Part shown: piece by piece, positions 1-64,000 of the stretch
How the letters are laid out: every line of letters begins with the position of its first letter
How positions within the stretch are numbered: the stretch's first letter is position 1
Translations under genes and position numbers: made by a program
From: Thermodesulfobacteriota bacterium
GTDB lineage: Bacteria; Desulfobacterota; QYQD01
NCBI GenBank assembly: GCA_031082315.1
Contig: JAVHLC010000006.1
Span: 16,560 to 80,559, forward strand
Reading direction: 5' to 3'
Length of the DNA stretch: 64,000 nucleotides
Notes under the pieces: generated by a model
Databases searched by the model: none
What the model saw: the letters and a program-made list of their open reading frames with translations, nothing else
What the model was told of the DNA's origin: nothing

Positions 1-2
1 AA

Positions 3-452
3 CTGGTTCCCAATATACAGAAGACCGCCGATCTCGTTCAGGAGATCAGCGCCTCCAGTGGAGAGCAGGCCCGGGGGATAGAACAGGCCACCCAGGCTAT
101 TGAACAACTTAATCAGGTGGTGCAACAGAATGCCGGTAGTGCAGAAGAGGTGGCCAGTTCCTCTGAAGAGCTTTCCGCTCAGGCAGAACAATTGCTTAAT
201 GCGGCAGAGTTTTTCAAGACTGGCGAGGGCGCCCGTCAGATAACGGCGCATGCCGGGATCAGGCGCGTAAAACGCCCAAAGGCTCCTTCCCCCGCGATGC
301 AGTTGAGTCCGGCTGCCGGACCTGTAACACAGACACATGAGAAAAAAGTCGATAGTTCAACCGGGGATAATCTTGGGCAGGCAGGATCGAAAGCGGTGGA
401 TTTAATCCTGGAGCCGGATAATAAGGATGAGCAGGAATTTGAAAGGTTTTAA
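3..452 (+). CDS. methyl-accepting chemotaxis protein, C-terminal fragment (5' end upstream of window)
   Basis: Frame is open from the window edge. LVPNIQKTADLVQEISASSGEQARGIEQATQAIEQLNQVVQQNAGSAEEVASSSEELSAQAEQL is the C-terminal arm of the MCP signalling hairpin. A long low-complexity tail follows, ending EFERF. Confidence 0.9.
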   Translation: MVPNIQKTADLVQEISASSGEQARGIEQATQAIEQLNQVVQQNAGSAEEVASSSEELSAQAEQLLNAAEFFKTGEGARQITAHAGIRRVKRPKAPSPAMQLSPAAGPVTQTHEKKVDSSTGDNLGQAGSKAVDLILEPDNKDEQEFERF

Positions 453-475
453 ATTAGCTATCAGCAAAAGAGAGA

Positions 476-531
476 GTCAAATCTCAAATTTGAAATTAAG
501 AAAGGCTGAAAGCTGAACGCTGATTGCTATT
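476..531. repeat. heptanucleotide tandem array (8 units in one register: GTCAAAT-type then GCTGAAN-type)
   Basis: Read directly: gtcaaat ctcaaat ttgaaat taagaaa ggctgaa agctgaa cgctgat tgctatt. The first part is the reverse complement of 38677..38700. Confidence 0.85.
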
Positions 532-548
532 ACTAAGGAGGTAGAAAG

Positions 549-2156
549 ATGAAGGTATCAGTAGGACCAAAGCTTATCGGGGCGTTTGTTTTTCTGGTAA
601 TTGCCTTGGGCGTAGTCAGTTTCACCGGCATCAGGCAGATGGAGGCCATAGACGGGCATCTGATGAACATCTCGGATGTCATCATGAAGCGCGCCATCGT
701 AGCTAAAGAACTACAACTGCATCTTGCCAATACCGGCTGGGGGGTTATGGAGTTCCTGACCGCGGAGACCACGGCCGAGAGGGATGAATTGGCCGGTGCA
801 ATCAAGAAGGAAATGGCCGAGGTCGGCGAGCATATGGGTGAGTTGGACGGGATTGCCTCTGCCGAGGTCAAGACAGGTCTGGCAGAATTTCGTAATTCCT
901 TTGGTGCGGTGGAAAAGATTATTAACCAGATATTGACCCAGGGCCGGGGCGGCATAAACAAAGAAGTCCAGATGCTCGATACCCAGTTGGATACGGTTAT
1001 TGATAAAACCATAGCCGGTACAGAGAAGATCGTGGCCGTGGTGGACAGGGAGGTGGAGGCGGCCAAGCTGGTGTCGGATAACGACGTGGAATATGGCCGG
1101 AACTTACTGATGGCGGTAGCCGGGGTAGCCCTGGTGGTGGCCGTGATTATAAACATCTTTATCATTCTTGGCATAAGGAGCTTCAGGCAGACGGCATTGA
1201 GCATAGGGGACGCGGTAGAAAACGTGGCGGCAGGCGCGGAACAGCTTTCCTCTACGGCCCAGGGGCTTTCACAAGGGGCCACAGAACAGGCGGCAAGCAT
1301 CGAGGAGGTGTCCAGCTCCATGGAGGAAATGAACGCCTCTATTTCACAGAATGCGGACAGCGCCGGCCAGACTGCGGCTATGGCTACCAAGGCGGCCGGT
1401 AACGCCAGCGAGGGCGGCCAGGCGGTGACCCAGGCGGTCGGCGCCATGAAGCAGATTGCCGAGAAGACGAGCGTAATCGAAGAGATCGCCCGCCAGACCA
1501 ATCTACTGGCCCTGAATGCCGCTATCGAGGCGGCCCGGGCCGGTGAACATGGAAAGGGCTTTGCCGTGGTCGCTTCCGAGGTGAGGAAGCTGGCGGAACG
1601 GAGCCAGATTGCGGCCCAGGAGATTGCCAGCCTTTTAGGCGGCAGCCTCCAGGTGGCCGAACATGCCGGCAAGCTGGTGGAAGAGTTAGTCCCCGCTATC
1701 CAGAAGACGTCTGAACTCGTCCAGGAAATAAATGCGGCCAGCAGGGAGCAGGCCAGCGGTATCGGTCAGGTCACCCAGGCTATCCAGCAACTCGACCAAG
1801 TGGTGCAGGAAAATTCCGCCGCTTCCGAGGAATTGGCCTCCACCAGTGAAGAGACGTCCTCGCAGGTGCTTGAGATGCAGCGCAACGTGGATATGTTTAT
1901 CGAGCGGCTGGGAGGGCGGAAGAGAGGCAATAAGAAGATCTCGGCGCGAAAAGTGAACGCCGCGAACTTCATCGGCCTGACCGGCAAGCTCAAGAGAAAA
2001 CCCAGGACAGAATCGGGTAAAGAACTATCCGTCGCCTCAGTCGTAGATGTGCCTGGGCGTGCGGAAGGGGGCCAGACGGCCGCGAGGAGCCAGGATGCTA
2101 CGGGTGTTATTCTTGATCTGGATAAGCAGAACGACCAGAATTTTGAAAGGTTTTGA
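549..2156 (+). CDS. methyl-accepting chemotaxis protein (2 TM, helical periplasmic sensor, no obvious HAMP)
   Basis: AAGGAGG 7 nt upstream of the ATG. Conserved MCP hairpin tip [44 protein letters not shown] segments near aa 8-28 and 186-208. The tail ends NFERF. Confidence 0.95.
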
Positions 2157-2184
2157 GGCGGATATTCACCGCAAAGGATAAGAA

Positions 2185-2254
2185 GCTGAAAGCTGAAAGC
2201 CAGAGAGAATGACAAAGATTGAGGTTCAAGGTTCAAAGTTCAAGGTTCAAAGTT
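2185..2254. repeat. heptanucleotide tandem array (GCTGAAA x2 ... CAAGGTT/CAAAGTT x4) in one 7-nt register
   Basis: gctgaaa gctgaaa gccagag agaatga caaagat tgaggtt caaggtt caaagtt caaggtt caaagtt. Confidence 0.85.
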
Positions 2255-2342
2255 AAAAAACCGTGAACGAGGAACCCAGAACCCCGAACTTCTTTGGTTA
2301 CGTCTCTGCGGTGAGATAATAGAATAAAGGAGGTTTAAAACT

Positions 2343-2879
2343 ATGGACGAGATCAGGCAGTATCTTACCTTTGTCTTAAACGGAGAAGATTTTGCCCTGG
2401 AGACATCGAGGGTAAAAGAGGTGCTGGAGTACACTACCATTACCCGGATACCGCGTATGCCGGATTTTCTCTGCGGCGTGATAAATTTAAGAGGCAACGT
2501 AGTCCCGGTTATGGATATGCGTTTAAAACTGGGGATGCTGACGGCAGAGCGAACCGTTGATACCTGCATTGTGATTGTGGAAGTGGAGCTTGATGGGGAG
2601 ACAGTCACGATAGGATGCCTTGTGGATTCAGTCAAGGAAGTCCTGGAGATACCGGCCGGTGAGATCGAACCGGCGCCCAAGATGGGGATGCGCCTCAGGG
2701 CTGACTTTATCCAGGGCATGGCCAGGCAGAACGAAGGATTTATCATCATTCTGGATATCAACCGCATCCTTTCCATCGATGAAATAACGCTCATGTCCGC
2801 CGCCGGCGGACCGGGGATTGAGGCGGATGTAGCCGTTCAAAAGATACCCGGTGATGTCCATGCGGAGATGGTGGTTTAG
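2343..2879 (+). CDS. cheW: chemotaxis coupling protein CheW
   Basis: AAGGAGG upstream. Typical CheW fold sequence: YLTFVLNGEDFALETSRVKEVLEY ... INLRGNVVPVMDMRLKLG ... IIILDINRIL. Confidence 0.95.
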   Translation: MDEIRQYLTFVLNGEDFALETSRVKEVLEYTTITRIPRMPDFLCGVINLRGNVVPVMDMRLKLGMLTAERTVDTCIVIVEVELDGETVTIGCLVDSVKEVLEIPAGEIEPAPKMGMRLRADFIQGMARQNEGFIIILDINRILSIDEITLMSAAGGPGIEADVAVQKIPGDVHAEMVV

Positions 2880-2883
2880 GAAG

Positions 2884-2978
2884 CTATCAGCACTCAGCGT
2901 TCAGCGGTCAGCGGCTAGGGAAGATTAAAGAGTACTGAGTGATGGGTTGCGGGCTACGAGTTACGGGTTTCGAGTTAT
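2884..2978. repeat. two heptamer arrays (NNTCAGC x4, then GGGTTGC/GAGTTAC-type x5)
   Basis: ctatcagc actcagc gttcagc ggtcagc at 2884..2914. gggttgc gggctac gagttac gggtttc gagttat at 2944..2978. Confidence 0.85.
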
Positions 2979-3069
2979 TACTCCGGCAGGTAAATACATA
3001 AAAAAATGTCATGCCGGATCCCCAATCAAGTTGAGGACAGGCCTGATCCGGTATCCAGTTTCTTGCTGG

Positions 3070-3089
3070 ATTCCCGCTTTCGCGGGAAT
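3070..3089. repeat. ATTCCCGC-TTTC-GCGGGAAT hairpin repeat
   Basis: Perfect 8-bp stem. This word yields the spurious peptide motif RFRGND in ORF 3006..3203. I recognise it as a common intergenic repeat in environmental delta/Nitrospira-type genomes. Confidence 0.7.
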
Positions 3090-3148
3090 GACAACGGATT
3101 TATGAAATTAATTAGTTTTCATCCGAAACCCCCAGTTTTCTGGATGGA

Positions 3149-3252
3149 GCGGTCAGCAGTCAGCTTAAGATGTTGTTTGTCTTATTTTTTTACTGACGGC
3201 TGAAAGCTGATCGCTGAGAGCTTTCATTCGGAAACGGCAGTTTCCGGATGAA
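3149..3252 (+). repeat. composite element family B (TCAGC arm - T-rich loop - GCTGA arm - CCGGAAAC hairpin), copy 1
   Basis: Aligns by eye at high identity with 43705..43823 over about 100 bp. It also matches the core of 30473..30612 and, reverse-complemented, 17440..17585. Confidence 0.85.
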
Positions 3253-3297
3253 AACTAATTACTAACTGACTACTGAGAGCTAAAACACATAAAAGTT

Positions 3298-4179
3298 ATG
3301 GCGGACATAAACCCCGGCTTAAATACGAATATTCCCATTTTTAATCCTCCTGACATGTCTGACCAGGAGTTTGCCCTGTTCAGCGATCTTGTGTACCGCC
3401 ATGCCGGGATAACCCTTCCCCCTGCTAAAAGGAACATGCTTGTTTCACGATTGCTAAAACGCCTCAGAGCCCTTGGGCTGCATTCTTTTTTTGATTATTA
3501 CAATTACATAACCAGTCCGGAGGGCCGGCAGGCCGAATTCCCGCATACTATCGATATGATCAGCACCAACAAGACCGAGTTTTTCCGGGAGGCAGGCCAT
3601 TTTAAGTTCTTAAAAGAGGTGGTCTTGCCGGAGTTGGCGACCCGGGTACGCCGCGTAGGCGAGGGGAAAATCATGGCTTGGAGCGCAGGTTGTTCCTCGG
3701 GAGAAGAACCTTATACCTTAGCTATGGTTATGATAGAGTATCTTAAGGTTTACGGGGGCGGTGAGTTTTCTATCCTGGCTACGGATATATCACACCGCAT
3801 GTTGGATAAGGGCCGGCGCGCAGTTTATGCCGGGCCGGAAATTCAAGGTATTCCCGAGGATTATCTGAGGAAGTATTTCCTGCGCGGGACAAAGGGACAG
3901 GAGGGTTACTATCGTGTGGCGCCGGAGTTGCGTAACCGGGTGGGGTTTCAGCATTATAATTTTATGGACGACTCCGTTCCTTTCCACGGGTCTATGGATT
4001 TTATTTTTTGCCGCAATGTCATGATATATTTCGACCAAGGGACCAGAACCAGGTTGATAAAGAAGTTTTATAAGCATCTCGTTGACGGAGGGTATCTGTT
4101 CATCGGCCACTCGGAGACCCTGCACGGGATGGAAACGGATTTTAAACTGGCCAGCCCGACCGTTTATAGGAAGATATAA
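3298..4179 (+). CDS. cheR: chemotaxis protein methyltransferase CheR
   Basis: N-terminal helical domain (FALFSDLVYRHAGITL) plus SAM methyltransferase motifs AWSAGCSSGEEPYTLAM and IFCRNVMIYF. Confidence 0.95.
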   Translation: MADINPGLNTNIPIFNPPDMSDQEFALFSDLVYRHAGITLPPAKRNMLVSRLLKRLRALGLHSFFDYYNYITSPEGRQAEFPHTIDMISTNKTEFFREAGHFKFLKEVVLPELATRVRRVGEGKIMAWSAGCSSGEEPYTLAMVMIEYLKVYGGGEFSILATDISHRMLDKGRRAVYAGPEIQGIPEDYLRKYFLRGTKGQEGYYRVAPELRNRVGFQHYNFMDDSVPFHGSMDFIFCRNVMIYFDQGTRTRLIKKFYKHLVDGGYLFIGHSETLHGMETDFKLASPTVYRKI

Positions 4180-4183
4180 AAAA

Positions 4184-4289
4184 GTTCAAATGTCAAAATC
4201 CAAATACCAAAGGAAATCCAAATGTCCAAGTTTATCCACATAGGCATTTTTGTCATTTGAACTTTGGGCTTCATTTGGCATTTGAGCTT
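4184..4289. repeat. inverted pair of heptamer arrays (NNNCAAA)n / (TTTGNNN)n
   Basis: Left arm: gttcaaa tgtcaaa atccaaa taccaaa. Right arm: tttgtca tttgaac tttgggc. gttcaaa and tttgaac are exact complements. Confidence 0.8.
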
Positions 4290-4417
4290 TATTTATCCGT
4301 CTAAGGCGGATGGATTTTGTCATTTGGAATTCGCGCAAAGCGCTTTTGCTTGCGGTTATGCCGCGCTGTATTCACTGTGGTTAATTTTGACAATATACAG
4401 TTAGATACGGGGATAAA

Positions 4418-5482
4418 ATGAGCGAGAAAATAAAGGTGCTGGTCGTCGATGACTCTGCTGTAGTGCGGCAGACGCTGAACGAGATATTAGACTCTGATCC
4501 GGATATCGAGGTAATTGCTACCGCGCAGGACCCTTATGTGGCGGCGGAGCGCCTGAAAAAGGCTGTGCCGGATGTTATTACTCTGGATGTAGAGATGCCG
4601 CGCATGGATGGTATCACCTTCCTGCGCAAGCTTATGGCTCAGCATCCCATACCCGTGGTTATCTGCTCGACTCTGACTACACAGGGCGCTCAGACAACCC
4701 TTCAGGCCCTGGAATATGGCGCAGTGGAGATCATCGAGAAGCCCAAGATGGGGACAAAGCAGTTTCTGGAGGAGTCCAGGATACGCATCTGCGACGCTGT
4801 TAAGGCGGCGGCTCAGGTCACATTACGTCCCAGAAAAATCAGAAAAGTTGAAGAAAAGCTGACGGCGGATGTAATCATGGCCAAACCAAAGACCAAGGCC
4901 ATGGCCGAAACCACGGAGAAGGTAGTCCTGATCGGGGCTTCCACCGGTGGTACAGAGGCGTTAAGAGCGTTCCTCGAGGCCCTGCCGCACGACACCCCGG
5001 GCATGGTGATTGTCCAGCACATGCCTGAGAAATTTACCTCAGCCTTTGCCGCGCGGCTGAACGGCCTTTGCCGGGTGGAGGTCAAGGAGGCTGAAAATGG
5101 TGATGGAGTGGTGACCGGACGGGCCTTAATCGCCCCGGGGAATAAGCATACCTTGCTTAAGCGGAGTGGCGCCCGGTATTATGTGGAGATTAAGGACGGG
5201 CCTTTAGTCTCCCGTCATCGCCCGTCCGTGGATGTGCTCTTTCGCTCCGGGGCCCGCTATGCCGGGGCCAATGCTGTCGGTGTCATCATGACCGGCATGG
5301 GCGACGACGGCGCTCAGGGGCTGCTGGAAATGAAGGAGGCCGGGGCCTTTACCATTGCCCAGGACGAGGCCACCTGTGTGGTTTTTGGCATGCCCAAAGA
5401 GGCCATAAAGCGTGGCGCCGTAGATAAGATATTGCCGCTACCCGCTATTCCGCGAGAGGTTATCAAGATATGTTCGGGATGA
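4418..5482 (+). CDS. cheB: protein-glutamate methylesterase/receiver CheB
   Basis: Receiver domain ([27 protein letters not shown]) followed by the methylesterase domain ([22 protein letters not shown]). Confidence 0.95.
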
Positions 5483-5523
5483 AGGGCTGAAAGCTCAAGG
5501 CTCAAAGCGGCCACTATTTTTTA

Positions 5524-5553
5524 TTGTAACTTTATGTAAAATTTTGCTACTAT
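5524..5553 (+). promoter_or_regulatory. candidate sigma70 promoter for ppsA
   Basis: TTGTAA, an 18-nt spacer, then TACTAT preceded by TGC (extended -10 like). About 50 nt upstream of the ATG. Confidence 0.35.
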
Positions 5554-5601
5554 GCAAAAAGCTGTAGAAATTAGAACGCAATCATAGAAGGGGGCGTGCT
5601 C

Positions 5602-8058
5602 ATGGGTAAGAGTAAAAATCGGTTTATACTATGGTTTGACGAGATAGGCATCAAGGATATTCCGTTGGTCGGCGGGAAAAACGCTTCACTTGGAGAGATG
5701 TATCAGAAATTGATCAGGAAGGGCGTCAACGTCCCGGGCGGTTTTGCCATAACGGCTGAGGCTTACAAATATCTGCTCAAGGCGTCCGGTGTCGATAAAA
5801 AGATACGGGAAATTTTGGAAGGGTTGGATACTCACAATATTAAAGACCTGATGCAGCGTGGGGAAAAGGTGCGTAATGTAGTACGTACCGCTCCTTTCCC
5901 GGATGATCTCACCAAGACTATCGTTGACGCCTATGCACGGATGGAGAAGGAGTACGGGGCTAATGTGGACGTTGCAGTCCGTTCTTCTGCTACTGCCGAA
6001 GATTTACCCGATGCCTCGTTTGCCGGCCAGCAGGAGACCTATCTGAATATCCGTGAGAAAGAACATCTTATAGATGCCTGTAAAAGATGTTTTGCCAGTC
6101 TGTTTACCAACCGGGCCATTTCTTACAGGCAGGATAAGGGATTTGGTCATTTTGATGTCTATTTATCAATAGCCGTTCAGAAGATGATACGGAGCGATTC
6201 GGCTTGCTCCGGCGTTATATTTTCTATTGATACAGAGTCTGGCTTTAAAGATGCGGTGTTTATTACCGGCGCCTGGGGGCTGGGTGAAAATGTAGTACAG
6301 GGGGCGGTCAACCCTGATGAATTTTATGTCTTTAAGCCGACCCTCAAGAACGGCAAGATGCCCATAGTCGTCAAGAGACTGGGGACCAAAGAGATAAAGA
6401 TGGTTTATACGAACAACTTGAGGAAACCAACTGTTAATAAGCCGACACCGCTTAATGAGAGAAATCAGTATATCCTTTCGGATGAAGAGCTGGCTACCCT
6501 GGCGCGTTGGGCCTGTGTGATTGAAGATCATTACAGTAAAGAGGCCGGCTATTTTAAGCCTATGGACATCGAGTGGGCCAAGGATGGGGACGGCAAAAAG
6601 GTAGGGACCGGTAAGCTTTATATAGTACAGGCCAGGCCGGAGACGGTCCATTCCCAGAAGGACGTCAATTTTGTAGAGACCTATGTCTTGAAAGAGACGG
6701 GAAAGCTCCTTGTCACCGGGCAGGCGGTCGGCTCCAGGATAGGTCAGGGCAAGGTAAATCTTATTAAGAGTTCTAAAAACATCCTGGATTTCAAGCCGGG
6801 GCAGGTGTTGGTGACAGACATGACCGATCCTGACTGGGAGCCGATTATGAAAATCGCTGCGGCCATCGTCACCAACCGCGGCGGGCGGACGTGCCATGCG
6901 GCTATTGTATCCCGGGAATTGGGTATCCCTTGTGTTATCGGGACAGAAAAGGCAGATAAGGTCTTAAGGGCTGGTCAGCCTGTTACTGTGTCATGCTGTG
7001 AGGGAGAAACCGGCTATATATATGAAGGCATGTTGAAGTATAAGGTAGAACGCACTGACCTGAAGAAATTGCCCCAAACCCGCACTAAGATAATGATGAA
7101 TGTAGGTATCCCGGAAAGGGCTTTCATCCAGGGCCAGATTCCGAATGATGGCGTGGGGTTGGCGCGAGAAGAATTTATTATTAACTCTCATATCGGCATA
7201 CATCCCCTGGCGCTCATCCATTACAAAGAGCTTAAGGGAAAGGCACGGAAAGATAAGAAAATAGCAAAGGTAATAGAACAGATCGATCAGCGTACTCCCC
7301 ATTATAAAGACAAAGTGCAATTTTTTGTAGATACTCTGGCCCAGGGTATCGGGCGTATCGGCGCCGGTTTTTATCCCAACGATGTTATTGTGCGTCTTTC
7401 CGATTTCAAGACCAACGAATACGCTAACCTAATCGGCGGATTTCTTTATGAGCCGGTCGAAAGTAATCCCATGATCGGCTGGCGCGGGGCTTCCCGCTAC
7501 TATGATCCGTCTTTTGAGCCGGCCTTTGCTCTGGAATGTAGGGCCCTGCTTAAGGTGAGGGATGAGATGGGCCTGACCAATGTCAAGGTCATGGTTCCAT
7601 TCTGCCGGACTGTGGAAGAAGGGAAGAAAGTAATCGAGGTTATGAAAAAATATGGCCTGGTTCAGGGCAAAAAGGGGCTGGAAGTCTATGTTATGTGTGA
7701 AATACCCAGCAACGTGGTGCTGGCTGATGAGTTTTCCAAGGTATTCGACGGGTTCTCCATCGGTTCTAATGACCTGACCCAGTTGACCATGGGCTTAGAC
7801 CGGGATTCAGAGCTTATCGCCCATATTTCCGATGAACGTAATGAGGCGGTGAAGCGCTTAATTGCCCAGGTTATTAAGGTGGCGAGGGCCAACAAGAGGA
7901 AGATAGGCATTTGTGGACAGGGGCCGAGCGATTTTCCCGAATTCGCTGAGTTTCTTGTGGAATGCGGGATTGACTCTATGAGCCTAAACCCGGACACGGC
8001 GGTCAAGACCAGATTACTCGTGGCGGAGAGGGAGAAGAAGCTGGGGATAAAACCGTAA
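5602..8058 (+). CDS. ppsA: phosphoenolpyruvate synthase (pyruvate, water dikinase)
   Basis: ATP-grasp N-domain, swivel phospho-His motif GGRTCHAAIVSRELGIPCV, and a C-terminal PEP-utilising domain (IGSNDLTQL). The ORF track starts at GTG 5596. I prefer ATG 5602 because GAAGGGGG lies 8 nt upstream of it. Confidence 0.95.
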   Translation: MGKSKNRFILWFDEIGIKDIPLVGGKNASLGEMYQKLIRKGVNVPGGFAITAEAYKYLLKASGVDKKIREILEGLDTHNIKDLMQRGEKVRNVVRTAPFPDDLTKTIVDAYARMEKEYGANVDVAVRSSATAEDLPDASFAGQQETYLNIREKEHLIDACKRCFASLFTNRAISYRQDKGFGHFDVYLSIAVQKMIRSDSACSGVIFSIDTESGFKDAVFITGAWGLGENVVQGAVNPDEFYVFKPTLKNGKMPIVVKRLGTKEIKMVYTNNLRKPTVNKPTPLNERNQYILSDEELATLARWACVIEDHYSKEAGYFKPMDIEWAKDGDGKKVGTGKLYIVQARPETVHSQKDVNFVETYVLKETGKLLVTGQAVGSRIGQGKVNLIKSSKNILDFKPGQVLVTDMTDPDWEPIMKIAAAIVTNRGGRTCHAAIVSRELGIPCVIGTEKADKVLRAGQPVTVSCCEGETGYIYEGMLKYKVERTDLKKLPQTRTKIMMNVGIPERAFIQGQIPNDGVGLAREEFIINSHIGIHPLALIHYKELKGKARKDKKIAKVIEQIDQRTPHYKDKVQFFVDTLAQGIGRIGAGFYPNDVIVRLSDFKTNEYANLIGGFLYEPVESNPMIGWRGASRYYDPSFEPAFALECRALLKVRDEMGLTNVKVMVPFCRTVEEGKKVIEVMKKYGLVQGKKGLEVYVMCEIPSNVVLADEFSKVFDGFSIGSNDLTQLTMGLDRDSELIAHISDERNEAVKRLIAQVIKVARANKRKIGICGQGPSDFPEFAEFLVECGIDSMSLNPDTAVKTRLLVAEREKKLGIKP

Positions 8059-8071
8059 TCTGCAATAGCTG

Positions 8072-8124
8072 AAAGCAAGAGAGCTGAAAGCTTTGAGCCT
8101 TAAGCTCTCTTGCTTTATTTTTCT
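8072..8124. terminator. rho-independent terminator between convergent ppsA and ahcY
   Basis: 13-bp stem AAAGCAAGAGAGC / GCTCTCTTGCTTT with a 19-nt loop, followed by a T-run (tattttt). Confidence 0.6.
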
Positions 8125-8129
8125 GTCTC

Positions 8130-9386
8130 TTACGTTCCCATTTCCCAGGAACTAAGGTATTTTTCCTGTTCTGCCGTCAGCTTATCGATGTGTATTCCCA
8201 TAGACTGGAGTTTCATTAAGGCGATCCGGCGGTCGATCTCTTCCGGAACCGGGTAAACCTCTTTTCTCATCTGACCATGGTGTTTTGCTATGTATTCAGC
8301 GGACAAGGCCTGATTGGCAAAACTCATGTCCATGACGCTCGATGGATGTCCTTCGGCCGCAGCCAGGTTAATGAGCCGTCCTTCTCCTAATACGTAAACC
8401 CGTTTGCCGTTGGCCAGTGTATATTCTTCTACATATTCCCGGATCATGCGCCTTTTTTCGGTTACCTCCGCCAGGCCGTCCAGGTCCAGCTCGACGTTAA
8501 AGTGGCCGGAGTTGGAGACGATGGCCCCATCTTTCATTTTAAGAAAGTGTTCCTTGCGTATGACATGGATATTACCGGTAAGTGTGCAATAAATATCCCC
8601 GATCCGGGTGGCCTCTTCCATGGGCATGACGGCATAGCCGTCCATGACCGCTTCCAGCGACTTCAGAGGATCAACCTCGGTAATAATAACCCGCGCTCCC
8701 ATGCCCCGGGCCCGGCTAGCTAATCCCCGGCCGCACCAACCATAACCGCAGACCACAAAGACGCTTCCGGCCAGGAGACGATTGGTGGCCCTGATGATGC
8801 CGTCGATGGTGCTCTGACCGGTTCCGTAGCGATTATCAAAGAAGTGTTTGGTCTTGGCGTCATTTACGGCGATTATAGGATAACCGAGGACCTTATCCAT
8901 GGCCATACTGCGTAGCCGGATGACTCCGGTGGTTGTCTCTTCTGTGCCGGCCAGGATAGAGGGGATAAGGTCTTTTTTCTCTGAATGGAGCGTCGATACC
9001 AGGTCGGCGCCGTCATCCATAGTTATCATAGGTTTTATTTTCAGCACAGAGCGGATGTGGCTGTAGTAGGTATCATGGTCTTCGCCTTTAATGGCAAAGA
9101 CGGGGATGCCGCTATTCTTAACCAAAGAGGCGGCTACATCGTCCTGTGTGCTGAGGGGATTAGAAGCGCAGATGGCCACATCCGCGCCCCCGGCCTTTAG
9201 CGTCTCCATCAGGGCCGCTGTTTCCGTGGTCACATGAAGACAGGCGGCAATGCGCACGCCTTTGAGCGGCTTTTCCTTTTCAAAGCGGTCCCGGATAATA
9301 TTGAGCACGGGCATACTCTGGCCGGCCCATTCTATCCGGAGTTTTCCTTTAGCAGCGAGTTTTTCGTCTTTAATATGGTGTTTCAT
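8130..9386 (-). CDS. ahcY: adenosylhomocysteinase
   Basis: Full-length match to the SAH hydrolase pattern ([16 protein letters not shown] site [16 protein letters not shown]). Confidence 0.97.
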
Positions 9387-9408
9387 GCTGACTCCTCATA
9401 GATTGTTA

Positions 9409-9483
9409 GCTATCAGCATTCAGCTGTCAGCAATCAGCACGGTCTCTTTTTTTGTCTGAAAGCTGAAGGCCGATAGCTGACCG
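9409..9483. repeat. inverted pair of heptamer arrays (NNTCAGC x4 / GCTGANN x3-4) between metK and ahcY
   Basis: tatcagc attcagc tgtcagc aatcagc - loop acggtctctttttttgt - ctgaaa gctgaag gccgata gctgacc. Confidence 0.85.
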
Positions 9484-9487
9484 CTTC

Positions 9488-10654
9488 TTATAGCCCGGCT
9501 TTGTCTTTCAATAATTCCACCTTATCCAGCTTTTCCCACGTGAACTCCGGCTCCGGCCGGCCGAAGTGTCCGTAAGCCGCTGTTTTCTTGAATATGGGGC
9601 GTCTTAAATCCAAATAGCTGATAACGTCGGCCGGCTTGAAGCTGAAATTCTCCGTAATGATCTTAACAATCCGGTCGTTAGGGATGGCCTCTGTGCTATA
9701 GGTATTTAGGTTGATGGAAAGCGGCCTGGCCAGACCGATACTATAAGCCACCTGAACCTCGCATTCCCGCGCCAGACCGGCGGCCACCACATTCTTGGCC
9801 ACATATCTGGCCATATAGGAGGGACTGCGATCCACCTTAGAGGGGTCTTTTCCGGAAAAGGCCCCGCCGCCATGGTGTCCGCGGCCTCCATAGGTATCGA
9901 CAATGATTTTTCGCCCGGTGACGCCACAATCGGCCAGCGGCCCGCCCACGACAAAACGGCCGGTCGTATTGATCAGGTATTCTGTATCGCCGGTCATGAG
10001 GTGCGCCGGGATGACCTCCCTGATAACTTCCTCAACAATGGCCTCTTTAATCTCTTTATAGGACACTTCCGGGGTATGCTGGGCGGCAATAACCACAGTT
10101 GGTATGGATACCGGCTCCCCATTGACATAACGGACCGTAACCTGGGTCTTGCCATCCGGTCTCAAAAAGGTAAGTATTCCCTTCTTTCGCACTTCAGCCA
10201 GGCGCATGGCCAGCTTGTGGGCATACCAGATAGGCATGGGCATGAAATCCGGGGTTTCGTCAGAGGCATAGCCAAACATGAGGCCCTGATCGCCGGCTCC
10301 CATTTCATGGTAGAGGCCGGTGCCGTTTACGCCCTGTGCAATATCCGGAGACTGTTTATCGATGCTGGAAAGAACAGCACAGGTCTGCCAGTCAAAACCC
10401 ATGGATGAGTCTGTATAGCCGATTTCTTTTATGGCGCCGCGCACAATTTGCGGCATATCTACATAGCAATCCGTAGTGATCTCGCCGGCTAACAGGACCA
10501 TGCCGGTAGTCACCAATGTCTCACAGGCCACCCGGCCCATTTTATCCTTTTCCAGTATAGCGTCAAGGATAGCATCAGAGATCTGGTCGGCTACCTTATC
10601 CGGATGTCCCTCGGTAACCGATTCTGAGGTAAAAAGGCAATTTTTCATGAACAT
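9488..10654 (-). CDS. metK: S-adenosylmethionine synthetase
   Basis: GHPDK, GAGDQG and [16 protein letters not shown] motifs. AGGAGG 7 nt upstream of the ATG. Confidence 0.97.
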
Positions 10655-10683
10655 AGTGCGTCCTCCTCTTGCAAACTTGCGGT

Positions 10684-10712
10684 ATATAAACAGATGCCTC
10701 TATCCTTGTCAA
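10684..10712 (-). promoter_or_regulatory. candidate sigma70 promoter for metK-ahcY
   Basis: On the minus strand: TTGACA, a 17-nt spacer, then TTATAT. The leader is only about 25 nt to the SD AGGAGG. Confidence 0.55.
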
Positions 10713-10760
10713 GCTATTAAGGTTCATAATATTGATGATCTCGCAAAAGGTCCAAAATAT

Positions 10761-10889
10761 CACGCAAAGCCGCCAAGGACGCAAAAATAATAAAATTTGG
10801 AACTCAGGAACTCATGAAAAAATCTTTTACTCCTGATTTCTTGATTTCCAGATTTTCATTTTTCTTTGAGGTCTTTGCGCCTTTGCGTG
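10761..10889. repeat. nested repeat: GCAAAG-type inverted arms (10761..10785 / 10864..10889) enclosing a 68-bp GGAACTC element (10792..10859)
   Basis: The outer arms cacgcaaagccgccaaggacgcaaa and ctttgaggtctttgcgcctttgcgtg are related to 36681..36774. The inner element recurs at 31529..31599. Confidence 0.8.
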
Positions 10890-10996
10890 CTCAGCGGTGA
10901 AAAGGCTTTTTTACGAATTGATCAATATTAGTATCGAGAAATTATTTAGTTCTACTTAACACAGGGTTCGTCTTGGGAAGTGATGTCGCCGGGGGT

Positions 10997-11614
10997 TTAG
11001 CTTGGACTAACCATACCACCCGAAAGAATAAGCTTAAAGGCATCTTCGATAGAGATATCCACATTAATAATATCTTCTTCCGGTACGATAAGATAAAATC
11101 CAGAGGTGGGGTTAGGGGTTGTGGGTACAAAAACACCGACCATGTGAGGACGGGTGTTTGCAGACAGTTTATCGCCGGCCTTCCCGGTGATAAAACCAAG
11201 ACTATAAATACCCCGGCGGGGGTATTCAATCAATACTACCTTCTTAAACTGGGTATCGCCCTTGACAAATATGGCCTCCGAGACCTGCCTGAGGGCGCCG
11301 TAAAGCACCCTGACCAGGGGGATTTTATCTACGACCATTTCCCAGTAGCCCAGGGCCTTTTTGCCGATATAGTTGCGGACCAGAAGCCCGGCAATCAGGG
11401 CCATAATTACGGTGTATATGATGCCCAGGCCCGGGATATGGAAGGGTAGGTAGGTCTCAGGATTGAACTTCTTCGGGAGGATGTCCCCGATTGAATCAAT
11501 AAAATTTATCATCCCTGTTGCGACGTATATCGTCACGAAGATGGGGATGAGAATTAAAAGCCCGGTCAAAAATAGATTTTTTATCTTGCTTATGAATTGC
11601 TTCATAGAGGTCAA
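10997..11614 (-). CDS. DUF502 family membrane protein
   Basis: Two N-terminal TM helices and the characteristic C-terminal VPTTPNPTSGF motif. The start overlaps the panD stop (ATGA). Confidence 0.85.
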   Translation of the reverse strand: MTSMKQFISKIKNLFLTGLLILIPIFVTIYVATGMINFIDSIGDILPKKFNPETYLPFHIPGLGIIYTVIMALIAGLLVRNYIGKKALGYWEMVVDKIPLVRVLYGALRQVSEAIFVKGDTQFKKVVLIEYPRRGIYSLGFITGKAGDKLSANTRPHMVGVFVPTTPNPTSGFYLIVPEEDIINVDISIEDAFKLILSGGMVSPS

Positions 11615-11958
11615 ACGATGCGGTTATCTTTATCTACGTGTACAAGGCGCGGTCTGTAGCCTGCCAATTCATCTTCGCTGTAAAGGGCGTAAGTGGCTAC
11701 TATGAGCAGGTCGCCGACCACTCCCTTGCGGGCCGCTGCGCCATTAAGACAGATAACGCCGGAATCAGGCAGGCCCTCAATAGCGTAAGTCTCAAAACGT
11801 TCGCCGTTGTTTATATTATAGACCCGGACCATTTCGAAAGGTAAGATGCCCGCGGCCCTCATAAGGGAGGCGTCTATGGTCAGGCTGCCTTCGTAATTCA
11901 GATCGGCCTCCGTTACCTTTACGCGGTGCAGTTTTGATTTCAGCATAAGCCGTTGCAT
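11611..11958 (-). CDS. panD: aspartate 1-decarboxylase (pyruvoyl-dependent)
   Basis: MQRLMLKSKLHRVKVTEADLNYEGSLTID carries the self-cleavage site context YEGS. The longer ORF-track start (12054) runs into a G-run repeat and overlaps panC, so I chose the internal ATG at 11958. Confidence 0.9.
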   Translation of the reverse strand: MQRLMLKSKLHRVKVTEADLNYEGSLTIDASLMRAAGILPFEMVRVYNINNGERFETYAIEGLPDSGVICLNGAAARKGVVGDLLIVATYALYSEDELAGYRPRLVHVDKDNRIV

Positions 11959-11973
11959 CTTATTTATTCTCCT

Positions 11974-12020
11974 GAAAATCCCCCTGTATTCCTCCTTTTT
12001 ACTAAGGGGGAGTGAGGGGG
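11974..12020. repeat. G/C-run hairpin repeat (GAAAATCCCCCTGTAT...AAGGGGGA), copy 1
   Basis: Shares gaaaatccccctgtatYccYcctttt..aaggggga with 44034..44110. Lies between panC and panD. Confidence 0.8.
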
Positions 12021-12026
12021 GTATTT

Positions 12027-12887
12027 TCATTTTCCTCCTGTGGATAAAAGACAATTGTCGATAAGACGTGTTTTTCCTACCCGGGCGGCTATGGCCAGCA
12101 AGGTCTTATCTTTGATTATATCTCGTTCATCTAATGTCTCCGGATGACAAAAACTGATATATTCTATTTCTATCTTAGCGCTATTATATGAAGTTATCAG
12201 TTCTTTTATAGCCTTCTTTATCCGTTCAGGGCCTTTTTCTCCTTTACGGACCAGATCCTTAGCCACGGAAATGGCCTGTTGAAGGCTGAGCGCCGCCTTT
12301 CTCTCTGCCGGGGATAAGCAGGTGTTGCGCGAACTCATGGCCAGGCCGTCTTTTTCACGGACGATGGGCCGGCCTGTAACCTTGACCGCCATGTTTAAAT
12401 CACCGGCCATATGGCGGATGGCCAGCCATTGCTGGTAATCTTTCAGCCCGAATACGGCCTCATGAGGTTGTACGATATTAAAAAGTTTAGTTACTACCGT
12501 GGTTACCCCGCGAAAGTGTCCCGGTCGGCGACGGCCACAGAGCGGTTGGGTTAGTTGTTCCACCTCCACATGCGTCTGAAATCCCCGTGGGTACATGTCT
12601 TGTGCGGACGGACAGAAGAGGACATCCGCTCCGGCCTTTTCAGCCATTACCCGGTCGCGTTTAAGGTCACGCGGATAGCGTTCAAGGTCCTCTGACGGGC
12701 CGAATTGCATGGGGTTTACAAAGATGCTCACCACCAGGAGGTCGCATCTGTTACGGGCATAGGTCATGAGGCTTATATGTCCCGCATGGAAGAACCCCAT
12801 GGTAGGGACAAGGGCAATCCGTTTGCCTTCAGTCCTTTTTTGCATGGACAGGGATTGCATCCTGGCCACGGATTTTATTATCTTCAT
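12027..12887 (-). CDS. panC: pantoate--beta-alanine ligase
   Basis: KRIALVPTMGFFHAGHISL (HIGH-type nucleotidyltransferase motif). Length and N-terminal spacing are as in characterised PanC. Confidence 0.95.
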   Translation of the reverse strand: MKIIKSVARMQSLSMQKRTEGKRIALVPTMGFFHAGHISLMTYARNRCDLLVVSIFVNPMQFGPSEDLERYPRDLKRDRVMAEKAGADVLFCPSAQDMYPRGFQTHVEVEQLTQPLCGRRRPGHFRGVTTVVTKLFNIVQPHEAVFGLKDYQQWLAIRHMAGDLNMAVKVTGRPIVREKDGLAMSSRNTCLSPAERKAALSLQQAISVAKDLVRKGEKGPERIKKAIKELITSYNSAKIEIEYISFCHPETLDERDIIKDKTLLAIAARVGKTRLIDNCLLSTGGK

Positions 12888-12925
12888 AGTTCACAGTATT
12901 AAATCGCTGTCTTGATGCGGACGCA

Positions 12926-12954
12926 ATTTAACAACTGCCCTTTCTTTTTGTCAA
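12926..12954 (-). promoter_or_regulatory. candidate sigma70 promoter for panC-panD-DUF502
   Basis: On the minus strand: TTGACA, a 17-nt spacer, then TTAAAT. Confidence 0.4.
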
Positions 12955-13023
12955 GTTTTGTTAGTTAGCGACTATTTACCGCAGAGCACACAGAGGACGC
13001 AGAGTCAGGCCATTTAATACCTG

Positions 13024-13071
13024 AGGACAGGCGGGTCGCCATAGGCTGGCCGAGGACAGACGCCTGTCCTC
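13024..13071. repeat. GAGGACAGGCG ... CGCCTGTCCTC hairpin repeat
   Basis: 11-bp perfect inverted repeat with a 26-nt loop. The word gaggacagg recurs at 3036..3044. Confidence 0.7.
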
Positions 13072-13092
13072 CTGATAGATGATGGCTGAAAG

Positions 13093-13932
13093 CTAACAGC
13101 TGATAGCCGCTTTTCTCAGTAGATTACTTATCTGAACAAAATCATTAACCCCCAGGGTTTCGGCCCTTCTCTGTCCATCAATGTTCAGGGTTCCCAGGAC
13201 GCTTCTAATCAGTTCAGGAGGAAAGCCGGGGTGTGCGAGGGCATTTTGCAGGGTCTTGCGGCGTTTCTGGAAGGCGCTTTTGACTATTTTTTTAAAGAGG
13301 GATTCATCCTCAGCGATTACCTCCGGGGGGCGGAGATGAAACCCCAGGACCATAGAATCTACTTCCGGTCTGGGATAGAATTGAGCGGCAGGCGCTCTTA
13401 AGACCTTTTCGATGGTGGCGCAATAATTGAAGAACACGGCAAGAATACCATATGTTTTGCTGCCGGGTGGGGCGACGATCCTTTCGGCCACCTCCTTTTG
13501 GAGCATAACAAAGGCATTTTTAAACGAAGACCGACATTCCCATATCTTAAAAAGTATAGGGCTGGAAATATAGTAAGGCAGGTTCCCTATTATCTTTAGT
13601 TTTTGTCTATATTTTCTTTCCAATGCCTGAAAGTCAACTTTCAGTATGTCCTGGTGTACTATTTCCAGCGTGGAAGGGAGGGTATATTCTTCCTTCACGA
13701 TAGCAATCAGGCGCGGGTCAACTTCGAAGCTAATGAGTTTTTTGACCTTGGCGGCCAGGGGAAGGGTGAGAATGCCCAGGCCCATGCCCACTTCAATGAC
13801 TATGTCCTCTGCCCCCAATCCCGCCTTTTCAATTATGGCCCTAGCGATGTCCGGGTTTATAAGGAAATTTTGCCCCCGGCTCTTTGAGGGCCGTATGTCG
13901 TACTTTTTTAGTAATCCTTGCGGGCTGGTCAT
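13093..13932 (-). CDS. rsmA: 16S rRNA (adenine1518/1519-N6)-dimethyltransferase
   Basis: SRGQNFL, VIEVGMGLGILT and GNLPYYISSPILF motifs of KsgA/RsmA. The last codons (AAISC) lie in a GCTGA heptamer array. Confidence 0.95.
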   Translation of the reverse strand: MTSPQGLLKKYDIRPSKSRGQNFLINPDIARAIIEKAGLGAEDIVIEVGMGLGILTLPLAAKVKKLISFEVDPRLIAIVKEEYTLPSTLEIVHQDILKVDFQALERKYRQKLKIIGNLPYYISSPILFKIWECRSSFKNAFVMLQKEVAERIVAPPGSKTYGILAVFFNYCATIEKVLRAPAAQFYPRPEVDSMVLGFHLRPPEVIAEDESLFKKIVKSAFQKRRKTLQNALAHPGFPPELIRSVLGTLNIDGQRRAETLGVNDFVQISNLLRKAAISC

Positions 13933-13975
13933 TGGGCGCTTAGTTCAAAGTTTAAATAGTGTCCGGGTTATGTGT

Positions 13976-14431
13976 TTATATGGACCGTCTGGCCCGGCGC
14001 TTTGTCCTGAGGTGCTTAAAGATGTAAAGTGTAAGGAAATAGGTAATAACCGCTGGTATAATGCCGAGGATCACTCCACCAATGAGCATAGTGAGCACTA
14101 ACTCCCAGCCGGCGCGGGCTATATCGATAATAGAATAGGTATGTGGCAGTTTCATTTCAAAAGAGGTGACCCATTTCCCGAGGTAATAGGCTAGGTAATA
14201 GTAGATGGGTATGGTGACGGGATTACTGATTATAATGGCCCCGATAAGCCCAGCTATGCGGCTGCTGCTCAATAGAGAGGTTGCCAGGAGGATCATCACC
14301 GTGTGGAATGGTATGGTTGGGGTAAGGCCGATAAAGACACCAATGGCCATGCCGCAGGCAATCGCCCGGGGATTGCCCTTGAGGTTCTTCATGCGGAGAT
14401 AATAGTATCTTAATGTCCTTTTTAAAGTCAT
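13976..14431 (-). CDS. DUF2062 family membrane protein
   Basis: LKGNPRAIACGMAIGVFIGLTPTIPFHTVMILLA plus three TM helices, the typical DUF2062 pattern. Overlaps the tsaD stop by 4 nt. Confidence 0.75.
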   Translation of the reverse strand: MTLKRTLRYYYLRMKNLKGNPRAIACGMAIGVFIGLTPTIPFHTVMILLATSLLSSSRIAGLIGAIIISNPVTIPIYYYLAYYLGKWVTSFEMKLPHTYSIIDIARAGWELVLTMLIGGVILGIIPAVITYFLTLYIFKHLRTKRRARRSI

Positions 14432-15429
14432 GGTCTATTTTTGGAATAGGCATCTAGGGTTAGGCCGGAAACCTCTCCTTTCCGGAAACGATGGTATCCG
14501 GCCACCGCAATCATCGCGGCATTATCCGTGCAAAGGGACGGCTCCGGGATAAAGACCTTAACCCCGGCCTTTTTTGCGGCCGCGCCGAGGGCTTCCCTTA
14601 AACGGCGATTAGAAGCTACCCCGCCTGCCGCAACAATATTTTTGACCTTATATTGCAGGGCGGCCTTCATGGTCTTATCTGTCAGGACATCGACTACGGC
14701 CTCCTGAAAGGCGGCCGCCGTATCCTCGTAGGGCGCTGGTATCCGGTTCTCCCGACAACAGCGTATATAATTGGCTACTGCGGTCTTAAGGCCGCTGAAG
14801 CTGAAGTCGAAGGAATCCTTACTGATAATGGCCCGGGGGAGATTGATTTTTTTAGGGTTCCCTTGTTCGGCCAGCCGGCTGATTACCTCTCCCCCGGGAT
14901 AGCCAAGCCCCAGCAGTTTTGCCACCTTATCGAAGGCCTCGCCGGCGGCGTCATCCCGCGTCTGGCCCAGGAGGCGATAATCTGTAAAGTCAGAGACGTA
15001 GTACAGGGCGGTATGCCCGCCTGAGGCCATAAGGGCGACATAGGGGAAGGAAGGGGTATCTTCTTCCAGATAAATAGATAAAAGGTGTCCTTCGATGTGG
15101 CTCACGCCAATAAGGGGGAGTCCCCGCGCATAAGAAAGGGCCTTGGCAAAGGAGAGGCCGATCAGTAGTGACCCTACTAGCCCCGGCCCCTGGGTGGCGG
15201 CTATGGCGTCAATGCCATTTAAAGATACCCCGGCCCGTTCCAGGGCCTCTTCCACAACAGGATAGATGGCTTCGATGTGTTTGCGGGAGGCCAGTTCCGG
15301 TACGACGCCGCCGTAACGGCGATGCACATCCACCTGGGAGGCCACCACACTGGATAATATGATCTTTCCGTCCCGGACGACAGCCGCGGCTGTCTCATCA
15401 CAGGAGCTTTCGATACCCAGGATAAGCAC
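14428..15429 (-). CDS. tsaD: tRNA N6-adenosine threonylcarbamoyltransferase
   Basis: ILGIESSCDETAAAV and the metal site SHIEGHLL. ASKHA-fold Kae1/TsaD family over the full length. Confidence 0.95.
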   Translation of the reverse strand: MLILGIESSCDETAAAVVRDGKIILSSVVASQVDVHRRYGGVVPELASRKHIEAIYPVVEEALERAGVSLNGIDAIAATQGPGLVGSLLIGLSFAKALSYARGLPLIGVSHIEGHLLSIYLEEDTPSFPYVALMASGGHTALYYVSDFTDYRLLGQTRDDAAGEAFDKVAKLLGLGYPGGEVISRLAEQGNPKKINLPRAIISKDSFDFSFSGLKTAVANYIRCCRENRIPAPYEDTAAAFQEAVVDVLTDKTMKAALQYKVKNIVAAGGVASNRRLREALGAAAKKAGVKVFIPEPSLCTDNAAMIAVAGYHRFRKGEVSGLTLDAYSKNRP

Positions 15430-15431
15430 GT

Positions 15432-16355
15432 TCAGACCCTGTCGGCACAGCCCAGGGCCTGTATCCTGTCTGCAATGATTTGTGCTACTTTTTCCCGGGC
15501 CGGCCCCAGGATTTTTCTCAGGTCGAAGGTCTCCGGCTTTTCCGCCAGGATGCGGCGCATGGCGCTGACGAAACCAAGACGGAGGTCCGTATCGATGTTG
15601 ACCTTGGCTACACCCACCTTGATAGCCTTTTGCACTTCTTCCAGGGGCACGCCTTTGGCCTCCCCAATCGGAATGCCGGAACCAATGGCCTCTTGAAGAA
15701 GGTCAGCCGGAATAGAAGACGCGCCGTGCAGGACGAGGGGTATCCCCGTCTTTTCTTTAACCTTTTTTAGTCGTTCCAGGTCGAGGCGGGCAGCGCCTTT
15801 ATACTTGAAGGCCCCGTGCGATGTCCCTACGGCCGGAGCCAGAGAGTCAATATCTGTCTCCCGCACGAAACGGCCGGCCTCTTCAGGATCGACGAGTACG
15901 GCGTCTCTTTCCGCCACAGACACGGTATCCTCTACACCCATGAGGCGGCCCAGTTCGGCTTCTACCGAGACCCCGGACTGGCGGGCTATTTCCACCACCT
16001 GTCGGGTCAGGGCTGCGTTTTCGGCATAAGGCAGGTGAGAGGCGTCGATCATGACCGAGGTAAATCCGGCCTGAATACAGGCCCTGATCGTTTCCAGCTT
16101 GTGCCCATGATCCAGATGCAGGGCTACGGGGATATCTACCTCTCCGGCCAGTGTCCTGGCCATGGATACGATGGTCGATAGTCCGGCATAACTGATGGCT
16201 CCTTCTGAAGCCTGGATAATGACCGGGGCGCGCAGGTTATTGGCCGTCTGTAAAATGGCCTGTAACATTTCCATATTAACAAAATTAAAGGCCCCTATGG
16301 CGTAGCCTTCCCGGTAAGCCTTAAGCAATATGTTTTTGGCAGGTACAAGCGGCAT
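15432..16355 (-). CDS. fba: class II fructose-1,6-bisphosphate aldolase
   Basis: Zn-ligand context VALHLDHGH, plus VLHGASS and TDLRLGF. Length is about 307 aa. Confidence 0.93.
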   Translation of the reverse strand: MPLVPAKNILLKAYREGYAIGAFNFVNMEMLQAILQTANNLRAPVIIQASEGAISYAGLSTIVSMARTLAGEVDIPVALHLDHGHKLETIRACIQAGFTSVMIDASHLPYAENAALTRQVVEIARQSGVSVEAELGRLMGVEDTVSVAERDAVLVDPEEAGRFVRETDIDSLAPAVGTSHGAFKYKGAARLDLERLKKVKEKTGIPLVLHGASSIPADLLQEAIGSGIPIGEAKGVPLEEVQKAIKVGVAKVNIDTDLRLGFVSAMRRILAEKPETFDLRKILGPAREKVAQIIADRIQALGCADRV

Positions 16356-17380
16356 CAGGATATCCTTTCTCCTTTTATGAACTGTTCGGCAATAAGTACA
16401 TCTTCTTTGCTTCCTATGTAAAGCGGCACACGCTGATGCAATTCCTTGGGCTCGAGATCAAGTATGCCCTGGAAGCCGGTGCTGGCATAGCCGCCGGCCT
16501 GCTCCACGACAAAGGACAGCGGGTTGCACTCACACATGAGGCGCAGTTTGCCAAGGGGCTTTTTGGGGTCTTTTTTGTCCGGAGGGTACATAAATATACC
16601 GCCATGCAGGAGATTGCGATGGAAATCCGCCACCAGAGAACCAATATAGCGCCCCGTGTACGGCCTTTTTGTTTCCCTATCCGGCGTTTTAAAATAGCTC
16701 ACAAGTTTTTTAACTTCATCCGCCCAATAGCTATAGTTGCCTTCGTTAACGCTAAAGGCCCTTCCCCGCTCCGGTATCTTGATATTCTCATGGGATAACA
16801 AGAACTCGCCTATGCTCGGAAGGAGTGTAAATCCGTGTACGCCGCTGCCTGACGTATAGACCATCATGCTGCTGGAGCCATAGACAAAGTAGCCGGCTGC
16901 GACCTGTTTGCTTCCTTTCTGGAGGATATCTTCCAGGGTTGGGTCGGCAGGCATCGGGGTTACGCGGCGGTAAATGGAGAAGATAGTGCCGATGCTGACG
17001 TTTACGTCGATATTGGATGAACCGTCCAAGGGGTCGAAGATCAGGACATAATTGCCTTTGGTAAATCTCTCAGGGACGGGTATTATATCCGGGTCTTCTT
17101 CTGAGGCCATAGCGCACAATTCTCCGGTGTGGGCCATACGCTCAACGATGGTCCTATGGGCGAATTCATCCAGCTTCTGTACCTGCTCTCCCTGGATGTT
17201 TTCTCGTCCGGCATAACCCAGTATGTCCACCAGGCCGGCCTTGTTTACCTCGCGAGAGATGATTTTGGCGGCCACAATGAGTTCGGATAACAACCGCGTG
17301 AATGCACCGGTAGCCTCGGGGTGGGCCTTCTGGGTGGTCAGCAGGTGTTCTATGACCGTTGTTCCTAATAGAGACGGCAT
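16355..17380 (-). CDS. fbp: class 1 fructose-1,6-bisphosphatase
   Basis: DPLDGSSNIDVNVSIGTIF metal-binding motif and GGIFMYP. I chose ATG 17380 (AAGGAG 7 nt upstream). The ORF-track start at 17419 lies inside a repeat that gives the same MMLP artefact at 30634. Confidence 0.93.
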   Translation of the reverse strand: MPSLLGTTVIEHLLTTQKAHPEATGAFTRLLSELIVAAKIISREVNKAGLVDILGYAGRENIQGEQVQKLDEFAHRTIVERMAHTGELCAMASEEDPDIIPVPERFTKGNYVLIFDPLDGSSNIDVNVSIGTIFSIYRRVTPMPADPTLEDILQKGSKQVAAGYFVYGSSSMMVYTSGSGVHGFTLLPSIGEFLLSHENIKIPERGRAFSVNEGNYSYWADEVKKLVSYFKTPDRETKRPYTGRYIGSLVADFHRNLLHGGIFMYPPDKKDPKKPLGKLRLMCECNPLSFVVEQAGGYASTGFQGILDLEPKELHQRVPLYIGSKEDVLIAEQFIKGERIS

Positions 17381-17406
17381 GCATTTCTCCTTAATAACCA
17401 TACGAT

Positions 17407-17597
17407 TAGGCAACATCACCGGTCATTAGTTATCGGTCATTGGTTAGTGCACGACCGGAAACTACCGTTTCCGGTCGTGCCACAGGCCGATTTGCCGGGG
17501 CGAACTTCACGCTTTCAGCGTCAGCTGTCAGCCATCAGCAAAAAATCCAAGACAAATAGTACCTTAAGCTGAATGCTGATCGTTTTTACCAGTGACA
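17407..17597 (-). repeat. composite ~190-bp element family A, copy 1 (reverse orientation), directly upstream of fbp
   Basis: The reverse complement aligns by eye at roughly 90 percent identity with 30461..30646 from ttgtcactggtaaaa to gtgatgttgccta. Confidence 0.9.
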
Positions 17598-17682
17598 AAT
17601 GACTATTGACTAATGACATTCACTTTGTTTGTTTTTTACCACAAAGTCACTGAAAAAGCCAAGGCCTAAAACAGCCAAAAGC

Positions 17683-17712
17683 GGAAAGCTGAAGGCTGAT
17701 AGCTGATGGCTG
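17683..17712. repeat. GCTGANN heptamer array abutting the TetR gene stop
   Basis: ggaaagctgaaggctgatagctgatggctg. Confidence 0.8.
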
Positions 17713-17716
17713 TTTT

Positions 17717-18301
17717 TCAGGATACAGCAATTCCGCGAATAAAGAAATCGCTGATCTGTTTGGCTGCAGTATGCGTGCTGTATTTTTTTTGAGGGGAGAG
17801 TATCCAGAAACGGGACATTTCATCTAAGGCTCCGAAAAAAGCCCGCTTGGCTATGCCCGGCATGACGTCTTTGCGGATGAGGCCTTGTTCCTGGCCTTTT
17901 TTTATAATGGAAGAGATTATATTTACATACTCGGCAAATTTTTTATTGCGATATTCCTTCATGAATTTACTACTCTGCCGGATTTCGACCTGGAGCACCT
18001 CGGCCATTTCTCTGTTTTCTTCTACGATTTTCAGGTGAACCCGGGAAAAAATCTCTAATTGTTTGAGCGGGTTTTCTTCTTTGGCCAGTTCTTCCCGCAT
18101 GTTGGTTATAATTTCCCCCATCTCTTCCTCAAAGAGGGAGATGAGTATGTCATATTTATTGTTAAAATAAAGATATATCGTGCCGTCTGCCACATTTGCT
18201 TCTTTGGCGATTTCTGAGATGCGCGAGTTAAAAAAACCGTTCCGGGCAAAAATTTTAACGGCGGCCTGGATAATCTTCTGATGTTTGTCGGTGGCTTTCA
18301 C
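17717..18301 (-). CDS. TetR/AcrR family transcriptional regulator
   Basis: N-terminal HTH QKIIQAAVKIFARNGFFNSRISEIAKEANVADGTIYLYFNNKYD followed by a helical ligand domain. Confidence 0.9.
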   Translation of the reverse strand: MKATDKHQKIIQAAVKIFARNGFFNSRISEIAKEANVADGTIYLYFNNKYDILISLFEEEMGEIITNMREELAKEENPLKQLEIFSRVHLKIVEENREMAEVLQVEIRQSSKFMKEYRNKKFAEYVNIISSIIKKGQEQGLIRKDVMPGIAKRAFFGALDEMSRFWILSPQKKYSTHTAAKQISDFFIRGIAVS

Positions 18302-18336
18302 AGAGTTATAGGCTTATTTGGCTCAAAAAAGATCCT

Positions 18337-18396
18337 TTATGAATGGTTGCTCATTCATAATATATGTATAAAATAAAATTCCATAAATTTTGTCAA
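18337..18396 (-). promoter_or_regulatory. candidate tetR promoter with overlapping palindromic operator
   Basis: On the minus strand: TTGACA (18391..18396), a 17-nt spacer, then TTTTAT (18368..18373). A perfect inverted repeat TTATGAATG-N6-CATTCATAA lies at 18337..18360, just downstream of the -10. Confidence 0.45.
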
Positions 18397-18513
18397 GATA
18401 ATTTTCATCGGACTTTCATTAAAATCTCAAAATGAGTGAATTATTTTATTGAATTGAACGATATAGATATTTAGGTAAAAAGGTAAGTATGCATATTATG
18501 CACAAAAAAGATA

Positions 18514-18542
18514 TTGACCCTTGTTATTACACGGGTTATTGT
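18514..18542 (+). promoter_or_regulatory. candidate sigma70 promoter for mreBCD-mrdA-rodA
   Basis: TTGACC, a 17-nt spacer, then TATTGT. Confidence 0.35.
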
Positions 18543-18610
18543 GAAAGGCTAGAAAATAAGAAAAGCGGGAGAACCGGTTAAAATTTAAGGGTTTTTTCCA
18601 TTAAAATTAA

Positions 18611-19657
<1,047 letters not shown>

Positions 19658-19670
19658 TACGGATGTCTTA

Positions 19671-20552
19671 ATGCGAAAAAAGGAAAGACCTCTTAATCGT
19701 CTGAAAATTTTTATCTTAACCGGTCTGTTGGCTGTTATCCTTTTCGTACTCCTTGTTTCCAGTATAGGGAAAAACAGAGATTTTGGCCCCTGGCAGAAGG
19801 TTGGTGTAGAGTTGTTTGCTCCCATCCAGAAAGGGATCGTCTTCATTCAGAGGGGAATTACTGCTTTTGGGCATGATTATATCTACTTGGTTGGCGTACA
19901 AAAGGAAAATAGGTTGTTGAGAAAGGAAATCGAACGACTGCGCAGTAAAAACAATGAGTATCGTGAAGCCATTATTGCCAATATCCGGTTCAAGAAACTG
20001 TTAAATTTTAAAGAGACGGTACCCCTCCCCCTTTTGTCGGCAGAGGTTGTTGGGTATGATCCCACGGTCTGGTTTGAGACCATGATTATTAACCGTGGCT
20101 CTGACGATGGACTTCAAAGAGGGATGGCGGTTATAGCTGCCGATGGTGTTGTTGGCCAGATTATAAGTGTCTCCCTGCACTATGCAAAGGTTTTACTGAT
20201 TACAGACCGGAACAGCGCTGTCGATGCCATTGTGCAGAGAAGCAGGGTAAGGGGAGTGCTCAAGGGAGAATCCGGTGGAGTCTGTTATTTAGATTACGTC
20301 GGCATTCGTGACGATGTTAAACCCGGGGATATAGTAATTTCTTCCGGGGTGGGGGGTATATTCCCGAAGGGGTTGCCTGTCGGGAGGGTTATTAAGGCCA
20401 AGAATTCTCGTCCGGGATTATTTCAACATATCGAAGTGGTCCCCTGTGTTAATATTTCTGATATAGAGGAAGCATTGGTTGTTTTAGAAAAAAGCTCTAT
20501 AATGGAACAGGAACTAGCGCCACAAAGTCACCGAGACACGAAGGCTAAGTGA
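19671..20552 (+). CDS. mreC: rod shape-determining protein MreC
   Basis: N-terminal TM, a coiled coil (LLRKEIERLRSKNNEYRE) and a C-terminal beta-barrel domain (GDIVISSGVGGIFPKGLPVGRV). Position after mreB supports the call. Confidence 0.9.
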   Translation: MRKKERPLNRLKIFILTGLLAVILFVLLVSSIGKNRDFGPWQKVGVELFAPIQKGIVFIQRGITAFGHDYIYLVGVQKENRLLRKEIERLRSKNNEYREAIIANIRFKKLLNFKETVPLPLLSAEVVGYDPTVWFETMIINRGSDDGLQRGMAVIAADGVVGQIISVSLHYAKVLLITDRNSAVDAIVQRSRVRGVLKGESGGVCYLDYVGIRDDVKPGDIVISSGVGGIFPKGLPVGRVIKAKNSRPGLFQHIEVVPCVNISDIEEALVVLEKSSIMEQELAPQSHRDTKAK

Positions 20553-20620
20553 GGATTAAGAGGATTATCTATCTTGGTGCCTTAGTGGCTAAATAGTTGC
20601 GTGGGATAAAGTGACCGAAT

Positions 20621-21121
20621 ATGTTTTTTTTGTTTTTACTGGGTTGCGTATTATTGATCCTGGAAACGACTCTATTCTATCATCTGCCTTTATGGAAACT
20701 TAAAATTGACGGGTTGCCCCTCTTAATTATATATGTCTCACTTTACCTGAATGGAATCCAGAGCGGTTTGTTGGTTTTTTCTTTAGGTATATTGGTGGAT
20801 ACATTTGCAGGCAGCGCCCTGGGCATGCATGTACTCGTTTATGCCATGCTTTTTTTATTAGTAAAGGTTATCTCACGTAATCTGATCGTAAAAAATATCT
20901 ATTATCAAATGGCTATCATTTTTTCCGTAAGTTTTTTGGCTAACTTAGGCCTGCTGATTTTGGATTTGGTATTCATGGATGGAGTAATTTGGTGGCATCA
21001 CGTTTGGATGGTATTTCTTCAAAGTCTCCTGACCTCTCTGTTAAGCCCTATCTTTTTCATTTGTTACGATTATTTTGACCGGTTGTTTGGGTTACGGGAA
21101 GCACGTGAGGTCTCGCGCTAG
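20621..21121 (+). CDS. mreD: rod shape-determining protein MreD
   Basis: Small polytopic membrane protein immediately after mreC. The assignment rests on synteny and hydrophobicity. Confidence 0.8.
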   Translation: MFFLFLLGCVLLILETTLFYHLPLWKLKIDGLPLLIIYVSLYLNGIQSGLLVFSLGILVDTFAGSALGMHVLVYAMLFLLVKVISRNLIVKNIYYQMAIIFSVSFLANLGLLILDLVFMDGVIWWHHVWMVFLQSLLTSLLSPIFFICYDYFDRLFGLREAREVSR

Positions 21122-21172
21122 GATTTGTTAAGTGGTTATGATTTTTGAGTCTTACCGGATAAGTGGTCTATT

Positions 21173-23071
21173 GTGAGGCAGACAGGTTCAAAAAGAGATC
21201 TACGCATAAGGGCATTTGATCCGGCAGAAATCGAGGAATACCACAGGAGATTTGACCGGATTACTGTATTCGTCATAGTCGTTTTTGCCGTTTTTTTTGC
21301 CCGCCTCTGGTATCTACAGATCATAAAAGGTGACGAATACCTCAAACGCTCGGAGAGAAATTGCCTCCGTATCCAATACATGCCGGGTCCACGGGGAGAT
21401 ATCCTGGATCGGCATGGGCAGGTGCTGGTGCAAAGTCGGCCGTCTTTTAGCATATCCCTGGTTCGTGAAGACGTAAAAGACATAAATAAGTTACTTAACC
21501 GGTTGAGCTCCATCTTGAAGAAAAGTCCGGCCTCACTCTGGGAAACGGTGGTGACGGCGAAGAATATGCCCCGTTATATGCCTATACGCTTATGTGAAGA
21601 TGTGGATGCAGATACCGTGGCCTTGGTGGAGATGCACAGGTTTGAGATGCCCGGCGTAACCATAGAGATTGAACCTAAGAGAAACTATGTTTATGGGAAT
21701 ATGGCCGCACACTTGTTTGGTTACCTGGGAGAAATAAATGAAAAGGAATTGAAGGGCGAATTATTTAAGAACGTCAGGTTGGGTGAATTCGTTGGGCGAT
21801 GCGGCCTGGAGAAGGTTTATCAGGCGGATTTGGCGGGTATAGGCGGCGGCAGGCAGGTAGAGGTCGATGCCGCCGGCCGGGTGATAAGTGTTTATGGGGA
21901 TATCCCACCCGTTTCCGGGAATAATATCCATCTCACCCTGGACGCCGACCTGCAAAGGGTAGCCGAAGATGCTATGGCCGGCCGCTCAGGGGCAGTTGTA
22001 GCTATGGATCCCAGAAATGGAAAGATACTGACCTGGGCGAGCTGTCCTAATATTGATTTAGAAGCCTTTCTCCACGGATTAAGTCGGAAAGAGTGGTCAG
22101 ATCTGGTAAATGATCCTTTGCGGCCCTTGCCGGATAAGGTTATTCAAGGGCAATATCCCCCGGGTTCTACTTATAAGATTGTAACCATGGCGGCCGCGCT
22201 GGAAGAGAAGGTCATTGATCCTACCGCTCCACTATATTGCAGCGGCTATTATCCTTTTGGTAACCGGGTCTATAGGTGTTGGGAGGAAAAAGGACATGGC
22301 AGCGTGGCTATGCATAAAGGCATTGTGCGGTCATGCGACGTTTATTTCTATGAAATGGGAAGAAGGCTGGGTGTGAATCGCCTGGCCCATTATGCACGTG
22401 GTTTTGGTCTGGGATCACCCGCCAAGGTAGAATTGGAGCATGAAAAGTCAGGACTGGTGCCTACTCCCGAATGGAAATTAAAACGATTTAAGGTGCCCTG
22501 GCAGGAGGGGGAGACGATTTCTATTGCCATCGGCCAGGGTTTTGATCTGGTCACTCCTCTCCAGATGCTGCGTGTGATCTCTGCTGTGGCCAATGGGGGA
22601 GTGCTTTATCGTCCCCAGTTTGTGGAAAAAATCGTTAGTCTTGACGGCAAGATAATAAAACAGTTTAAGCCTATAATAGATAGTAAGGTCCCGGTTTCCC
22701 AACGTAACCTGGGAATAGTACGGGATGGCCTGGCCGGGGTGGTAAATGAGCCGCACGGTACGGGGGGTGTGTGCCGGCTCAGCACAGTTATGGTCGGAGG
22801 CAAGACCGGGACGGCCCAGGTGGTTCGTTTGCCCGCCTACCGTGAGAAGAACGTAAACGCCATACCTTATAAGTATCGGGACCATGCCTGGTTTGTGGCC
22901 TTTGCCCCGGTGGAGGACCCTGAGATAGCAATTGCGGTTTTAGTTGAACATAGCGGGCATGGTGGTTCAATAGCTGCTCCCGTAGCCAGAGCGGTTTTGG
23001 AGGAATATTTTAGCAAAAAGTCCAGCCCGGAGGCGACCTTGGTTCGCACAGGGGGTGCAAATGATAGATAG
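21173..23071 (+). CDS. mrdA: penicillin-binding protein 2 (elongasome transpeptidase)
   Basis: TM anchor, PBP dimerisation domain, and transpeptidase motifs STYK (GSTYKIV), SCD and KTGTAQ. GTG start. Confidence 0.93.
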   Translation: MRQTGSKRDLRIRAFDPAEIEEYHRRFDRITVFVIVVFAVFFARLWYLQIIKGDEYLKRSERNCLRIQYMPGPRGDILDRHGQVLVQSRPSFSISLVREDVKDINKLLNRLSSILKKSPASLWETVVTAKNMPRYMPIRLCEDVDADTVALVEMHRFEMPGVTIEIEPKRNYVYGNMAAHLFGYLGEINEKELKGELFKNVRLGEFVGRCGLEKVYQADLAGIGGGRQVEVDAAGRVISVYGDIPPVSGNNIHLTLDADLQRVAEDAMAGRSGAVVAMDPRNGKILTWASCPNIDLEAFLHGLSRKEWSDLVNDPLRPLPDKVIQGQYPPGSTYKIVTMAAALEEKVIDPTAPLYCSGYYPFGNRVYRCWEEKGHGSVAMHKGIVRSCDVYFYEMGRRLGVNRLAHYARGFGLGSPAKVELEHEKSGLVPTPEWKLKRFKVPWQEGETISIAIGQGFDLVTPLQMLRVISAVANGGVLYRPQFVEKIVSLDGKIIKQFKPIIDSKVPVSQRNLGIVRDGLAGVVNEPHGTGGVCRLSTVMVGGKTGTAQVVRLPAYREKNVNAIPYKYRDHAWFVAFAPVEDPEIAIAVLVEHSGHGGSIAAPVARAVLEEYFSKKSSPEATLVRTGGANDR

Positions 23072-24170
23072 GAGGTATATAACCAACTTTGATTGGCCAT
23101 TACTTGGGGTAGTGCTACTTTTATCAATGTTAGGAGTTTTGAATCTTTATAGCGCCGGTTATTCTGCTACTGGTTCTGCAACTACCGTTTATCTAAGGCA
23201 GCTTTATTGGCTGGGCCTATCCGGGGTCATTATGGTTGTCGTTCTATCTTTTGATTACCGGCGGATAGCTGAGTGGGCTCCTTACATATACGCGGGTTCT
23301 ATAATAACCCTGGTGGCCGTATTGTTTGTTGGGAAGACAGTTTCCGGCTCTCAAAGGTGGCTAGGTTTCGGCTCCCTGGTTTTTCAACCATCAGAGCTGG
23401 CCAAGTTGGCGACGGTTATTGCGCTGGCCAGTTATTTTTATCACAAGGACGTTAAAAAGGGTTATGGACTAAGTGACCTCCTGGCGCCGGCGGGTATTGT
23501 TTTGCTCCCCTTTATTCTTATCGTTAAGGAGCCGGATTTAGGGACGAGCCTTTTGCTCCTGTTTATACTGGCGTCAATGGTCCTTTTTGTAGGTATAAAA
23601 TGGGGCGCATTTTTGACCTTGCTGGGTTTTGGGCTGACCTCTGTGCCGTTCATCTGGTCTTTATTAAAGGATTATCAAAAAAAGAGGGTGGAATCTTTTC
23701 TCTGGCCGGAAAGAGACCCTCTGGGGTCTGGTTATCATGCCCTTCAGTCCAAGATCGCGGTGGGGTCCGGCAAGATATTGGGAAAGGGTTATTTAGCGGG
23801 ATCACAAAGCAAACTCGATTTTCTTCCCGAGCAGCATACTGATTTTGCCTTTTCCGTCTTTGCGGAAGAGTGGGGTTTTATAGGATCGATTCTGCTGATT
23901 ATTCTTTATTTTTTGCTTATTCTGTTGGCCTTGCAGGTCGCTATCCGTTCAAAGGAAAAGTTCGGCACCTTTTTGGCGTTTGGTATATTGGCCATGATAT
24001 TCTGGCATTTAGTGGTAAATGTGGGCATGGTCCTTGGCCTAATGCCTGTAGTCGGAGTCCCGCTTCCCTTGATCAGTTATGGTGGTTCTTCAGCCATCAC
24101 TACCCTGACCAGTATCGGCCTGCTTCTTAACATCCGTATGCGGCGGTTTATGCTGCAAAAAGGCCCGTAA
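23061..24170 (+). CDS. rodA: SEDS peptidoglycan polymerase RodA
   Basis: SEDS family pattern (PSELAKL, EQHTDFAF, PLPLISYGGSS). ATG 23061 is preceded by a GGGGG run. An in-frame GTG at 23055 is an alternative start. Overlaps the mrdA stop. Confidence 0.93.
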   Translation: MIDRRYITNFDWPLLGVVLLLSMLGVLNLYSAGYSATGSATTVYLRQLYWLGLSGVIMVVVLSFDYRRIAEWAPYIYAGSIITLVAVLFVGKTVSGSQRWLGFGSLVFQPSELAKLATVIALASYFYHKDVKKGYGLSDLLAPAGIVLLPFILIVKEPDLGTSLLLLFILASMVLFVGIKWGAFLTLLGFGLTSVPFIWSLLKDYQKKRVESFLWPERDPLGSGYHALQSKIAVGSGKILGKGYLAGSQSKLDFLPEQHTDFAFSVFAEEWGFIGSILLIILYFLLILLALQVAIRSKEKFGTFLAFGILAMIFWHLVVNVGMVLGLMPVVGVPLPLISYGGSSAITTLTSIGLLLNIRMRRFMLQKGP

Positions 24171-24396
24171 CCCGAGCCTTGATGTCCGGAGATTATTTAA
24201 AAAACCCGCTTCAGATTTTGACTTGCCTCGTTTGTCCCATAATTATGCCCAAATAGTTTTTAAAAACATAGTAAAAAAACATTGACACGGGGTGTTAAAT
24301 CATGTAAAAGCCTTTTTAATCTACTGAATTGCTATTCACTAATCATGATGATTCCTTTTTATAAGCTGAAACTTCCTTTAAGTGAGGGGTAATCGG

Positions 24397-24822
24397 ATGC
24401 TGGATATAGATATTACCTTGTTGATACAGTTGGCTAATTTCCTGGCCCTGATGGTTATCCTGAATCTCATCCTTTATCGGCCCTTGCGTAAAATTATAGC
24501 AGAGAGAAAAGAGAAGGTGTCGGGCCTGGAGCGTGAGATAGAGGGGCTTATTAAGAACGCCAGCCAGAGGCTTGAAGACTTTAAGGTTAAAATGAGCGGG
24601 GCTCACGAGCGAGGGAACAAGGAAAAGGAAAACTTAAAAAATGAGGGCCTTGGCGAGGAGAAACAGATTATTTCCAAGACCCGTAGTGAGTCCGAGGCAT
24701 CTAAGTCCCAGATGTTGTCGCAGATTAACCAGGACGCTAGTAAGGCGAAAGAGGAACTGAAAGGGCAGGTATCGGGGTTTGCTTCTGACATAGCGGTCAA
24801 GATTTTGGGGAGGAGTATTTGA
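24397..24822 (+). CDS. atpF2: F0F1 ATP synthase subunit b'
   Basis: One N-terminal TM (LIQLANFLALMVILNLILY) followed by a long charged helix. It is the first of two b-type genes. ATG 24397 has GAGGGG upstream, whereas the ORF-track start is GTG 24382. Confidence 0.85.
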   Translation: MLDIDITLLIQLANFLALMVILNLILYRPLRKIIAERKEKVSGLEREIEGLIKNASQRLEDFKVKMSGAHERGNKEKENLKNEGLGEEKQIISKTRSESEASKSQMLSQINQDASKAKEELKGQVSGFASDIAVKILGRSI

Positions 24823-25433
24823 TGGCTGATCAGAGTAATAGTAAGCGGTTTTTTATAGTGATTGCCGCACAGTCTCTAACGATTATATCGGTTTTACTGT
24901 ACTATACGACGGTATTTGCCTCAGGGCATGGTGAGGGGCATGGATACAGTAGTGAGCTATGGTGGGATCTTGTCTGGCGGACTATGAATTTTACAATTCT
25001 GGCTGCCGTGCTCTTCAAGGTACTTAAAAATCCTGTAAGCAATCTCCTTTCCGGCCGGCAAGCCTCGATTAAGGATAACTTTGATGAGCTGGATGCGAAA
25101 AAGGTTGAGGCGGAAAAGAAATATGCCGAGTATGAGAAGAAGCTCTCCACCATCGAACAGGAAGCAAAAAAGGTAGTTCAAGAATATATTGAGCAGGGTG
25201 AGGCCGAGAAAAAGCGGATCATCGAAGATGCTGAGAAGACTGCTGAATCAATAAAGAAACAGGCTCAATTTGCGGTGGAGCAAGAGATGAAGCGGGCTAA
25301 GCTGGTCTTAAGCGCTGAAGCAGCCGAGCTTTCAGTTAAGCTGGCTGAAGATATAATTAAGAAGAATCTTAATGAATCAGATCACAAGAAATTAATTGAC
25401 GAATATATTGCGAAGGTGGTGCATACAAATTGA
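24822..25433 (+). CDS. atpF: F0F1 ATP synthase subunit b
   Basis: b-type helix (KVEAEKKYAEYEKKLSTIEQEAKK...). The ATG overlaps the preceding stop (TGATG). It carries an extra N-terminal hydrophobic segment before the canonical TM. Confidence 0.85.
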   Translation: MADQSNSKRFFIVIAAQSLTIISVLLYYTTVFASGHGEGHGYSSELWWDLVWRTMNFTILAAVLFKVLKNPVSNLLSGRQASIKDNFDELDAKKVEAEKKYAEYEKKLSTIEQEAKKVVQEYIEQGEAEKKRIIEDAEKTAESIKKQAQFAVEQEMKRAKLVLSAEAAELSVKLAEDIIKKNLNESDHKKLIDEYIAKVVHTN

Positions 25434-25981
25434 TCAGCAAGATAGTTGCCAAAAGATACGCCAAGGCACTTTTTGTGGTTGGCAAAGAGGAGGATAAGCT
25501 GGAGGCTTATCAGCAGGAGTTAAATGGCTTTGCGCAAATCCTACAGGGATCTCCTGAATTAAGAGATGCCTTAACCAATCCGGTCTATCCTACTGATATT
25601 AAGGCCAGATTGATGGGTGATCTGGCCATAACTCTCAAACTCAGCCCTATCATGAGCAACTTCATGAAGCTTCTGGTGGAAAAAAGGCGTATACTTTCTG
25701 TTCCTGACATTGCCGTGCTACATCAGAAGTTAACCGATGAATTTATGGGGGTTAAAAGGGCGGTGGTTACGGCTGCTATCTCCCTGGCTGAGGATGTAAA
25801 ACAGAGCGTCCAAAAGGCATTGGAAAAGGTTACCGGCAAAAAGGTAATCCTTAATACAGAAGAGGATCCCTCTATTATAGGGGGCCTGGTGGTGAGAGCG
25901 GGAGACATGGTTTGGGATGGGAGTGTAAGAACTCAATTGCGGGATATAAAAGAAATTTTAAAGAGGGGTGAGGTATCATAA
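25430..25981 (+). CDS. atpH: F0F1 ATP synthase subunit delta (OSCP)
   Basis: [14 protein letters not shown] start typical of delta/OSCP. TTG start overlaps the atpF stop. Position between b and alpha supports the call. Confidence 0.85.
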
Positions 25982-27501
25982 TGCAGATACGAGCCGAAGA
26001 AGTTAGTCAGATTATTAAGGGTCAGATTAAAGAGTATGAGAAAAAGATTGACCTCAAGGAGACAGGCATTGTCCTATCTGTAGGTGATGGTATTGCCCGT
26101 GTCCATGGGGTCGAGAATTGCCAGGCTATGGAGCTTCTGGAATTTCCGGGTGGCATCATGGGTGTTGCCCTTAATCTGGAAGAGGATAACGTGGGCTGTG
26201 CTATCATGGGAGACGTGGAGCACATCAAAGAGGGCGACGTCGTCAAGCGTACGGGCCGCATCGCCGAGGTGCCGGTGGGTGAGGCCGTTGTAGGACGTGT
26301 AGTCGATGGCCTTGGAAGTCCCTTGGATGGTAAAGGGCCAATTGAGGTCAAGGAGACGCGCCGGATAGAGATGATCGCCCCTGGTGTTATTGCCCGGCAG
26401 CCGGTTAAGGAGCCCATGTACACGGGGCTTAAGGCTATCGACGCTATGACCCCGGTGGGCCGGGGTCAGCGGGAGCTCATCATCGGCGACCGACAGATAG
26501 GCAAAACTGCCATTGGTGTAGATGCCATCATTAACCAAAAAGGCCTGGACGTCTTCTGTATCTATGTGGCCATCGGTCAAAAGAAGTCGACCGTGGCATT
26601 GGTTGCCGAGGCACTGCGGCGTCACGGGGCCATGGAGTATACGACGATCGTGGCCGCTTGTGCCAGTGATCCCGCGCCGTTGCAGTACGTGGCTGCATTT
26701 GCCGGTTGTACCATGGGTGAGTATTTCCGTGATACCGGGCGGCATGCTTTGATTATCTATGACGACCTTTCCAAGCAGGCTGTAGCCTATCGGCAGCTCT
26801 CACTGCTGCTAAGGCGGCCTCCAGGGCGCGAGGCGTATCCGGGTGATATCTTCTATAACCATTCCCGATTATTAGAGAGGGCCGCTAAGGTGAATGATGC
26901 ACTGGGGGGTGGTTCATTGACGGCATTACCTATTATTGAGACCCAGGCCGGCGACGTCTCTGCCTATATCCCAACCAACGTTATTTCCATTACTGATGGT
27001 CAGATATATCTTGAACCCGCACTGTTTTTCGCAGGTGTCAGGCCGGCGATTAACGTTGGTCTGTCCGTCTCCCGCGTGGGTGGGGCGGCGCAGGTCAAGG
27101 CCATGAAACAGGTTGCTGGTACGCTTCGATTAGATCTGGCCCAGTATCGAGAGTTGGCGGCCTTCGCCGGGTTCGGTAGCGACCTTGACAAGTCCACGCA
27201 GGCGCAGCTCAATCGGGGTGCCCGCCTGGTAGAAATCCTCAAGCAGCCGCAGTACCAGCCCCTGCCTATGGAGAAAGAGATCACCATTCTTTTTGCCGGT
27301 GCAAGGGGATACCTGGATGAGCATCCTATAGATGCATTGAGGGCTTATGAGGACGGGCTCTACCCATTTATCGAAAGCAAACATCCTGATGTTTTTAAAG
27401 AATTAAGGGAAAAGAAGACCATAGACGATAGCCTGGAGGCAAAGATGAGGAAGGCCCTTGACGAGTATCGGGTCGCCTTCAAGGCCTCCAAGGGTTTGTA
27501 G
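25981..27501 (+). CDS. atpA: F0F1 ATP synthase subunit alpha
   Basis: P-loop GDRQIGKT plus extensive alpha-subunit conservation over the full length. Confidence 0.98.
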
Positions 27502-27550
27502 GGGTAATAAATACTTTAACATCAATTTCATGAGATAAGAGTGGTTACCG

Positions 27551-28429
27551 ATGGCTACGCTAAAAGACGTTTTACGGAAAATTGGGGCAGTAAAAAAGAC
27601 CCAGCAGATTACCAAGGCCATGAACATGGTGGCGGCGGCCAAACTGCGCGGGGCACAGTCGAAAATGGAGAACTTCAGGCCCTATGCCAGCAAATTTGCT
27701 GAGGTCATAGGGAGTCTATCCGCGCACCTGAATGTTGAGGCCTCGCCTCTTTTGGAACAGCGCGAGGTAAAGAACATTGAACTCCTGCTGGTTACTGCAG
27801 ACCGGGGGCTGTGTGGCAGTTTCAACGTAAATTTGAATAACGTAGCCGAAAAGTTCCTGCGGGCAAAAGGGGCGGAAGGGGTAGGGACCTCACTCGTTTG
27901 TCTCGGTCGAAAAGGTCGAGACTACTTCCGGCGTCGCGAGACGAACATAAGGGCCTCACATATTGACGTTATGGGCCGGTTTGACATGTCGAATGCCATA
28001 ACAATTGCCCAGGATCTGGCAAGTAGATTTATTGGGGGTGAGTCTGATGAAGTGTACGTGGTCTCTGCGCATTTTATCAGTATGGCTATCCAAAGGCCGG
28101 TCACCAGGAAGCTCCTCCCCATAAGTCCGGAAGAACTTGGGGGGCCAGGAGAAACGACCGGCACTGCGCGGGAATATTTATATGAGCCCTCACCGGAACA
28201 GCTTATCAGCAGTCTTTTACCTACACATGTGAACGTACAGGTGTACAGCGCCATGCTGGAGACGTCAGCCAGCGAGCACGCCGCCCGGATGACAGCCATG
28301 GACAACGCTTCGCGCAACTGTAAGGATTTGATCCGGAGCTTGAGCCTGATGTATAACAAGGCGCGGCAGGCCGCCATTACGAGAGAATTGATGGACATTG
28401 TCGGCGGGGCCGAGGCGCTGAAGAAATAG
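27551..28429 (+). CDS. atpG: F0F1 ATP synthase subunit gamma
   Basis: N-terminal ATLKDVLRKIGAVKKTQQITKAMNMVAAAKLR and C-terminal ITRELMDIVGGAEAL helices of gamma. Confidence 0.95.
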   Translation: MATLKDVLRKIGAVKKTQQITKAMNMVAAAKLRGAQSKMENFRPYASKFAEVIGSLSAHLNVEASPLLEQREVKNIELLLVTADRGLCGSFNVNLNNVAEKFLRAKGAEGVGTSLVCLGRKGRDYFRRRETNIRASHIDVMGRFDMSNAITIAQDLASRFIGGESDEVYVVSAHFISMAIQRPVTRKLLPISPEELGGPGETTGTAREYLYEPSPEQLISSLLPTHVNVQVYSAMLETSASEHAARMTAMDNASRNCKDLIRSLSLMYNKARQAAITRELMDIVGGAEALKK

Positions 28430-28457
28430 AATAATATTGAATAATGAGGAGGAATAG

Positions 28458-29894
<1,437 letters not shown>

Positions 29895-29946
29895 GTAATT
29901 GACAAATCATTTGGTTTAGCGATAGAAAGGTACGGAGCAAAAAAAG

Positions 29947-30363
29947 ATGGCTGATAAGTTATTGCTTGAGGTAACTACACCAAGCCGGATGGTGGTCAGC
30001 GAAGAGGTGGATATGGTGGTAGCCCCAGGAGAATGGGGTGAGTTTGGGGTACTGCCAAACCACGCGGCGTATCTGACGGCTATTAAGTTAGGCGAGTTAC
30101 GTTATAAGGTAGGCAATAAGACGGAATATGTGATTGTAAGCGGCGGATTCGCGGAGATAGTTGCTGATCGTGCCACTTTTCTCGTGACCTCTGCCGAGAA
30201 GGCGCATGAGGTTGATATAGCGCGGGCCATGAAGGCCAAAGAGAGAGCCGAGCAGAGATTGCAGGCGGCAGCCGCGAAGAGGGAAGCTTTTGATATAGCA
30301 CGAGCACAGGCGGCCTTGCAGAGGGCTCTGTGGCGGCTAAAGATAGCTGAGAAGGTAAAATAA
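29947..30363 (+). CDS. atpC: F0F1 ATP synthase subunit epsilon
   Basis: Beta-sandwich start LLLEVTTPSRMVVSEEVDMVVAPGEWGEFGVLPNHA plus a C-terminal helical hairpin. A terminator follows. Confidence 0.93.
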   Translation: MADKLLLEVTTPSRMVVSEEVDMVVAPGEWGEFGVLPNHAAYLTAIKLGELRYKVGNKTEYVIVSGGFAEIVADRATFLVTSAEKAHEVDIARAMKAKERAEQRLQAAAAKREAFDIARAQAALQRALWRLKIAEKVK

Positions 30364-30406
30364 CCATGGCCTAAGGAAAAAGGCTAAGATTAGGATTGAA
30401 TGGAAA

Positions 30407-30437
30407 AAGGGCAAGCGAGGGCTTGCCCTTTTCTTTT
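30407..30437 (+). terminator. rho-independent terminator after atpC
   Basis: AAGGGCAAGC-gagg-GCTTGCCCTT followed by TTCTTTT. Confidence 0.75.
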
Positions 30438-30460
30438 GGAATCTCTATAATGAACGTCTG

Positions 30461-30646
30461 TTGTCACTGGTAAAAGCGATCAGCACTCAGCTTAAGGTAC
30501 TATTTGTCTTGGATTTTTTGCTGATGGCTGACCGCTGAAAGCGTGAAGTTCGCCCCGGCGAATCGGCCTGTGGCACAACCGAAAACGGTAGTTTCCGGTT
30601 GTGCCCTAATCAATGACCGATGACTAATGACCAGTGATGTTGCCTA
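30461..30646 (+). repeat. composite ~190-bp element family A, copy 2, directly upstream of the glmU-like gene
   Basis: See 17407..17597. Contains a TCAGC arm, loop, GCTGA arm, a 14-bp-stem CCGAAAAC/GTTTCCGG hairpin and TGAC-type heptamers. Confidence 0.9.
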
Positions 30647-30654
30647 TAAAATAT

Positions 30655-31440
30655 ATGGTTGCGAAAGGTTTAGCTTCTGTGCTTGTTAAGGAAGGGACGT
30701 CATTTAAGTTCATAATCCTTGCCGCAGGCAAAGGAACGCGCATGAAATCGTCCCGGGCCAAGGTGTTACACGAGATTATGGACCGGCCGATGTTGGCCTA
30801 TGTATTGGACACGGCCGAACGGGTTGAGTCTTCAGGTATATATGTAATTGTCGGATATCAGAGCAAGGCCGTAGAGGCGGCTTTTGTTGGTCGGTCGATT
30901 AAGTTTATCTTACAGCACGAGCAATTAGGAACCGGGCATGCGGTGTTATGCGCAGCTAGTGAGCTTTCCGGTTATAGTGGAGACGTGGTTATTCTCTGTG
31001 GCGATGTGCCGTTTTTGAGGCCGGAGACAGTGAGGGGGCTTATACAACAACATATAGCCCGGGAAGCGGCATTATCTGTCCTGACGACGATTGTAGATGA
31101 CCCCGGGCATTATGGCCGGGTGATCAAGGACGGCAAGGGTAATATCTTAAAGATCGCTGAAGATAAAGATGCTACGCCGGATGAGAAATTGATATGTGAA
31201 GTGAATACCGGAATATATTGCGCTAAATTTCCAGTGCTTATCGATGCCCTGAGAAGGGCAGGAAGAGATAATGTGCAGGGAGAATATTATTTAACCGACG
31301 CTGTGCACCTGATCAAAGAGATGGGCCACAGGGTTATCAGCGTTATTACGGATCGGCAGGATGAGGTTATGGGGATAAACAGCATGGCAGAGCTGGCCAG
31401 GGCGGAAGAGATGATGCGAAGAGGAAGTAACGCAACATAG
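30655..31440 (+). CDS. GlmU-N-terminal-like sugar-1-phosphate nucleotidyltransferase (no acetyltransferase domain)
   Basis: ILAAGKGTRMKS, LGTGHAV and VNTGIYC match the uridyltransferase half of GlmU. The start is uncertain: the ORF-track start 30634 is inside a repeat, ATG 30655 has no clear SD, and GTG 30679 is possible. Confidence 0.75.
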   Translation: MVAKGLASVLVKEGTSFKFIILAAGKGTRMKSSRAKVLHEIMDRPMLAYVLDTAERVESSGIYVIVGYQSKAVEAAFVGRSIKFILQHEQLGTGHAVLCAASELSGYSGDVVILCGDVPFLRPETVRGLIQQHIAREAALSVLTTIVDDPGHYGRVIKDGKGNILKIAEDKDATPDEKLICEVNTGIYCAKFPVLIDALRRAGRDNVQGEYYLTDAVHLIKEMGHRVISVITDRQDEVMGINSMAELARAEEMMRRGSNAT

Positions 31441-31528
31441 CCGTCTTTTAAACAAATTCGTAACATTTTAGCTGGTTGAAACGTTGGATCACCTCAGCTT
31501 TCAAGAGCCTGAAATGCTACAGATTCTT

Positions 31529-31599
31529 AAATTTGGAACTCAGGAACTCATGAAAAAAAATGCTGTTCTATTCCTGATTTCTTGATTTCCAGATTCATT
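31529..31599 (+). repeat. GGAACTC/CTGATTT element, copy 2
   Basis: aaatttggaactcaggaactcatgaaaaaa ... tcctgatttcttgatttccagatt matches 10792..10859 in the same orientation. Confidence 0.85.
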
Positions 31600-31715
31600 C
31601 ATATAAGTGGTAACACTTTAGGTTTTACAACGCATCGCATTCACGACAGGCTTTCAAAAATCTAAATTGTTACACAACTTTGATTTTGGCCTCGGGAATA
31701 TTAGAAGGTATCCAT

Positions 31716-33917
31716 ATGCCCAGAAGAATAACCAGAGAAACGAATCAAAAATCCGCCGGGGCGGGAGAAAAAACAATCCAGCGTGAGGATATACTGGCCG
31801 CCATGCGCAAATCAGGGCGGCCTCTTTTTATGCGTGATATTTTGCATATTTTAAGCCCTGCGCCACGGGACAAAAAGTTGGTAAAGGACATGATAATCCG
31901 GATGGGGGAAGCCGGTGATCTTATACTGCTTAAAGAGGGCCGCTATGGTCTCCCGGAACGTATGAACCTGGTTACGGGACGTCTGCAGATCAACCCGGGT
32001 GGTTTTGGCTTTGTGATCCCGGAAGCAAAAGATATAGAAGACGTATTTATACCGGGACGGGAGATAAAGGATGCCATCCACGGCGATCGGATTATAGTAC
32101 GCCTGGAACATGGCCTGAGAGGCCGCCGGCCGGAGGGGAGAGTCATACGTATCCTGGAGAGGAAAGCCAAATATATCGTTGGGGCCTTCACCAGGGGACG
32201 GGGAGCCTCCTACGTAATACCTGAGGATGAACGATTTCCGTTTGAAGTTGTCATCTCTTCCCGGGAGACCGCCGGCGCCCGTTCGGATGAGGTGGTGGTA
32301 GCGGAGATAACGAATTTCCCTCCAGGAAGGCGAAACCCTGAAGGCCGGATAATAAAAGTGCTTGGCGACCCGGATGATATAGCCGTACAGACGCAGATGG
32401 TCATTTTCAAGCGCGGCCTTATTCAGGACTTCAGCCCTGAGGCAGAGGAGCAGGCGCGGCGTCTGCCTTCCGAGGTTACATCCAAAATGGTAAGGGGCCG
32501 GGAGGACCTGCGGGGTATCCTTACCGTGACCATTGATGGAGAGCAGGCCAAAGATTTTGACGATGCTGTATCTATAGAGAAGGATCGCCAGGGTTATAAT
32601 CTCTATGTCTCCATTGCCGATATCAGCCATTATGTGCCGGCAGGAAGTCCTTTGGACGAAGATGCCTATAAGCGTGGCAACAGTGTCTATTTCCCTAATT
32701 TTGTCGTTCCCATGTTTCCGCCCATCCTTTCAGACTATTTAGGCAGCTTAAGGCCCCAGGTGGAGCGACTGGCCTTTACCGTCTTTCTGCATTTTGACCG
32801 CCAGGGGAAGATGAGGGAACGCCGTTTTTATAAGAGTGCCATCCGGAGTGACGCCCGTTTAACCTATACAGAGGTCAAAGGCATCCTGGTGGATAAGGAC
32901 AGGAGCCTGCGCCAGAAATACAGGCCGCTGGTTAAATCATTGGAATGGATGGCTGAGTTGAGTCAGAAAATCGCCGGGAATAGACGACAGCGCGGCAGTA
33001 TAGATTTTGATCTCCCTGAACCGGCCGTAATACTTGGCGTGCAAGGAACCTTAGAGGACATTGTGCGCCGGGAAAGAAACCTGGCCCACCAGATCATAGA
33101 GGAATTTATGATAGCGGCCAACGAGGCCGTGGCCGAGCATATCTCCGAGAGAGATATCCCTTGTCTCTATCGCATACACGAGGAGCCCGAGGCAGCAAAA
33201 GTTCACAATTTTCTCAATTTTGCCTATTCTCTGGGGTTGCCTATTACGTTTCCAGAAAAGATGACCCCGCACTGGTTTCAACAGGTGCTCGGTCTGGTGG
33301 AAGGCGCGCCGGGCGAATATGTGGTTAACACGCTACTCCTGCGTTCCATGAAACAGGCGGTTTATGCGGCTGAGAACCGCGGGCATTTTGGTTTAGCCTC
33401 AGCCCACTACACCCATTTTACCTCTCCCATTCGCCGCTATGCCGACTTGATTGTACACCGCATCTTACACTATGCGCTGGAAGGTAATCCCGGGCCGCTT
33501 TATACCTTAGAACAACTATCCGAGATAGGCCAGTATATTTCAACGCAGGAACGTCTGGCCATGGAGGCGGAACGCGAGATGGTGGATCGCCTGCGTACCC
33601 GGTTTATGGCGGATAAAGTCGGAGAGGAGTATGACGGCATCATCTCGGCGGTTACGGCCTTTGGATTTTTTGTAGAACTGCGGGAGATTTTTGTGGAGGG
33701 TGTGGTACGCCTCGTGGACCTGGCCGATGATTACTATTATTACGAAGAAAAACACCATCGTCTGGTGGGTAGAAGAAAAAAACAGATTTTCCAGATAGGG
33801 GACTTTGTCCGAGTCCAGGTAGCCAGAGTCGATATCTCACGCCGGCATATCAATCTTATTCTGGTTATGAAGTACACATCCAGGGGAATTTCTGACCTGA
33901 GGAAATCAAAAAAGTAG
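31716..33917 (+). CDS. rnr: ribonuclease R
   Basis: RNB catalytic domain (IDGEQAKDFDDAVS, HFGLASAHYTHFTSPIRRYADL) flanked by N-terminal OB/wHTH domains and a C-terminal S1 domain (GIISAVTAFGFFVEL). ATG 31716 is preferred over TTG 31680. Confidence 0.93.
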   Translation: MPRRITRETNQKSAGAGEKTIQREDILAAMRKSGRPLFMRDILHILSPAPRDKKLVKDMIIRMGEAGDLILLKEGRYGLPERMNLVTGRLQINPGGFGFVIPEAKDIEDVFIPGREIKDAIHGDRIIVRLEHGLRGRRPEGRVIRILERKAKYIVGAFTRGRGASYVIPEDERFPFEVVISSRETAGARSDEVVVAEITNFPPGRRNPEGRIIKVLGDPDDIAVQTQMVIFKRGLIQDFSPEAEEQARRLPSEVTSKMVRGREDLRGILTVTIDGEQAKDFDDAVSIEKDRQGYNLYVSIADISHYVPAGSPLDEDAYKRGNSVYFPNFVVPMFPPILSDYLGSLRPQVERLAFTVFLHFDRQGKMRERRFYKSAIRSDARLTYTEVKGILVDKDRSLRQKYRPLVKSLEWMAELSQKIAGNRRQRGSIDFDLPEPAVILGVQGTLEDIVRRERNLAHQIIEEFMIAANEAVAEHISERDIPCLYRIHEEPEAAKVHNFLNFAYSLGLPITFPEKMTPHWFQQVLGLVEGAPGEYVVNTLLLRSMKQAVYAAENRGHFGLASAHYTHFTSPIRRYADLIVHRILHYALEGNPGPLYTLEQLSEIGQYISTQERLAMEAEREMVDRLRTRFMADKVGEEYDGIISAVTAFGFFVELREIFVEGVVRLVDLADDYYYYEEKHHRLVGRRKKQIFQIGDFVRVQVARVDISRRHINLILVMKYTSRGISDLRKSKK

Positions 33918-33945
33918 CGGCGCAGTTTCAAATTATAAAATCCAA

Positions 33946-34719
33946 ATGACTAAAACCATTAAGGCTAATCTTGCCAACTTGGCCATTATTCTGCACAAGC
34001 CACGTTATCCGGAGAATATCGGGGCGGCAGCGCGCTGTGCCTTGAACATGGGCATCTCTAAGATAGTGGCGGTGAGCCCGGCCAATCCGGATAGAGAAAA
34101 AATGCTTAAGATGGCTACGCATGAAGCGGCGGGCCTGATTGAAAATATGGAGATATATGATAACCTGGCCGCGGCCCTGGCCCCTTTTCAATATATAGCC
34201 GGCACTACGGCCAGGCTAGGCAGGCATCGGCAGGCCCTAGAGACGCCGCGGGAACTGGCCGGTCGTATCGTGGACCTTTCTCAAAATAACCGCGTAGCCC
34301 TCCTTTTTGGCCCGGAGAATACGGGCCTGAGCAACGAGGATCTGAAATACTGTCATATTGTGACCACCATACCTACAGCCAATTTTGCTTCGCTTAACCT
34401 GGCCCAGGCCGTCATGATTGTATGTTACGAGATACTCATGGCCCGTATGGAAGCCACTTCTCGGGATCGTATTACACCGCATCTGGCGACTTCTGCAGAG
34501 CAGGAGGGGATGTATGCGGATCTGCAGGAGGCGCTGCTCACGATTGGTTTTCTTAAATCTGGGGAGCAGGAGTATGGTCTTAATCAAGTGCGGATATTTC
34601 TTTCCCGCGTCAAACTTCTCTCGCGGGAGACCCAACTCATCCGCGGCCTCTGCCGGCAGCTTAAATGGTTTAAAGGCAGCATTCAGCAGTCAGCTGTCAG
34701 CGATCAGCAAGGCAAGTAA
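33946..34719 (+). CDS. SpoU/TrmJ-class RNA 2'-O-methyltransferase
   Basis: ENIGAAARCALNMG, LLFGPENTGLS and LNLAQAVMIVCYE motifs. The last ~13 codons (SIQQSAVSDQQGK) are read from a TCAGC heptamer array. Confidence 0.8.
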   Translation: MTKTIKANLANLAIILHKPRYPENIGAAARCALNMGISKIVAVSPANPDREKMLKMATHEAAGLIENMEIYDNLAAALAPFQYIAGTTARLGRHRQALETPRELAGRIVDLSQNNRVALLFGPENTGLSNEDLKYCHIVTTIPTANFASLNLAQAVMIVCYEILMARMEATSRDRITPHLATSAEQEGMYADLQEALLTIGFLKSGEQEYGLNQVRIFLSRVKLLSRETQLIRGLCRQLKWFKGSIQQSAVSDQQGK

Positions 34720-34765
34720 AAATTTATTGTTTTCCTCAAAGCTGATAGCTGAAGGCTGAAAGCTT
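34677..34765. repeat. inverted heptamer arrays (TCAGC x4 / GCTGA x3) spanning the 3' end of the TrmJ-like gene
   Basis: cattcagc agtcagc tgtcagc gatcagc ... gctgata gctgaag gctgaaa gc. The left arm is inside the annotated CDS. Confidence 0.85.
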
Positions 34766-34772
34766 ATAAATT

Positions 34773-35720
34773 CTATCTACAGGGCAGATCGAATTCAGGA
34801 GATGTCATCTCCTGAAATTTTGCTTCAAGGTCGGCTATAGGAGATTTGAGATTTCCGGCTTCATCGGCCCTTTTTAGTATTTCAAGCACAAGCGAGGCCT
34901 TTTCCTTGTGTCCGATATTATAACAGACGTTGAAGGCCCTCCAGGCGTATTCAGCGGCCTCAGACCACCTTTCCTGGTTTAGACTTGATTTGGCCAGCAT
35001 CTCCAGATCGGCAGCGATGCCGGGATAATCGAGGGTTTCCTGGTCAAGTTCCAGGGCCTTTCCCCATAGGGTTTGGGCCTCCATATAATTTCCCTCAGAC
35101 ATGCGTATAAGGCCCAGATTATGGCAGGCTGAAGCCATACCGGATTTATTATCCCCGGCTTCATAGATGGCTATGGCTTTCGATACATAATCATTCGCCA
35201 TGGGAAGAAGACCTTTTTGCCAATATAGGTGTCCCATAAGATTGAGAACAAAGGCCTGCTGGAGTTTATCCTTACCGCGCGTTGCCGCCTGATACGCCTC
35301 TTCCAGATGTCTTTCGGCCTGGTCTGGATTTTTTGCCTTCAGGTCAACCGCAGCCAGATTACTGAGACTGAGAGATAGTCCTGCTTCGTTATCCAGATTA
35401 CGCTGAATGCGGGCGGCCAGGGTAAAAAAATCTCTGGCCTCATTGAGCTTGCCGGTATTCAGGGCCAGCATGCCGATATTGTTATAGTCATAAGCCATGC
35501 CGGGAAGGTTGTCTGTGGACTGGTTAATTCGCAAGGAATCTTCAAATAAGGACAAGGCCCGGCTATAACAGCCTTTTTTAAACCAGTGTATCCCCTCATT
35601 AGCATAATCCAATGCCTTTTCTTTTTCTAATTCTATAGGCTTCGGCGGCGCGCCTGCACAACTTGAGATGCCGGGTAACATTAGCAGGATGCAGGCTATT
35701 ACCAGGAGATAATGGCGCAT
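34773..35720 (-). CDS. TPR-repeat lipoprotein
   Basis: Signal peptide with lipobox LPGISSC, followed by several TPR units (W/Y..G.Y..A...F..AL). Abuts the mlaD stop. Confidence 0.8.
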   Translation of the reverse strand: MRHYLLVIACILLMLPGISSCAGAPPKPIELEKEKALDYANEGIHWFKKGCYSRALSLFEDSLRINQSTDNLPGMAYDYNNIGMLALNTGKLNEARDFFTLAARIQRNLDNEAGLSLSLSNLAAVDLKAKNPDQAERHLEEAYQAATRGKDKLQQAFVLNLMGHLYWQKGLLPMANDYVSKAIAIYEAGDNKSGMASACHNLGLIRMSEGNYMEAQTLWGKALELDQETLDYPGIAADLEMLAKSSLNQERWSEAAEYAWRAFNVCYNIGHKEKASLVLEILKRADEAGNLKSPIADLEAKFQEMTSPEFDLPCR

Positions 35721-36638
35721 TTATCTTACCCCCCTTGTATCCGGCTGAATAATTCCCTTTTCTTTTTGGGGGATGCCGCCTTTAATGAGCGGACTACGTT
35801 TGGCTGACTCCAGTATCTGGTCCAGTTTCTGCAAATTCTCACGCGCTCCCTGGGCAATGGCCGGCGCATCACGGCTGGCGGTCTTTATATCCTGCAGGAT
35901 TTTTCTCAGCTCTTGCATGGCTTCCGGCAGGACCCGGGCGGCCTGCTCTACGCCTTGCGATGTCTTCTCGGCGTTAGCCAATATAACCTCCAGGTGGGCC
36001 ATTTGCCGGTCCAGTCTCTCATAAAGGTCATTTTTTACCAGTATATTCCCCAGCCCCTGTCCCCTTTTTATGTCATTGGTTATGGCCCGCAGGTCCCATA
36101 GTGTACCCAATAGCGGGCCTTCCGGGTCTTTAAGCTGATCCATAGTCTCCTCGAGACTGTATAGTATCCGGGTAAGGGCATTAAATTTTTCTTCCAGGTG
36201 AAACTCTTCAGCATAATCACCGAGAGATTTCCTCCTCTTGGAGGGGATGGTTCCCTCTTCAGGTATAAGAGGTGACTCCGGCGAACCGGCGGATATGGAT
36301 ATATATTCGCTGCCAATGAAGGTGGGACTGGCTACGACCGCTACCGAGTCCCGCCTGATCAATTTTGAGTGTTCCTTCAGGATTTTGATGGTGACTCCTA
36401 CCTTGTTTTGCGGGGTAATCTCCAGCGAAGTCACATACCCTACATCAGTATTAAATAGCTTGACGGTGGCCCCTTCCTTGAGGTTATAGCCCTCATTAAA
36501 GACAATATGATATACGCCATAATCCCTGAACCAGGCCTTACCGCGGCTGATGACGATTATGCTTCCGGTTACTACGATGATGGTAAGGATGAGCAAGGCG
36601 CCCACCATCTTTTCCATTGTGCTAAACTTCATTTCCAT
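35721..36638 (-). CDS. MlaD/MCE-domain protein with C-terminal coiled-coil extension
   Basis: TM anchor (MVGALLILTIIVVTGSIIV) and MCE domain (YHIVFNEGYNLKEGATVKLFNTDVGYVTSLEI). The start is uncertain (M at 36638 or 36632). The ORF-track GTG 36683 lies in an inverted-repeat element. Confidence 0.85.
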   Translation of the reverse strand: MEMKFSTMEKMVGALLILTIIVVTGSIIVISRGKAWFRDYGVYHIVFNEGYNLKEGATVKLFNTDVGYVTSLEITPQNKVGVTIKILKEHSKLIRRDSVAVVASPTFIGSEYISISAGSPESPLIPEEGTIPSKRRKSLGDYAEEFHLEEKFNALTRILYSLEETMDQLKDPEGPLLGTLWDLRAITNDIKRGQGLGNILVKNDLYERLDRQMAHLEVILANAEKTSQGVEQAARVLPEAMQELRKILQDIKTASRDAPAIAQGARENLQKLDQILESAKRSPLIKGGIPQKEKGIIQPDTRGVR

Positions 36639-36680
36639 GATCGGATGCTGCCCTTCCCTTTTTTCAGGATTGTAATAGTT

Positions 36681-36774
36681 CACCGCAAAGACGCAGAGGG
36701 CGCAAAGTTTTAAAATTCATCTTTTTCTTTTAGCACCGTGGGCCTTTCTTGGCGTTCTTTGCGTCTTTGCGGTG
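36681..36774. repeat. GCAAAG-type inverted-repeat element between the mlaF-like gene and mlaD
   Basis: caccgcaaagacgcagagggcgcaaag ... ctttcttggcgttctttgcgtctttgcggtg. Confidence 0.85.
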
Positions 36775-36784
36775 AAGTCGACGC

Positions 36785-37474
36785 TTACTCAGGATTTAAC
36801 TCCACAATTCTTCCCTCTTCCAGGGTATATGAGCGACTAATGAGTGCGGACAGGGAGGCGAATGAGGCAGCGCTTGTGGAGGCGACCAGCAGGGAGCTGC
36901 CCATCTCCCGCAGGCATTTTCCTACATAGGATATAAGCAGGGCCTGTCCTTCTGTAGAAAGAGTATTAATTATTCTGTCCAGTAGTATCAGGATAGGTTT
37001 CTTGGACAACTCCCGGGCGCATACTGCCCGTTTAAATATCTCCGCATTAACCTCTGTGGGATGCAGGTCTTTATAATCATTGACCTGGAAATAGGTTAAG
37101 AGCCTTTCTCCTTCTTCCCAGACATCCTGCAGTGATTTGTTTTCGTGGTAGGCCCAGCCCAGAGATACGTTTTGCAATAAGGTAAGATTGCTTATTAAGG
37201 CCGTATCCTCGGCTACGTAGGCAATCTTTCGGCGCAGGGGAAGAAGGTCTATTTCCCTGTCAAAAGGCACGGGTGTTCCCTCCAGGTAAATTTCTCCCTG
37301 CGTTGGTTCCAGCAAGGTGGCGCATATCTGGAGCAACTCAGCGCCGGACAGGCCGGTTGGGTCACAGAGACCTATCCCTTCGCCATATGGTACGGCCAGG
37401 TTAACTTCCTGTAATATGGTTTTCCCATTTTCTTTGTACCATATATTATTTATCTGAAGGCGAATTGCGGCCAT
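36785..37474 (-). CDS. MlaF-like ABC nucleotide-binding-domain protein with degenerate catalytic motifs
   Basis: The ABC NBD fold is recognisable (ILQEVNLAVPYGEGIGL ... PTQGEIYLEG ... KPILILLD), but Walker A is GLCDPTGLSGAE, the signature LSGGQ is absent, Walker B is LLDR and the H-loop is absent. Confidence 0.75.
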   Translation of the reverse strand: MAAIRLQINNIWYKENGKTILQEVNLAVPYGEGIGLCDPTGLSGAELLQICATLLEPTQGEIYLEGTPVPFDREIDLLPLRRKIAYVAEDTALISNLTLLQNVSLGWAYHENKSLQDVWEEGERLLTYFQVNDYKDLHPTEVNAEIFKRAVCARELSKKPILILLDRIINTLSTEGQALLISYVGKCLREMGSSLLVASTSAASFASLSALISRSYTLEEGRIVELNPE

Positions 37475-37481
37475 CTTCCAA

Positions 37482-38306
37482 TCACAGGTAAAAAAAAGTG
37501 GATATGAGGACGTTCAGGACAAAACAATACACCAGACACTGTACGGCGGCCCGGGCGGTGACCTGGGGCACTTCTGTGATAGCCTTTTTAGCCAGACCGC
37601 CCTGGTAAGCAAAGACCAGAGATATAATGAGGCCGAAGAAAAGGGCCTTAACAAAGCCTATAATGACATCAAACCCTGTAATGGCCCGATAAAATGAAGG
37701 AAGTAAGACAGAAAATGGCGTTCCTGTGAATATCCAGGCGAATAAGTATCCCCCGGTAATAGCTACGGCGTCAAACCAGATAAAAAGGCAGATGATGGCC
37801 AGTATTACTCCCAACGCACGGGGCAGAACCACAAGGTGCAGAGGGTCTATCCCCAGCATACGGAGCGCGCGCATTTCTTTAAGGACATGCATGTAACCTA
37901 TCTCTACCGACATGGACATCCCGGAGCGAAGTATGACGACCAGCATGGTCATCAGCGGCCCAATTTCCCGTATAACTACGGCTACGAGTAATGTGCCCAG
38001 GAACTCTTCACTACCGACCCTGGTCAGTTGACCCAGAGATTGAACGATAACCAAAAAACCGAAAACAAGGGCCACGAGGCTTATGATACCTAGAGACTGA
38101 ACCCCTGTAAAATATATTTGTTGTATGGTAGTCTGTCTGATAAGACGTTGTCCTATCTTACGTTCCTTGAAGAAAATATAGATGAGGCGGGTGAGAAGGC
38201 CCATAACATTGCTTAAATTCCGGATTCTTTCTACTATACTGCGGCCGAGGCAGCCAAGGAGCCACCCAGGAGATAGTCCGGATGTGTTGCCTTGATACCC
38301 TCCCAT
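37482..38306 (-). CDS. MlaE-family ABC permease
   Basis: MlaE/Ttg2B pattern (QIYFTGVQSLGIISLVALVFGFLV, VVIREIGPLMT, ALRMLGIDP). Confidence 0.88.
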   Translation of the reverse strand: MGGYQGNTSGLSPGWLLGCLGRSIVERIRNLSNVMGLLTRLIYIFFKERKIGQRLIRQTTIQQIYFTGVQSLGIISLVALVFGFLVIVQSLGQLTRVGSEEFLGTLLVAVVIREIGPLMTMLVVILRSGMSMSVEIGYMHVLKEMRALRMLGIDPLHLVVLPRALGVILAIICLFIWFDAVAITGGYLFAWIFTGTPFSVLLPSFYRAITGFDVIIGFVKALFFGLIISLVFAYQGGLAKKAITEVPQVTARAAVQCLVYCFVLNVLISTFFYL

Positions 38307-38311
38307 TCTCT

Positions 38312-38671
38312 TTATGCCCTGATGCCTTTTTCTGACAGCATTTTTTCCGCAAATCCCAGGATAAAATCCCTTTGTGCCTTACTGGCATATTGGATGCAGT
38401 CGCAGCGAAGAGTCTGTTTGCTGCGTATGAGAAACTCGAATTTTACGCAATCCTCGCAAACCTCAATAGAGAAACAAAACGGCTTGCAATTTTCGTGAGT
38501 GTATTGTGTCTCAACCAGCAGGTCATCCGGGAGGTCAACCCAGAACAGACCCTCTACAGAGGACAGCTGGGCATGTTCCCGGAGGTATCCCGCAATCTGT
38601 TCGATTTGTCCTTTATCCAGTTCATCAATCAGATATTGCCGCACTGATGTCCCTTTCTTGGCTGTCAGCAT
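38312..38671 (-). CDS. hypothetical small Cys-rich protein
   Basis: ORF ends 5 nt upstream of mlaE. Six Cys lie in ENCKPFCFSIEVCEDC ... LRCDC. I recognise no family. The ORF-track TTG start 38683 lies in a repeat, so ATG 38671 is used, although there is no clear SD. Confidence 0.55.
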   Translation of the reverse strand: MLTAKKGTSVRQYLIDELDKGQIEQIAGYLREHAQLSSVEGLFWVDLPDDLLVETQYTHENCKPFCFSIEVCEDCVKFEFLIRSKQTLRCDCIQYASKAQRDFILGFAEKMLSEKGIRA

Positions 38672-38749
38672 TCTTAATTTCAAATTTGAGATCTGAAATT
38701 TGAGGTCTCTTTTTTAGCTGACAGCTGATTGCTGAGAGCCGATAGCCGC
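38661..38749. repeat. heptamer mosaic (TCAGC, ATTTGAG-type, GCTGANN x3-4) between the Lon-like gene and the small Cys-rich gene
   Basis: gctgtcagc ... atttcaa atttgag atctgaa atttgag ... agctgac agctgat tgctgag agccgat agccgct. Confidence 0.8.
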
Positions 38750-38752
38750 TCA

Positions 38753-41152
38753 TTATTTTTCTTCCTTCATGAAGGCCTTTACATGTTCGGCCATTTTCTT
38801 TAGATTTTGATCCACCCGGCAGAAGACAGTTTCCTCGTTATAGGTCCCGTCTTCTTTCCGCTTGCCGGCTTCGATGCCGGTAAGGATCTCGATGCCTTCT
38901 TCCACTGTGGAAATGGGATAGATATAGAATTTGCCCTCCCGGACTGCCTCCACCACGTCTTTGCGTAGCATCAAATCTTTTACATTTCGTTCCGGAATAA
39001 TTACCCCCTGTTCGCCGGTCAGGCCCAGGGCTTTGCACACTTCATAAAAACCTTCGACTTTTCGTGTAACTCCGCCGACGGGCAGAATTTCCCCTTTTTG
39101 GCTTACCGCTCCGGTGACGGCTATTCCTTGATAGATCGGAACATCCGCCAGGCTGGACAGCAAGGCAAAGAGTTCTGCCCCGGATGCAGAATCGCCCTCG
39201 ACCATGCCATAGCTTTGCTCAAAACATAGCGTGGCGGATAAAGTCAATGGTTTGTCATGGGCAAATTTTTCTTTCAGGTATCCACCGAGGATCATAACTC
39301 CTTTGGTATGGATACGCCCGCTCAGCTCGGCTTCGCGGTCAATGGTTACGACACCTTCCTTACCGATGGAGACATTAGCGGTAATACGGGTCGGCCTTCC
39401 GAACGTATAATCGCCAAGGTCATATACTGAAAGTCCGTTTACTTGTCCGCTTATACGGCCGTCAGTCTGGATCTTTATGGTTCCTTTGGCTATGGCTTCT
39501 TGTATTTTTTCTTCATAGAGATTGGAGCGAAATCTCTTCTCAGCGATGGCTTTTTCGACGTGGTCGGCCGTGATATAATCTTTTTTATCCTCAGTGGCCC
39601 AGAAGTGGGCTTCCTTGACTATGTCATAGATCTCTGCAAGCTCCAGGGTCAGCTTGTTCTTGTCGCCGGACAGTTCCGAGCTGTATTCGACGAGGCGGGC
39701 CACGCCGGTTTTATGCAAGGGCCTGAGATTTTGTTTATAAACCATGGTCTTTAAGCAGCTTATAAACTGCTCCAGCTTGGCTGGTTGATTGTCCATTTCC
39801 ACGTCAAGATGGGCCTTGACCTTAAACAGTTCTCGGAAGGTCTCGTCATAATTGTAGAGTAGGTAGTAGATATATGGATCACCGATGAGGATGGTTTTTA
39901 CCCGCAGCGGGACAGGTTCCGGCTTGAGGGTTTTGGTTGTGATGTAACCAAATTGTTCGGCGAGACCCTCGATGCGTATTTCCTTATTTTTTATAGTCCT
40001 TTTCAGCGCCTCATAGGAAAAAAACCACTTCAAAAGATCCAGCACCTTGATAATTAAATACCCGCCATTGGCCTGGTGCAGGGCGCCGGGCTTGATCATG
40101 GTGAAGTCGGTGAAAAGGGCGCCGAATTGGGCCTTGTATTCTATGGTCCCGAAGAGGTTCGGATAGTTGGGATTGGTGCAATAGACCACCGGGGCCCCCT
40201 TAAGTTTCGAATTATCTATGAGCACATTGACCTCATAGCGCGTAAATGACGGGGCGGGAGAAGCTATCGGGAACGGCCCGGCAGGCGCGGCCTTTTGTTT
40301 AAAGTCATCTATATGCTTAATCACGTCATCCTGTACATCCTGCAGGTAGGTGACTACGGCCGGATGCGATCTGTATTTTTCTTTGAGGTCATCGATAAAA
40401 TGGCCTACGGCCTGGAGGGTTACGTCTCTATCTAACCCCTTTAACTCGGCGCGAAATTCCTTTTCCATCTGTTGTATCTTGTGAGCGGCAATGTTCATCT
40501 CTTTTTGCAGGGCCTCGCTTTTAGCCCGGAGCCCGGCCCTCTGCCCGTCAGAAAGGGCCTTGATATCCTCCTGCGCGAGGGGTGTCCCATCTTCTTTGGC
40601 CGGGATGACCATCATACCGCCTTGATCTACATTCAGGGCAAACCCTTCCTGCCTGGCTCGTTCTTCCAGTTCTTCAAAGATTTTTGCCCGGCGGGCGTTA
40701 AATCCCTTAACAATCTCTTCTTTGCGCGTCAGATAGTATTCACTTCCAAAGACCTCAGAAATCTGCATCTTGAGATTTTCGATGAGTTCTTCCATGTCCT
40801 TCTGAAATTCTTTGCCCTCGCCTACCGGAAGTTCTATAGCTATCGGCTTGTCCGGTTCCTTGAAATTATGCACATAACAACAATCGGGAGGCACATCCTG
40901 TTTGTCGGCTATATCTTCCAGAAAGGATTTGACGATGTAGCTCATGCCCGTATTCGGAGCGCCGGCCATATAAACATTATATTCCAGGTCTGACATCTTA
41001 ATGCCGAACTTCAGGGCATTAACCGCGCGTTCCTGGCCTATAACGCCATTTTTCAGGGTAAGCACTTCGTCTGTGGTGGTAAACCCAAGGGTCTCCGGAT
41101 CACAGGTCCTTCTCAACTCAGAGATAGATGCTTCTTTGAATTTTTTCGCCAT
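38753..41152 (-). CDS. Lon-like protease (AAA-like domain with coiled-coil insertion plus Lon Ser-Lys protease domain)
   Basis: C-terminal Lon protease domain (MVEGDSASGAELFALLSSL, VTGAVSQKGEILPVGGVTRKVEG). The N-terminal AAA-like domain has P-loop position GAPNTGMS (no Lys) and a long charged helical insertion. Confidence 0.88.
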   Translation of the reverse strand: MAKKFKEASISELRRTCDPETLGFTTTDEVLTLKNGVIGQERAVNALKFGIKMSDLEYNVYMAGAPNTGMSYIVKSFLEDIADKQDVPPDCCYVHNFKEPDKPIAIELPVGEGKEFQKDMEELIENLKMQISEVFGSEYYLTRKEEIVKGFNARRAKIFEELEERARQEGFALNVDQGGMMVIPAKEDGTPLAQEDIKALSDGQRAGLRAKSEALQKEMNIAAHKIQQMEKEFRAELKGLDRDVTLQAVGHFIDDLKEKYRSHPAVVTYLQDVQDDVIKHIDDFKQKAAPAGPFPIASPAPSFTRYEVNVLIDNSKLKGAPVVYCTNPNYPNLFGTIEYKAQFGALFTDFTMIKPGALHQANGGYLIIKVLDLLKWFFSYEALKRTIKNKEIRIEGLAEQFGYITTKTLKPEPVPLRVKTILIGDPYIYYLLYNYDETFRELFKVKAHLDVEMDNQPAKLEQFISCLKTMVYKQNLRPLHKTGVARLVEYSSELSGDKNKLTLELAEIYDIVKEAHFWATEDKKDYITADHVEKAIAEKRFRSNLYEEKIQEAIAKGTIKIQTDGRISGQVNGLSVYDLGDYTFGRPTRITANVSIGKEGVVTIDREAELSGRIHTKGVMILGGYLKEKFAHDKPLTLSATLCFEQSYGMVEGDSASGAELFALLSSLADVPIYQGIAVTGAVSQKGEILPVGGVTRKVEGFYEVCKALGLTGEQGVIIPERNVKDLMLRKDVVEAVREGKFYIYPISTVEEGIEILTGIEAGKRKEDGTYNEETVFCRVDQNLKKMAEHVKAFMKEEK

Positions 41153-41245
41153 AAGCCGTTCCGTTGTGAGAGAATTAGTCTGTCAGGATGCTTTACTCTA
41201 CATGAAAAACGATATGGTTGGCAAGCGAAAACGTTTGATATTGAC

Positions 41246-41287
41246 GGATAGCGTATAGGGGATAGCGGGTAGCGTATAGCGGATAGA
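41246..41287. repeat. heptamer tandem array (GGATAGC/GTATAGC) x6
   Basis: ggatagc gtatagg ggatagc gggtagc gtatagc ggataga. Confidence 0.9.
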
Positions 41288-41312
41288 GAATGGAGGGAGG
41301 GCGGTCTTTTGA

Positions 41313-41867
41313 CTACCACTTTTTGTTCCACAGGTCCGTAAAATACTTGACCTGGCAGCTATGCTCTACAGACGAAAGAACCACAAATGCCTCATCGACC
41401 GTGTTTCCCCGGGCAAAGACGCCGTGTCCTCTGACCAGAACGGCTTTGTGATCGCACAGGGCCGCGGCTGCACTTTGGGCCAGACCTCTGGACCCTACGC
41501 CTCCCTGAACAATAGGTATTTCGTGGAGTAGATAAACGCTTTCTGAATCCTCGGGGCGCAGCTCGGTTCCGGCCGGATATAAGAGAGACAGGACTACAGC
41601 GAATTCAGAGTGGCCATGTAAGACAGCTAGAGCGGAAGTTTCTTTATAGATTTCTCTATGCACAACTAGTTCTGTTGAGGCTATCATATCCAGTGAAGAT
41701 GGCCCGGAAAGGAAAACCTCCACAATCTGGCCTTCCAGTTCGTCAAGCATGCTCCCGGTCGTGCTTATCAGTATCCGGTCCCCGATACGCTTACTGACGT
41801 TACCGAAATGCGAATGTGCCAGCCTTTGGGCGACCATTTTCTTTCCGTATTTGATTAACTCTTCCAT
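41313..41867 (-). CDS. class II aldolase/adducin-domain protein
   Basis: HFGNVSKR, AVLHGHSEFAVV and VLVRGHGVFARG motifs of the fuculose-phosphate-aldolase-like family. Confidence 0.85.
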   Translation of the reverse strand: MEELIKYGKKMVAQRLAHSHFGNVSKRIGDRILISTTGSMLDELEGQIVEVFLSGPSSLDMIASTELVVHREIYKETSALAVLHGHSEFAVVLSLLYPAGTELRPEDSESVYLLHEIPIVQGGVGSRGLAQSAAAALCDHKAVLVRGHGVFARGNTVDEAFVVLSSVEHSCQVKYFTDLWNKKW

Positions 41868-41912
41868 GTCCAGGACAATCCTTACGGCCTCAAAAAGTCC
41901 GTCTGTGCGCGG

Positions 41913-43646
41913 CTACAAGTTCATCAATCCTAAGTCCTTGAGCTTATGGTCTCCGGGCACACCTTCGTCGGTCCATCCTCTATGCCGGTAGTATTCTGTT
42001 AAGGCTTTATCATAATGAATTCGGTCGATATTTTCCACCGAGGCGTTCTCTAGGCCCGTCTTTTCATAAAAGCGATTCGGCAGGAAATCGTCATTTTTTG
42101 TAAATCCTTCCCGGATATTATAGAGTCTTTCCAGGTTCCAGATCCGTTCGCCGATCTTATTAAGATCGTCTGCCGCGAAAGTTTCGCCGGTTACGGCAGT
42201 CAGTATATTGGCATATTCTTCTTGTCCGGCCCCTAAGTAAGCAAACTTACACACTACCAGGGAATCTACAGCAGCAAAAGTGTCTTGAAATATGGCCAAG
42301 TAAGAAGGCTTGCCTGTGAAGGTGCGTGGCTCAATAGCTTTGGGCTTACGCAGCGCTTCCGGGGCAACCATATAGGCTCCCAGGTGACATCCGCCCCGGT
42401 TCGATGTCCCGTAGGCCAGCGCCAGGCCGTAGGCTTTACGTGGGTCATAAGCCGGGAGTTCTAGCCCTTTAACGGTCATCGAAGCCTCTTTTCGGTTTTG
42501 GGCTCGGGCATAATGCAGTGAACCTTCACCCATGGCCGCCCCTGACCCTCTGACCTCGCCTATGTCCTTGACAAGATCGCAGATCTCAGCCGGTTTAAGT
42601 TTCACGCCCCTTATCTCCGCATAGCAGGCCAAGGTAGAGCCAACGCTGATGGTGTCCAACCCGTAGTCATTGCAGATTTGGTTAACTTCGATAATAGATG
42701 GCAGGGCGCTGTTTTCATTATTGGGGCCGAACATACCTATGGTTTCATATTCCGGCAAAGGGATATGGGCTTGCATCTCCTTTTTACAGGCCACGGGACA
42801 GGCAAGGCAGGCCCTGCTCTTTGGTTTGTATAATTTTTTCAGGGCTTCCGCCGCTAATACATCGGCCTCTGGAAATGACGATTTTCTGAAATTGGCTACG
42901 GGCAGGAGCCCGGCCCAATTAATTACTTTGATAAGACTGGGTGTGCCAAGAAGGGAGAGGTTTTTCAAAACCGGGCTGGCCGCAATGATTTTGTTCAGGT
43001 TTTCCTGGCGATTTTTAAATTCTTTTGGCCGGGCTATTTTTACACTCCCGGTACCGTTGATGGCGATAGCTTTAAGCCCTTTCGCGCCCATTACGGCGCC
43101 CAGTCCACCTCGGCCAAAGGCGTGGGATCGGTTGTGCATTATAGAGGCCAGACGGTTTTTTTTCTCTCCGGCTATGCCGATACAGAGGACTGCTTTGTAC
43201 CCCTTCAGGTGGTCAAAGACTTGTCCGGTATTTTTCCCCCACAGTTCCCACGCATTTTTCAGGACAGGCCGGTCGCCTCCAATTTCGAGGAGAAGTGGTT
43301 CTGGAGAGGCGCCATCTATGATTATTGCGTCATAGCCCGTTTTTTTTACGTGCACGCCAAATGTACCACCAACGTTACTGTAACAGATGGCGCCCGTTAA
43401 TGGTGATTTGGATACAGCCGTGGCCCGGCCGGAGGCCAGCGCCCCGGTGCCGGTGAGGGGACCAGTAGCAAAAACCAGGAGATTGTCCGGGGATAAAGGT
43501 TCGACCTGACCACGGTCATAGACCCATTTTACGCCCAGACCGCGTCCGCCCAGATAGAGTTCCCTTTCCTGCGAATCGAGGCGTTCCTCATCTATAGTCC
43601 TGTGAGTCAGATTGACCCTCAATATTTTACCTGTCCAGCCAAACAT
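41913..43646 (-). CDS. aldehyde:ferredoxin oxidoreductase (tungsten/molybdopterin AOR family)
   Basis: MFGWTGKILRVNLT start typical of AOR, a Cys cluster region (ACLACPVACKK), and the NRGGCHL motif. The ORF-track start 43715 lies in a heptamer repeat. Confidence 0.93.
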   Translation of the reverse strand: MFGWTGKILRVNLTHRTIDEERLDSQERELYLGGRGLGVKWVYDRGQVEPLSPDNLLVFATGPLTGTGALASGRATAVSKSPLTGAICYSNVGGTFGVHVKKTGYDAIIIDGASPEPLLLEIGGDRPVLKNAWELWGKNTGQVFDHLKGYKAVLCIGIAGEKKNRLASIMHNRSHAFGRGGLGAVMGAKGLKAIAINGTGSVKIARPKEFKNRQENLNKIIAASPVLKNLSLLGTPSLIKVINWAGLLPVANFRKSSFPEADVLAAEALKKLYKPKSRACLACPVACKKEMQAHIPLPEYETIGMFGPNNENSALPSIIEVNQICNDYGLDTISVGSTLACYAEIRGVKLKPAEICDLVKDIGEVRGSGAAMGEGSLHYARAQNRKEASMTVKGLELPAYDPRKAYGLALAYGTSNRGGCHLGAYMVAPEALRKPKAIEPRTFTGKPSYLAIFQDTFAAVDSLVVCKFAYLGAGQEEYANILTAVTGETFAADDLNKIGERIWNLERLYNIREGFTKNDDFLPNRFYEKTGLENASVENIDRIHYDKALTEYYRHRGWTDEGVPGDHKLKDLGLMNL

Positions 43647-43704
43647 AGGTGTACGATAGCTACTATATTGCGCAAGGGAAGTCAAATCCAAAAAGTCCGG
43701 ATGA

Positions 43705-43823
43705 GCTTTCAGCATTCAGCTCTCAGCGTTCAGCTTAATATGTTGTTTATCTTAGATTTTTGCTGACGGCTGAAAGCTGATCGCTGTAAGCGTGAATCCG
43801 GAAACAGTAGTTTCCGGATGAGC
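43705..43823 (+). repeat. composite element family B, copy 2
   Basis: ctttcagc attcagc tctcagc gttcagc ttaatatgttgtttatcttagatttttgctgacggctgaaagctgatcgctgtaagcgtgaatccggaaacagtagtttccggatgagc. Confidence 0.85.
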
Positions 43824-43878
43824 ATTATTTAAAGAAAATGTGACACAGGAGGGCAAAATTTTTTACGATATATTGTCC

Positions 43879-43908
43879 TTGACACAGAAGTTATCGCGGC
43901 CATACAAT
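43879..43908 (+). promoter_or_regulatory. candidate sigma70 promoter for the phosphorelay operon
   Basis: TTGACA, an 18-nt spacer, then TACAAT. About 240 nt upstream of the activator ATG. Confidence 0.4.
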
Positions 43909-44033
43909 ATTTACGCTAAATTTTCTTAAATATTCTGATGAGGTATGCTATAAGAGCAGTATATGGGTGACGGTCGTTTCAGGTGTTTGTTCCGTGGTGT
44001 CAGCCTCTTTACATATTTGGATAGTATTTATCC

Positions 44034-44110
44034 GAAAATCCCCCTGTATCCCCCTTTTCCAAAGGGGGATTTCAATATTTCCCCCCTTTAGCAAAGGGGG
44101 GTGTGGGGGG
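44034..44110. repeat. G/C-run hairpin repeat, copy 2 (two hairpins)
   Basis: ATCCCCCTTT-tcc-AAAGGGGGAT (44048..44070) and CCCCCCTTT-agc-AAAGGGGGG (44081..44101). Confidence 0.85.
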
Positions 44111-44151
44111 ATTTGGCAGTTTCCGGGTGGGAACTAGATAAAGGGATCACG

Positions 44152-46029
44152 ATGCGGAAGCTTTTATTAATCGATGACGAAGAAGGCGTAAGAAACATTT
44201 TAGGACTTTCTTTAAGGAACGACGGGTATAATGTTTTGTTGGCCGGAGATGGTCGGAAGGGCCTGGAGCTGTTGAAGGGCGAGCAGCCGGATATAGTCCT
44301 GACCGATATAAAAATGCCCGGTATGGATGGCCTCGAAGTTTTAAAGAAGGTTAAAGAAATCAGACCGGAAACAGAGGTTATAATTATTACCGGACATGGA
44401 GATATGAGCCTGGCCGTCAAGTCTCTCCAATTGGACGCCTCTGACTTTATAACCAAGCCGGTCAGTGACGAGGCGCTTTCCATTGCCCTGGTCCGGGCTG
44501 AAAACAGACTGGAAGTGAGGGCCAGACTCCGGGAATATACCAATAACATGGAGAATCTGGTCAGGGAAAAGACCGGGGAGCTTGAGAAGACTTACAAAGG
44601 TATAGAGGCATTCTATAACATCTATCAACATATCAGCGACAAGACCTCTTTAAAAGAGGTTCTTGATTTTATAATTGGTAAGGTAGGCGAGTTCATTAAT
44701 TATCAGCACGTACAACCCTTGATCTTTAACGGACGGAAGGATGGTTTTGTTGTTATTGAAGGCTATAAGCCGGCAGGATCTGAAATGGAAACTGCCGGGG
44801 TAATGGAACTGGCCTCTATAGTCGAGCCGATAACGCTCAAAGATACCCAGTTTGATAGCCTGTGCGTTAAAGGATTGGATAGTCTGCCCGGGGTGCTCAT
44901 CCCCATCGCGAAGCATGGCGATGTCATCGGCGGCATTGTGATTTATAGTCGTGAGGCTATTTCAGAGAAAGATGTCAGGTTCGTATATCTTATGGTTTCA
45001 CAGGCAGCGGGGACGGTCCGCCGGATTGTTTTACAGGACGAAAAGCTGCGGGACTTGCATAACAAGATCGCAAGGTTTTCAAGATACGGCGAGCTTATCG
45101 GCAAGGACCATAAGATGCAGCAGATTTATGACCTTATCGGGGACGTGGCGCCCACTAACGTGACTGTTCTCATTCAGGGAGAAAGTGGCACCGGCAAGGA
45201 ATTGGTAGCCAGGGCTATTCACATGAACAGCCTGCGCAAAGATAAACACTTTGTAGCGGTTAACTGTTCTTCTTATCCCCTTACCCTGCTGGAAAGTGAG
45301 CTTTTTGGCCATGAAAGGGGCGCTTTTACCGGCGCCGTGCGCCGGAGGCTGGGATGTTTTGAGCGGGCCCATGGCGGTACGATTTTTCTGGATGAAATAG
45401 GAGAGATCCCGCCGGTCTTTCAGGTCAAACTTTTACGGGTCCTTGAGACCCAGGAATTTCAGAGGCTAGGGGGCGAGGAGGCCATTAAGGTGGATATAAG
45501 GATTGTTGTGGCTACTAACAAGGAACTGCGGAAGGAGGTAGAGAAGGGTGCATTCAGAGAAGACCTCTATTATCGCCTCAATATCATCCCCATAAGTTTG
45601 CCCCCTTTGCGCACTAGAAAGAATGATATTCCCCTCTTGGCCGGGCACTTCCTGGCCAAGTTGAATGCCGGCCAGGGGGAAAAGGTTATGGGTATTACAC
45701 CGGAGGCCATGCGGATATTGATGGACTATCATTGGCCGGGCAATGTCCGGGAACTGGAAAACACCATCGAACACGCCTTTATATTGACCAAAGGAGAGTT
45801 TATCACGGAAGAAAGCCTCCCGGCTTACTTGCGGTTTGGCCTTGATAAAGGGAAAGATGCAAGTTCCTTTGAAGAAAATGAACTGAGATTTCTTACCAGG
45901 ATGTTGGAGCAATACCAGTGGAATAAATTCCAGGTGGCTAAGAAGTTAAATATCAGCCGTAGCACCCTTTATGCCAAGCTCAAAAAATACCATATAGAAT
46001 GTTCCGGATTTACAGTTAACAAAAGTTAA
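44152..46029 (+). CDS. sigma54-dependent response regulator (REC-GAF-like-AAA+-HTH)
   Basis: REC ([24 protein letters not shown]) and AAA+ with intact [24 protein letters not shown] and FREDLYYRL. The Fis-type HTH is [23 protein letters not shown] 44152 was chosen because the longer ORF starts in a G-run repeat. Confidence 0.93.
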
Positions 46030-46108
46030 TGTAGATTGAATAAAAGGCACGAGCGGTCCTTGCCCATCATGGCCCGCCTGTTTTCCAACTGAAAGGCCAT
46101 CGGTTTAT

Positions 46109-48202
46109 ATGTCCTTCTGGGCAATGTTAAGGAACAGACTTATACCGGAAAGCTTAAAGGCCAAGACAATACTTGGCGTCGGGATAATTTTGCTTACAGT
46201 CATGGGCGCTTTCAACTATCTTGCCATAGTTACCCAGGTTAAACGTCTTACGGATGAGAATAGAAAGATGGCCCTGGAGATAAGTAACACCGTCATAAAG
46301 GGGATAGAGTATCCCATGCTTGAGGGCGATATGGATAAAGTCCAGGCCATATTGGAGAGGCTGGGTACCCTGGAAGATTTGAAGGTGGTTCATCTCTGTG
46401 ATGAAAACGGCATTATCAGGCATAACGGGACAGCCCGTTATGATGTCGGGAGGAAGGCCATTTCTCAGGTTACCTTCGAGGCCCTGCGCATCGGCAAGCT
46501 GGCACACGGATTGGAAAAACACCATTTTGATTCTGCTAGTGTAGAGATATTACGTTATGCCATCCCTATTCATAATGAAAAGGCGTGCTATAAGTGCCAT
46601 GGGTCTGAAAAGCCTATCCTGGGGGTGCTATCCGTCGGATTTAGCCGGGACCCGATTCGCAAGATGCTGGCCTCTGTGCGTGGCCAGAATCTATTCTTGG
46701 CCGTAGTCTCGCTGTCGGTGGTTGTTTTTTTCCTGACCTTGTGGCTCAATAGATACATTGTCCGGCCGCTTGCCCGGTTGACCGGGTTAGCTGATGAGAT
46801 CAGCCGGGGCAAATATGTCCCTGGAAGTGGAAAATTCCCGAGGCGGGCCGTTCACTGCTGGGAATTATTGGATTGCAATAAAAAGGATTGTCCCGCATAT
46901 GAACGGAACAGCATACCCTGCTGGTATGTGCCTGATACACTGTGTTTTGGCGAGCCGTCGGGAAAATTTCCTGAAAAGATACAACAGTGCGCAGAATGTC
47001 CTGTTTATAAGCGTCATAAAGGAGATGAAATAGTAAAGCTTCAAGACGCCTTTCGACACATGCTCCATAAGTTGAGCGCTTATGAGAAAGAACTTCGGGT
47101 ATCTGAGGAAAAATACAGACTTTTGTTTAATGCCAATCCTGACCCGATTTTTATTATAGACAGGGATAAGTTCCGGATACTGGACGTTAACGAGAGGACT
47201 TTAGAGCGTTATGGTTACTCAAGGGAAGAATTATTAGAGATGTCTTTTGACAGTCTGGGCCATAAACCAACAGGAGAGGTTATATCTGGGTTCAAAGAGC
47301 TATCGCCCGGGGAATGCGGATTCTTTACGAAGAAAAGGCACACGCATAAAGATGGGCGCCCATTTTATGTGAATATTACCGTTTGTCCGGCAAGATACAT
47401 GGGGATGGACGCATTAATTGTAGCGACGACCGATATTACGGAGAGTGTAGAAAAAGAGGCCCAGCTTATTCAGGCCGGCAAGATGACTACTATTGGTACC
47501 ATGGCCTCCGGCATTGCCCATGAATTGAATCAGCCGTTAAACGTACTCAAGATCGGGAGTGATTTCCTTTTGAAAATGATTAGACGGCGTGAAAAGATTG
47601 ATATCGAAGAGTTGAAGATTGTGGCCGAGGAAATTAGCGGTCATGTGGACCGGGCGTCCGGGATTATTAATCATTTGCGGGAGTTTTCCAGGGCATCTAC
47701 CCCGGTGCGGTCGTTAATGGATATTAATAAACCGATTCAGGACGTGTTTAAGGTATTGGGTCAGCAACTAAGACTGCATCAAGTAGAGATTAAGCTTGAC
47801 CTGGCCAAGGACTTACCTCCAATAATGGCCGACCATAACAGATTGGAACAGGTTTTCATCAACATGGTGACTAATGCGCTGGATGCTATAGATGAGAAGG
47901 TTGAAAAGATGGGGACAGAGGCCGGGGGAATGTCTATAACTATAAAGTCATTCCTGGAAGACGGGCGGGTTGTAGTTGTGGTATCCGATACTGGAATAGG
48001 GATTCCGGATCATATTAAGGACAAGATATTTGAGCCGTTTTTTACCACTAAAGAGGTGGGCAGGGGCACGGGACTGGGCATGTCCATTAGTTATGGAATT
48101 GTCCGTGATTACGGGGGAACCATAGATTTAAAGAGTGAAGCAGGTCTCGGCACAACTTTTGAGTTGAGATTCCCTGTCCATAGTAAGACATCGGAGAATT
48201 AA
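46109..48202 (+). CDS. sensor histidine kinase (periplasmic CXXCH domain, HAMP with Cys-rich insertion, PAS, HisKA, HATPase)
   Basis: TM1 about aa 20-42 and TM2 about aa 195-216. CYKCH at aa 160-164. Seven Cys lie between aa 250 and 297 (HCWELLDCNKKDCP ... IPCW ... LCF ... CAECP). H-box SGIAHELNQP. N, G1 and G2 boxes present (NMVTNALDA, DTGIGI, GRGTGLGMS). Confidence 0.92.
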   Translation: MSFWAMLRNRLIPESLKAKTILGVGIILLTVMGAFNYLAIVTQVKRLTDENRKMALEISNTVIKGIEYPMLEGDMDKVQAILERLGTLEDLKVVHLCDENGIIRHNGTARYDVGRKAISQVTFEALRIGKLAHGLEKHHFDSASVEILRYAIPIHNEKACYKCHGSEKPILGVLSVGFSRDPIRKMLASVRGQNLFLAVVSLSVVVFFLTLWLNRYIVRPLARLTGLADEISRGKYVPGSGKFPRRAVHCWELLDCNKKDCPAYERNSIPCWYVPDTLCFGEPSGKFPEKIQQCAECPVYKRHKGDEIVKLQDAFRHMLHKLSAYEKELRVSEEKYRLLFNANPDPIFIIDRDKFRILDVNERTLERYGYSREELLEMSFDSLGHKPTGEVISGFKELSPGECGFFTKKRHTHKDGRPFYVNITVCPARYMGMDALIVATTDITESVEKEAQLIQAGKMTTIGTMASGIAHELNQPLNVLKIGSDFLLKMIRRREKIDIEELKIVAEEISGHVDRASGIINHLREFSRASTPVRSLMDINKPIQDVFKVLGQQLRLHQVEIKLDLAKDLPPIMADHNRLEQVFINMVTNALDAIDEKVEKMGTEAGGMSITIKSFLEDGRVVVVVSDTGIGIPDHIKDKIFEPFFTTKEVGRGTGLGMSISYGIVRDYGGTIDLKSEAGLGTTFELRFPVHSKTSEN

Positions 48203-48203
48203 G

Positions 48204-49724
48204 GTGTCAACACTGCTGCTGATTGATGACGAAGAAGGCATAAGGAAGGTTTTATCCCTTTCATTAAGGAAAGACGGGTATCAGGTGCTAACGGCGGAAA
48301 ATGGCGGGAAAGCTCTGGAAGCGTTCCGTCGTAATCTCCCGCGGGTTGTTTTGACCGATATAAAGATGCCCGGCATGGATGGCATTGAGGTCCTGAAAAT
48401 AATCAAGCAGATCGAACCTGATACGGAAGTGATAGTTATTACGGGACATGGTGAGCTGGAATTAGCCATCCAGGCCCTCCAGCTTGGGGCTTCTGATTTT
48501 ATCACCAAACCGGTAAGCGATGAGGCCCTTTCCATTGCCCTTAAAAGGGCCGAGCAGAAGCTGGAGATGAAACGGAGGCTCAAAGAGTACACCCATGACC
48601 TGGAAAGTATGGTAAAAGCGGCCACAGATGAGTTGAGGCGGAGATATGAATTTGAGGATAAGCTTATCCAGGCATCTATTGATGGCATAGTGGCTACCAA
48701 CGAGAAGGGCAGTGTACTAATTTTCAACGAGGGGGCCTCAAGAATATTCGGTTATTCCCGCCTGGAGGCCATAAGGGGAATGGATATAGAGGACCTTTAT
48801 CCGGCAGAAATCGCTCGGGAGATCAAAGAAGGATTATATGGCAGAAAATACGGAGAAGAACATATTTTCAGGTGGAAAGAAATAAATGTCAAGGCTAAAG
48901 ATGGTCAGGAGATGCCGGTAAGGTTTTCCGGCGCTATACTGTATGAAAAAGAGGAAGTAGTGGGCAGCGTCGGCTTTTTACAGGATTTAAAAGAGATTAA
49001 ACGGTTGGAGCAGGACCTGATCGAGTCGGAAAGGCTGGCTGCCATAGGCCAGACCGTGGCCGGCCTGGCCCATTGCGTTAAGAATATCTTATACGGGCTT
49101 AAGGGGGGGGTTTATGTGGTAAATACCGCCTTTAAGAGTAATAACCCTGAACAGCTAAAGACCGGCTGGGATATGGTTAACCGTAATATCGGCAAGGTCT
49201 CTGATCTGGTTATGGATTTGCTCAATTATTCCAAAGAACGCGAACCCGACTACCAGAGATGTTTTCTAAATGCCATTGCCGGTGAAGTCTGTGACCTTAT
49301 GGAGCTAGCGGCTCAAGAGGTCGGCGTAAAAATAATTCGTAATTTTGACCAGGCTATTGGAGAGGTAGCTTTAGATCCAAAGGGAATACACCGCTGTGTG
49401 CTCAATTTGGTCTCCAACGCCATTGACGCCTGTCATTTCGACCTTGACAGGAAAAAGGATTGCGTTGTAGAAGTAAAGACAGCCCTTGAGGATAAGGATA
49501 CAGTGGTGATTGAGGTCTCTGACAATGGCTGTGGTATGGATGAGGAGGTCAAGAACAAGATTTTTACCTCTTTTTTTAGTACCAAGAGTGGCGCAGGCAC
49601 CGGATTAGGACTGCTTGTGACACAGAAGATAATCAAGGAACACGGTGGAACCATCACTGTGGAATCGGAGCCTGGGAAAGGGTCAACTTTTGCCATTCGC
49701 CTTCCATTGAGAGAAAACGTCTGA
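48204..49724 (+). CDS. hybrid response regulator-histidine kinase (REC-PAS-HisKA-HATPase)
   Basis: GTG start 1 nt after the preceding stop. The REC is closely paralogous to that of 44152..46029. PAS domain (IDGIVATNEKGSVLIFNEGASRIFGY), H-box AGLAHCVKN, and ATPase boxes (NLVSNAIDA, DNGCGM, GTGLGL). Confidence 0.9.
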   Translation: MSTLLLIDDEEGIRKVLSLSLRKDGYQVLTAENGGKALEAFRRNLPRVVLTDIKMPGMDGIEVLKIIKQIEPDTEVIVITGHGELELAIQALQLGASDFITKPVSDEALSIALKRAEQKLEMKRRLKEYTHDLESMVKAATDELRRRYEFEDKLIQASIDGIVATNEKGSVLIFNEGASRIFGYSRLEAIRGMDIEDLYPAEIAREIKEGLYGRKYGEEHIFRWKEINVKAKDGQEMPVRFSGAILYEKEEVVGSVGFLQDLKEIKRLEQDLIESERLAAIGQTVAGLAHCVKNILYGLKGGVYVVNTAFKSNNPEQLKTGWDMVNRNIGKVSDLVMDLLNYSKEREPDYQRCFLNAIAGEVCDLMELAAQEVGVKIIRNFDQAIGEVALDPKGIHRCVLNLVSNAIDACHFDLDRKKDCVVEVKTALEDKDTVVIEVSDNGCGMDEEVKNKIFTSFFSTKSGAGTGLGLLVTQKIIKEHGGTITVESEPGKGSTFAIRLPLRENV

Positions 49725-49774
49725 TGTATGAAGGCCGGAGGATAGAGTCTTTAAAAAACACAGGAGGATATATT

Positions 49775-50167
49775 ATGGGGAAAAAGGTGCTTGTTGTAGA
49801 TGATGACGCTGATGTGAGGACATTTGTTACCACTGTTGTTGAGACAAACGGCTATACGCCTATTGTGGCGACAAATGGTGAAGAGGCGATGGCCAAGGTA
49901 AGGGGAGATAAACCGGATTTGATAGTTTTGGATGTCCTAATGCCGCGGGAGAGCGGGATCAGGATGTACCGTGAATTGAAAACAGACGATGCGTTAAAGA
50001 CCATTCCGGTAGTCATCTTATCCGGGATTGCCAAACGGACCTTCCTCCGCTCTCAGGCCGCGCTGACAGAGTTCGGTGGACAGGCCGTGCCTGAGCCGGT
50101 GGCCTATCTGGAAAAGCCGGCAGAGCCGGAAGAACTGGCGGGGACAATAAAAAAGATATTAGGCTAG
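49775..50167 (+). CDS. single-domain response regulator (CheY-like)
   Basis: AGGAGG 6-7 nt upstream of the ATG. KVLVVDDDADVR, LIVLDVLMP and YLEKP, with an insertion before the KP motif. Confidence 0.9.
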   Translation: MGKKVLVVDDDADVRTFVTTVVETNGYTPIVATNGEEAMAKVRGDKPDLIVLDVLMPRESGIRMYRELKTDDALKTIPVVILSGIAKRTFLRSQAALTEFGGQAVPEPVAYLEKPAEPEELAGTIKKILG

Positions 50168-50188
50168 AAGGTAATTATTTTTTTAGAG

Positions 50189-50228
50189 GGGCCCGGGCAC
50201 TCAATCATAGAGTATCCGGGCCCTTTTA
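50189..50228. terminator. possible bidirectional terminator between the response regulator and usp
   Basis: GGGCCCGG ... CCGGGCCC stem (19-nt loop), flanked by a T-run on each side. Confidence 0.45.
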
Positions 50229-50233
50229 TGTTA

Positions 50234-51100
50234 TTATGGAACGAGGAGGGTGGGTAAATCCAATCTTTCTGCTGCTTCGTGTGAGACACTGCCTAACCAC
50301 CTTGCTCTCCAGGCGCCTTTTCCGGTTGTCCCGGTGACAATCATAGTGGCGTCGAGCTCGCGGGCCGCAGTTTCTATTTGGTCCACGACTTTTCCTACGT
50401 AAAGGTGGGTATCGGCCTCAATCTTGGCCCCTTCAAGGGTCAGGCGAACCTCTTCCAGCCGCTTTTTGCTTTCCTTCTCTATCTTTTGCAGCTCTGTCTT
50501 AGAGCGCCCTTCCATATCTTTTTCGGTCAGGATATGTATAATCTCTGCTTTCTTTATTATGTTTTTTAGCCCCAGGAGGTATTCTATCGCCCTGGCACAG
50601 GGGGCAGACCAATCTGTGGCCAAGAGGGGCTTCTCGAAGGGGGCCTTATTGATCTTGCCGTCTTTGGTCATGTATTTATGGACCAGGACAGGGACAGTGG
50701 TCCTCCGGAGAAGTTCCAGGGTCTGGGAGTCTATATAGAGCCCCTTCATTTTGGCCTTTTTGTGGCGACCGGTGACAACAAGATCTACTTTTTCGACCTC
50801 TGCCGTGGACAAGATCTTTGGGACCGGATCACCCACTACGACGTAGGCGCCGCATTCCATGCCCATTTCAAACAGGCTTTCCGCCCAATTGATAAACCGG
50901 ACATTGGCCATTTCTTTGAGTTTTAGTTCTTCACTCTTAAGATAGCCGGTTCCCCGGCGCATGGCCACCTTTTCTCTCTCTATTACATGTAAAAATACTA
51001 CGTGATTAAGACCCACCTTGCGAAGATCCATCAGCGACTGAAGGGCATCAAACCACAATTCCTCGAAGTCGGTTACGAAGAGTAGCTTCTTAATTTGCAT
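50234..51100 (-). CDS. tandem universal stress protein (2 x UspA domain)
   Basis: Two USP domains, each ending in the ATP-binding-type motif (VVTGRHKK..., IVTGTTGKGAWRARWLGSVSHEAAERLDLPTLLV). GGAGGA precedes ATG 51100. Confidence 0.88.
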   Translation of the reverse strand: MQIKKLLFVTDFEELWFDALQSLMDLRKVGLNHVVFLHVIEREKVAMRRGTGYLKSEELKLKEMANVRFINWAESLFEMGMECGAYVVVGDPVPKILSTAEVEKVDLVVTGRHKKAKMKGLYIDSQTLELLRRTTVPVLVHKYMTKDGKINKAPFEKPLLATDWSAPCARAIEYLLGLKNIIKKAEIIHILTEKDMEGRSKTELQKIEKESKKRLEEVRLTLEGAKIEADTHLYVGKVVDQIETAARELDATMIVTGTTGKGAWRARWLGSVSHEAAERLDLPTLLVP

Positions 51101-51377
51101 ATTCACACATCCTCCCCTGTAAAGATAAAAAACGTTTTGCATTTTGGCCTACAAACAAGCCGCTTGTCAAGATTTATGTTTATGTTTTCTGAAAATATTT
51201 TCGTGCACTGCGTAACTCGATGGTTCGCACCTTGATTTTGATGAATTCGTAAAAATCGTAATTCCCCTCGCCCGGCGAGGGAGAGGGAGTTTACGAGACC
51301 TTTTACGAGACCATCATTTTTGGTATTGAGATGGCTCTCTTGGATAAAAGATACATACTGTACAATAAAAACACAGA

Positions 51378-51402
51378 TTACTGTACGATATTTATACAGT
51401 AA
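51378..51402. promoter_or_regulatory. candidate upstream activator site (perfect inverted repeat)
   Basis: TTACTGTA-N9-TACAGTAA. Related half sites are ACTGTACA at 51357..51364 and TTGTACAC near 51459. The site is about 170-220 bp upstream of the sigma54 promoter candidate. Confidence 0.4.
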
Positions 51403-51566
51403 TTTAGTATTTAAAATACAAGGATTATCCAAATAAAGAAAATTATGGTGTATTAAAATTGTACACTAATGTCCGAAGGGTTTATTAGTTCTCAGCATCA
51501 CAATTAACGGATTTTTGTTAAGAATAACAGCAGGATGAAATAATGGGCTGAGTTGTATCCTGGTTT

Positions 51567-51582
51567 AGGCATAGAAGTTGCT
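51567..51582 (+). promoter_or_regulatory. candidate sigma54 (-24/-12) promoter for the usp-mrp transcription unit
   Basis: aGGCATagaagTTGCT against consensus TGGCACG-N4-TTGCW. GG and GC have the correct 12-nt register. About 150 nt upstream of GTG 51729. Confidence 0.5.
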
Positions 51583-51728
51583 GTATTTAACAACGCGAGA
51601 TTAAGCTTAAATTATTTTTATCGGCAGATAAGGGGCCAAACTTAAATATTTACTTTGGCCGGGGCGGGGTATAACTGGATGATGTGGCGCTTAGGGTTAT
51701 GCTATGAGCCAGAATTCGGAGGATTAAT

Positions 51729-52508
51729 GTGGCATTAGAGAGATTGCTTTATGCGACAAACCTTGGCGAACCCAAGAGTAGTTTATTGGAGTCGCTGCTG
51801 GAGACCACAAAGGTGGGGCTGCGAGAGGTGGTGTTCCTCCATGCCGGAGGAAAAATTATGGCCGAACGCTATTCCCAGGAGTGGCAACCGCGGTTGTCCG
51901 GCTCGGGGGCTAAGGTTTGGGCCCATGGGGAAGAAGGGAATCTTGTTGCTTCCATCTTAAGAGCGGCCGCTGGTAATAGTTTTTCGCTTGTGGCGGCAGA
52001 GTTTAGCAGTGATGGCACAAGAGCGGTTTCCAGGCGTGACAGCAGGCGTCTCGTTAAAGGTCTGACCGTACCCGTTTTGATAGCCAGGCGAGCGAGGGAA
52101 ATGGCGCAGCCTCCGGCTGCGGGGGTCTTTGATCACCTGGTTTTTGCCACTGACTGGTCGCCGGCCTCAGAGCGGGCGGCCTCTTTTATCCAGGGACTTA
52201 ACGGCCTGGCGAAGGAAATGGATATCGTGAATGTTATTCAAAAGAAGCTGACCGTGGGTGAGATGCGGGGGCTTAAGAAAAAGCTCCAGGACACACGCCG
52301 GATATTTTCTTCTCAGGGGATAGACGCGGAATTTCATATCTACGCCGGCCGGACGGCTGAGGAGATTATGCTGGCGGCACGGGATTATCATGCCACGCTG
52401 ATCGTCATGGGAAACAGCCGGAAGGCCGCTGTACGGAAGATCTTCCCGGGCCGGACGGTATATAAGGTAGCAGAGGAAACGACGGTACCGGCATTATTTA
52501 TTCCTTAG
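51729..52508 (+). CDS. tandem universal stress protein (2 x UspA domain)
   Basis: GGAGGA 6 nt upstream of the GTG. The second domain carries IVMGNSRKAAVRKIFPGRTVYKVAEETTVPALFI. Confidence 0.85.
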   Translation: MALERLLYATNLGEPKSSLLESLLETTKVGLREVVFLHAGGKIMAERYSQEWQPRLSGSGAKVWAHGEEGNLVASILRAAAGNSFSLVAAEFSSDGTRAVSRRDSRRLVKGLTVPVLIARRAREMAQPPAAGVFDHLVFATDWSPASERAASFIQGLNGLAKEMDIVNVIQKKLTVGEMRGLKKKLQDTRRIFSSQGIDAEFHIYAGRTAEEIMLAARDYHATLIVMGNSRKAAVRKIFPGRTVYKVAEETTVPALFIP

Positions 52509-52523
52509 ATTTAACCACAGACA

Positions 52524-52541
52524 GAGCATAGCGCTATGTTC
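52524..52541. promoter_or_regulatory. 18-bp near-perfect palindrome between usp and mrpE
   Basis: GAGCATAGC|GCTATGTTC (one mismatch). Function unknown; it could be an operator or an RNA hairpin. Confidence 0.3.
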
Positions 52542-52593
52542 TCCGTGATTAAGTTTTTGACAATACGTTAGGACAAACAAAGGAGTAAAAGGC

Positions 52594-53313
52594 ATGGAAG
52601 TGACGGTCTTAATACAGGCTACAGACGAGGCCTTTAAGATCATAGAAGAGGCCAGAAATCGTGCCTTGGACGTACTCAATACCTCGGTTAGATTTACGGC
52701 CGAGGCCAAGGTCCTTGAGGAGAAGAAGGTACAGGACATCTTTAAGGGGGCGGAGCGGACAAAATCCGAGGTCCTGAGCTTTCTGGCCACCTTTGCCTTG
52801 TTGTTCTTTCCCTTCTGGATGCCGCTTTCCGGGTTCTTTGATGTCTTCCACCTCAGCATCGGGGTGGGTTGCTGTGCCTTGGTGGCCTATATATCCCACG
52901 ACCTCCTCTTTGTTAATGTCCGGGTGGGGGATATGCGCACGATAGTAAAGAGGTTTTTCGCCTATATCCCCTGGTTGCTATACCAGATCTATCTGGCCAG
53001 CGTCCACGTAATCAAGATTGTTTTGAAGCCCAAGATGCCTATAGATCCCCGGATAATAAGGTTTAAGACAAAATTGCAAACCGATATCTCGATGGTAACC
53101 TTTGCCAACTCCATAACCCTTACCCCGGGTACTATCACCGTAGAGATAAAGGACGGCGAGTACTACGTGCATGCTATCGATGAAGAGGTGGCCTATGACC
53201 TTCTCTACGGCGGTGAGATGGAGGACAGGGTGGCCCATGTCTATATGGAGGCGGAGCATGTCTATGTCCAGGATGTATTGGATGTGGCCCGTATATATGG
53301 GGCTTTGAGATAA
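52594..53313 (+). CDS. mrpE: Mrp/Mnh antiporter subunit E homologue with N-terminal extension
   Basis: MnhE core: IPWLLYQIYLASVHVIKIVLKP ... VTFANSITLTPGTITVEI. It is preceded by a ~60-aa charged helix and extra TM segments not usual for MrpE. Confidence 0.85.
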   Translation: MEVTVLIQATDEAFKIIEEARNRALDVLNTSVRFTAEAKVLEEKKVQDIFKGAERTKSEVLSFLATFALLFFPFWMPLSGFFDVFHLSIGVGCCALVAYISHDLLFVNVRVGDMRTIVKRFFAYIPWLLYQIYLASVHVIKIVLKPKMPIDPRIIRFKTKLQTDISMVTFANSITLTPGTITVEIKDGEYYVHAIDEEVAYDLLYGGEMEDRVAHVYMEAEHVYVQDVLDVARIYGALR

Positions 53314-53353
53314 AGATGGAAACGATGTGACTTAAGCAGGAGGCGGTAGAGAA

Positions 53354-53806
53354 ATGATAATAACCTACGAGGATATAATTATAAGGACCCTTACCCGGGT
53401 GCTGGCGCCGTTTTTACAGCTCTATGCCCTCTATGTTATTGCCCATGGGCACTACAGTCCGGGCGGCGGATTCCAGGGAGGCGTTATACTCGCGGCCAGT
53501 TTTATCCTGATGGTCATTTCTTTCGGGCTGGATATGGCCAGGAGGCGGTTGTCTGAAAAGGTCGATATCATATTCCTCTGTCTCGGACTTTTAATTTATT
53601 CAGGGACCGGGGCCTTATGCCTGGCCCTGGGCGGAAATTTTCTGGATTATAGAGAGCTGACAAAAATCCTGCCCGTAACCATAGCGAGAGCCAGGGCCCT
53701 CGGTATTCTGTTTGTGGAGACAGGCGTCGGCTTTGGCGTCATGGCCGTTATGACCTCTTTGGTCTATGATATTTCCACCGGCGGGTTGCCGCCTGAACGC
53801 AGGTAA
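53354..53806 (+). CDS. MnhB-domain membrane protein (C-terminal half of MrpB, MbhF-like)
   Basis: Signature AHGHYSPGGGFQGGVILAA followed by TM helices. Confidence 0.85.
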   Translation: MIITYEDIIIRTLTRVLAPFLQLYALYVIAHGHYSPGGGFQGGVILAASFILMVISFGLDMARRRLSEKVDIIFLCLGLLIYSGTGALCLALGGNFLDYRELTKILPVTIARARALGILFVETGVGFGVMAVMTSLVYDISTGGLPPERR

Positions 53807-53867
53807 TAACAGGTAATAAATAGAACACCGGGAAGAGCAAGGGCGGAAAGGCACAGGGAAGGGCATC

Positions 53868-54824
53868 TTGGAGATTGAAGACATCCAGAAACAATCTATA
53901 AAAATGCAGCAAGTCTATAACATGATCTTAAATCTTGCTCCAACGGATGTTACTGTTCTGATCCAGGGAGAAGATGGGACAGAAAAGGAATGGGTGGCTG
54001 AGGCTATCCATGCCCATAGTTCCCGGAGAGACAAGGCATTCGTGGTTATTAATTGTGCCGCTTATCCGCGTTCCTTATTGGATGACGAACTATTTGGCTA
54101 TGAAAAACGTATAAGTAAGGGCGCTTCACATCACAAAAAAGGGCGATTGGAAAGGGCCGATGGCGGCACCGCCTTCTTAAATGATATTGACGAGGTACTC
54201 CCCTTATCTCAGGTCAAACTTCTAAAATTTCTGGAAACGATGGAATTTGAAAGGCCGGGGGGACGGGGGAAGGTACGGGTAAATGTACGTATGATAACGG
54301 CCGCGGATAAGGATCTAAAAGAGGAAGTGGAGAAGGGGACATTTAATGAAGAGCTGTACTACCGCCTCAGCATTATAAATATATATATCCCGCCCCTGAG
54401 ACAGAGAAAAGAAGACATACCTTTCTGGGTTGAATATTTTATGGAGCGGTTATCCGGTGAGGGTAAAGGTGTCATCAAAAAGATTACCCCCAAGGCCATG
54501 CAGTTTTTGATGGATTATTCCTGGCCCGGCAATGTCAAGGAGTTGGAGAACACCATCCAGTATGCTTATCTCACGACGCGAGACGAGCTTATTGACCAGG
54601 ATGATCTCATCCCCAGACTGCGGAATGAAGTGACCAGAGAAGAGGGGAAGGGGGTAATCTCATTCGAGGATAACGAGAAAAGATTTCTGCTGAAGATGTT
54701 GAGGGAAGAAAACTGGAACAAGCTCCAGGTGGCCAAAAAACTCAAGATCAGCCGAAGTACCCTATATGCCAAGCTAAAGAAATACAATCTGGTAAGCAAA
54801 CCCTCGTCAGTAGCAGAGGTGTGA
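53868..54824 (+). CDS. truncated sigma54-activator paralogue (AAA+-HTH only) with degenerate ATPase and sigma54-contact motifs
   Basis: Colinear with aa ~330-625 of 44152..46029. Walker A is GEDGTEKE, the GAFTGA position reads KRISKGAS, Walker B is FLNDIDE and the R-finger context is FNEELYYRL. The [23 protein letters not shown] is conserved. The TTG start is uncertain (ATG 53904 is an alternative). Confidence 0.85.
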   Translation: MEIEDIQKQSIKMQQVYNMILNLAPTDVTVLIQGEDGTEKEWVAEAIHAHSSRRDKAFVVINCAAYPRSLLDDELFGYEKRISKGASHHKKGRLERADGGTAFLNDIDEVLPLSQVKLLKFLETMEFERPGGRGKVRVNVRMITAADKDLKEEVEKGTFNEELYYRLSIINIYIPPLRQRKEDIPFWVEYFMERLSGEGKGVIKKITPKAMQFLMDYSWPGNVKELENTIQYAYLTTRDELIDQDDLIPRLRNEVTREEGKGVISFEDNEKRFLLKMLREENWNKLQVAKKLKISRSTLYAKLKKYNLVSKPSSVAEV

Positions 54825-54863
54825 GGGTAAATACAAAAACGTAATGTTCTACGGGGTGTCACT

Positions 54864-55139
54864 ATGATCGATATGCAGCGATTCTTTATGGGCGTGAGCA
54901 TTGCATTATTGTTTCTGGCATTCCTTTGCCTCTACCGGGCTATCTGGGGGCCCCTTATAACGAACCGGATAGTAGGCGTGGGGGCCATCGGAACCAAGAC
55001 CCTGATTGTTTTGCTCCTTATGGGTCTCATATACGACCGGCTGGATATGTTCGTGGATATCAGTATTGTTTATGCGCTTCTGAACTTTATCGGCACCCTG
55101 GCTGCGTCCAAGTATCTTGAAATGATGGGAGAGGTTTGA
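54864..55139 (+). CDS. mrpF: Mrp/Mnh antiporter subunit F
   Basis: Three-TM ~90-aa protein. LYRAIWGPLITNRIVGVGAIGTKT and LLNFIGTLAASKYLE are typical of MnhF/PhaF. Confidence 0.85.
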   Translation: MIDMQRFFMGVSIALLFLAFLCLYRAIWGPLITNRIVGVGAIGTKTLIVLLLMGLIYDRLDMFVDISIVYALLNFIGTLAASKYLEMMGEV

Positions 55140-55141
55140 GA

Positions 55142-55504
55142 ATGGATACCATGACCATAGGATCGATACTGACCGCGATTTTTCTTTTGTTGGGTTTGCT
55201 TTTCTTCACCGGGGGCACCATCGGGCTCTTACGCCTGCCTGACTTCTATTGCCGTATGCATGCCACGGGCAAGAGTGATACCCTGGCAGTTCTCTTATGC
55301 CTCGTCGGTCTAGCCATCTACAATGCTTTTGCGGGCAACTTTGCGCTACCCTATATCCTGGTGAGCATAAAGATTATCTTTATCGCTATCTTCTGGTTTC
55401 TGGCCGGCCCCGTATCCACCCATGCCCTATATAGAGCCGCCTTTAGATGTGGTGTCAAGCCCTGGACCTTGGATAATCAGTTTAAGGAGGTAGATAAAGA
55501 ATGA
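55142..55504 (+). CDS. mrpG: Mrp/Mnh antiporter subunit G
   Basis: GTIGLLRLPDFYCRMHATGKSDTL is the MnhG signature. ATG 55142 is preferred over the TTG at 55136 that overlaps the mrpF stop. Confidence 0.88.
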   Translation: MDTMTIGSILTAIFLLLGLLFFTGGTIGLLRLPDFYCRMHATGKSDTLAVLLCLVGLAIYNAFAGNFALPYILVSIKIIFIAIFWFLAGPVSTHALYRAAFRCGVKPWTLDNQFKEVDKE

Positions 55505-55746
55505 TAGTCCCACTGGATATTATACTGCTTGTCTTTGTGGTAATAACCGGTATTGCGGCCCTACAGATAAAAGATCTTTTGGGCGCTACGATTATCCTCG
55601 GGTCCTTCAGCTTCTTCATGTGCCTTATTTACACGGAGATGGGGGCGGTGGATGTGGCCTTTACCGAGGCCTGCGTGGGGGCTGGTGTGGGCACCGTCCT
55701 GTTTATCGCCGCAGTCCATAAGACGAAAAGGAGGGCGAAAGATTGA
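55501..55746 (+). CDS. DUF4040/MbhD-like membrane subunit
   Basis: 81 aa with two to three TM segments. The pattern AALQIKDLLGATIILGSFSFFMCLIYTEMGAVDVAFTEACVGAG matches the MrpA C-terminal/MbhD module. Shares a 4-nt overlap with each neighbour. Confidence 0.8.
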   Translation: MIVPLDIILLVFVVITGIAALQIKDLLGATIILGSFSFFMCLIYTEMGAVDVAFTEACVGAGVGTVLFIAAVHKTKRRAKD

Positions 55747-56036
55747 AAGCGTTTGCTTTGCTCACGGTAATCATAACCGGTGTCATGCTCGTATACGGGG
55801 CAGAGGATTTTCCCAGGTGGGGCGACCCGGATCAGCCGGGCAGCGTGCACGTTTCGCCCCGTTATACCCAGGGTGCATACATAGAGACGGGGACTCCGAA
55901 TATAGTTACGACGGTGGTTGCTGATTACCGGGGCTATGACACCATGGGGGAGACCACGGTTATCTATACGGCCGGGATGGCCTGTATCCTGATGTTACGG
56001 AAGAAAAAGAGGGGCGGGGGAGAAAACAATGCTTGA
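55743..56036 (+). CDS. MnhB N-terminal-type subunit (MbhE-like)
   Basis: NIVTTVVADYRGYDTMGETTV is the DYRGxDT(L/M)GE signature of the first half of MrpB. TTG start overlaps the preceding stop. Confidence 0.8.
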   Translation: MKAFALLTVIITGVMLVYGAEDFPRWGDPDQPGSVHVSPRYTQGAYIETGTPNIVTTVVADYRGYDTMGETTVIYTAGMACILMLRKKKRGGGENNA

Positions 56037-56415
56037 GTACATCATCAGTAAATATAACTACTGGGTCTATATCTTTCTGATGATGCTTGGCCTCTACGGC
56101 ATGATCGGGAAGAGGAATCTGGTAAAAAAACTTATAGGTATGAATATCTTTCAGGTGGCGATAATCCTCTTTTATATTTCTATCGGGTCCAAGGTGGGGG
56201 GCGACATCCCTATACTGACCGCGGAGGACCTCCACGGTATGGCCGATCCCGGTAAGTACCTGAACCCAATACCCCACGTCCTGATGCTTACCGCCATCGT
56301 GGTGGGTATCGCCACAACCGGAGTGGCCCTGGCCATAATAATCATGATTTATAACCGGTATAAGACCCTGGCTGAGGATGAGATATTAGAGATTCGTAAG
56401 AAAACTGGAGCCTGA
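56029..56415 (+). CDS. mrpC: Mrp/Mnh antiporter subunit C (NuoK-like)
   Basis: Three-TM NuoK-like protein (GLYGMIGKRNLVKKLIGMNIFQVAIILF, VLMLTAIVVGIATTGVALA). Confidence 0.88.
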   Translation: MLEYIISKYNYWVYIFLMMLGLYGMIGKRNLVKKLIGMNIFQVAIILFYISIGSKVGGDIPILTAEDLHGMADPGKYLNPIPHVLMLTAIVVGIATTGVALAIIIMIYNRYKTLAEDEILEIRKKTGA

Positions 56416-56416
56416 G

Positions 56417-57922
56417 ATGAGCTACGGATACGAACAATGCATCGTATTAATTGTAACCGTCCCGCTAATCACCTCTTTTCTTGTGGTGCTACTAGGGTGG
56501 TTTAAGAGGTGGCTATGTTACCCGTTAGTCCTGGCTGCCTTAGGGGTATCTTTTCTATGCTCCCTGGGCATTTTGGACCTGGTTATGGAGAGAGGGACGA
56601 TTCACTACTGGCAAGGGGGCTGGGAGCCGCCCTGGGGCATCGAGTACGTGGTAGATCACCTCAACGCCTTTATGCTGGTGATGCTGACGTTCATTGGCCT
56701 TATGGTAGCCATCTACTCAAAAAAGAGTATCGAGCGGGAAATTCCTGAAAAGTTAGTCCCATACTACAGTATCTTCCTGCTCATGGTGACCGGCCTCATT
56801 GGCATCACGGTCACCGGAGACCTCTTTAACGCCTTTGTCTTTCTGGAGATTGCATCCCTCACTGCCTATGCCCTCATAGCCGTGGGTGAAGACGGGGCGC
56901 CTATGGCGGCATTCAACTATGTAATCATGGGCACCATAGGGGCCTGTTTTTACTATCTGGGGATCGGCTACGTGTACATTGCGACCGGTTCGCTGAACAT
57001 GGCCGATTTGTCCCAGCTATTACCCGCCCTATATCATAACAAGGCGGTGCTGGTCGGCTTTGCCTTGTTTACGGTGGGAATCGCTGTCAAAATGGGTCTC
57101 TTCCCGTTGCATGTGTGGCTTCCGGATGCATATACCTATGCGCCTTCTGCCACCAGCGCGGTTATCGCCCCCCTGTTCACCAAGGTTATGGCCTATCTCA
57201 TGGTCCGGATTTTCTTTACGTTGTTTAAACCGCACTTTTCCATAGACCTGATCCCAATAACTCAGATCCTGACCTGGGTGGCGGCTGGCGGCATTATCGC
57301 CGGTTCGATCCTGGCCATCGCCCAGACCGATTTGAAAAGGATGCTGGCCTATTCTTCCATAGCGAACATCGGGTATATCGTGCTGGGTATCGGGCTGGCC
57401 AACCGGATGGGGCTTACCGGCGGCTTACTGCACATTTTGAACCATGCCTTTATGAAAGGGACCCTGTTCCTGGTGGCCGGCGGAATAATGTACAAGATGG
57501 GTATGCGGGATATTACGCAGTTTCGGGGACTGCATAAAAAGATGCCCTTTACCATGGCTGCCTTTACCATCGCCGCCCTCTCCATGATAGGCATACCGCC
57601 TACTGGTGGGTTCTTTAGCAAGTTTTATCTCGTCTTAGGCGCGATCGATGCAAGACAGTGGGCCTTTATAGTGGTTCTGTTGGCTAGCAGTCTGTTAAAC
57701 GCCGTTTACTTCTTTCGGGTTATAGAGAATATCTACCTGGAACCACCGGTGACTGCCTATGCCACCGACGGCGGGACACACGAGGAGATAAAGCGGGATG
57801 AGCTTCCTTTAAGTATGCTTGTCCCCATCCTTATTATGGCGGCTGGAGTAGTCTTGTTAGGTATCTTTAATGAACGCATTATCGCCTTTATCATTCGCTT
57901 TGCGGTTCCGGCAAGCTTTTAA
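56417..57922 (+). CDS. mrpD: MrpD/NuoN-M-type antiporter-like subunit (copy 1)
   Basis: Proton_antipo_M pattern: FVFLEIASLTAYAL, LHVWLPDAYTYAPSATSA, KRMLAYSSIANIGY, HILNHAFMKGTLFL. Confidence 0.92.
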   Translation: MSYGYEQCIVLIVTVPLITSFLVVLLGWFKRWLCYPLVLAALGVSFLCSLGILDLVMERGTIHYWQGGWEPPWGIEYVVDHLNAFMLVMLTFIGLMVAIYSKKSIEREIPEKLVPYYSIFLLMVTGLIGITVTGDLFNAFVFLEIASLTAYALIAVGEDGAPMAAFNYVIMGTIGACFYYLGIGYVYIATGSLNMADLSQLLPALYHNKAVLVGFALFTVGIAVKMGLFPLHVWLPDAYTYAPSATSAVIAPLFTKVMAYLMVRIFFTLFKPHFSIDLIPITQILTWVAAGGIIAGSILAIAQTDLKRMLAYSSIANIGYIVLGIGLANRMGLTGGLLHILNHAFMKGTLFLVAGGIMYKMGMRDITQFRGLHKKMPFTMAAFTIAALSMIGIPPTGGFFSKFYLVLGAIDARQWAFIVVLLASSLLNAVYFFRVIENIYLEPPVTAYATDGGTHEEIKRDELPLSMLVPILIMAAGVVLLGIFNERIIAFIIRFAVPASF

Positions 57923-57937
57923 CCGGGAGGAGACAGG

Positions 57938-59431
57938 ATGGAAATCGTATATTCAATAAAGCCGCTACTTGCTGTTCTGGTATCACTTATTGCTGCCCCG
58001 CTGATCCTTCTTACGGGAGAAAAGCACAAGAATGTCCGGGAATTTTGGACGATTCTGGCGGCACTCATCAAATTCTCCGTGGTGGTCTCCATGATTCCAC
58101 TGATTACCGATGGAAAGATCATAGAGTACACAATTCTACCCATAATTCCCGGTGTCCCCTTGCAGCTAAGAGTGGAGCCCTTCGGGATGATTTTTGCCCT
58201 TCTGTCTTCTACCCTGTGGATTGCTACTTCCTTCTATTCCATAGGCTACATGCGGGGGCTGAATGAGCACGCCCAGACGCGTTACTTCTTTGGCTTTGCC
58301 ATGTGCATGTCTGCCGCTATTGGTATTGCGTTTTCCGCCAATCTGTTGACTCTGTTTGTCTTCTACGAGATTCTTACGATCTCCACCTGGCCACTGGTGG
58401 TTCATAAAGAGACCCAGGAGGCCGTCATGGGCGGTCGAAAGTACCTCTTCTATACCCTGACCGCCGGCACTCTGATACTGTTTTCAACAGCGATGCTCTA
58501 CAACCTGACCGGGACCCTGGATTTTCGGGCGGGCGGCTTTCTGGCCGGACATGGGTCACCTGCCATACAGACTTTACTCCTGATAACCCTTATTCTCGGG
58601 TTCGGGGTGAAGGGCGGGATCATGCCTATGCATGAATGGCTGCCCACAGCCATGGTCGCCCCCACACCGGTCAGCGCCCTCCTCCATGCCGTGGCCGTGG
58701 TGAAAGCCGGTGTCTTTGGATGTCTCCGGGTTATCCTTTTTATCTTTGGCCCCAAGCTCCTCGGTGATCTGGGATTGTGGTTGCCCCTGGCCTATTTTGT
58801 TTCCTTCACCATACTTGCTGCCGGATTGTTGGCTTTAGGGCAGGATCATCTCAAGCGGCGACTGGCATTTTCGACGATAAACTGCCTCTCTATTATGGTG
58901 TTGGGAGCCGCTTTATTATCGAAGAGCAGTATTACCGGTGGGATACTGCATATGGCTTTCCATGGTTTTATGAAAATCACCCTCTTTTTCTGTGCCGGGG
59001 CCATATATGTCAAAACCCATAAGGAATACGTTAGTCAACTGGATGGCCTGGGCAGGCAGATGCCGCTTACCTTCGCTGCCTTTACTATAGGCGCTATGGG
59101 CCTCGCAGGGGTTCCGCCGGTAAATGGCTTCATAAGTAAATGGTACCTTTGTCTAGGGGCCATGGAGTCCAAAGAAATAGTCTTTCTCTTTATACTGCTG
59201 ACCAGTGCCTTGCTGGACGTGGCCTTCTTTTTCCCCATTATTTATAAGGCCTTCTTCAAGAAGCCCTTAGATGATGTCAAACCGCATTTTGACGAGGCTC
59301 CGATGTTTATGGTCGTCCCGCTTGTGGTTACCGCCGTCATGGCGGTGATCCTGGGGGTTTATCCGGATGCCTTTTTCAGATTCTTTAACATAACTGCCTT
59401 GGCTGTGAATAACATTCTGGGGGTAAGTTAA
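57938..59431 (+). CDS. mrpD: MrpD/NuoN-M-type antiporter-like subunit (copy 2)
   Basis: FVFYEILTISTWPLV, MHEWLPTAMVAPTPVSALLHA, KRRLAFSTINCLS and HMAFHGFMKITLFF. Confidence 0.92.
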   Translation: MEIVYSIKPLLAVLVSLIAAPLILLTGEKHKNVREFWTILAALIKFSVVVSMIPLITDGKIIEYTILPIIPGVPLQLRVEPFGMIFALLSSTLWIATSFYSIGYMRGLNEHAQTRYFFGFAMCMSAAIGIAFSANLLTLFVFYEILTISTWPLVVHKETQEAVMGGRKYLFYTLTAGTLILFSTAMLYNLTGTLDFRAGGFLAGHGSPAIQTLLLITLILGFGVKGGIMPMHEWLPTAMVAPTPVSALLHAVAVVKAGVFGCLRVILFIFGPKLLGDLGLWLPLAYFVSFTILAAGLLALGQDHLKRRLAFSTINCLSIMVLGAALLSKSSITGGILHMAFHGFMKITLFFCAGAIYVKTHKEYVSQLDGLGRQMPLTFAAFTIGAMGLAGVPPVNGFISKWYLCLGAMESKEIVFLFILLTSALLDVAFFFPIIYKAFFKKPLDDVKPHFDEAPMFMVVPLVVTAVMAVILGVYPDAFFRFFNITALAVNNILGVS

Positions 59432-59435
59432 TATT

Positions 59436-59645
59436 ATGAAGACCTTCAAGTACATTTTTTTCGGCTCGATTGCCCTGAGCTGTCTGCTGGGGCTGGTTTT
59501 TACCAATCCACATCCCCATTTCTGGTGGCAAAAGATACCGGTGTTTGATGCGGTCTTTGGATTCATCGGATGCATCGTCATCATCGTTGTCTCCAAGGCG
59601 CTCGGTCATGGCTGGCTGCAGAAGAAGGAGGGTTATTATGATTGA
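59436..59645 (+). CDS. small two-TM membrane protein of unknown function
   Basis: 69-aa ORF packed between two antiporter-like genes (4-nt gap upstream, 8-nt overlap downstream). Two hydrophobic segments. I recognise no family. Confidence 0.5.
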   Translation: MKTFKYIFFGSIALSCLLGLVFTNPHPHFWWQKIPVFDAVFGFIGCIVIIVVSKALGHGWLQKKEGYYD

Positions 59646-61425
59646 TATAGTTCCTCCAGCCTTCATATATATCGTCGGGGCGTTCCTCATTCCCCTGTTA
59701 GGGAACAGGCTCAGGCTTTTGAAACAGGCCTTTTTGCTCCTGATCCCGGCCATTGCATTCTGGGATCTTCTCAACATGCCCCAGGGCACCTACTGGATTT
59801 ATCAATTCCTGGGATATGAGCTTATCTTAGGCCGCGTTGACAAACTGAGCATGGTATTCGGCTACATCTTTGTCATCATGTCATTCCTGGGGATGGTCTA
59901 TGCGATCCACATAAAAGAAGACGGGCAGCACGTGGCGGCATTTCTGTATATGGGGAGTACGCTTGGGGTGGTCTTTACCGGAGATCTTTTCACCCTGTTC
60001 GTTTTCTGGGAGATTATGGCCGGGGCCTCTGTTTTTCTGGTCTGGTACAGGCGGGAACAGGCGGCCCTCGACGCCGGATTCAGATACGTTTTTGTGCACC
60101 TGGCTGGCGGTGCGATTCTGTTGGCCGGTATTGTCATGCACGTGGTCGAGACGGGATCAACGGCCTTTTCACTGCTGAAGTCCGATACACTGGCTTCAAA
60201 TTTCATCCTTTTCGGTTTCTTGCTCAATGCCGCGGTGCCTCCACTCCATGCCTGGCTGGCGGATGCCTATCCGGAGGGGACAGTGACCGGCAGCGTATTC
60301 ATGACTGCCTTTACCACGAAAAGCGCCGTATACGTACTGGCGCGAGGATTTGCCGGAACCGAGCTTCTGATATGGCTTGGGGCGATCATGGCCCTCTATG
60401 GTGTGGTTTACGCGGTTCTCGAGAATGATATCCGAAGGCTTCTTGCCTACCACATTATCAGTCAGGTCGGATATATGGTCTGTGGCGTCGGTTTGGGAAG
60501 TGAATTAGCCATAAATGGTGCAAGTGCCCATGCCTTCTGTCACATTCTTTACAAGGCATTACTTTTCATGGGTACCGGCGCGGTGATTTACGTGACGGGA
60601 CGGCGTAAGATGACCGAATTACAGGGTAGAAACCTGTACCGGATGATGCCCATTACCGTCACACTCTATATGATTGGCGCCTTTTCCATCTCGGCCGTAC
60701 CCTTATTCAATGGTTTTGTCAGCAAGACCATGGTCATAGCCGCTGCCGGCATGCTGAACCGACCGGCTATCGAACTTATGCTTCACCTTGCCTCTATAGG
60801 GACATTCCTCCATACGGGTCTGAAGCTTCCCTGGGGTACCTGGTTTGGCAAGCCTACCGGGCAGGAGGACAAAATAGAGGCTAAAGAACCGCCACTGAAC
60901 ATGCTGGTAGCGATGGGGCTGACGGCATTTTTATGCATACTCACTGGCGTCTATCCCCAGGTACTGTATAATATCCTTCCTTATCCGGTTGATTTCCATC
61001 CTTATACTGCGGATAAGGTCGTAGCCGCGATGCAGATGCTGTTACTGACAGCCGCTGCTTTCTGGCTCTACATAGACAAGCTGGGGGGAGAACCAACGGT
61101 CAGCATGGATACGGATTGGTTTTATAGAATGTTTGGCCGTGGCGTTGCGTGGTTCTGTGAAAAGCCGCTGAACGCATTACGCTCAGGAGTGCAAGCTTTT
61201 CTTACCAGTGATGTGAAGGGTTTCGCACTTCTTGCCAAAAACCCGTATCGAGCGGGCCGACTTATTGCTTCCTACTTCCGTGGCGACCCCAAGGATAAAT
61301 ATCAGGCGGTCCGAAACGAGCCATATAATGTGAATACTTACAGGATACCTATCGGCGTATCGGCCGGTGTGGCCACCATATTCCTGTTTCTCCTTACCCT
61401 GATCTATTTCGCCGTCGGGGGATGA
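59638..61425 (+). CDS. MrpA/NuoL-type antiporter-like subunit (copy 3) with C-terminal amphipathic helix plus terminal TM
   Basis: AAGGAGGG 6 nt upstream of ATG 59638 (the ORF-track start 59545 overlaps the small ORF). FVFWEIMAGASVFLV, LHAWLADAYPEGTVTGSVF, RRLLAYHIISQVGYM. The tail DTDWFYRMFGRGVAWFCEKPLNALRSGVQAFL ... IPIGVSAGVATIFLFLLTLIYFAV resembles a NuoL-type lateral helix with its anchor. Confidence 0.9.
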   Translation: MIDIVPPAFIYIVGAFLIPLLGNRLRLLKQAFLLLIPAIAFWDLLNMPQGTYWIYQFLGYELILGRVDKLSMVFGYIFVIMSFLGMVYAIHIKEDGQHVAAFLYMGSTLGVVFTGDLFTLFVFWEIMAGASVFLVWYRREQAALDAGFRYVFVHLAGGAILLAGIVMHVVETGSTAFSLLKSDTLASNFILFGFLLNAAVPPLHAWLADAYPEGTVTGSVFMTAFTTKSAVYVLARGFAGTELLIWLGAIMALYGVVYAVLENDIRRLLAYHIISQVGYMVCGVGLGSELAINGASAHAFCHILYKALLFMGTGAVIYVTGRRKMTELQGRNLYRMMPITVTLYMIGAFSISAVPLFNGFVSKTMVIAAAGMLNRPAIELMLHLASIGTFLHTGLKLPWGTWFGKPTGQEDKIEAKEPPLNMLVAMGLTAFLCILTGVYPQVLYNILPYPVDFHPYTADKVVAAMQMLLLTAAAFWLYIDKLGGEPTVSMDTDWFYRMFGRGVAWFCEKPLNALRSGVQAFLTSDVKGFALLAKNPYRAGRLIASYFRGDPKDKYQAVRNEPYNVNTYRIPIGVSAGVATIFLFLLTLIYFAVGG

Positions 61426-61460
61426 GATTGGCCTTTTGTGAGGGGGCTGAGAATCATTCA

Positions 61461-61495
61461 TTTTCATCCGGAAAGCCTGGCTTTCCGGATGAAAA
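61461..61495. terminator. bidirectional terminator hairpin between the mrpA-like gene and the DUF1992 gene
   Basis: Perfect 15-bp stem TTTTCATCCGGAAAG-cctgg-CTTTCCGGATGAAAA. The A/T runs are part of the stem on both strands. Member of the CCGGAAA hairpin family. Confidence 0.7.
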
Positions 61496-61861
61496 TTACT
61501 TCATCTTGTCGATTAGTTTTTCGTAATAAATCTGGTTTTCTTCAAAATTCACAGGTCGCTTCTGCATGACGTTGAGCTTCATGACCAGGAAATTCAGTTT
61601 CTTCATCTGCCGGTATTTTTCCTTTTCATCGGTGAGCCCGGATAACAGGTCCTGGGCAGCCCGGATATCCTTCTTCAACTGCAGTTCCGGTGGGATACAA
61701 TCGGCATTTTTTAAAATTTTATAGACCAGGCGCAGATCTTCAGGGACGTGGCTATCGTCTTCGAAGACCAGGGGTTTCCCTTTGCCGGGCAGATTGTCAA
61801 ACTCGCCCTTTTCAATGGCTTCCCTGATTATATTTTCTATAATACGCTGAGGGTAGATCAT
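61496..61861 (-). CDS. DUF1992 (DnaJC28-like) domain protein
   Basis: IIREAIEKGEFDNLPGKGKPL is the DUF1992 signature. Confidence 0.8.
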   Translation of the reverse strand: MIYPQRIIENIIREAIEKGEFDNLPGKGKPLVFEDDSHVPEDLRLVYKILKNADCIPPELQLKKDIRAAQDLLSGLTDEKEKYRQMKKLNFLVMKLNVMQKRPVNFEENQIYYEKLIDKMK

Positions 61862-62079
61862 AGGACAACCTTTATACTAAAAAATAGCAGCAAATTTCAG
61901 TAGCCGCAACATAAATTATTCCTTAAAAAACCAGTCTTGTTTTTTTGGCTTTTCGACCCTATCTCTCTAATATTTAAATAGTTCTTTTCTTATTGTGTTA
62001 TCCAGCAAATTCTTATACGATTACCTCTAAATGCAGATATCGACGAGAAAAGGCGAGTCGATATATATAATGTTAGCTT

Positions 62080-63120
62080 ATGAGGTACACACAAATGGAA
62101 AGGAAATACCAAGTTTTTGTCAGTTCAACCTATGAAGACCTAAAGTACGAGAGAGAACAAGTGGTAAGGGCGGTTCTCGAAATGGGCCATATACCAGTTG
62201 GTATGGAAATGTTCAGCGCAGCTGATGAAGAGCAGTGGAAAATAATCCAGCGCCAGATAGAAGCCTCTGATTACTATATCGCAGTAGTTGCTCATAGGTA
62301 TGGCTCAGTCACTTCAGAGGGAATTAGTTACACAGAAAAGGAGTATGACTATGCTGCAAGCGTAGGTGTACCTGTGCTTGGGTTTGTTTTGGACGAAAAA
62401 GCTCCATGGCCTTCTGACAAGATGGAGTCAGCCACCAAGTCGAAGAGATCGATTGAGAAATTTCGGTCAAAAGTACAAAGCCGGTTGGTTAATTTCTGGA
62501 TCAATAAAGAAGATCTGCACGCGAAGGTTTCAATCTCGTTAATGAAGGCTATTAACACGAATCCAAGAGTAGGGTGGGTTAAGGCATCAGAAACCACAGG
62601 CCCTGAGGTGATCAGAGAATTAACCAGGTTAAGTGGGGAGAATTCTTCCCTCAGGATTGAGTTAGAAGTATTGAAACGACAAAGGGATGAAAAGGTGGAT
62701 GAAGTACGGCAAGTATCACAAATACTTCTAAATAACTCATTCAAGATCAATGTAAGAAAGACCGTTGACTGGAAATCCTCCGAGCGTTACGAAACTACGC
62801 TGTTCGATATATTTTCGGCGGTGGCCCCTAACCTGTTGGATGAGAATTCTGCTTTGGGAATGGCACAAAATATGGCTCTGGCGCTTGCCGGCATCGGTTA
62901 TTATAGCAAGTGGCCTATTGGGAAAAACATAGTTTCGGAGCGAACAGCGGACCTTGCCGCTTTGGACCTTATCGAACCCTCTAGAAAGAAACATTCCGTG
63001 CATGACAAAGAAGCCTATTGGACTCTTACAAAGTTAGGCAGGCAGGTCCTTAAGTTGTCCAGGCGCATTATATTGGAAAAGGGGTTAGCTTCTGAAAAAT
63101 CTCCTGCTAATGAATCATAG
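62080..63120 (+). CDS. DUF4062-domain protein with coiled coil and C-terminal wHTH-like region
   Basis: N-terminus YQVFVSSTYEDLKYEREQVVRAVLEMGHIPVGMEMFSAADE ... DYYIAVVAHRYGS matches my recollection of the DUF4062 pattern. A coiled coil follows at LSGENSSLRIELEVLKRQRDEKVDEV. TATAAT at 62066..62071 lies only 8 nt before the ATG, so the mRNA may be leaderless. ATG 62095 is an alternative start. Confidence 0.8.
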   Translation: MRYTQMERKYQVFVSSTYEDLKYEREQVVRAVLEMGHIPVGMEMFSAADEEQWKIIQRQIEASDYYIAVVAHRYGSVTSEGISYTEKEYDYAASVGVPVLGFVLDEKAPWPSDKMESATKSKRSIEKFRSKVQSRLVNFWINKEDLHAKVSISLMKAINTNPRVGWVKASETTGPEVIRELTRLSGENSSLRIELEVLKRQRDEKVDEVRQVSQILLNNSFKINVRKTVDWKSSERYETTLFDIFSAVAPNLLDENSALGMAQNMALALAGIGYYSKWPIGKNIVSERTADLAALDLIEPSRKKHSVHDKEAYWTLTKLGRQVLKLSRRIILEKGLASEKSPANES

Positions 63121-63239
63121 TGAGCGAACGGGGAGGGCGAGCGTGTGTACCGGGCATGGCACAGGGCTATCGGGGTGAAGGAGTAGGGGAATCGTGAGGC
63201 TCCTCCCTATCCCGATTAGCACCGAAAAGGAGGAATACT

Positions 63240-63455
63240 ATGAAGTCAGTAGATCAACTAGCGAAGAAAGCTATAGGACTTAAGCCGACAGAACGAATCC
63301 GGTTAGTTGAGGCCATTTTATACAGCCTTGACAAGCCTGATCCGGAAATCGAAAAAAGCTGGATAGCTGAATCGGAGGCTCGGTATAAGGCTTATAAACG
63401 AGGAGAGCTTGAGGCAATTGATTGGGAAGAAATCAAAAAGAGGTATGACCGTTGA
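63240..63455 (+). CDS. putative addiction-module antitoxin (TIGR02574-like small helical protein)
   Basis: AAGGAGG upstream. 71 aa with the pattern LKPTERIRLVEAILYSL ... IEKSWIAESEARYKAY. Overlaps the downstream toxin gene by 4 nt. Confidence 0.75.
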   Translation: MKSVDQLAKKAIGLKPTERIRLVEAILYSLDKPDPEIEKSWIAESEARYKAYKRGELEAIDWEEIKKRYDR

Positions 63456-63745
63456 AGATTCGGCTGATATCCCCCGCTAATCTTGAGTTGGATGAGGCTG
63501 TGCGGTACTACGACCACCAATTACCTGGGTTGGGTTTTCGTTTTTTCCAGGAAACATCAGCAGCTACCGAGCGTATTAGACTTATGCCAGAAGCATGGAC
63601 GAAAGTAGGCCAGCGAACACGACGTTGCATATTAAAAGGTTTCCCCTATGCTCTTCTTTACGTGATAGAAAAAGAGGAAATTTTAATCACGGCGGTGGCG
63701 CATCTTCACAGAGAACCGGAACACTACAAAGATAGAATCATGTAA
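63452..63745 (+). CDS. type II toxin-antitoxin system RelE/ParE family toxin
   Basis: 97 aa. ANLELDEAVRYYDHQLPGLGFRF ... FPYALLYVIEKEEILITAVAHLHREP is the ParE/RelE plasmid-stabilisation pattern. TTG start. Confidence 0.85.
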   Translation: MKIRLISPANLELDEAVRYYDHQLPGLGFRFFQETSAATERIRLMPEAWTKVGQRTRRCILKGFPYALLYVIEKEEILITAVAHLHREPEHYKDRIM

Positions 63746-63871
63746 ATCTGTTAACAAACGGCGCCACCGGATCGCAGATAAATCCGGTTTCCAGCGAGCA
63801 GGATGTGGGGCCGCCGGTAAAAAAAGTAACAAGAACTTATTCGATTAACTGCAACCCATCTTCGCGGGCAA

Positions 63872-64000
63872 ATGGAAATTAACGCAAAAAAATTTGCAAA
63901 TGAATGGATCGAATCATGGAATTCTCACGATCTCGATAGAATTTTATCGCACTATAGTGATAGCTTTGAAATTACCACTCCTATGATTAAAGTTGCATTG
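63872..64000 (+). CDS. SnoaL/NTF2-like protein, N-terminal fragment (runs off window)
   Basis: MEINAKKFANEWIESWNSHDLDRILSHYSDSFEITTP is a typical start for the NTF2-like/SnoaL family. The ORF is open to the window end. Confidence 0.6.
   Translation, partial: MEINAKKFANEWIESWNSHDLDRILSHYSDSFEITTPMIKVAL

Follow-up and report, generated by a model that had tools for sequence, protein, structure and literature searches.

An uncultured bacterium of the sulfate-reducer type has, at positions 43879-61497 of the window (the whole 64-kb stretch of DNA analyzed), a block of 18 genes that, according to Pfam and NCBIfam, encode a sigma54 activator, a sensor kinase (HK1), a REC-PAS-kinase (HK2), a CheY-like receiver, two divergent tandem universal stress proteins (USPs) and a 12-gene Mrp cluster (Table 1). 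The first-pass annotation had counted 19 genes, which became 18 on recount, and each part it named was found at the place given. The starts of usp1 (51100), the CheY-like gene (49772) and the third antiporter-like gene (59638) are downstream of the respective longest-ORF starts. The unit following the sigma54 promoter comprises usp2, mrpE, mrpB, a dead paralogue of the activator (dead bEBP), mrpF, mrpG, mbhD, mbhE, mrpC, three antiporter-like genes and a small TM gene, and ends at a hairpin (dG about -25 to -28 kcal/mol, z = -4.1). The activator, HK1, HK2 and CheY-like genes make up the adjacent, predicted signalling operon. This hairpin had been annotated as a strong terminator; its perfect 17-bp stem is present, but the U-tract is weak and the hairpin was not among the calls of the terminator scan. 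The transcription units, the RpoN dependence and the start site of the usp2-mrp unit are predictions; a search for RNA runs containing this sequence found none. No rpoN gene was seen among those ORFs of the 64-kb window that were scanned.

Table 1. Features of the block, with positions in the window
Feature	Position	Strand	Description
sigma70-like promoter candidate	43879..43908	+	TTGACA-18-TACAAT, 11/12 matches; 5' of signalling operon
Activator	44152..46029	+	REC (Asp52) - coiled-coil linker - divergent GAF - sigma54 AAA+ (intact) - HTH_8 (Pfam/NCBIfam)
HK1	46109..48202	+	TM - periplasmic Mcp40H-20/Tll0287-like with CYKCH - TM - two-CW Cys domain - PAS - HisKA - HATPase
HK2	48204..49724	+	N-terminal REC - PAS - DHp (H-box HCVKNIL) - HATPase
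CheY-like protein	49772..50167	+	Single-domain receiver, 130 aa
Tandem USP 1 (usp1)	50234..51100	-	288 aa; ATP motif G-2x-G-9x-GS in C-terminal domain
usp1 promoter candidate	51141..51170	-	sigma70-like, TTGACA-18-CAAAAT
UAS (putative enhancer) sites	51359..51465		Three TGTAC-N7-GTACA sites: 51359-51375, 51382-51398, 51449-51465
sigma54 -24/-12 promoter candidate	51567..51582	+	AGGCATAGAAGTTGCT, GG-N10-GC; predicted start about 51592-51594
5'-UTR stem-loop	51634..51660	+	GGCCAAA...TTTGGCC
Tandem USP 2 (usp2)	51729..52508	+	259 aa, GTG start, no ATP-binding motif
MrpE/MnhE	52594..53313	+	Conserved ~60-aa cytoplasmic N-terminal extension
MrpB (MnhB domain)	53354..53806	+	NCBIfam NF009162, 121.1 vs cutoff 120
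Dead bEBP paralogue	53868..54824	+	318 aa: AAA+ - lid - HTH_8; between mrpB and mrpF
MrpF, MrpG, MbhD, MbhE, MrpC (NuoK-like)	54864..56415	+	MbhD/MbhE = C-terminal pieces of split MrpA
Two antiporter-like subunits	56417..59431	+	501 and 497 aa, Proton_antipo_M
Conserved two-TM protein	59436..59645	+	69 aa, without family assignment
Third antiporter-like subunit	59638..61425	+	595 aa, Proton_antipo_M; NCBIfam NF009310 'Na(+)/H(+) antiporter subunit D', 707.6 vs cutoff 564
Hairpin between convergent genes	61460..61496		17-bp perfect; likely bidirectional terminator

The divergent GAF domain of the activator was assigned with a profile from seven orthologues, which matched PDB 3ci6 (E=2e-6); Pfam GAF_2 was detected in 6/7. 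In HK1, the CYKCH motif is at residue 160, flanked by TM helices at ~16-44 and ~190-218, and the sensor belongs to the family of the haem-c PAS-like domains GSU0582 and GSU0935 (PMC3460858). The cytoplasmic Cys-rich insert scored above the cutoff for the NCBIfam 'two-CW domain' (NF045718), and the CXXCH and both CW motifs are kept in 6/6 HK1 orthologues. A multihaem cytochrome gene is located between the activator and kinase genes in two relatives (L004, L006). The haem-c/two-CW kinase is, however, kept in a single branch; others have a GAF-PAS kinase, a dCache-GAF-PAS kinase or a one-component PAS-GAF activator. Since sensor input differs between lineages, the redox signal claimed earlier may apply at most to the haem-c-kinase branch.

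As annotated, the HK2 receiver is a close paralogue of the activator receiver (63% identity over 149 aa, linker included), and within each locus the two are 62-73% identical, helix alpha1 and linker included. With either of them the CheY-like receiver shares only 21-25% identity, and it has 11 extra residues inserted ahead of the conserved Lys. That one kinase feeds all three receivers is a proposal.

The Mrp cluster (52594-61425) is Group-3-type, its 12 genes including the embedded paralogue. Its nearest solved homologues are MbsH, MbhH and MrpD, as found for the antiporter-like subunit at 56417-57922, the first of the pair at 56417-59431. The 69-aa two-TM protein also is present in L001, L002, L003, L008, L092 and L093.

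Conservation of the block and its sigma54 promoter

Synteny was compared across L001-L009, L090-L092, L098, L105, L124, L131, L143, L151, L162, L166 and L173; the metagenome census of loci and clusters is a sample, so counts are lower bounds. The dead paralogue (55-97% identity) is found in at least 17 other loci, in all of which it is flanked by Mrp genes wherever the contig extends. USP genes are present wherever the contig reaches far enough, and most of these loci also have the activator, REC-PAS-kinase and CheY genes. The first-pass claim of a linked block was thus not refuted by the comparison with relatives. Block synteny is kept at 55-60% protein identity, and rearrangements leave the parts together. 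The dead gene has no fixed place in the block, lying between mrpB and mrpF in some loci and ahead of mrpE or of an extra usp in others, which points to functional rather than merely inherited linkage. Two loci, L094 and L095, have the Mrp/USP/REC-PAS-kinase/CheY core without the activator, dead paralogue or sigma54 promoter, an arrangement that the first-pass model does not foresee; because this core exists alone, the sigma54 layer likely is an add-on to something older.

By count, the sigma54 motif is not significant (19 matches with ≤2 mismatches observed vs 27.7 expected), although a stricter pattern occurs once in 64 kb; the promoter call is convincing through its conservation in relatives, and only through that. 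At the homologous site, AGGCA[CT]-N5-TTGC[TA] is found in L001, L002, L004, L006, L105, L162 and L166, all of which also have the three-site UAS layout (~-190, -167 and -100/-120 from the GG), and variants are found in L003, L008, L090, L092 and L173. TGTAC-N7-GTACA at ≤1 mismatch occurs at only two sites in 64 kb, 67 bp apart and both between usp1 and usp2. Thus, the annotated promoter candidate and TGTAC-type inverted repeats are both conserved 5' of the usp/mrp unit. Both persist even between loci with dead proteins of only 55% identity and are absent from L094 and L095, the loci lacking both bEBPs. In every listed locus with an identified sigma54 promoter, the dead gene lies on its downstream side. 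Across four close relatives the intergenic region is ~80% identical, with many flanking genes near synonymous saturation (dS 0.24-1.9). On the usp1 side, ATTGTCAAG (minus-strand TTGACA) is present in 5/5 intergenic regions compared, and in L001 the 5'-UTR stem-loop differs by a G-C to A-U change, which is compensatory, and by a C-G to U-G change.

The activator paralogue embedded in the Mrp cluster

The dead paralogue is 55% identical to the AAA+/HTH part of the activator. In line with the first-pass label of a dead paralogue with a shared HTH, its catalytic and sigma54-contact motifs are lost and its HTH is intact: it has GEDGTEKE (Gly to Glu39, Lys40 kept), LNDI at Walker B, FNEE at the R-finger and RISKGA for GAFTGA. 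These motifs support its 'dead' status; complete loss of nucleotide binding is likely, although the Walker A lysine is retained. The gene is under strong purifying selection (dN/dS 0.05 vs L001), and the AF2 model (pLDDT 80) superposes on ZraR, NtrC1, NtrX and FleQ, together indicating a working gene and not a pseudogene.

We found no published description of this protein family. GE-x-GTEK is present in 89 of the best 93 90%-identity clusters, matches from rank 94 on being canonical; a few bEBPs that otherwise look canonical (L122, L160, L168) have GTEK as well. Across dead clusters, Walker B is degenerate (LNDI, LSEI, LDRI, LNNI) save in P0057 of L090, which keeps DE; most have a changed R-finger (FNEE or the like in place of FRED; the P0020 group was not read by the regex); and GAFTGA is lost or reads GAF[E/D/N]GA, with a degenerate or shortened L1 loop in the clade of the embedded paralogue. 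In a neighbour-joining tree without support values, the dead proteins form a monophyletic group that has the cognate activators as its sister, and the internal order of the two is broadly parallel. Activator and dead HTHs share WNK[LF]QVAK and SRSTLY[A/S]K, in contrast to the KQAAK/KKTAR and Y[E/D/N] of other bEBPs; this 'shared HTH' carries modest weight as an argument, since bEBPs in general have conserved HTH_8 recognition helices.

Relation to known systems

The signalling genes resemble NmpRSTU of Myxococcus xanthus, where a haem-dependent sensor kinase, an N-terminal-receiver hybrid kinase, a receiver-only protein and an NtrC-like sigma54 activator are encoded together, and the activator binds tandem inverted repeats 5' of a sigma54 promoter (PMC11841059). 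The account treats USPs at length (12 mentions) and provides a precedent for the relay logic, and no dead activator paralogue came up in the parts consulted (PMC11841059). The Nmp sensor uses a cytoplasmic protoglobin, in contrast to the periplasmic c-type haem PAS-like domain and two-CW Cys domain of HK1, and the activator here differs in its extra GAF, in a receiver closely paralogous to that of the hybrid kinase and in having an Mrp operon as target. USPs are reportedly members of the NmpR regulon, which would make it a precedent for USPs as targets too.

TyrR, NtrX and the NtrC proteins of Rhodobacter and Caulobacter are atypical EBP-family regulators without sigma54 contact, in which the bEBP-type AAA+ fold and Fis-type HTH are retained and GAFTGA is lost. 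Such proteins are full-length, have their own sensory domains and mostly normal Walker A motifs, and act alone at sigma70 promoters, whereas the dead paralogue is a bare AAA+/HTH protein with an invariant Gly-to-Glu P-loop, whose gene sits inside the operon targeted by the live paralogue and is linked with a sigma54 promoter. Operon-encoded negative regulators of bEBPs include PspA, acting on PspF, and NifL, acting on NifA. FleN acts similarly on FleQ (PMC8528422). The proposed logic is alike, in that an activator inhibitor, in some cases from the activated regulon, limits output, but PspA, FleN and NifL have folds unrelated to that of the activator, and the candidate inhibitor here is a degenerate activator copy. 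VpsR, another atypical EBP, retains the bEBP-type AAA+ fold and Fis-type HTH, with GAFTGA lost, and also is without the ATPase residues (PMC6158489).

Irregular gene order and duplicated MrpD are known for Group 3 Mrp, as in cyanobacterial mrpCD1D2EFGAB and Microbacterium mrpFGBCDDAE (PMC5703873). The cluster here shares with these and with MBH/MBS membrane arms (PDB 6cfw, 6u8y) all seven Mrp subunit types, extra antiporter-like subunits and an MrpA split into an antiporter-like part, MbhD and MbhE. It differs in its order, E-B-(regulator)-F-G-A'-A''-C-D-D-x-D, its three antiporter-like subunits, the 69-aa two-TM protein and the 60-aa MrpE extension; it also has no hydrogenase or redox module and lies in tight linkage with USPs and a phosphorelay.

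Proposed relay and feedback

We propose that the periplasmic c-type haem of HK1 would report an envelope signal (redox state or gas ligand), and its two-CW and PAS domains a cytoplasmic one. HK1 would phosphorylate the two near-identical receivers of the activator and HK2 in parallel, and phosphorylated activator would assemble on the enhancer sites and open the sigma54 promoter. HK2 would control the CheY-like protein, a branch that is probably older and not transcriptional, since it is retained in relatives without the sigma54 layer. The relay could instead be serial and NmpRSTU-like, with HK1 phosphorylating the HK2 receiver (and the CheY-like protein as a sink) to switch HK2 off; unphosphorylated HK2 would then be the kinase of the activator, and the operon would be induced once the HK1 signal disappears. 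The four-part cast is that of NmpU, NmpS, NmpT and NmpR, whose serial order has biochemical support in Myxococcus (PMC11841059), and HK2 and CheY are the signalling genes linked most constantly. However, given receivers near-identical in helix alpha1, a kinase recognizing one should recognize the other, which fits a shared donor; moreover, the sensor kinase is immediately 5' of the activator in L008, and the L003 activator is a one-component sensor with no kinase nearby. We consider the serial order possible but rather less probable.

The dead paralogue, predicted to be made from the same transcript as usp2-mrp, would have the HTH type of the activator but neither ATP binding/hydrolysis nor sigma54 contact. 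Most likely it would occupy the enhancer sites, or poison the activator by entering mixed rings; by either route the operon would limit its own induction. The sequence fits negative as well as positive action, and instead of a 'decoy with feedback' the protein might serve as a co-activator subunit or as a regulator of the sigma70 type. As an obligatory or stimulatory partner, it would be a nucleotide-independent scaffold that nucleates or stabilizes mixed rings on the enhancer, giving positive feedback. Sister, co-inherited clades and an enhancer of three sites fit such a partner, as do GTEK-type proteins adjoining live bEBPs and rpoN in L100, L134, L136 and L157, which suggests a general live/dead partnership, and the paralogous HrpR/HrpS pair is documented as co-dependent (PMC3105312). 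Both HrpR and HrpS keep their catalytic motifs, though, and the subunit here, without the Walker A Gly, Walker B or trans-acting arginine, would disable two ATP sites per insertion and belongs to the clade with the impaired L1 loop, making a partner role unlikely. We hold it distinctly unlikely that the protein acts on its own in sigma70-type activation or repression (of usp1 or unlinked genes, for instance) and leaves the sigma54 promoter unmodulated. VpsR, which acts at a sigma70 promoter without sigma54-contact and ATP-hydrolysis residues (PMC6158489), NtrX among the best structural matches and the conserved usp1 TTGACA box in the same intergenic region favor that role; yet the enhancer sites are ~190-300 bp from the usp1 promoter, the dead gene is kept in loci without divergent usp (L003, L008, L090), the protein has no sensory domain, and among the loci listed its family is paired with the sigma54 promoter/UAS where found, usually with the cognate activator. 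Finally, every part belongs to a very common family and the sigma54 consensus match alone is not significant, as expected if common gene types (TCS, USP, Mrp) had come to lie together by chance, along with a duplicate regulator in decay. Co-occurrence despite rearrangements in at least 17 other loci, the conserved promoter and UAS, the dN/dS of the dead gene and a GTEK signature invariant across 89 clusters (best 93 listed) contradict this reading, which we rejected as very improbable.

The first-pass interpretation thus was supported in part: the conserved block, the promoter with its repeats and the motif-less paralogue stood, and decoy feedback, a redox signal and one kinase for three receivers are proposals. 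We judge it somewhat more probable than the contrary that the conserved 18-gene block is a signalling-plus-effector module of uncultured Thermodesulfobacteriota, with a branched relay, a sigma54 switch and feedback by the dead paralogue. Products of the induced unit would be a USP and an Mrp Na+(K+)/H+ antiporter of Group-3 type that has three proton-path subunits, which may adjust ion and energy balance under stress.

Gene content and predicted functions

The first-pass annotation proposed that a phosphorelay, a sigma54 activator, a pair of universal stress protein (USP) genes and an Mrp-type cluster lie in one block, and ORF listing together with Pfam and NCBIfam scans bore out this parts list. 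Eighteen genes were found rather than the 19 claimed, though the Mrp stretch does hold the proposed 12. The AT-rich gap between the USP genes is also real, measuring 628 bp with 37% G+C. At the position of the suggested terminator there is a perfect 17-bp hairpin (dG ~ -25 to -28 kcal/mol, z = -4.1), which separates the unit from a convergent gene, but its U-tract is weak.

Features of the block, with window coordinates and the domain models that support them
Feature	Position	Strand	Evidence
Activator, 625 aa: REC, AAA+ sigma54-interaction domain, lid, HTH_8	44152-46029	+	Pfam
Sensor kinase HK1, 697 aa	46109-48202	+	Pfam, NCBIfam
REC-PAS-kinase HK2, 506 aa	48204-49724	+	Pfam
CheY-like receiver, 130 aa	49772-50167	+	Pfam
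Tandem USP gene usp1	50234-51100	-	PF00582
Insertion, ~66 bp (approximate region)	51240-51317		
Predicted sigma54 element	51567-51582		
Predicted usp2 5´ UTR stem-loop	51634-51660		
Second tandem USP gene usp2	51729-52508	+	PF00582
MnhE	52594-53313	+	Pfam
MnhB	53354-53806	+	Pfam
AAA+/HTH dead paralogue, 318 aa	53868-54824	+	PF00158, PF02954
MrpF, MrpG, MbhD, MbhE, NuoK-like MrpC	54864-56415	+	Pfam
Two antiporter-like subunits	56417-59431	+	Pfam
Two-TM ORF, 69 aa	59436-59645	+	
Third antiporter-like subunit	59638-61425	+	Pfam, NCBIfam
Terminal hairpin	61460-61496		

The rest of the window encodes core genes (ATP synthase alpha and beta, PBP2, RNase R and PEP synthase) and base composition is even along it, which rules out a genomic island and places the block in the chromosomal backbone. 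Near homologues carry Thermodesulfobacteriota MAG labels. The window sequence turned up only in DNA metagenomes (landfill, coal, sediment and groundwater), and a search for it in RNA-seq and metatranscriptome sets gave no match. The window ORFs that were scanned include no rpoN, and an Rfam scan of 43000-62500 gave no known RNA family.

The signaling genes have the make-up of a predicted two-component phosphorelay, with HisKA/HATPase domains in HK1, an H-box and HATPase in HK2, and the DD/D/T(S)/K residues in all three receivers. HK1 carries a CYKCH motif at residue 160; since hydrophobic segments flank it at residues ~16-44 and ~190-218, the loop between them is periplasmic. This loop matches PF21563 (Mcp40H-20 sensor) at 27.6 bits, borderline against a cutoff of 27, and the family comprises the haem-c PAS-like sensor domains of GSU0582 and GSU0935 (PMC3460858, PMC8396549). 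Location, CXXCH motif and family match together predict a haem-c PAS-like periplasmic sensor. A cytoplasmic Cys-rich insert in HK1 scores above the cutoff for the NCBIfam 'two-CW domain' (NF045718), of which we found no description in the literature, and the CXXCH and both CW motifs are conserved in all six orthologous kinases. In three related loci, a small multihaem cytochrome c gene with Cytochrome_C554/C7 matches lies directly before the haem-sensor kinase (L004:1510-1965, L006:1343-1774, L093:17767-18201). It is absent from the window; its placement in the relatives is compatible with electron-transfer or redox input to the kinase.

[quoted passage not shown] Its central ~165 residues have no Pfam match in the window protein. 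A homologue search with this region returned two proteins, and an AlphaFold model built from a two-sequence alignment reached a pLDDT of only 34, too low to use. A profile of seven orthologues matched the GAF structures 3ci6 (E=2e-6) and 4g3k (the GAF domain of the Aquifex bEBP Nlh1), and Pfam GAF_2 was found in six of the seven orthologues; on these profile matches, the region is a divergent GAF domain.

The Mrp cluster encodes homologues of MrpA (split), B, C, D, E, F and G together, the gene set of a predicted Mrp/CPA3 system, with Pfam matches to MNHE, MnhB, MrpF_PhaF, PhaG_MnhG, MbhD, MbhE, Oxidored_q2 and, three times, Proton_antipo_M; the NCBIfam models NF009310 and NF009162 also passed their cutoffs. 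No redox module, that is, no hydrogenase, NuoB/D/H/I-like or MbhM-like gene, was found within the cluster. The predicted product is an Mrp antiporter of the Group 3 type (PMC5703873) in which MrpA is split, three subunits are antiporter-like and a small TM subunit is added. Among solved structures, the nearest relatives of the first and third antiporter-like subunits, the two searched, are MbsH, MbhH, MrpD and MrpA.

Both USP products match PF00582 and thus belong to the USP fold. The ATP motif G-2x-G-9x-G(S/T) is present only in the USP1 C-terminal domain (residues 257-271) and is absent from USP2. The first 60 residues of MnhE (window 52594-52770) form a conserved cytoplasmic N-terminal extension covered by all of the best 120 homologues, and the start of this extension, VTVLIQATDEAFKIIEEARNRAL, resembles a USP beta1-alpha1 element. 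Among NCBIfam models, the best for MnhE (NF009295, 368 positions) aligns only from position 161. No USP-MrpE fusion, which would have provided Rosetta-stone evidence, was seen among the best 120 MrpE homologues.

Conserved linkage and a predicted sigma54 promoter

The first-pass annotation had staked its single-module reading in part on conserved synteny. Contigs encoding homologues of the dead paralogue at 85%, 60-55% and 57% identity were compared, and the linkage is kept in relatives. L001, L002, L004/5 and L006/7 have the full window order of activator, HK1, HK2, CheY, divergent USPs, MnhE, MnhB, dead gene and the run from MrpF to the last of the three antiporter-like genes; L004 and L006 additionally carry the multihaem cytochrome c gene, placed between the activator and HK1, and adjoin Rnf. 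Co-directional versions occur in L008/9 and L090/91, one with a cytoplasmic GAF-PAS kinase, and L092 has Rnf on one side and an HK2-type REC-PAS-kinase with CheY on the other. In L003, from a Desulfofervidaceae MAG, there are no kinases nearby and a 920-aa one-component PAS-GAF-GAF-AAA+-HTH activator lies directly upstream. A metagenome scan with the back-translated Walker A signature added at least nine dead-family loci, with Mrp genes beside the dead gene in all those listed. The position of the dead gene varies (the mnhB/mrpF gap, before mnhE, or before an extra usp), never falling outside the cluster. By source label, the range covers Thermodesulfobacteriota, Desulfobacterales, Desulfofervidaceae and one MAG labelled Anaerolineae. 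A peptide-pattern scan of genome contigs (SFE[ED]NEKR and P[SP]LR[QE]RK[DE]D, which proved too generic) gave, among the matches listed, only ordinary bEBPs of at most 50% identity.

Two loci, L094 and L095, encode the same MnhE subtype with USPs, HK2 and CheY and have no bEBP of either kind, so the phosphorelay/USP/Mrp core is older than the sigma54 layer. In L093, the same Mrp subtype is accompanied by a different PAS-bEBP without a dead paralogue. Judged by gene content, the oldest core is the sensor kinase, REC-PAS-kinase, CheY, USPs and Mrp, with the sigma54 activator and dead paralogue added in one branch.

The locus is a mosaic. Between window 56417-61425 and L001 12540-17617, the antiporter-like subunits are 62%, 50% and 47% identical, against 77-96% for most genes, and dS along the block ranges from 0.24 to over 1.9. 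This distal module has two forms among relatives: one is D(~497)-small ORF-D(~590), while the other lacks the small ORF and consists of MrpA-like D(~676)-D(~501).

The suggested sigma54 promoter and TGTAC-type inverted repeats in the USP gap gained support through conservation at homologous sites in relatives. A consensus search over the window was uninformative alone (19 matches at ≤2 mismatches, 27.7 expected). The stricter pattern NGGCA[CT]-N5-TTGCN has a single match in the window, AGGCATAGAAGTTGCT, 147 nt before usp2. The element is kept at the homologous place in seven loci (L001, L002, L004, L006, L105, L162 and L166), with a T/CGGCA[CT]-N5-TTGC variant in five others (L003, L008, L090, L092 and L173). 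Upstream lie three 17-bp palindromes of consensus TGT[A/C]C-N7-G[T/G]ACA, the putative enhancer sites (UAS), with 23 bp between the centres of the first two and a further 67 bp to the third. Relative to the GG they sit at ~ -190, -167 and -100/-120, an arrangement that recurs across loci. At ≤1 mismatch, a window-wide search for the UAS returned only two matches, both among these three sites. The bEBP-less L094 and L095 have neither sigma54 element nor UAS. We therefore predict that the intergenic GG-N10-GC site facing usp2, with UAS 100-210 bp upstream, is a sigma54 promoter. The dead gene lies downstream of this promoter in each locus where it was found, and immediately so in L008. The intergenic region is ~80% identical throughout among four close relatives; by contrast, the flanking genes of the window differ from those of L001 with dS values of 0.24-1.9, most of them high.

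Several other intergenic elements were noted. A minus-strand TTGACA box is conserved and probably serves usp1. The predicted 5´ UTR of usp2 contains a stem-loop, GGCCAAA...TTTGGCC; it has no Rfam match, and in L001 one of its base pairs shows a compensatory change. The UTRs in L004 and L006 are much longer (250-340 nt), with several GC-rich hairpins, CCCG[TC]ACTTGAT[AG]CGGG. Between the candidate usp1 promoter and the enhancer sites, the window has a ~66-bp insertion that is absent from the close relatives L001, L105 and L166; it holds a GC-rich hairpin, CCCTCGCCCGGCGAGGG, and two copies of the direct repeat TTTACGAGACC, and resembles a small mobile or REP-like element. In L092 (1525-1710), a second perfect TGTACGGTTTCTGTACA site lies ~170 bp upstream of a sigma54-like element, TGGCATCAATATTGCT, in a spacer beside an Rnf/RseC/USP operon. 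Oriented antisense to the annotated genes, it may be one more target for the same activator or belong to a gene that the annotation misses.

A degenerate activator paralogue within the Mrp cluster

The dead protein is 55% identical to the AAA+/HTH part of the activator and retains the fold of the AAA+ sigma54-interaction domain (PF00158, E=2e-53). An AF2 model built with 20 family members (pLDDT 80) superposes on ZraR, NtrC1, NtrX, FleQ and PspF, with TM scores of up to 0.9 against ZraR, NtrC1 and FleQ. Its Walker A reads GEDGTEKE and does not conform to GxxxxGK. GE-x-GTEK is found in 89 of the 93 best 90%-identity clusters, in all of which the Gly before the Lys is Glu and the Lys is kept; the other four, and every cluster from rank 94 on, are canonical. 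In P-loop NTPases, with Ras G15 as the textbook example, phosphate binding is blocked when this glycine gains a side chain, and the Glu may by analogy have that effect here.

The remaining catalytic motifs are also degraded. Walker B (hhhhDE) is FLNDI rather than FLDEI in the window and LNDI, LNEI, LSEI, LDRI or LNNI rather than LDEI in the family; the cluster P0057 (locus L090), which keeps DE, looks like an intermediate. The arginine finger is FNEE instead of FRED in the window. In most of the family, the first Arg of FREDLxxRL is Asn, and the second is kept in the window's clade and lost in others, the largest clade among them. The GAFTGA loop that contacts sigma54 is RISKGA in the window, unrecognisable in its clade (shortened in some members, such as P0015 and P0018) and GAF[E/D/N]GA in other dead clades. 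The Fis-type HTH is intact (PF02954, E=4e-11), with W283, R296, T298, L299, Y300, K302 and Y306 invariant.

A dN/dS against L001 of 0.05, as low as that of any neighbour, and family-wide conservation rule out a pseudogene or recent duplicate; judged by sequence comparison, the protein is catalytically dead, of old origin and maintained by selection. A neighbour-joining tree, drawn without support values, groups the dead proteins in a single clade whose sister is the clade of cognate activators, and the branching order in the two is broadly similar. This fits a single ancient duplication followed by co-inheritance. Both clades share the HTH residues WNK[L/F]QVAK and SRSTLY[A/S]K, where other bEBPs have KQAAK/KKTAR and Y[E/D/N]. 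This is compatible with the same DNA target for both proteins, a modest argument only, because HTH_8 recognition helices are conserved among bEBPs in general. The dead protein stays below the cutoff of every NCBIfam model, and no description of such a family was found in the literature. FleQ-like c-di-GMP binding was set aside: FleQ has a KExxxRN motif after Walker A, and the window's clade of the dead family, with KEWVAEAIH there, does not keep it.

Proposed wiring and implications

Anatomy, conserved linkage, promoter with UAS and loss of catalytic motifs are features of the sequence; how the parts work together can be proposed. HK1, through its predicted haem-c and two-CW domains, would sense an envelope and/or cytoplasmic redox-type cue. 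Within each locus, the activator and HK2 receivers are 62-73% identical, helix alpha1 included (63% over 149 residues with linkers in the window), versus 21-25% between the CheY-like receiver and the other two, so both probably take phosphate from the same donor in a branched relay. One branch, through the REC-GAF-AAA+-HTH activator, would turn on the sigma54 promoter and induce USP and the Group-3-type Mrp antiporter; the other, from HK2 to CheY, would be ancestral and probably acts post-transcriptionally on USP/Mrp. A serial wiring like that of NmpRSTU from Myxococcus xanthus, the closest known relay, is a serious alternative to the branched relay; there, a sensor kinase silences a hybrid kinase that is the activator's phosphate donor (PMC11841059).

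The dead paralogue, presumably co-transcribed with the target operon downstream of the sigma54 promoter, most plausibly acts in negative feedback, either competing for the enhancer sites or poisoning mixed rings, given the retained fold and HTH and the lost catalytic motifs. It may instead be a co-activator like HrpR/HrpS (PMC3105312) or a VpsR-like sigma70 regulator (PMC6158489); the GAFTGA-less homologues VpsR, TyrR and NtrX are precedents for using the bEBP fold without sigma54.

GE-x-GTEK proteins extend beyond the Mrp-linked family, with at least four other, unrelated bEBP-like families in the metagenome scan (loci within L096-L175). One, of ~930 aa, has GHAKGALSFA instead of GAFTGA (at least 17 loci); another, of ~520 aa, fuses AAA+ to HisKA and sits beside a live RR-bEBP (L101:4585-8974); a third, of ~390 aa, is from soil. 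The fourth comprises REC-AAA+ proteins of ~400-455 aa without HTH (L100:2429-6800, L134:5824-10278, L136:2000-6543, L157:107-4641), in a conserved order of rpoN, canonical live RR-bEBP, small ORF and GTEK protein. The position of the second and fourth of these families beside live bEBPs suggests that live/dead pairing may be general. We put forward only tentatively, as a rather unlikely extension, that GTEK proteins are a widespread unrecognised class of nucleotide-blind pseudo-bEBPs, which bacteria would pair with live partners so as to tune the gain or duration of the sigma54 response. The P-loop Glu would then occupy or mimic the phosphate site, leaving a subunit always assembly-competent and catalytically inert that acts via mixed rings or enhancer competition, and the Mrp-embedded protein would be one family among several. 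The recurrent GTEK Walker A offers a simple sequence marker for pseudo-bEBPs now annotated as ordinary 'sigma-54 dependent transcriptional regulators'.

Every single part belongs to a known kind. We found no literature description of a pseudo-bEBP that consists of AAA+ and HTH alone, has an invariant Gly-to-Glu change in its P-loop and is encoded inside an operon activated by its live sister, nor of a fixed association of a live/dead bEBP pair with USPs and an Mrp complex. Sigma54 activators are known to be controlled via sensory domains and unrelated anti-activators; a conserved, catalytically dead activator copy that is under strong selection and lies inside the activated operon would, if the proposal is true, add another principle, in which a pseudo-enzyme paralogue makes the response limit itself. 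The idea is testable in E. coli, which has sigma54. The host group consists of anaerobes living near the thermodynamic limit, and the block, which adjoins Rnf in some relatives, physically joins a phosphorelay and USPs to an Mrp complex that has three proton-path subunits. Little is understood of how Mrp is regulated or of what USPs do at membrane transporters, and the locus provides a defined system, with its cis-elements, for studying both.

Follow-up and report, generated by a model that had tools for sequence, protein, structure and literature searches.

A receiver-less, degenerate sigma-54 activator paralogue encoded within a sigma-54 usp–mrp operon: a predicted pseudo-ATPase with a candidate regulatory role

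Introduction

What role can be played by a paralogue of a sigma-54 activator (EBP) that carries the DNA-reading head of its parent, departs from it in the motifs for catalysis and sigma-54 contact, and is encoded within the very operon that the parent is expected to control? Sigma-54 activators are usually controlled by N-terminal domains or by unrelated partners (PspA, NifL, HrpV, FleN). A degenerate, receiver-less EBP paralogue, here termed dEBP, is encoded in an operon of universal stress protein (usp) and Mrp-type genes in the window (the whole 64-kb stretch of DNA analysed), close to an intact full-length activator (Table 1).

Gene, domain architecture and fold

Pfam matches of dEBP comprise Sigma54_activat (PF00158, 2e-53), AAA_lid_14 and HTH_8 (PF02954, 4e-11), and BLASTP aligns it with the AAA+-HTH part of the full-length activator at 55% identity over 298 aa (E = 1e-115), bearing out the proposal of the earlier note on this DNA that the product consists of AAA+ and HTH only and is colinear with the intact activator. 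Neither a receiver nor a GAF domain was found in the Pfam scan; a stop codon lies just 5' of the ORF and mnhB ends at 53806, so that an N-terminal domain could not be accommodated. Mrp family matches were likewise absent from Pfam, the fold being that of a soluble AAA+-HTH protein, not a membrane subunit. The gene order MnhE, MnhB, dEBP, MrpF, MnhG, MbhD, MbhE, MnhC and three Proton_antipo_M proteins, the last being the antiporter-like subunits, agrees with the reported placement of dEBP between an MnhB-domain gene and mrpF.

Foldseek comparison of an AF2 model of dEBP (mean pLDDT 85) with the EBP AAA+ domains of NtrC1, ZraR, FleQ and PspF gave target-normalised TM-scores of ~0.9 and rmsd of 2.4-2.8 A, with NtrC1 and NtrX among the top structural matches, and the best sequence match was ZraR 1ojl (E = 2.6e-74). 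As modelled, the AAA+ scaffold is well folded despite the motif losses.

Table 1. Positions of dEBP, its cognate activator, the regulatory elements and the neighbouring genes in the window
Feature	Position	Strand	Remarks
Cognate full-length activator	44152..46029	+	625 aa: receiver, ~200-aa middle region, intact AAA+, HTH_8
Membrane sensor histidine kinase	46109..48202	+	Signalling gene
Receiver-PAS-HATPase hybrid	48204..49724	+	Signalling gene
Single receiver protein	49724..50167	+	Signalling gene
Universal stress protein gene, divergent	50234..51142	-	Kept in related loci
Putative enhancer site 1, TGTACAATAAAAACACA	51359..51375		TGT-N11-ACA palindrome; kept in L001, L002; equivalents in other loci
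Putative enhancer site 2, TGTACGATATTTATACA	51382..51398		TGT-N11-ACA
Putative enhancer site 3, TGTATTAAAATTGTACA	51449..51465		TGT-N11-ACA
Predicted sigma-54 -24/-12 promoter element, aGGCATagaagTTGCt	51567..51582	+	~150 nt 5' of usp
usp, universal stress protein, first operon gene	51729..52508	+	259 aa
mnhE	52594..53313	+	Pfam
mnhB-domain gene	53354..53806	+	Directly 5' of dEBP
dEBP gene (degenerate, receiver-less EBP paralogue)	53868..54824	+	TTG start, 318 aa; AAA+, lid, HTH_8
Rest of Mrp-type cluster	54864..61425	+	mrpF, mnhG, mbhD-like, mbhE-like, mnhC/NuoK-like, three D/NuoLMN-type antiporter-like subunits, 69-aa ORF

Motif losses and fixed replacement residues

The motifs of the parent activator are intact, GNVRELEN included, and an alignment to ZraR (1ojl), NifA and NtrC4, obtained without gaps, places the dEBP changes on the canonical motifs and confirms the losses. 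Walker A reads GEDGTEKE in dEBP vs GESGTGKE in the parent, its second glycine being Glu in 42/42 members of the dEBP family vs Gly in 39/39 canonical EBPs; Walker B reads AFLNDIDE vs IFLDEIGE, with FLSE, FLNE or FLDR in the wider family. The sigma-54-contact loop (L1), ERGAFTGAV in the parent, is EKRISKGAS in dEBP; it varies or is deleted in the close clade of the window's protein (RISKGA, GTAKGA, EEN-----G) and takes the form of a conserved GAF[E/D]GA loop in the wider dEBP clade (GAF[E/D/N]GA in a fuller tally), the Thr of GAFTGA being retained by no family member. The arginine motif FREDLYYRL is changed to FNEELYYRL, with Asn for the first Arg; the second arginine, which we take to be the usual R-finger (NtrC1 R299, by NtrC1/PspF numbering), is kept in the window's clade, and both arginines are gone in the wider family (FNEEFSYML). 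Sensor II reads GNVKELEN vs GNVRELEN, with Lys in 41 of the 42 family members, and sensor I reads AAD vs ATN; the changes in these two sensors did not figure among those listed in the earlier note. Family-wide substitutions are G39E (42/42), R224K (41/42) and E231Q (42/42), with T84, D105, G108 and R160 likewise changed, and the fixed replacement motifs are GExGTEK, NVKELEN and ENxIQ. Across 20 aa of the HTH, dEBP and parent differ at 1 residue.

The change of P-loop Gly to Glu, the ND or S/E forms of Walker B, the loss of the sensor II Arg and the loss of the first Arg would each be expected to abolish or severely cut ATPase activity. The motif comparison supports the reading of dEBP as a non-catalytic derivative, or pseudo-ATPase, of the neighbouring activator with the same DNA-reading head, as had been proposed, and predicts no activity in ATP-dependent remodelling of the sigma-54 holoenzyme. 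The earlier description of the HTH as essentially unchanged is upheld, and that of every motif as broken stands for all the changes listed but fails for the second arginine of FREDLYYRL.

Family, origin and selection

Orthologues of dEBP form a family within the Desulfobacterota of ~89 clusters at 53-100% identity, with the reading frame intact throughout, and, as regards the selection on which the earlier note had made its proposal depend, they are under strongly purifying selection, with dN/dS of 0.05-0.08 overall (dS saturated). By domain, the AAA+ alpha/beta part gave 0.04-0.07, the lid 0.05 and the HTH 0.03, as against 0.08-0.13 for the parent activator; that the AAA+ part is constrained favours a role in protein-protein interaction over and above mere competition for DNA. 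In an NJ tree all dEBP sequences fall into a single clade, which has the cognate full-length activators as its sister group, with subclades mirrored. The HTH recognition helix is common to dEBP and full-length activator in every genome. The dEBP gene descends from a single ancient duplication of the AAA+-HTH part of its parent, followed by loss of the receiver, the ATP-site residues and the sigma-54-contact loop. A contig scan with the family alignment and generic EBP peptide patterns yielded, among the matches listed, canonical EBPs only, at <=50% identity, which serve only as a control and have Walker A and sensor II intact in all cases. A profile search of a 50%-clustered library returned no second GTEK-type cluster in the best 150 matches; this library merges the whole dEBP family onto one representative, so family size is not countable from it.

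Promoter, putative enhancer and conservation of context

The sigma-54 promoter element, found by a relaxed pattern and cross-locus conservation, recurs in the same place, 5' of the operon, at each of the 10 related loci; a strict search for TGGCAC-N5-TTGC across the window gave nothing relevant, because the promoter here has the form aGGCAT-N5-TTGCt. Putative enhancer site 2 is one of only two matches to TGTAC-N7-GTACA with <=1 mismatch in 64 kb. With <=2 mismatches, 13 matches were found in the whole window vs 12.3 expected, which is the level of chance, and the case for an enhancer is thus founded on the close grouping of three sites (within 107 bp) that are also kept in related loci, and not on match count. 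A further cluster of TGT-N11-ACA sites was not found elsewhere in the 64-kb window.

The dEBP gene lies downstream of the sigma-54 promoter and TGT-N11-ACA sites in the usp-mrp operon in 11/11 loci examined, and for nine of these the recovered flanks contain the cognate full-length activator; the signalling genes (46109..50167), whole or in part, occur in the recovered flanks of L001, L002, L004, L005, L006, L008, L009 and L010. Its position varies: dEBP is the operon's first gene in L006 and precedes mnhE in L007, and at L004, L005 and L009 the mnhB stop and the dEBP start codon overlap (translational coupling). Embedding in mrp clusters near a full-length paralogue, the constancy of which the earlier note had raised as a question, is therefore found in part, as dEBP is always in a usp-mrp operon, with the paralogue in 9/11 flanks, but its place in the middle of the mrp genes is not conserved. 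Eight sister E-B-F mrp clusters are without dEBP; in their recovered flanks neither a TGT-N11-ACA-type enhancer nor a cognate EBP was found, and a sigma-54 promoter match is also absent from six of them. The dEBP gene is linked to the activator/enhancer module rather than to Mrp itself, and the conserved trait is membership of the operon with the sigma-54 promoter and TGT-N11-ACA sites. An obligate Mrp subunit was also considered as an identity for dEBP and was rejected, since these eight clusters do without the gene.

Proposed mechanism

Given the stable family, the lost motifs, the kept HTH and the in-operon location, dEBP most likely acts as a built-in regulator of its operon, and probably as a brake. 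That it is a functional non-catalytic paralogue which damps usp-mrp via the shared enhancer and/or the parent's ring is given an even chance; negative feedback on its own operon appears likely, and the competitor and the poison subunit put forward in the earlier note are both candidate forms of such a brake. Activation of the full-length EBP by the kinase pathway would lead to joint production of the usp-mrp gene products and dEBP, and the latter, having no off-switch domain, would occupy the three TGT-N11-ACA sites and/or join the parent's ring, using for entry the AAA+ interfaces and the dimerisation region of the DNA-binding part that the two proteins share. Fewer productive ATPase/GAFTGA subunits would then be available at the promoter, and expression of the large membrane complex would be damped or capped, the outcome being negative autoregulation in trans. 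PspF rings mixing active and inactive subunits have been used experimentally (PMC3467059), and modulation of activation by hetero-hexamers of paralogous EBPs has been discussed (PMC9542535). Somewhat short of even is the probability given to a broader proposal, in which dEBP represents an undescribed sigma-54 device: an input-less pseudo-ATPase, made from the operon that its parent would activate, that would co-assemble with the parent on the shared enhancer, by mixed rings or site competition, and so determine how strongly the response rises, where it levels off or how fast it shuts down. On this proposal the AAA+ domain may be locked as a nucleotide-free mimic of a defined state by three invariant residues, the P-loop Glu, the sensor II Lys and the Gln of ENxIQ.

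Alternative explanations

Several observations count against a brake, and some of them favour dEBP as a co-activator or specificity partner, which would join the full-length EBP in a hetero-oligomer, either obligatory or stimulatory, as in FleQ/FleT or HrpR/HrpS, and nucleate or stabilise a ring at the enhancer to give positive feedback or a second regulatory tier. The GAF[E/D]GA loop conserved in the wider clade suggests a residual sigma-54-facing function, not mere loss, and the co-activator reading draws further on the strong constraint on the AAA+ scaffold and on the second arginine of FREDLYYRL retained in the window's clade. Assembly of EBP rings often needs ATP binding, so that a nucleotide-blind dEBP might stay out of rings altogether. 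The in-operon or co-localised paralogues FleT, HrpR/S, VnfA3 and RedR2 are co-activators, not inhibitors (PMC9542535, PMC7277832), as are all described EBP paralogue pairs (PMC9542535), with fleT itself sitting in an operon that FleQ activates (PMC7277832); the in-operon DVU2960 (GAFPGA) did not bind the enhancer of its own operon in EMSA (PMC4641369), which also tells against a brake. The wider dEBP clade, however, has lost every catalytic motif, cis and trans faces alike (FNEEFSYML, NVKEL, GTEK), unlike FleT, HrpR/S and VnfA3, and in the window's clade the L1 loop tolerates variation and even deletion, so that co-activation is considered unlikely.

An equally improbable account makes dEBP a sigma-54-independent factor of the atypical-EBP type (VpsR, NtrX, TyrR, HupR), the HTH of which would repress or activate sigma-70 promoters, candidate targets being the divergent usp gene or the signalling genes that share the intergenic region. 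It is favoured by the Walker B change of DE to ND, as in VpsR, and the loss of GAFTGA, as in all atypical EBPs (PMC6158489), by NtrX as a top structural match, and by the location of the enhancer sites in the shared divergent intergenic region, where a good sigma-70-like match (10 of 12) for the minus-strand usp gene lies at 51170..51141; yet the HTH and putative target sites of dEBP are those of the canonical sigma-54 activator next door, the genomic setting speaks for a tie to a sigma-54 promoter and enhancer, the N-terminal sensory domain typical of atypical EBPs is missing, and the window holds no extra site cluster. Two opposite readings, a duplicated gene in decay and an ATPase that is still active despite unusual motifs, could be argued from the many motifs altered together and the TTG start codon, but both are highly improbable: the pseudogene is rejected on the low dN/dS and conservation of the family, its intact frames, its invariant replacement residues and the translational coupling at three loci, and residual ATPase activity runs against the four catalytic losses that general AAA+ knowledge would regard as disabling.

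Significance

If the reading of dEBP as an in-operon damper of its parent is true, a dedicated and stable dead paralogue encoded by the target operon would bring a new tier of control to sigma-54 activators, with feedback through the subunit composition of an AAA+ ring or through enhancer occupancy, and would be a clear-cut case, from nature, of a bacterial pseudo-enzyme that descends from its own regulator, lending direct physiological relevance to the artificial mixed-ring experiments with PspF. The annotation label 'sigma-54 dependent transcriptional regulator' overstates the abilities of dEBP and inflates EBP counts in the Desulfobacterota.

Comparison with known systems

In the literature, no described sigma-54 control of Mrp clusters and no dead in-operon EBP paralogue were found; the earlier claim that the arrangement has no described example nevertheless does not hold as it was put, as atypical EBPs (VpsR, NtrX), FleQ/FleT and DVU2960 are partial precedents (VpsR, PMC6158489; FleT, PMC7277832; DVU2960, PMC4641369). 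Atypical EBPs defective in ATPase or GAFTGA are known, among them V. cholerae VpsR, B. abortus NtrX, E. coli TyrR, R. capsulatus HupR, P. putida PhhR and M. xanthus HsfA, which like dEBP combine an EBP-type AAA+ domain and HTH with loss of GAFTGA and non-consensus Walker motifs, VpsR having the same DE-to-ND change in Walker B (PMC6158489). Unlike dEBP, they have retained a sensory or receiver domain at the N terminus, work as repressors or at sigma-70 promoters, with regulons of their own, and have no paired intact paralogue reading the same DNA, whereas dEBP has no input domain, has its HTH in common with the adjacent canonical activator and is encoded in the sigma-54 operon of the latter, with P-loop Gly-to-Glu fixed, and sensor II Arg-to-Lys all but fixed, across its family. 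The two-module AAA+-HTH architecture of dEBP is also that of PspF and of AAA+/DNA-binding constructs of NtrC1/ZraR; these, however, are active ATPases with Walker A/B, GAFTGA, R-finger and sensor II intact.

FleT is not known to carry a DNA-binding domain, whereas dEBP keeps this domain and has lost the ATPase and sigma-54-contact motifs. R. sphaeroides FleQ/FleT, P. syringae HrpR/HrpS, A. vinelandii VnfA1/VnfA3 and RedR1/RedR2 are, like dEBP and its parent, paralogous EBPs, and act at the same promoters; dEBP and parent are co-localised (9/11 loci), share HTH and enhancer context and may act jointly, but the partners in these hetero-oligomeric pairs are by description joint co-activators, and dEBP is without catalytic motifs. 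N-terminal regulatory domains are missing from FleT and HrpR/S as from dEBP (PMC7277832, PMC9542535), and FleT too is encoded in the operon that its partner activates (PMC7277832). D. vulgaris DVU2960, like dEBP, has a defective GAFTGA (GAFPGA) and lies inside a sigma-54 operon controlled by a canonical neighbour, DVU2956, in a co-localisation kept in several genomes (PMC4641369). Compared by description, DVU2960 differs from dEBP: it is classed as a single-component regulator, its GAFTGA carries one substitution, it did not bind the enhancer in EMSA, and no homology or shared HTH with its neighbour was reported (PMC4641369), whereas dEBP shares its recognition helix with the activator beside it.

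Motif loss in an intact scaffold

The degenerate copy of a sigma-54 activator encoded in the usp-mrp operon (the dead paralogue) aligns with residues 321–615 of its 625-aa parent, a full-length response-regulator enhancer-binding protein (EBP), at 55% identity over 298 aa (E = 1e-115). Pfam identifies Sigma54_activat (2e-53), AAA_lid_14 and HTH_8 only, with a receiver domain in addition in the parent, bearing out the colinear AAA+/HTH-only architecture described in an earlier note. A hidden N-terminal domain is ruled out by a stop codon directly 5' of the ORF and by the end of mnhB 61 nt before its start. The mnhB stop codon is overlapped by a 10-bp tandem duplication (caggtaataa caggtaataa, 53801..53820), giving two in-frame stop contexts.

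Features of the window and its flanks
Feature	Position	Strand	Remarks
LonB/LonC-like protease gene	38753..41152	-	flank
Aldehyde:ferredoxin oxidoreductase gene	41913..43715	-	flank
Parent activator gene	44152..46029	+	625 aa
TGT-N11-ACA palindromes (three)	51359, 51382, 51449		putative enhancer sites
Predicted sigma-54 -24/-12 element	51567..51582		aGGCAT-N5-TTGCt, upstream of first operon gene
Dead paralogue ORF	53868..54824	+	TTG start, 318 aa
DUF4062 protein gene	62080..63120		flank

All motif changes quoted in that note are present on comparison with the parent, and gap-free alignments to ZraR, NifA and NtrC4 confirm that they fall on canonical motifs; changes in sensor I (ATN to AAD) and sensor II (to GNVKELEN) had been overlooked. 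The arginine-finger context, held to be broken, has lost the first arginine of FREDLYYRL in the window's clade, but keeps the second, which we take to be the residue usually called the R-finger (NtrC1/PspF numbering). By every sequence criterion the dead paralogue is non-catalytic, without the catalytic features that define the bEBP family, yet clearly derived from it. A confident AlphaFold2 model built with the family alignment as input (mean pLDDT 85) can be superposed on the AAA+ domains of EBPs at an rmsd of 2.4–2.8 Å, the target-normalised TM-scores being ~0.9, so that the predicted scaffold is intact and the chemistry alone gone.

Family, selection and origin

Searching ~5.8 billion proteins recovered 18 homologous clusters at 71–100% identity and ~70 at 53–60%, all short AAA+-HTH proteins (292–383 aa as called). 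Every member carries GE[EDN]GTEK for GESGTGK, and in all of them Walker B is altered and the GAFTGA loop lacks its threonine; that loop reads GAF[E/D/N]GA in the wider clade, whereas in the clade of the window it varies or is deleted. NVREL is replaced by NVKEL or NIKEL in all but three (NVNEL), and FRED by FNEE in most. In the tree, the few intact short matches (P0063, P0067, P0071, P0077) cluster with full-length activators and are possibly fragments of such proteins. Comparison of 42 family sequences with 39 canonical EBPs identified replacement residues (G39E, E231Q and L19M, each 42/42; R224K, 41/42), with T84, D105, G108, R160 and P171 likewise consistently different; their fixation across the family indicates that a new state has been selected rather than reached by drift.

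Orthologues of the dead paralogue exist and are strongly selected, which answers a question raised in the earlier note: pairwise Nei–Gojobori dN/dS between the window and relatives is 0.05–0.08, in line with 0.03–0.16 for Mrp genes and 0.08–0.13 for the parent. By domain, values are 0.04–0.07 (AAA+ alpha/beta), 0.05 (lid) and 0.03 (HTH), the sole relaxed segment being a 15-residue linker. A pseudogene reading is refuted by these low values across AAA+, lid and HTH.

In a library clustered at 50% identity a single sequence stands for all members of the family, which is hence a narrow lineage; source names, where given, point mainly to Thermodesulfobacteriota, Desulfobacterales, Desulfofervidaceae or 'Deltaproteobacteria', with one cluster (P0074) named Anaerolineae. 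EBP-like proteins P0176 (717 aa) and P0121 (942 aa) carry two or three tandem Sigma54_activat modules, one degenerate (motifs GEPGTMKE with PGNVSEL; GESGIDKK), and may be the 'in cis' equivalent of combining an active with a dead AAA+ module.

In a neighbour-joining tree the family is monophyletic and sister to the neighbouring full-length activator clade, with mirrored subclades, as would be expected had the parent's AAA+-HTH module been duplicated once, long ago, and both copies been inherited together since. Retention of the DNA-reading head was upheld in every genome examined, both proteins having the same recognition helix (SRSTLYxKLKKY) and preceding NWNK helix. Synonymous divergence is uneven across the syntenic interval 44152..57922: against L001, a related locus, the full activator, usp and the first antiporter-like subunit have a dS of ~0.2, but mnhE, mnhB and the dead paralogue one of ~0.46, and against a second, L002, dS is 0.27 for the full activator and 1.9 for the dead paralogue, a pattern suggestive of a recombined or mosaic cluster.

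Gene neighbourhood and promoter architecture

Ten family members (55–92% identity) could be placed on contigs (L001–L010), all in, or heading, a usp-mrp cluster, and a cognate full-length activator lies in the recovered flanks of eight (9/11 including the window), which bears on the embedding near a full-length paralogue that the earlier note wished to see checked. The exceptions are L003, with short upstream sequence, and L004, with hybrid kinase and receiver genes only; the L007 activator is a 920-aa PAS-GAF-AAA-HTH ORF missing from the gene table. The slot between mnhB and mrpF noted in the window recurs in 8/10 loci, but in L006 and L007 the gene lies upstream of mnhE. Its start overlaps the mnhB stop in L004, L005 and L009, which implies translational coupling. 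An Rnf complex cluster (rnfC/D/G/E/A/B, RseC) directly adjoins usp-mrp in L004, L008 and L010, a hint that both clusters serve ion-motive-force or redox homeostasis.

Matching promoter elements and two or three TGT-N11-ACA sites are found in all ten loci. In L006 the promoter immediately precedes the dead gene's true start, so that this gene heads the operon, and the L009 operon also takes in hybrid kinase and receiver genes. With promoter and sites constant and gene position varying, the conserved trait is expression from a predicted enhancer-dependent promoter, not a fixed slot among mrp genes.

Several local features accompany these elements. L007 (Desulfofervidaceae) has a TGGCAT-N5-TTGCG promoter and sites upstream of usp (about 8003..8177) and also an extra TGT-N11-ACA pair inside the operon (TGTATTAAATTTGGACA, TGTCCAAATTTTGGACA; 9952..9989), 12–49 nt upstream of the dead paralogue start, which may serve as an operator or roadblock within the operon. 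Public calls in the L006 lineage (359–383 aa; P0020, P0022–24, P0027) carry an N-terminal extension overlapping an enhancer site and a TGGCAC-N5-TTGCT promoter (L006 10001..10123); the true start is probably the TTG yielding MKLQEIRERS. In the window's usp intergenic region, ~60 bp (51245..51310) have no counterpart in L001 or L002, although these loci are collinear with it elsewhere; the segment includes one inverted repeat (CCCCTCGCC/GGCGAGGGAG) and a two-copy direct repeat (TTTACGAGACC), and resembles a small repeat element that has been inserted.

From the antiporter side, 80 metagenome loci were retrieved with an MnhE alignment drawn from the 11 loci, among them eight sister clusters with E-B-F gene order in common and 58–63% MnhE identity. 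In all eight, mrpF directly follows mnhB (gap <50 nt) without the dead paralogue; their recovered flanks contain no enhancer site of this type and no cognate activator (over 50% identity), and six have no sigma-54 promoter match, L091 and L094 sharing one GGGCAT-N5-TTGCC match 495–631 bp upstream of mnhE without a full enhancer. A single retrieved locus, L093, adds to those with the dead paralogue, and it has cognate activator, promoter and sites; L100 has promoter and sites on a contig ending inside mnhB. On this distribution, the dead gene is part of the activator/enhancer/sigma-54 module, not of the antiporter machinery.

Proposed mechanism and alternatives

The dead paralogue is strongly selected, stably folded and co-inherited with its parent, and its gene position indicates production from the parent's presumed target promoter. 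The interpretation in the earlier note is partly supported: the evidence for a regulatory role, non-catalytic and tied to the parent, is good, and it is very probable that the protein acts as a functional non-catalytic regulator of the module. It would bind the parent's enhancer and/or co-assemble with the parent; having no receiver domain, it would not be held off by the signalling pathway, and, neither hydrolysing ATP nor presenting a GAFTGA loop, would lower productive ring activity at the enhancer, giving negative feedback on a costly membrane complex. This negative-feedback version has about even chances. That the AAA+ scaffold is so strongly constrained speaks for a part played by protein–protein contacts (mixed rings or docking on the parent), since a plain DNA competitor would need the HTH alone.

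A FleT/HrpR-like co-activator or specificity partner would accord with the co-activation seen in all described EBP paralogue pairs (PMC9542535, PMC7277832) and with the GAF[E/D]GA loop conserved in the wider clade, and is considered unlikely. Similarly improbable is a sigma-54-independent atypical EBP acting at sigma-70 promoters of the divergent intergenic region, for which the DE-to-ND Walker B change, the same as in VpsR (PMC6158489), provides a precedent.

Comparison with known systems

Literature searches found no description of such a dead in-operon EBP paralogue and no report of sigma-54 control of Mrp clusters, and no NCBIfam model matched the protein at cut-off. The earlier statement that no example had been described goes too far, single traits being shared with known systems. 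Atypical EBPs without GAFTGA or ATPase residues (TyrR, PhhR, HupR, HsfA, NtrX, VpsR; PMC6158489) keep sensory domains and their own regulons, whereas the dead paralogue has no input domain; hetero-oligomeric EBP pairs (HrpR/S, FleQ/FleT, RedR1/2, VnfA1/A3) are rare and described as joint co-activators (PMC9542535); and D. vulgaris DVU2960 (GAFPGA), inside a sigma-54 operon under DVU2956, did not bind the enhancer and is of unknown function (PMC4641369). None unites complete loss of catalytic and sigma-54-contact motifs, absence of an input domain, the parent's HTH and a gene within the parent's presumed target operon, and the dead paralogue is therefore classed as an atypical or pseudo-EBP serving as in-operon partner of its parent.
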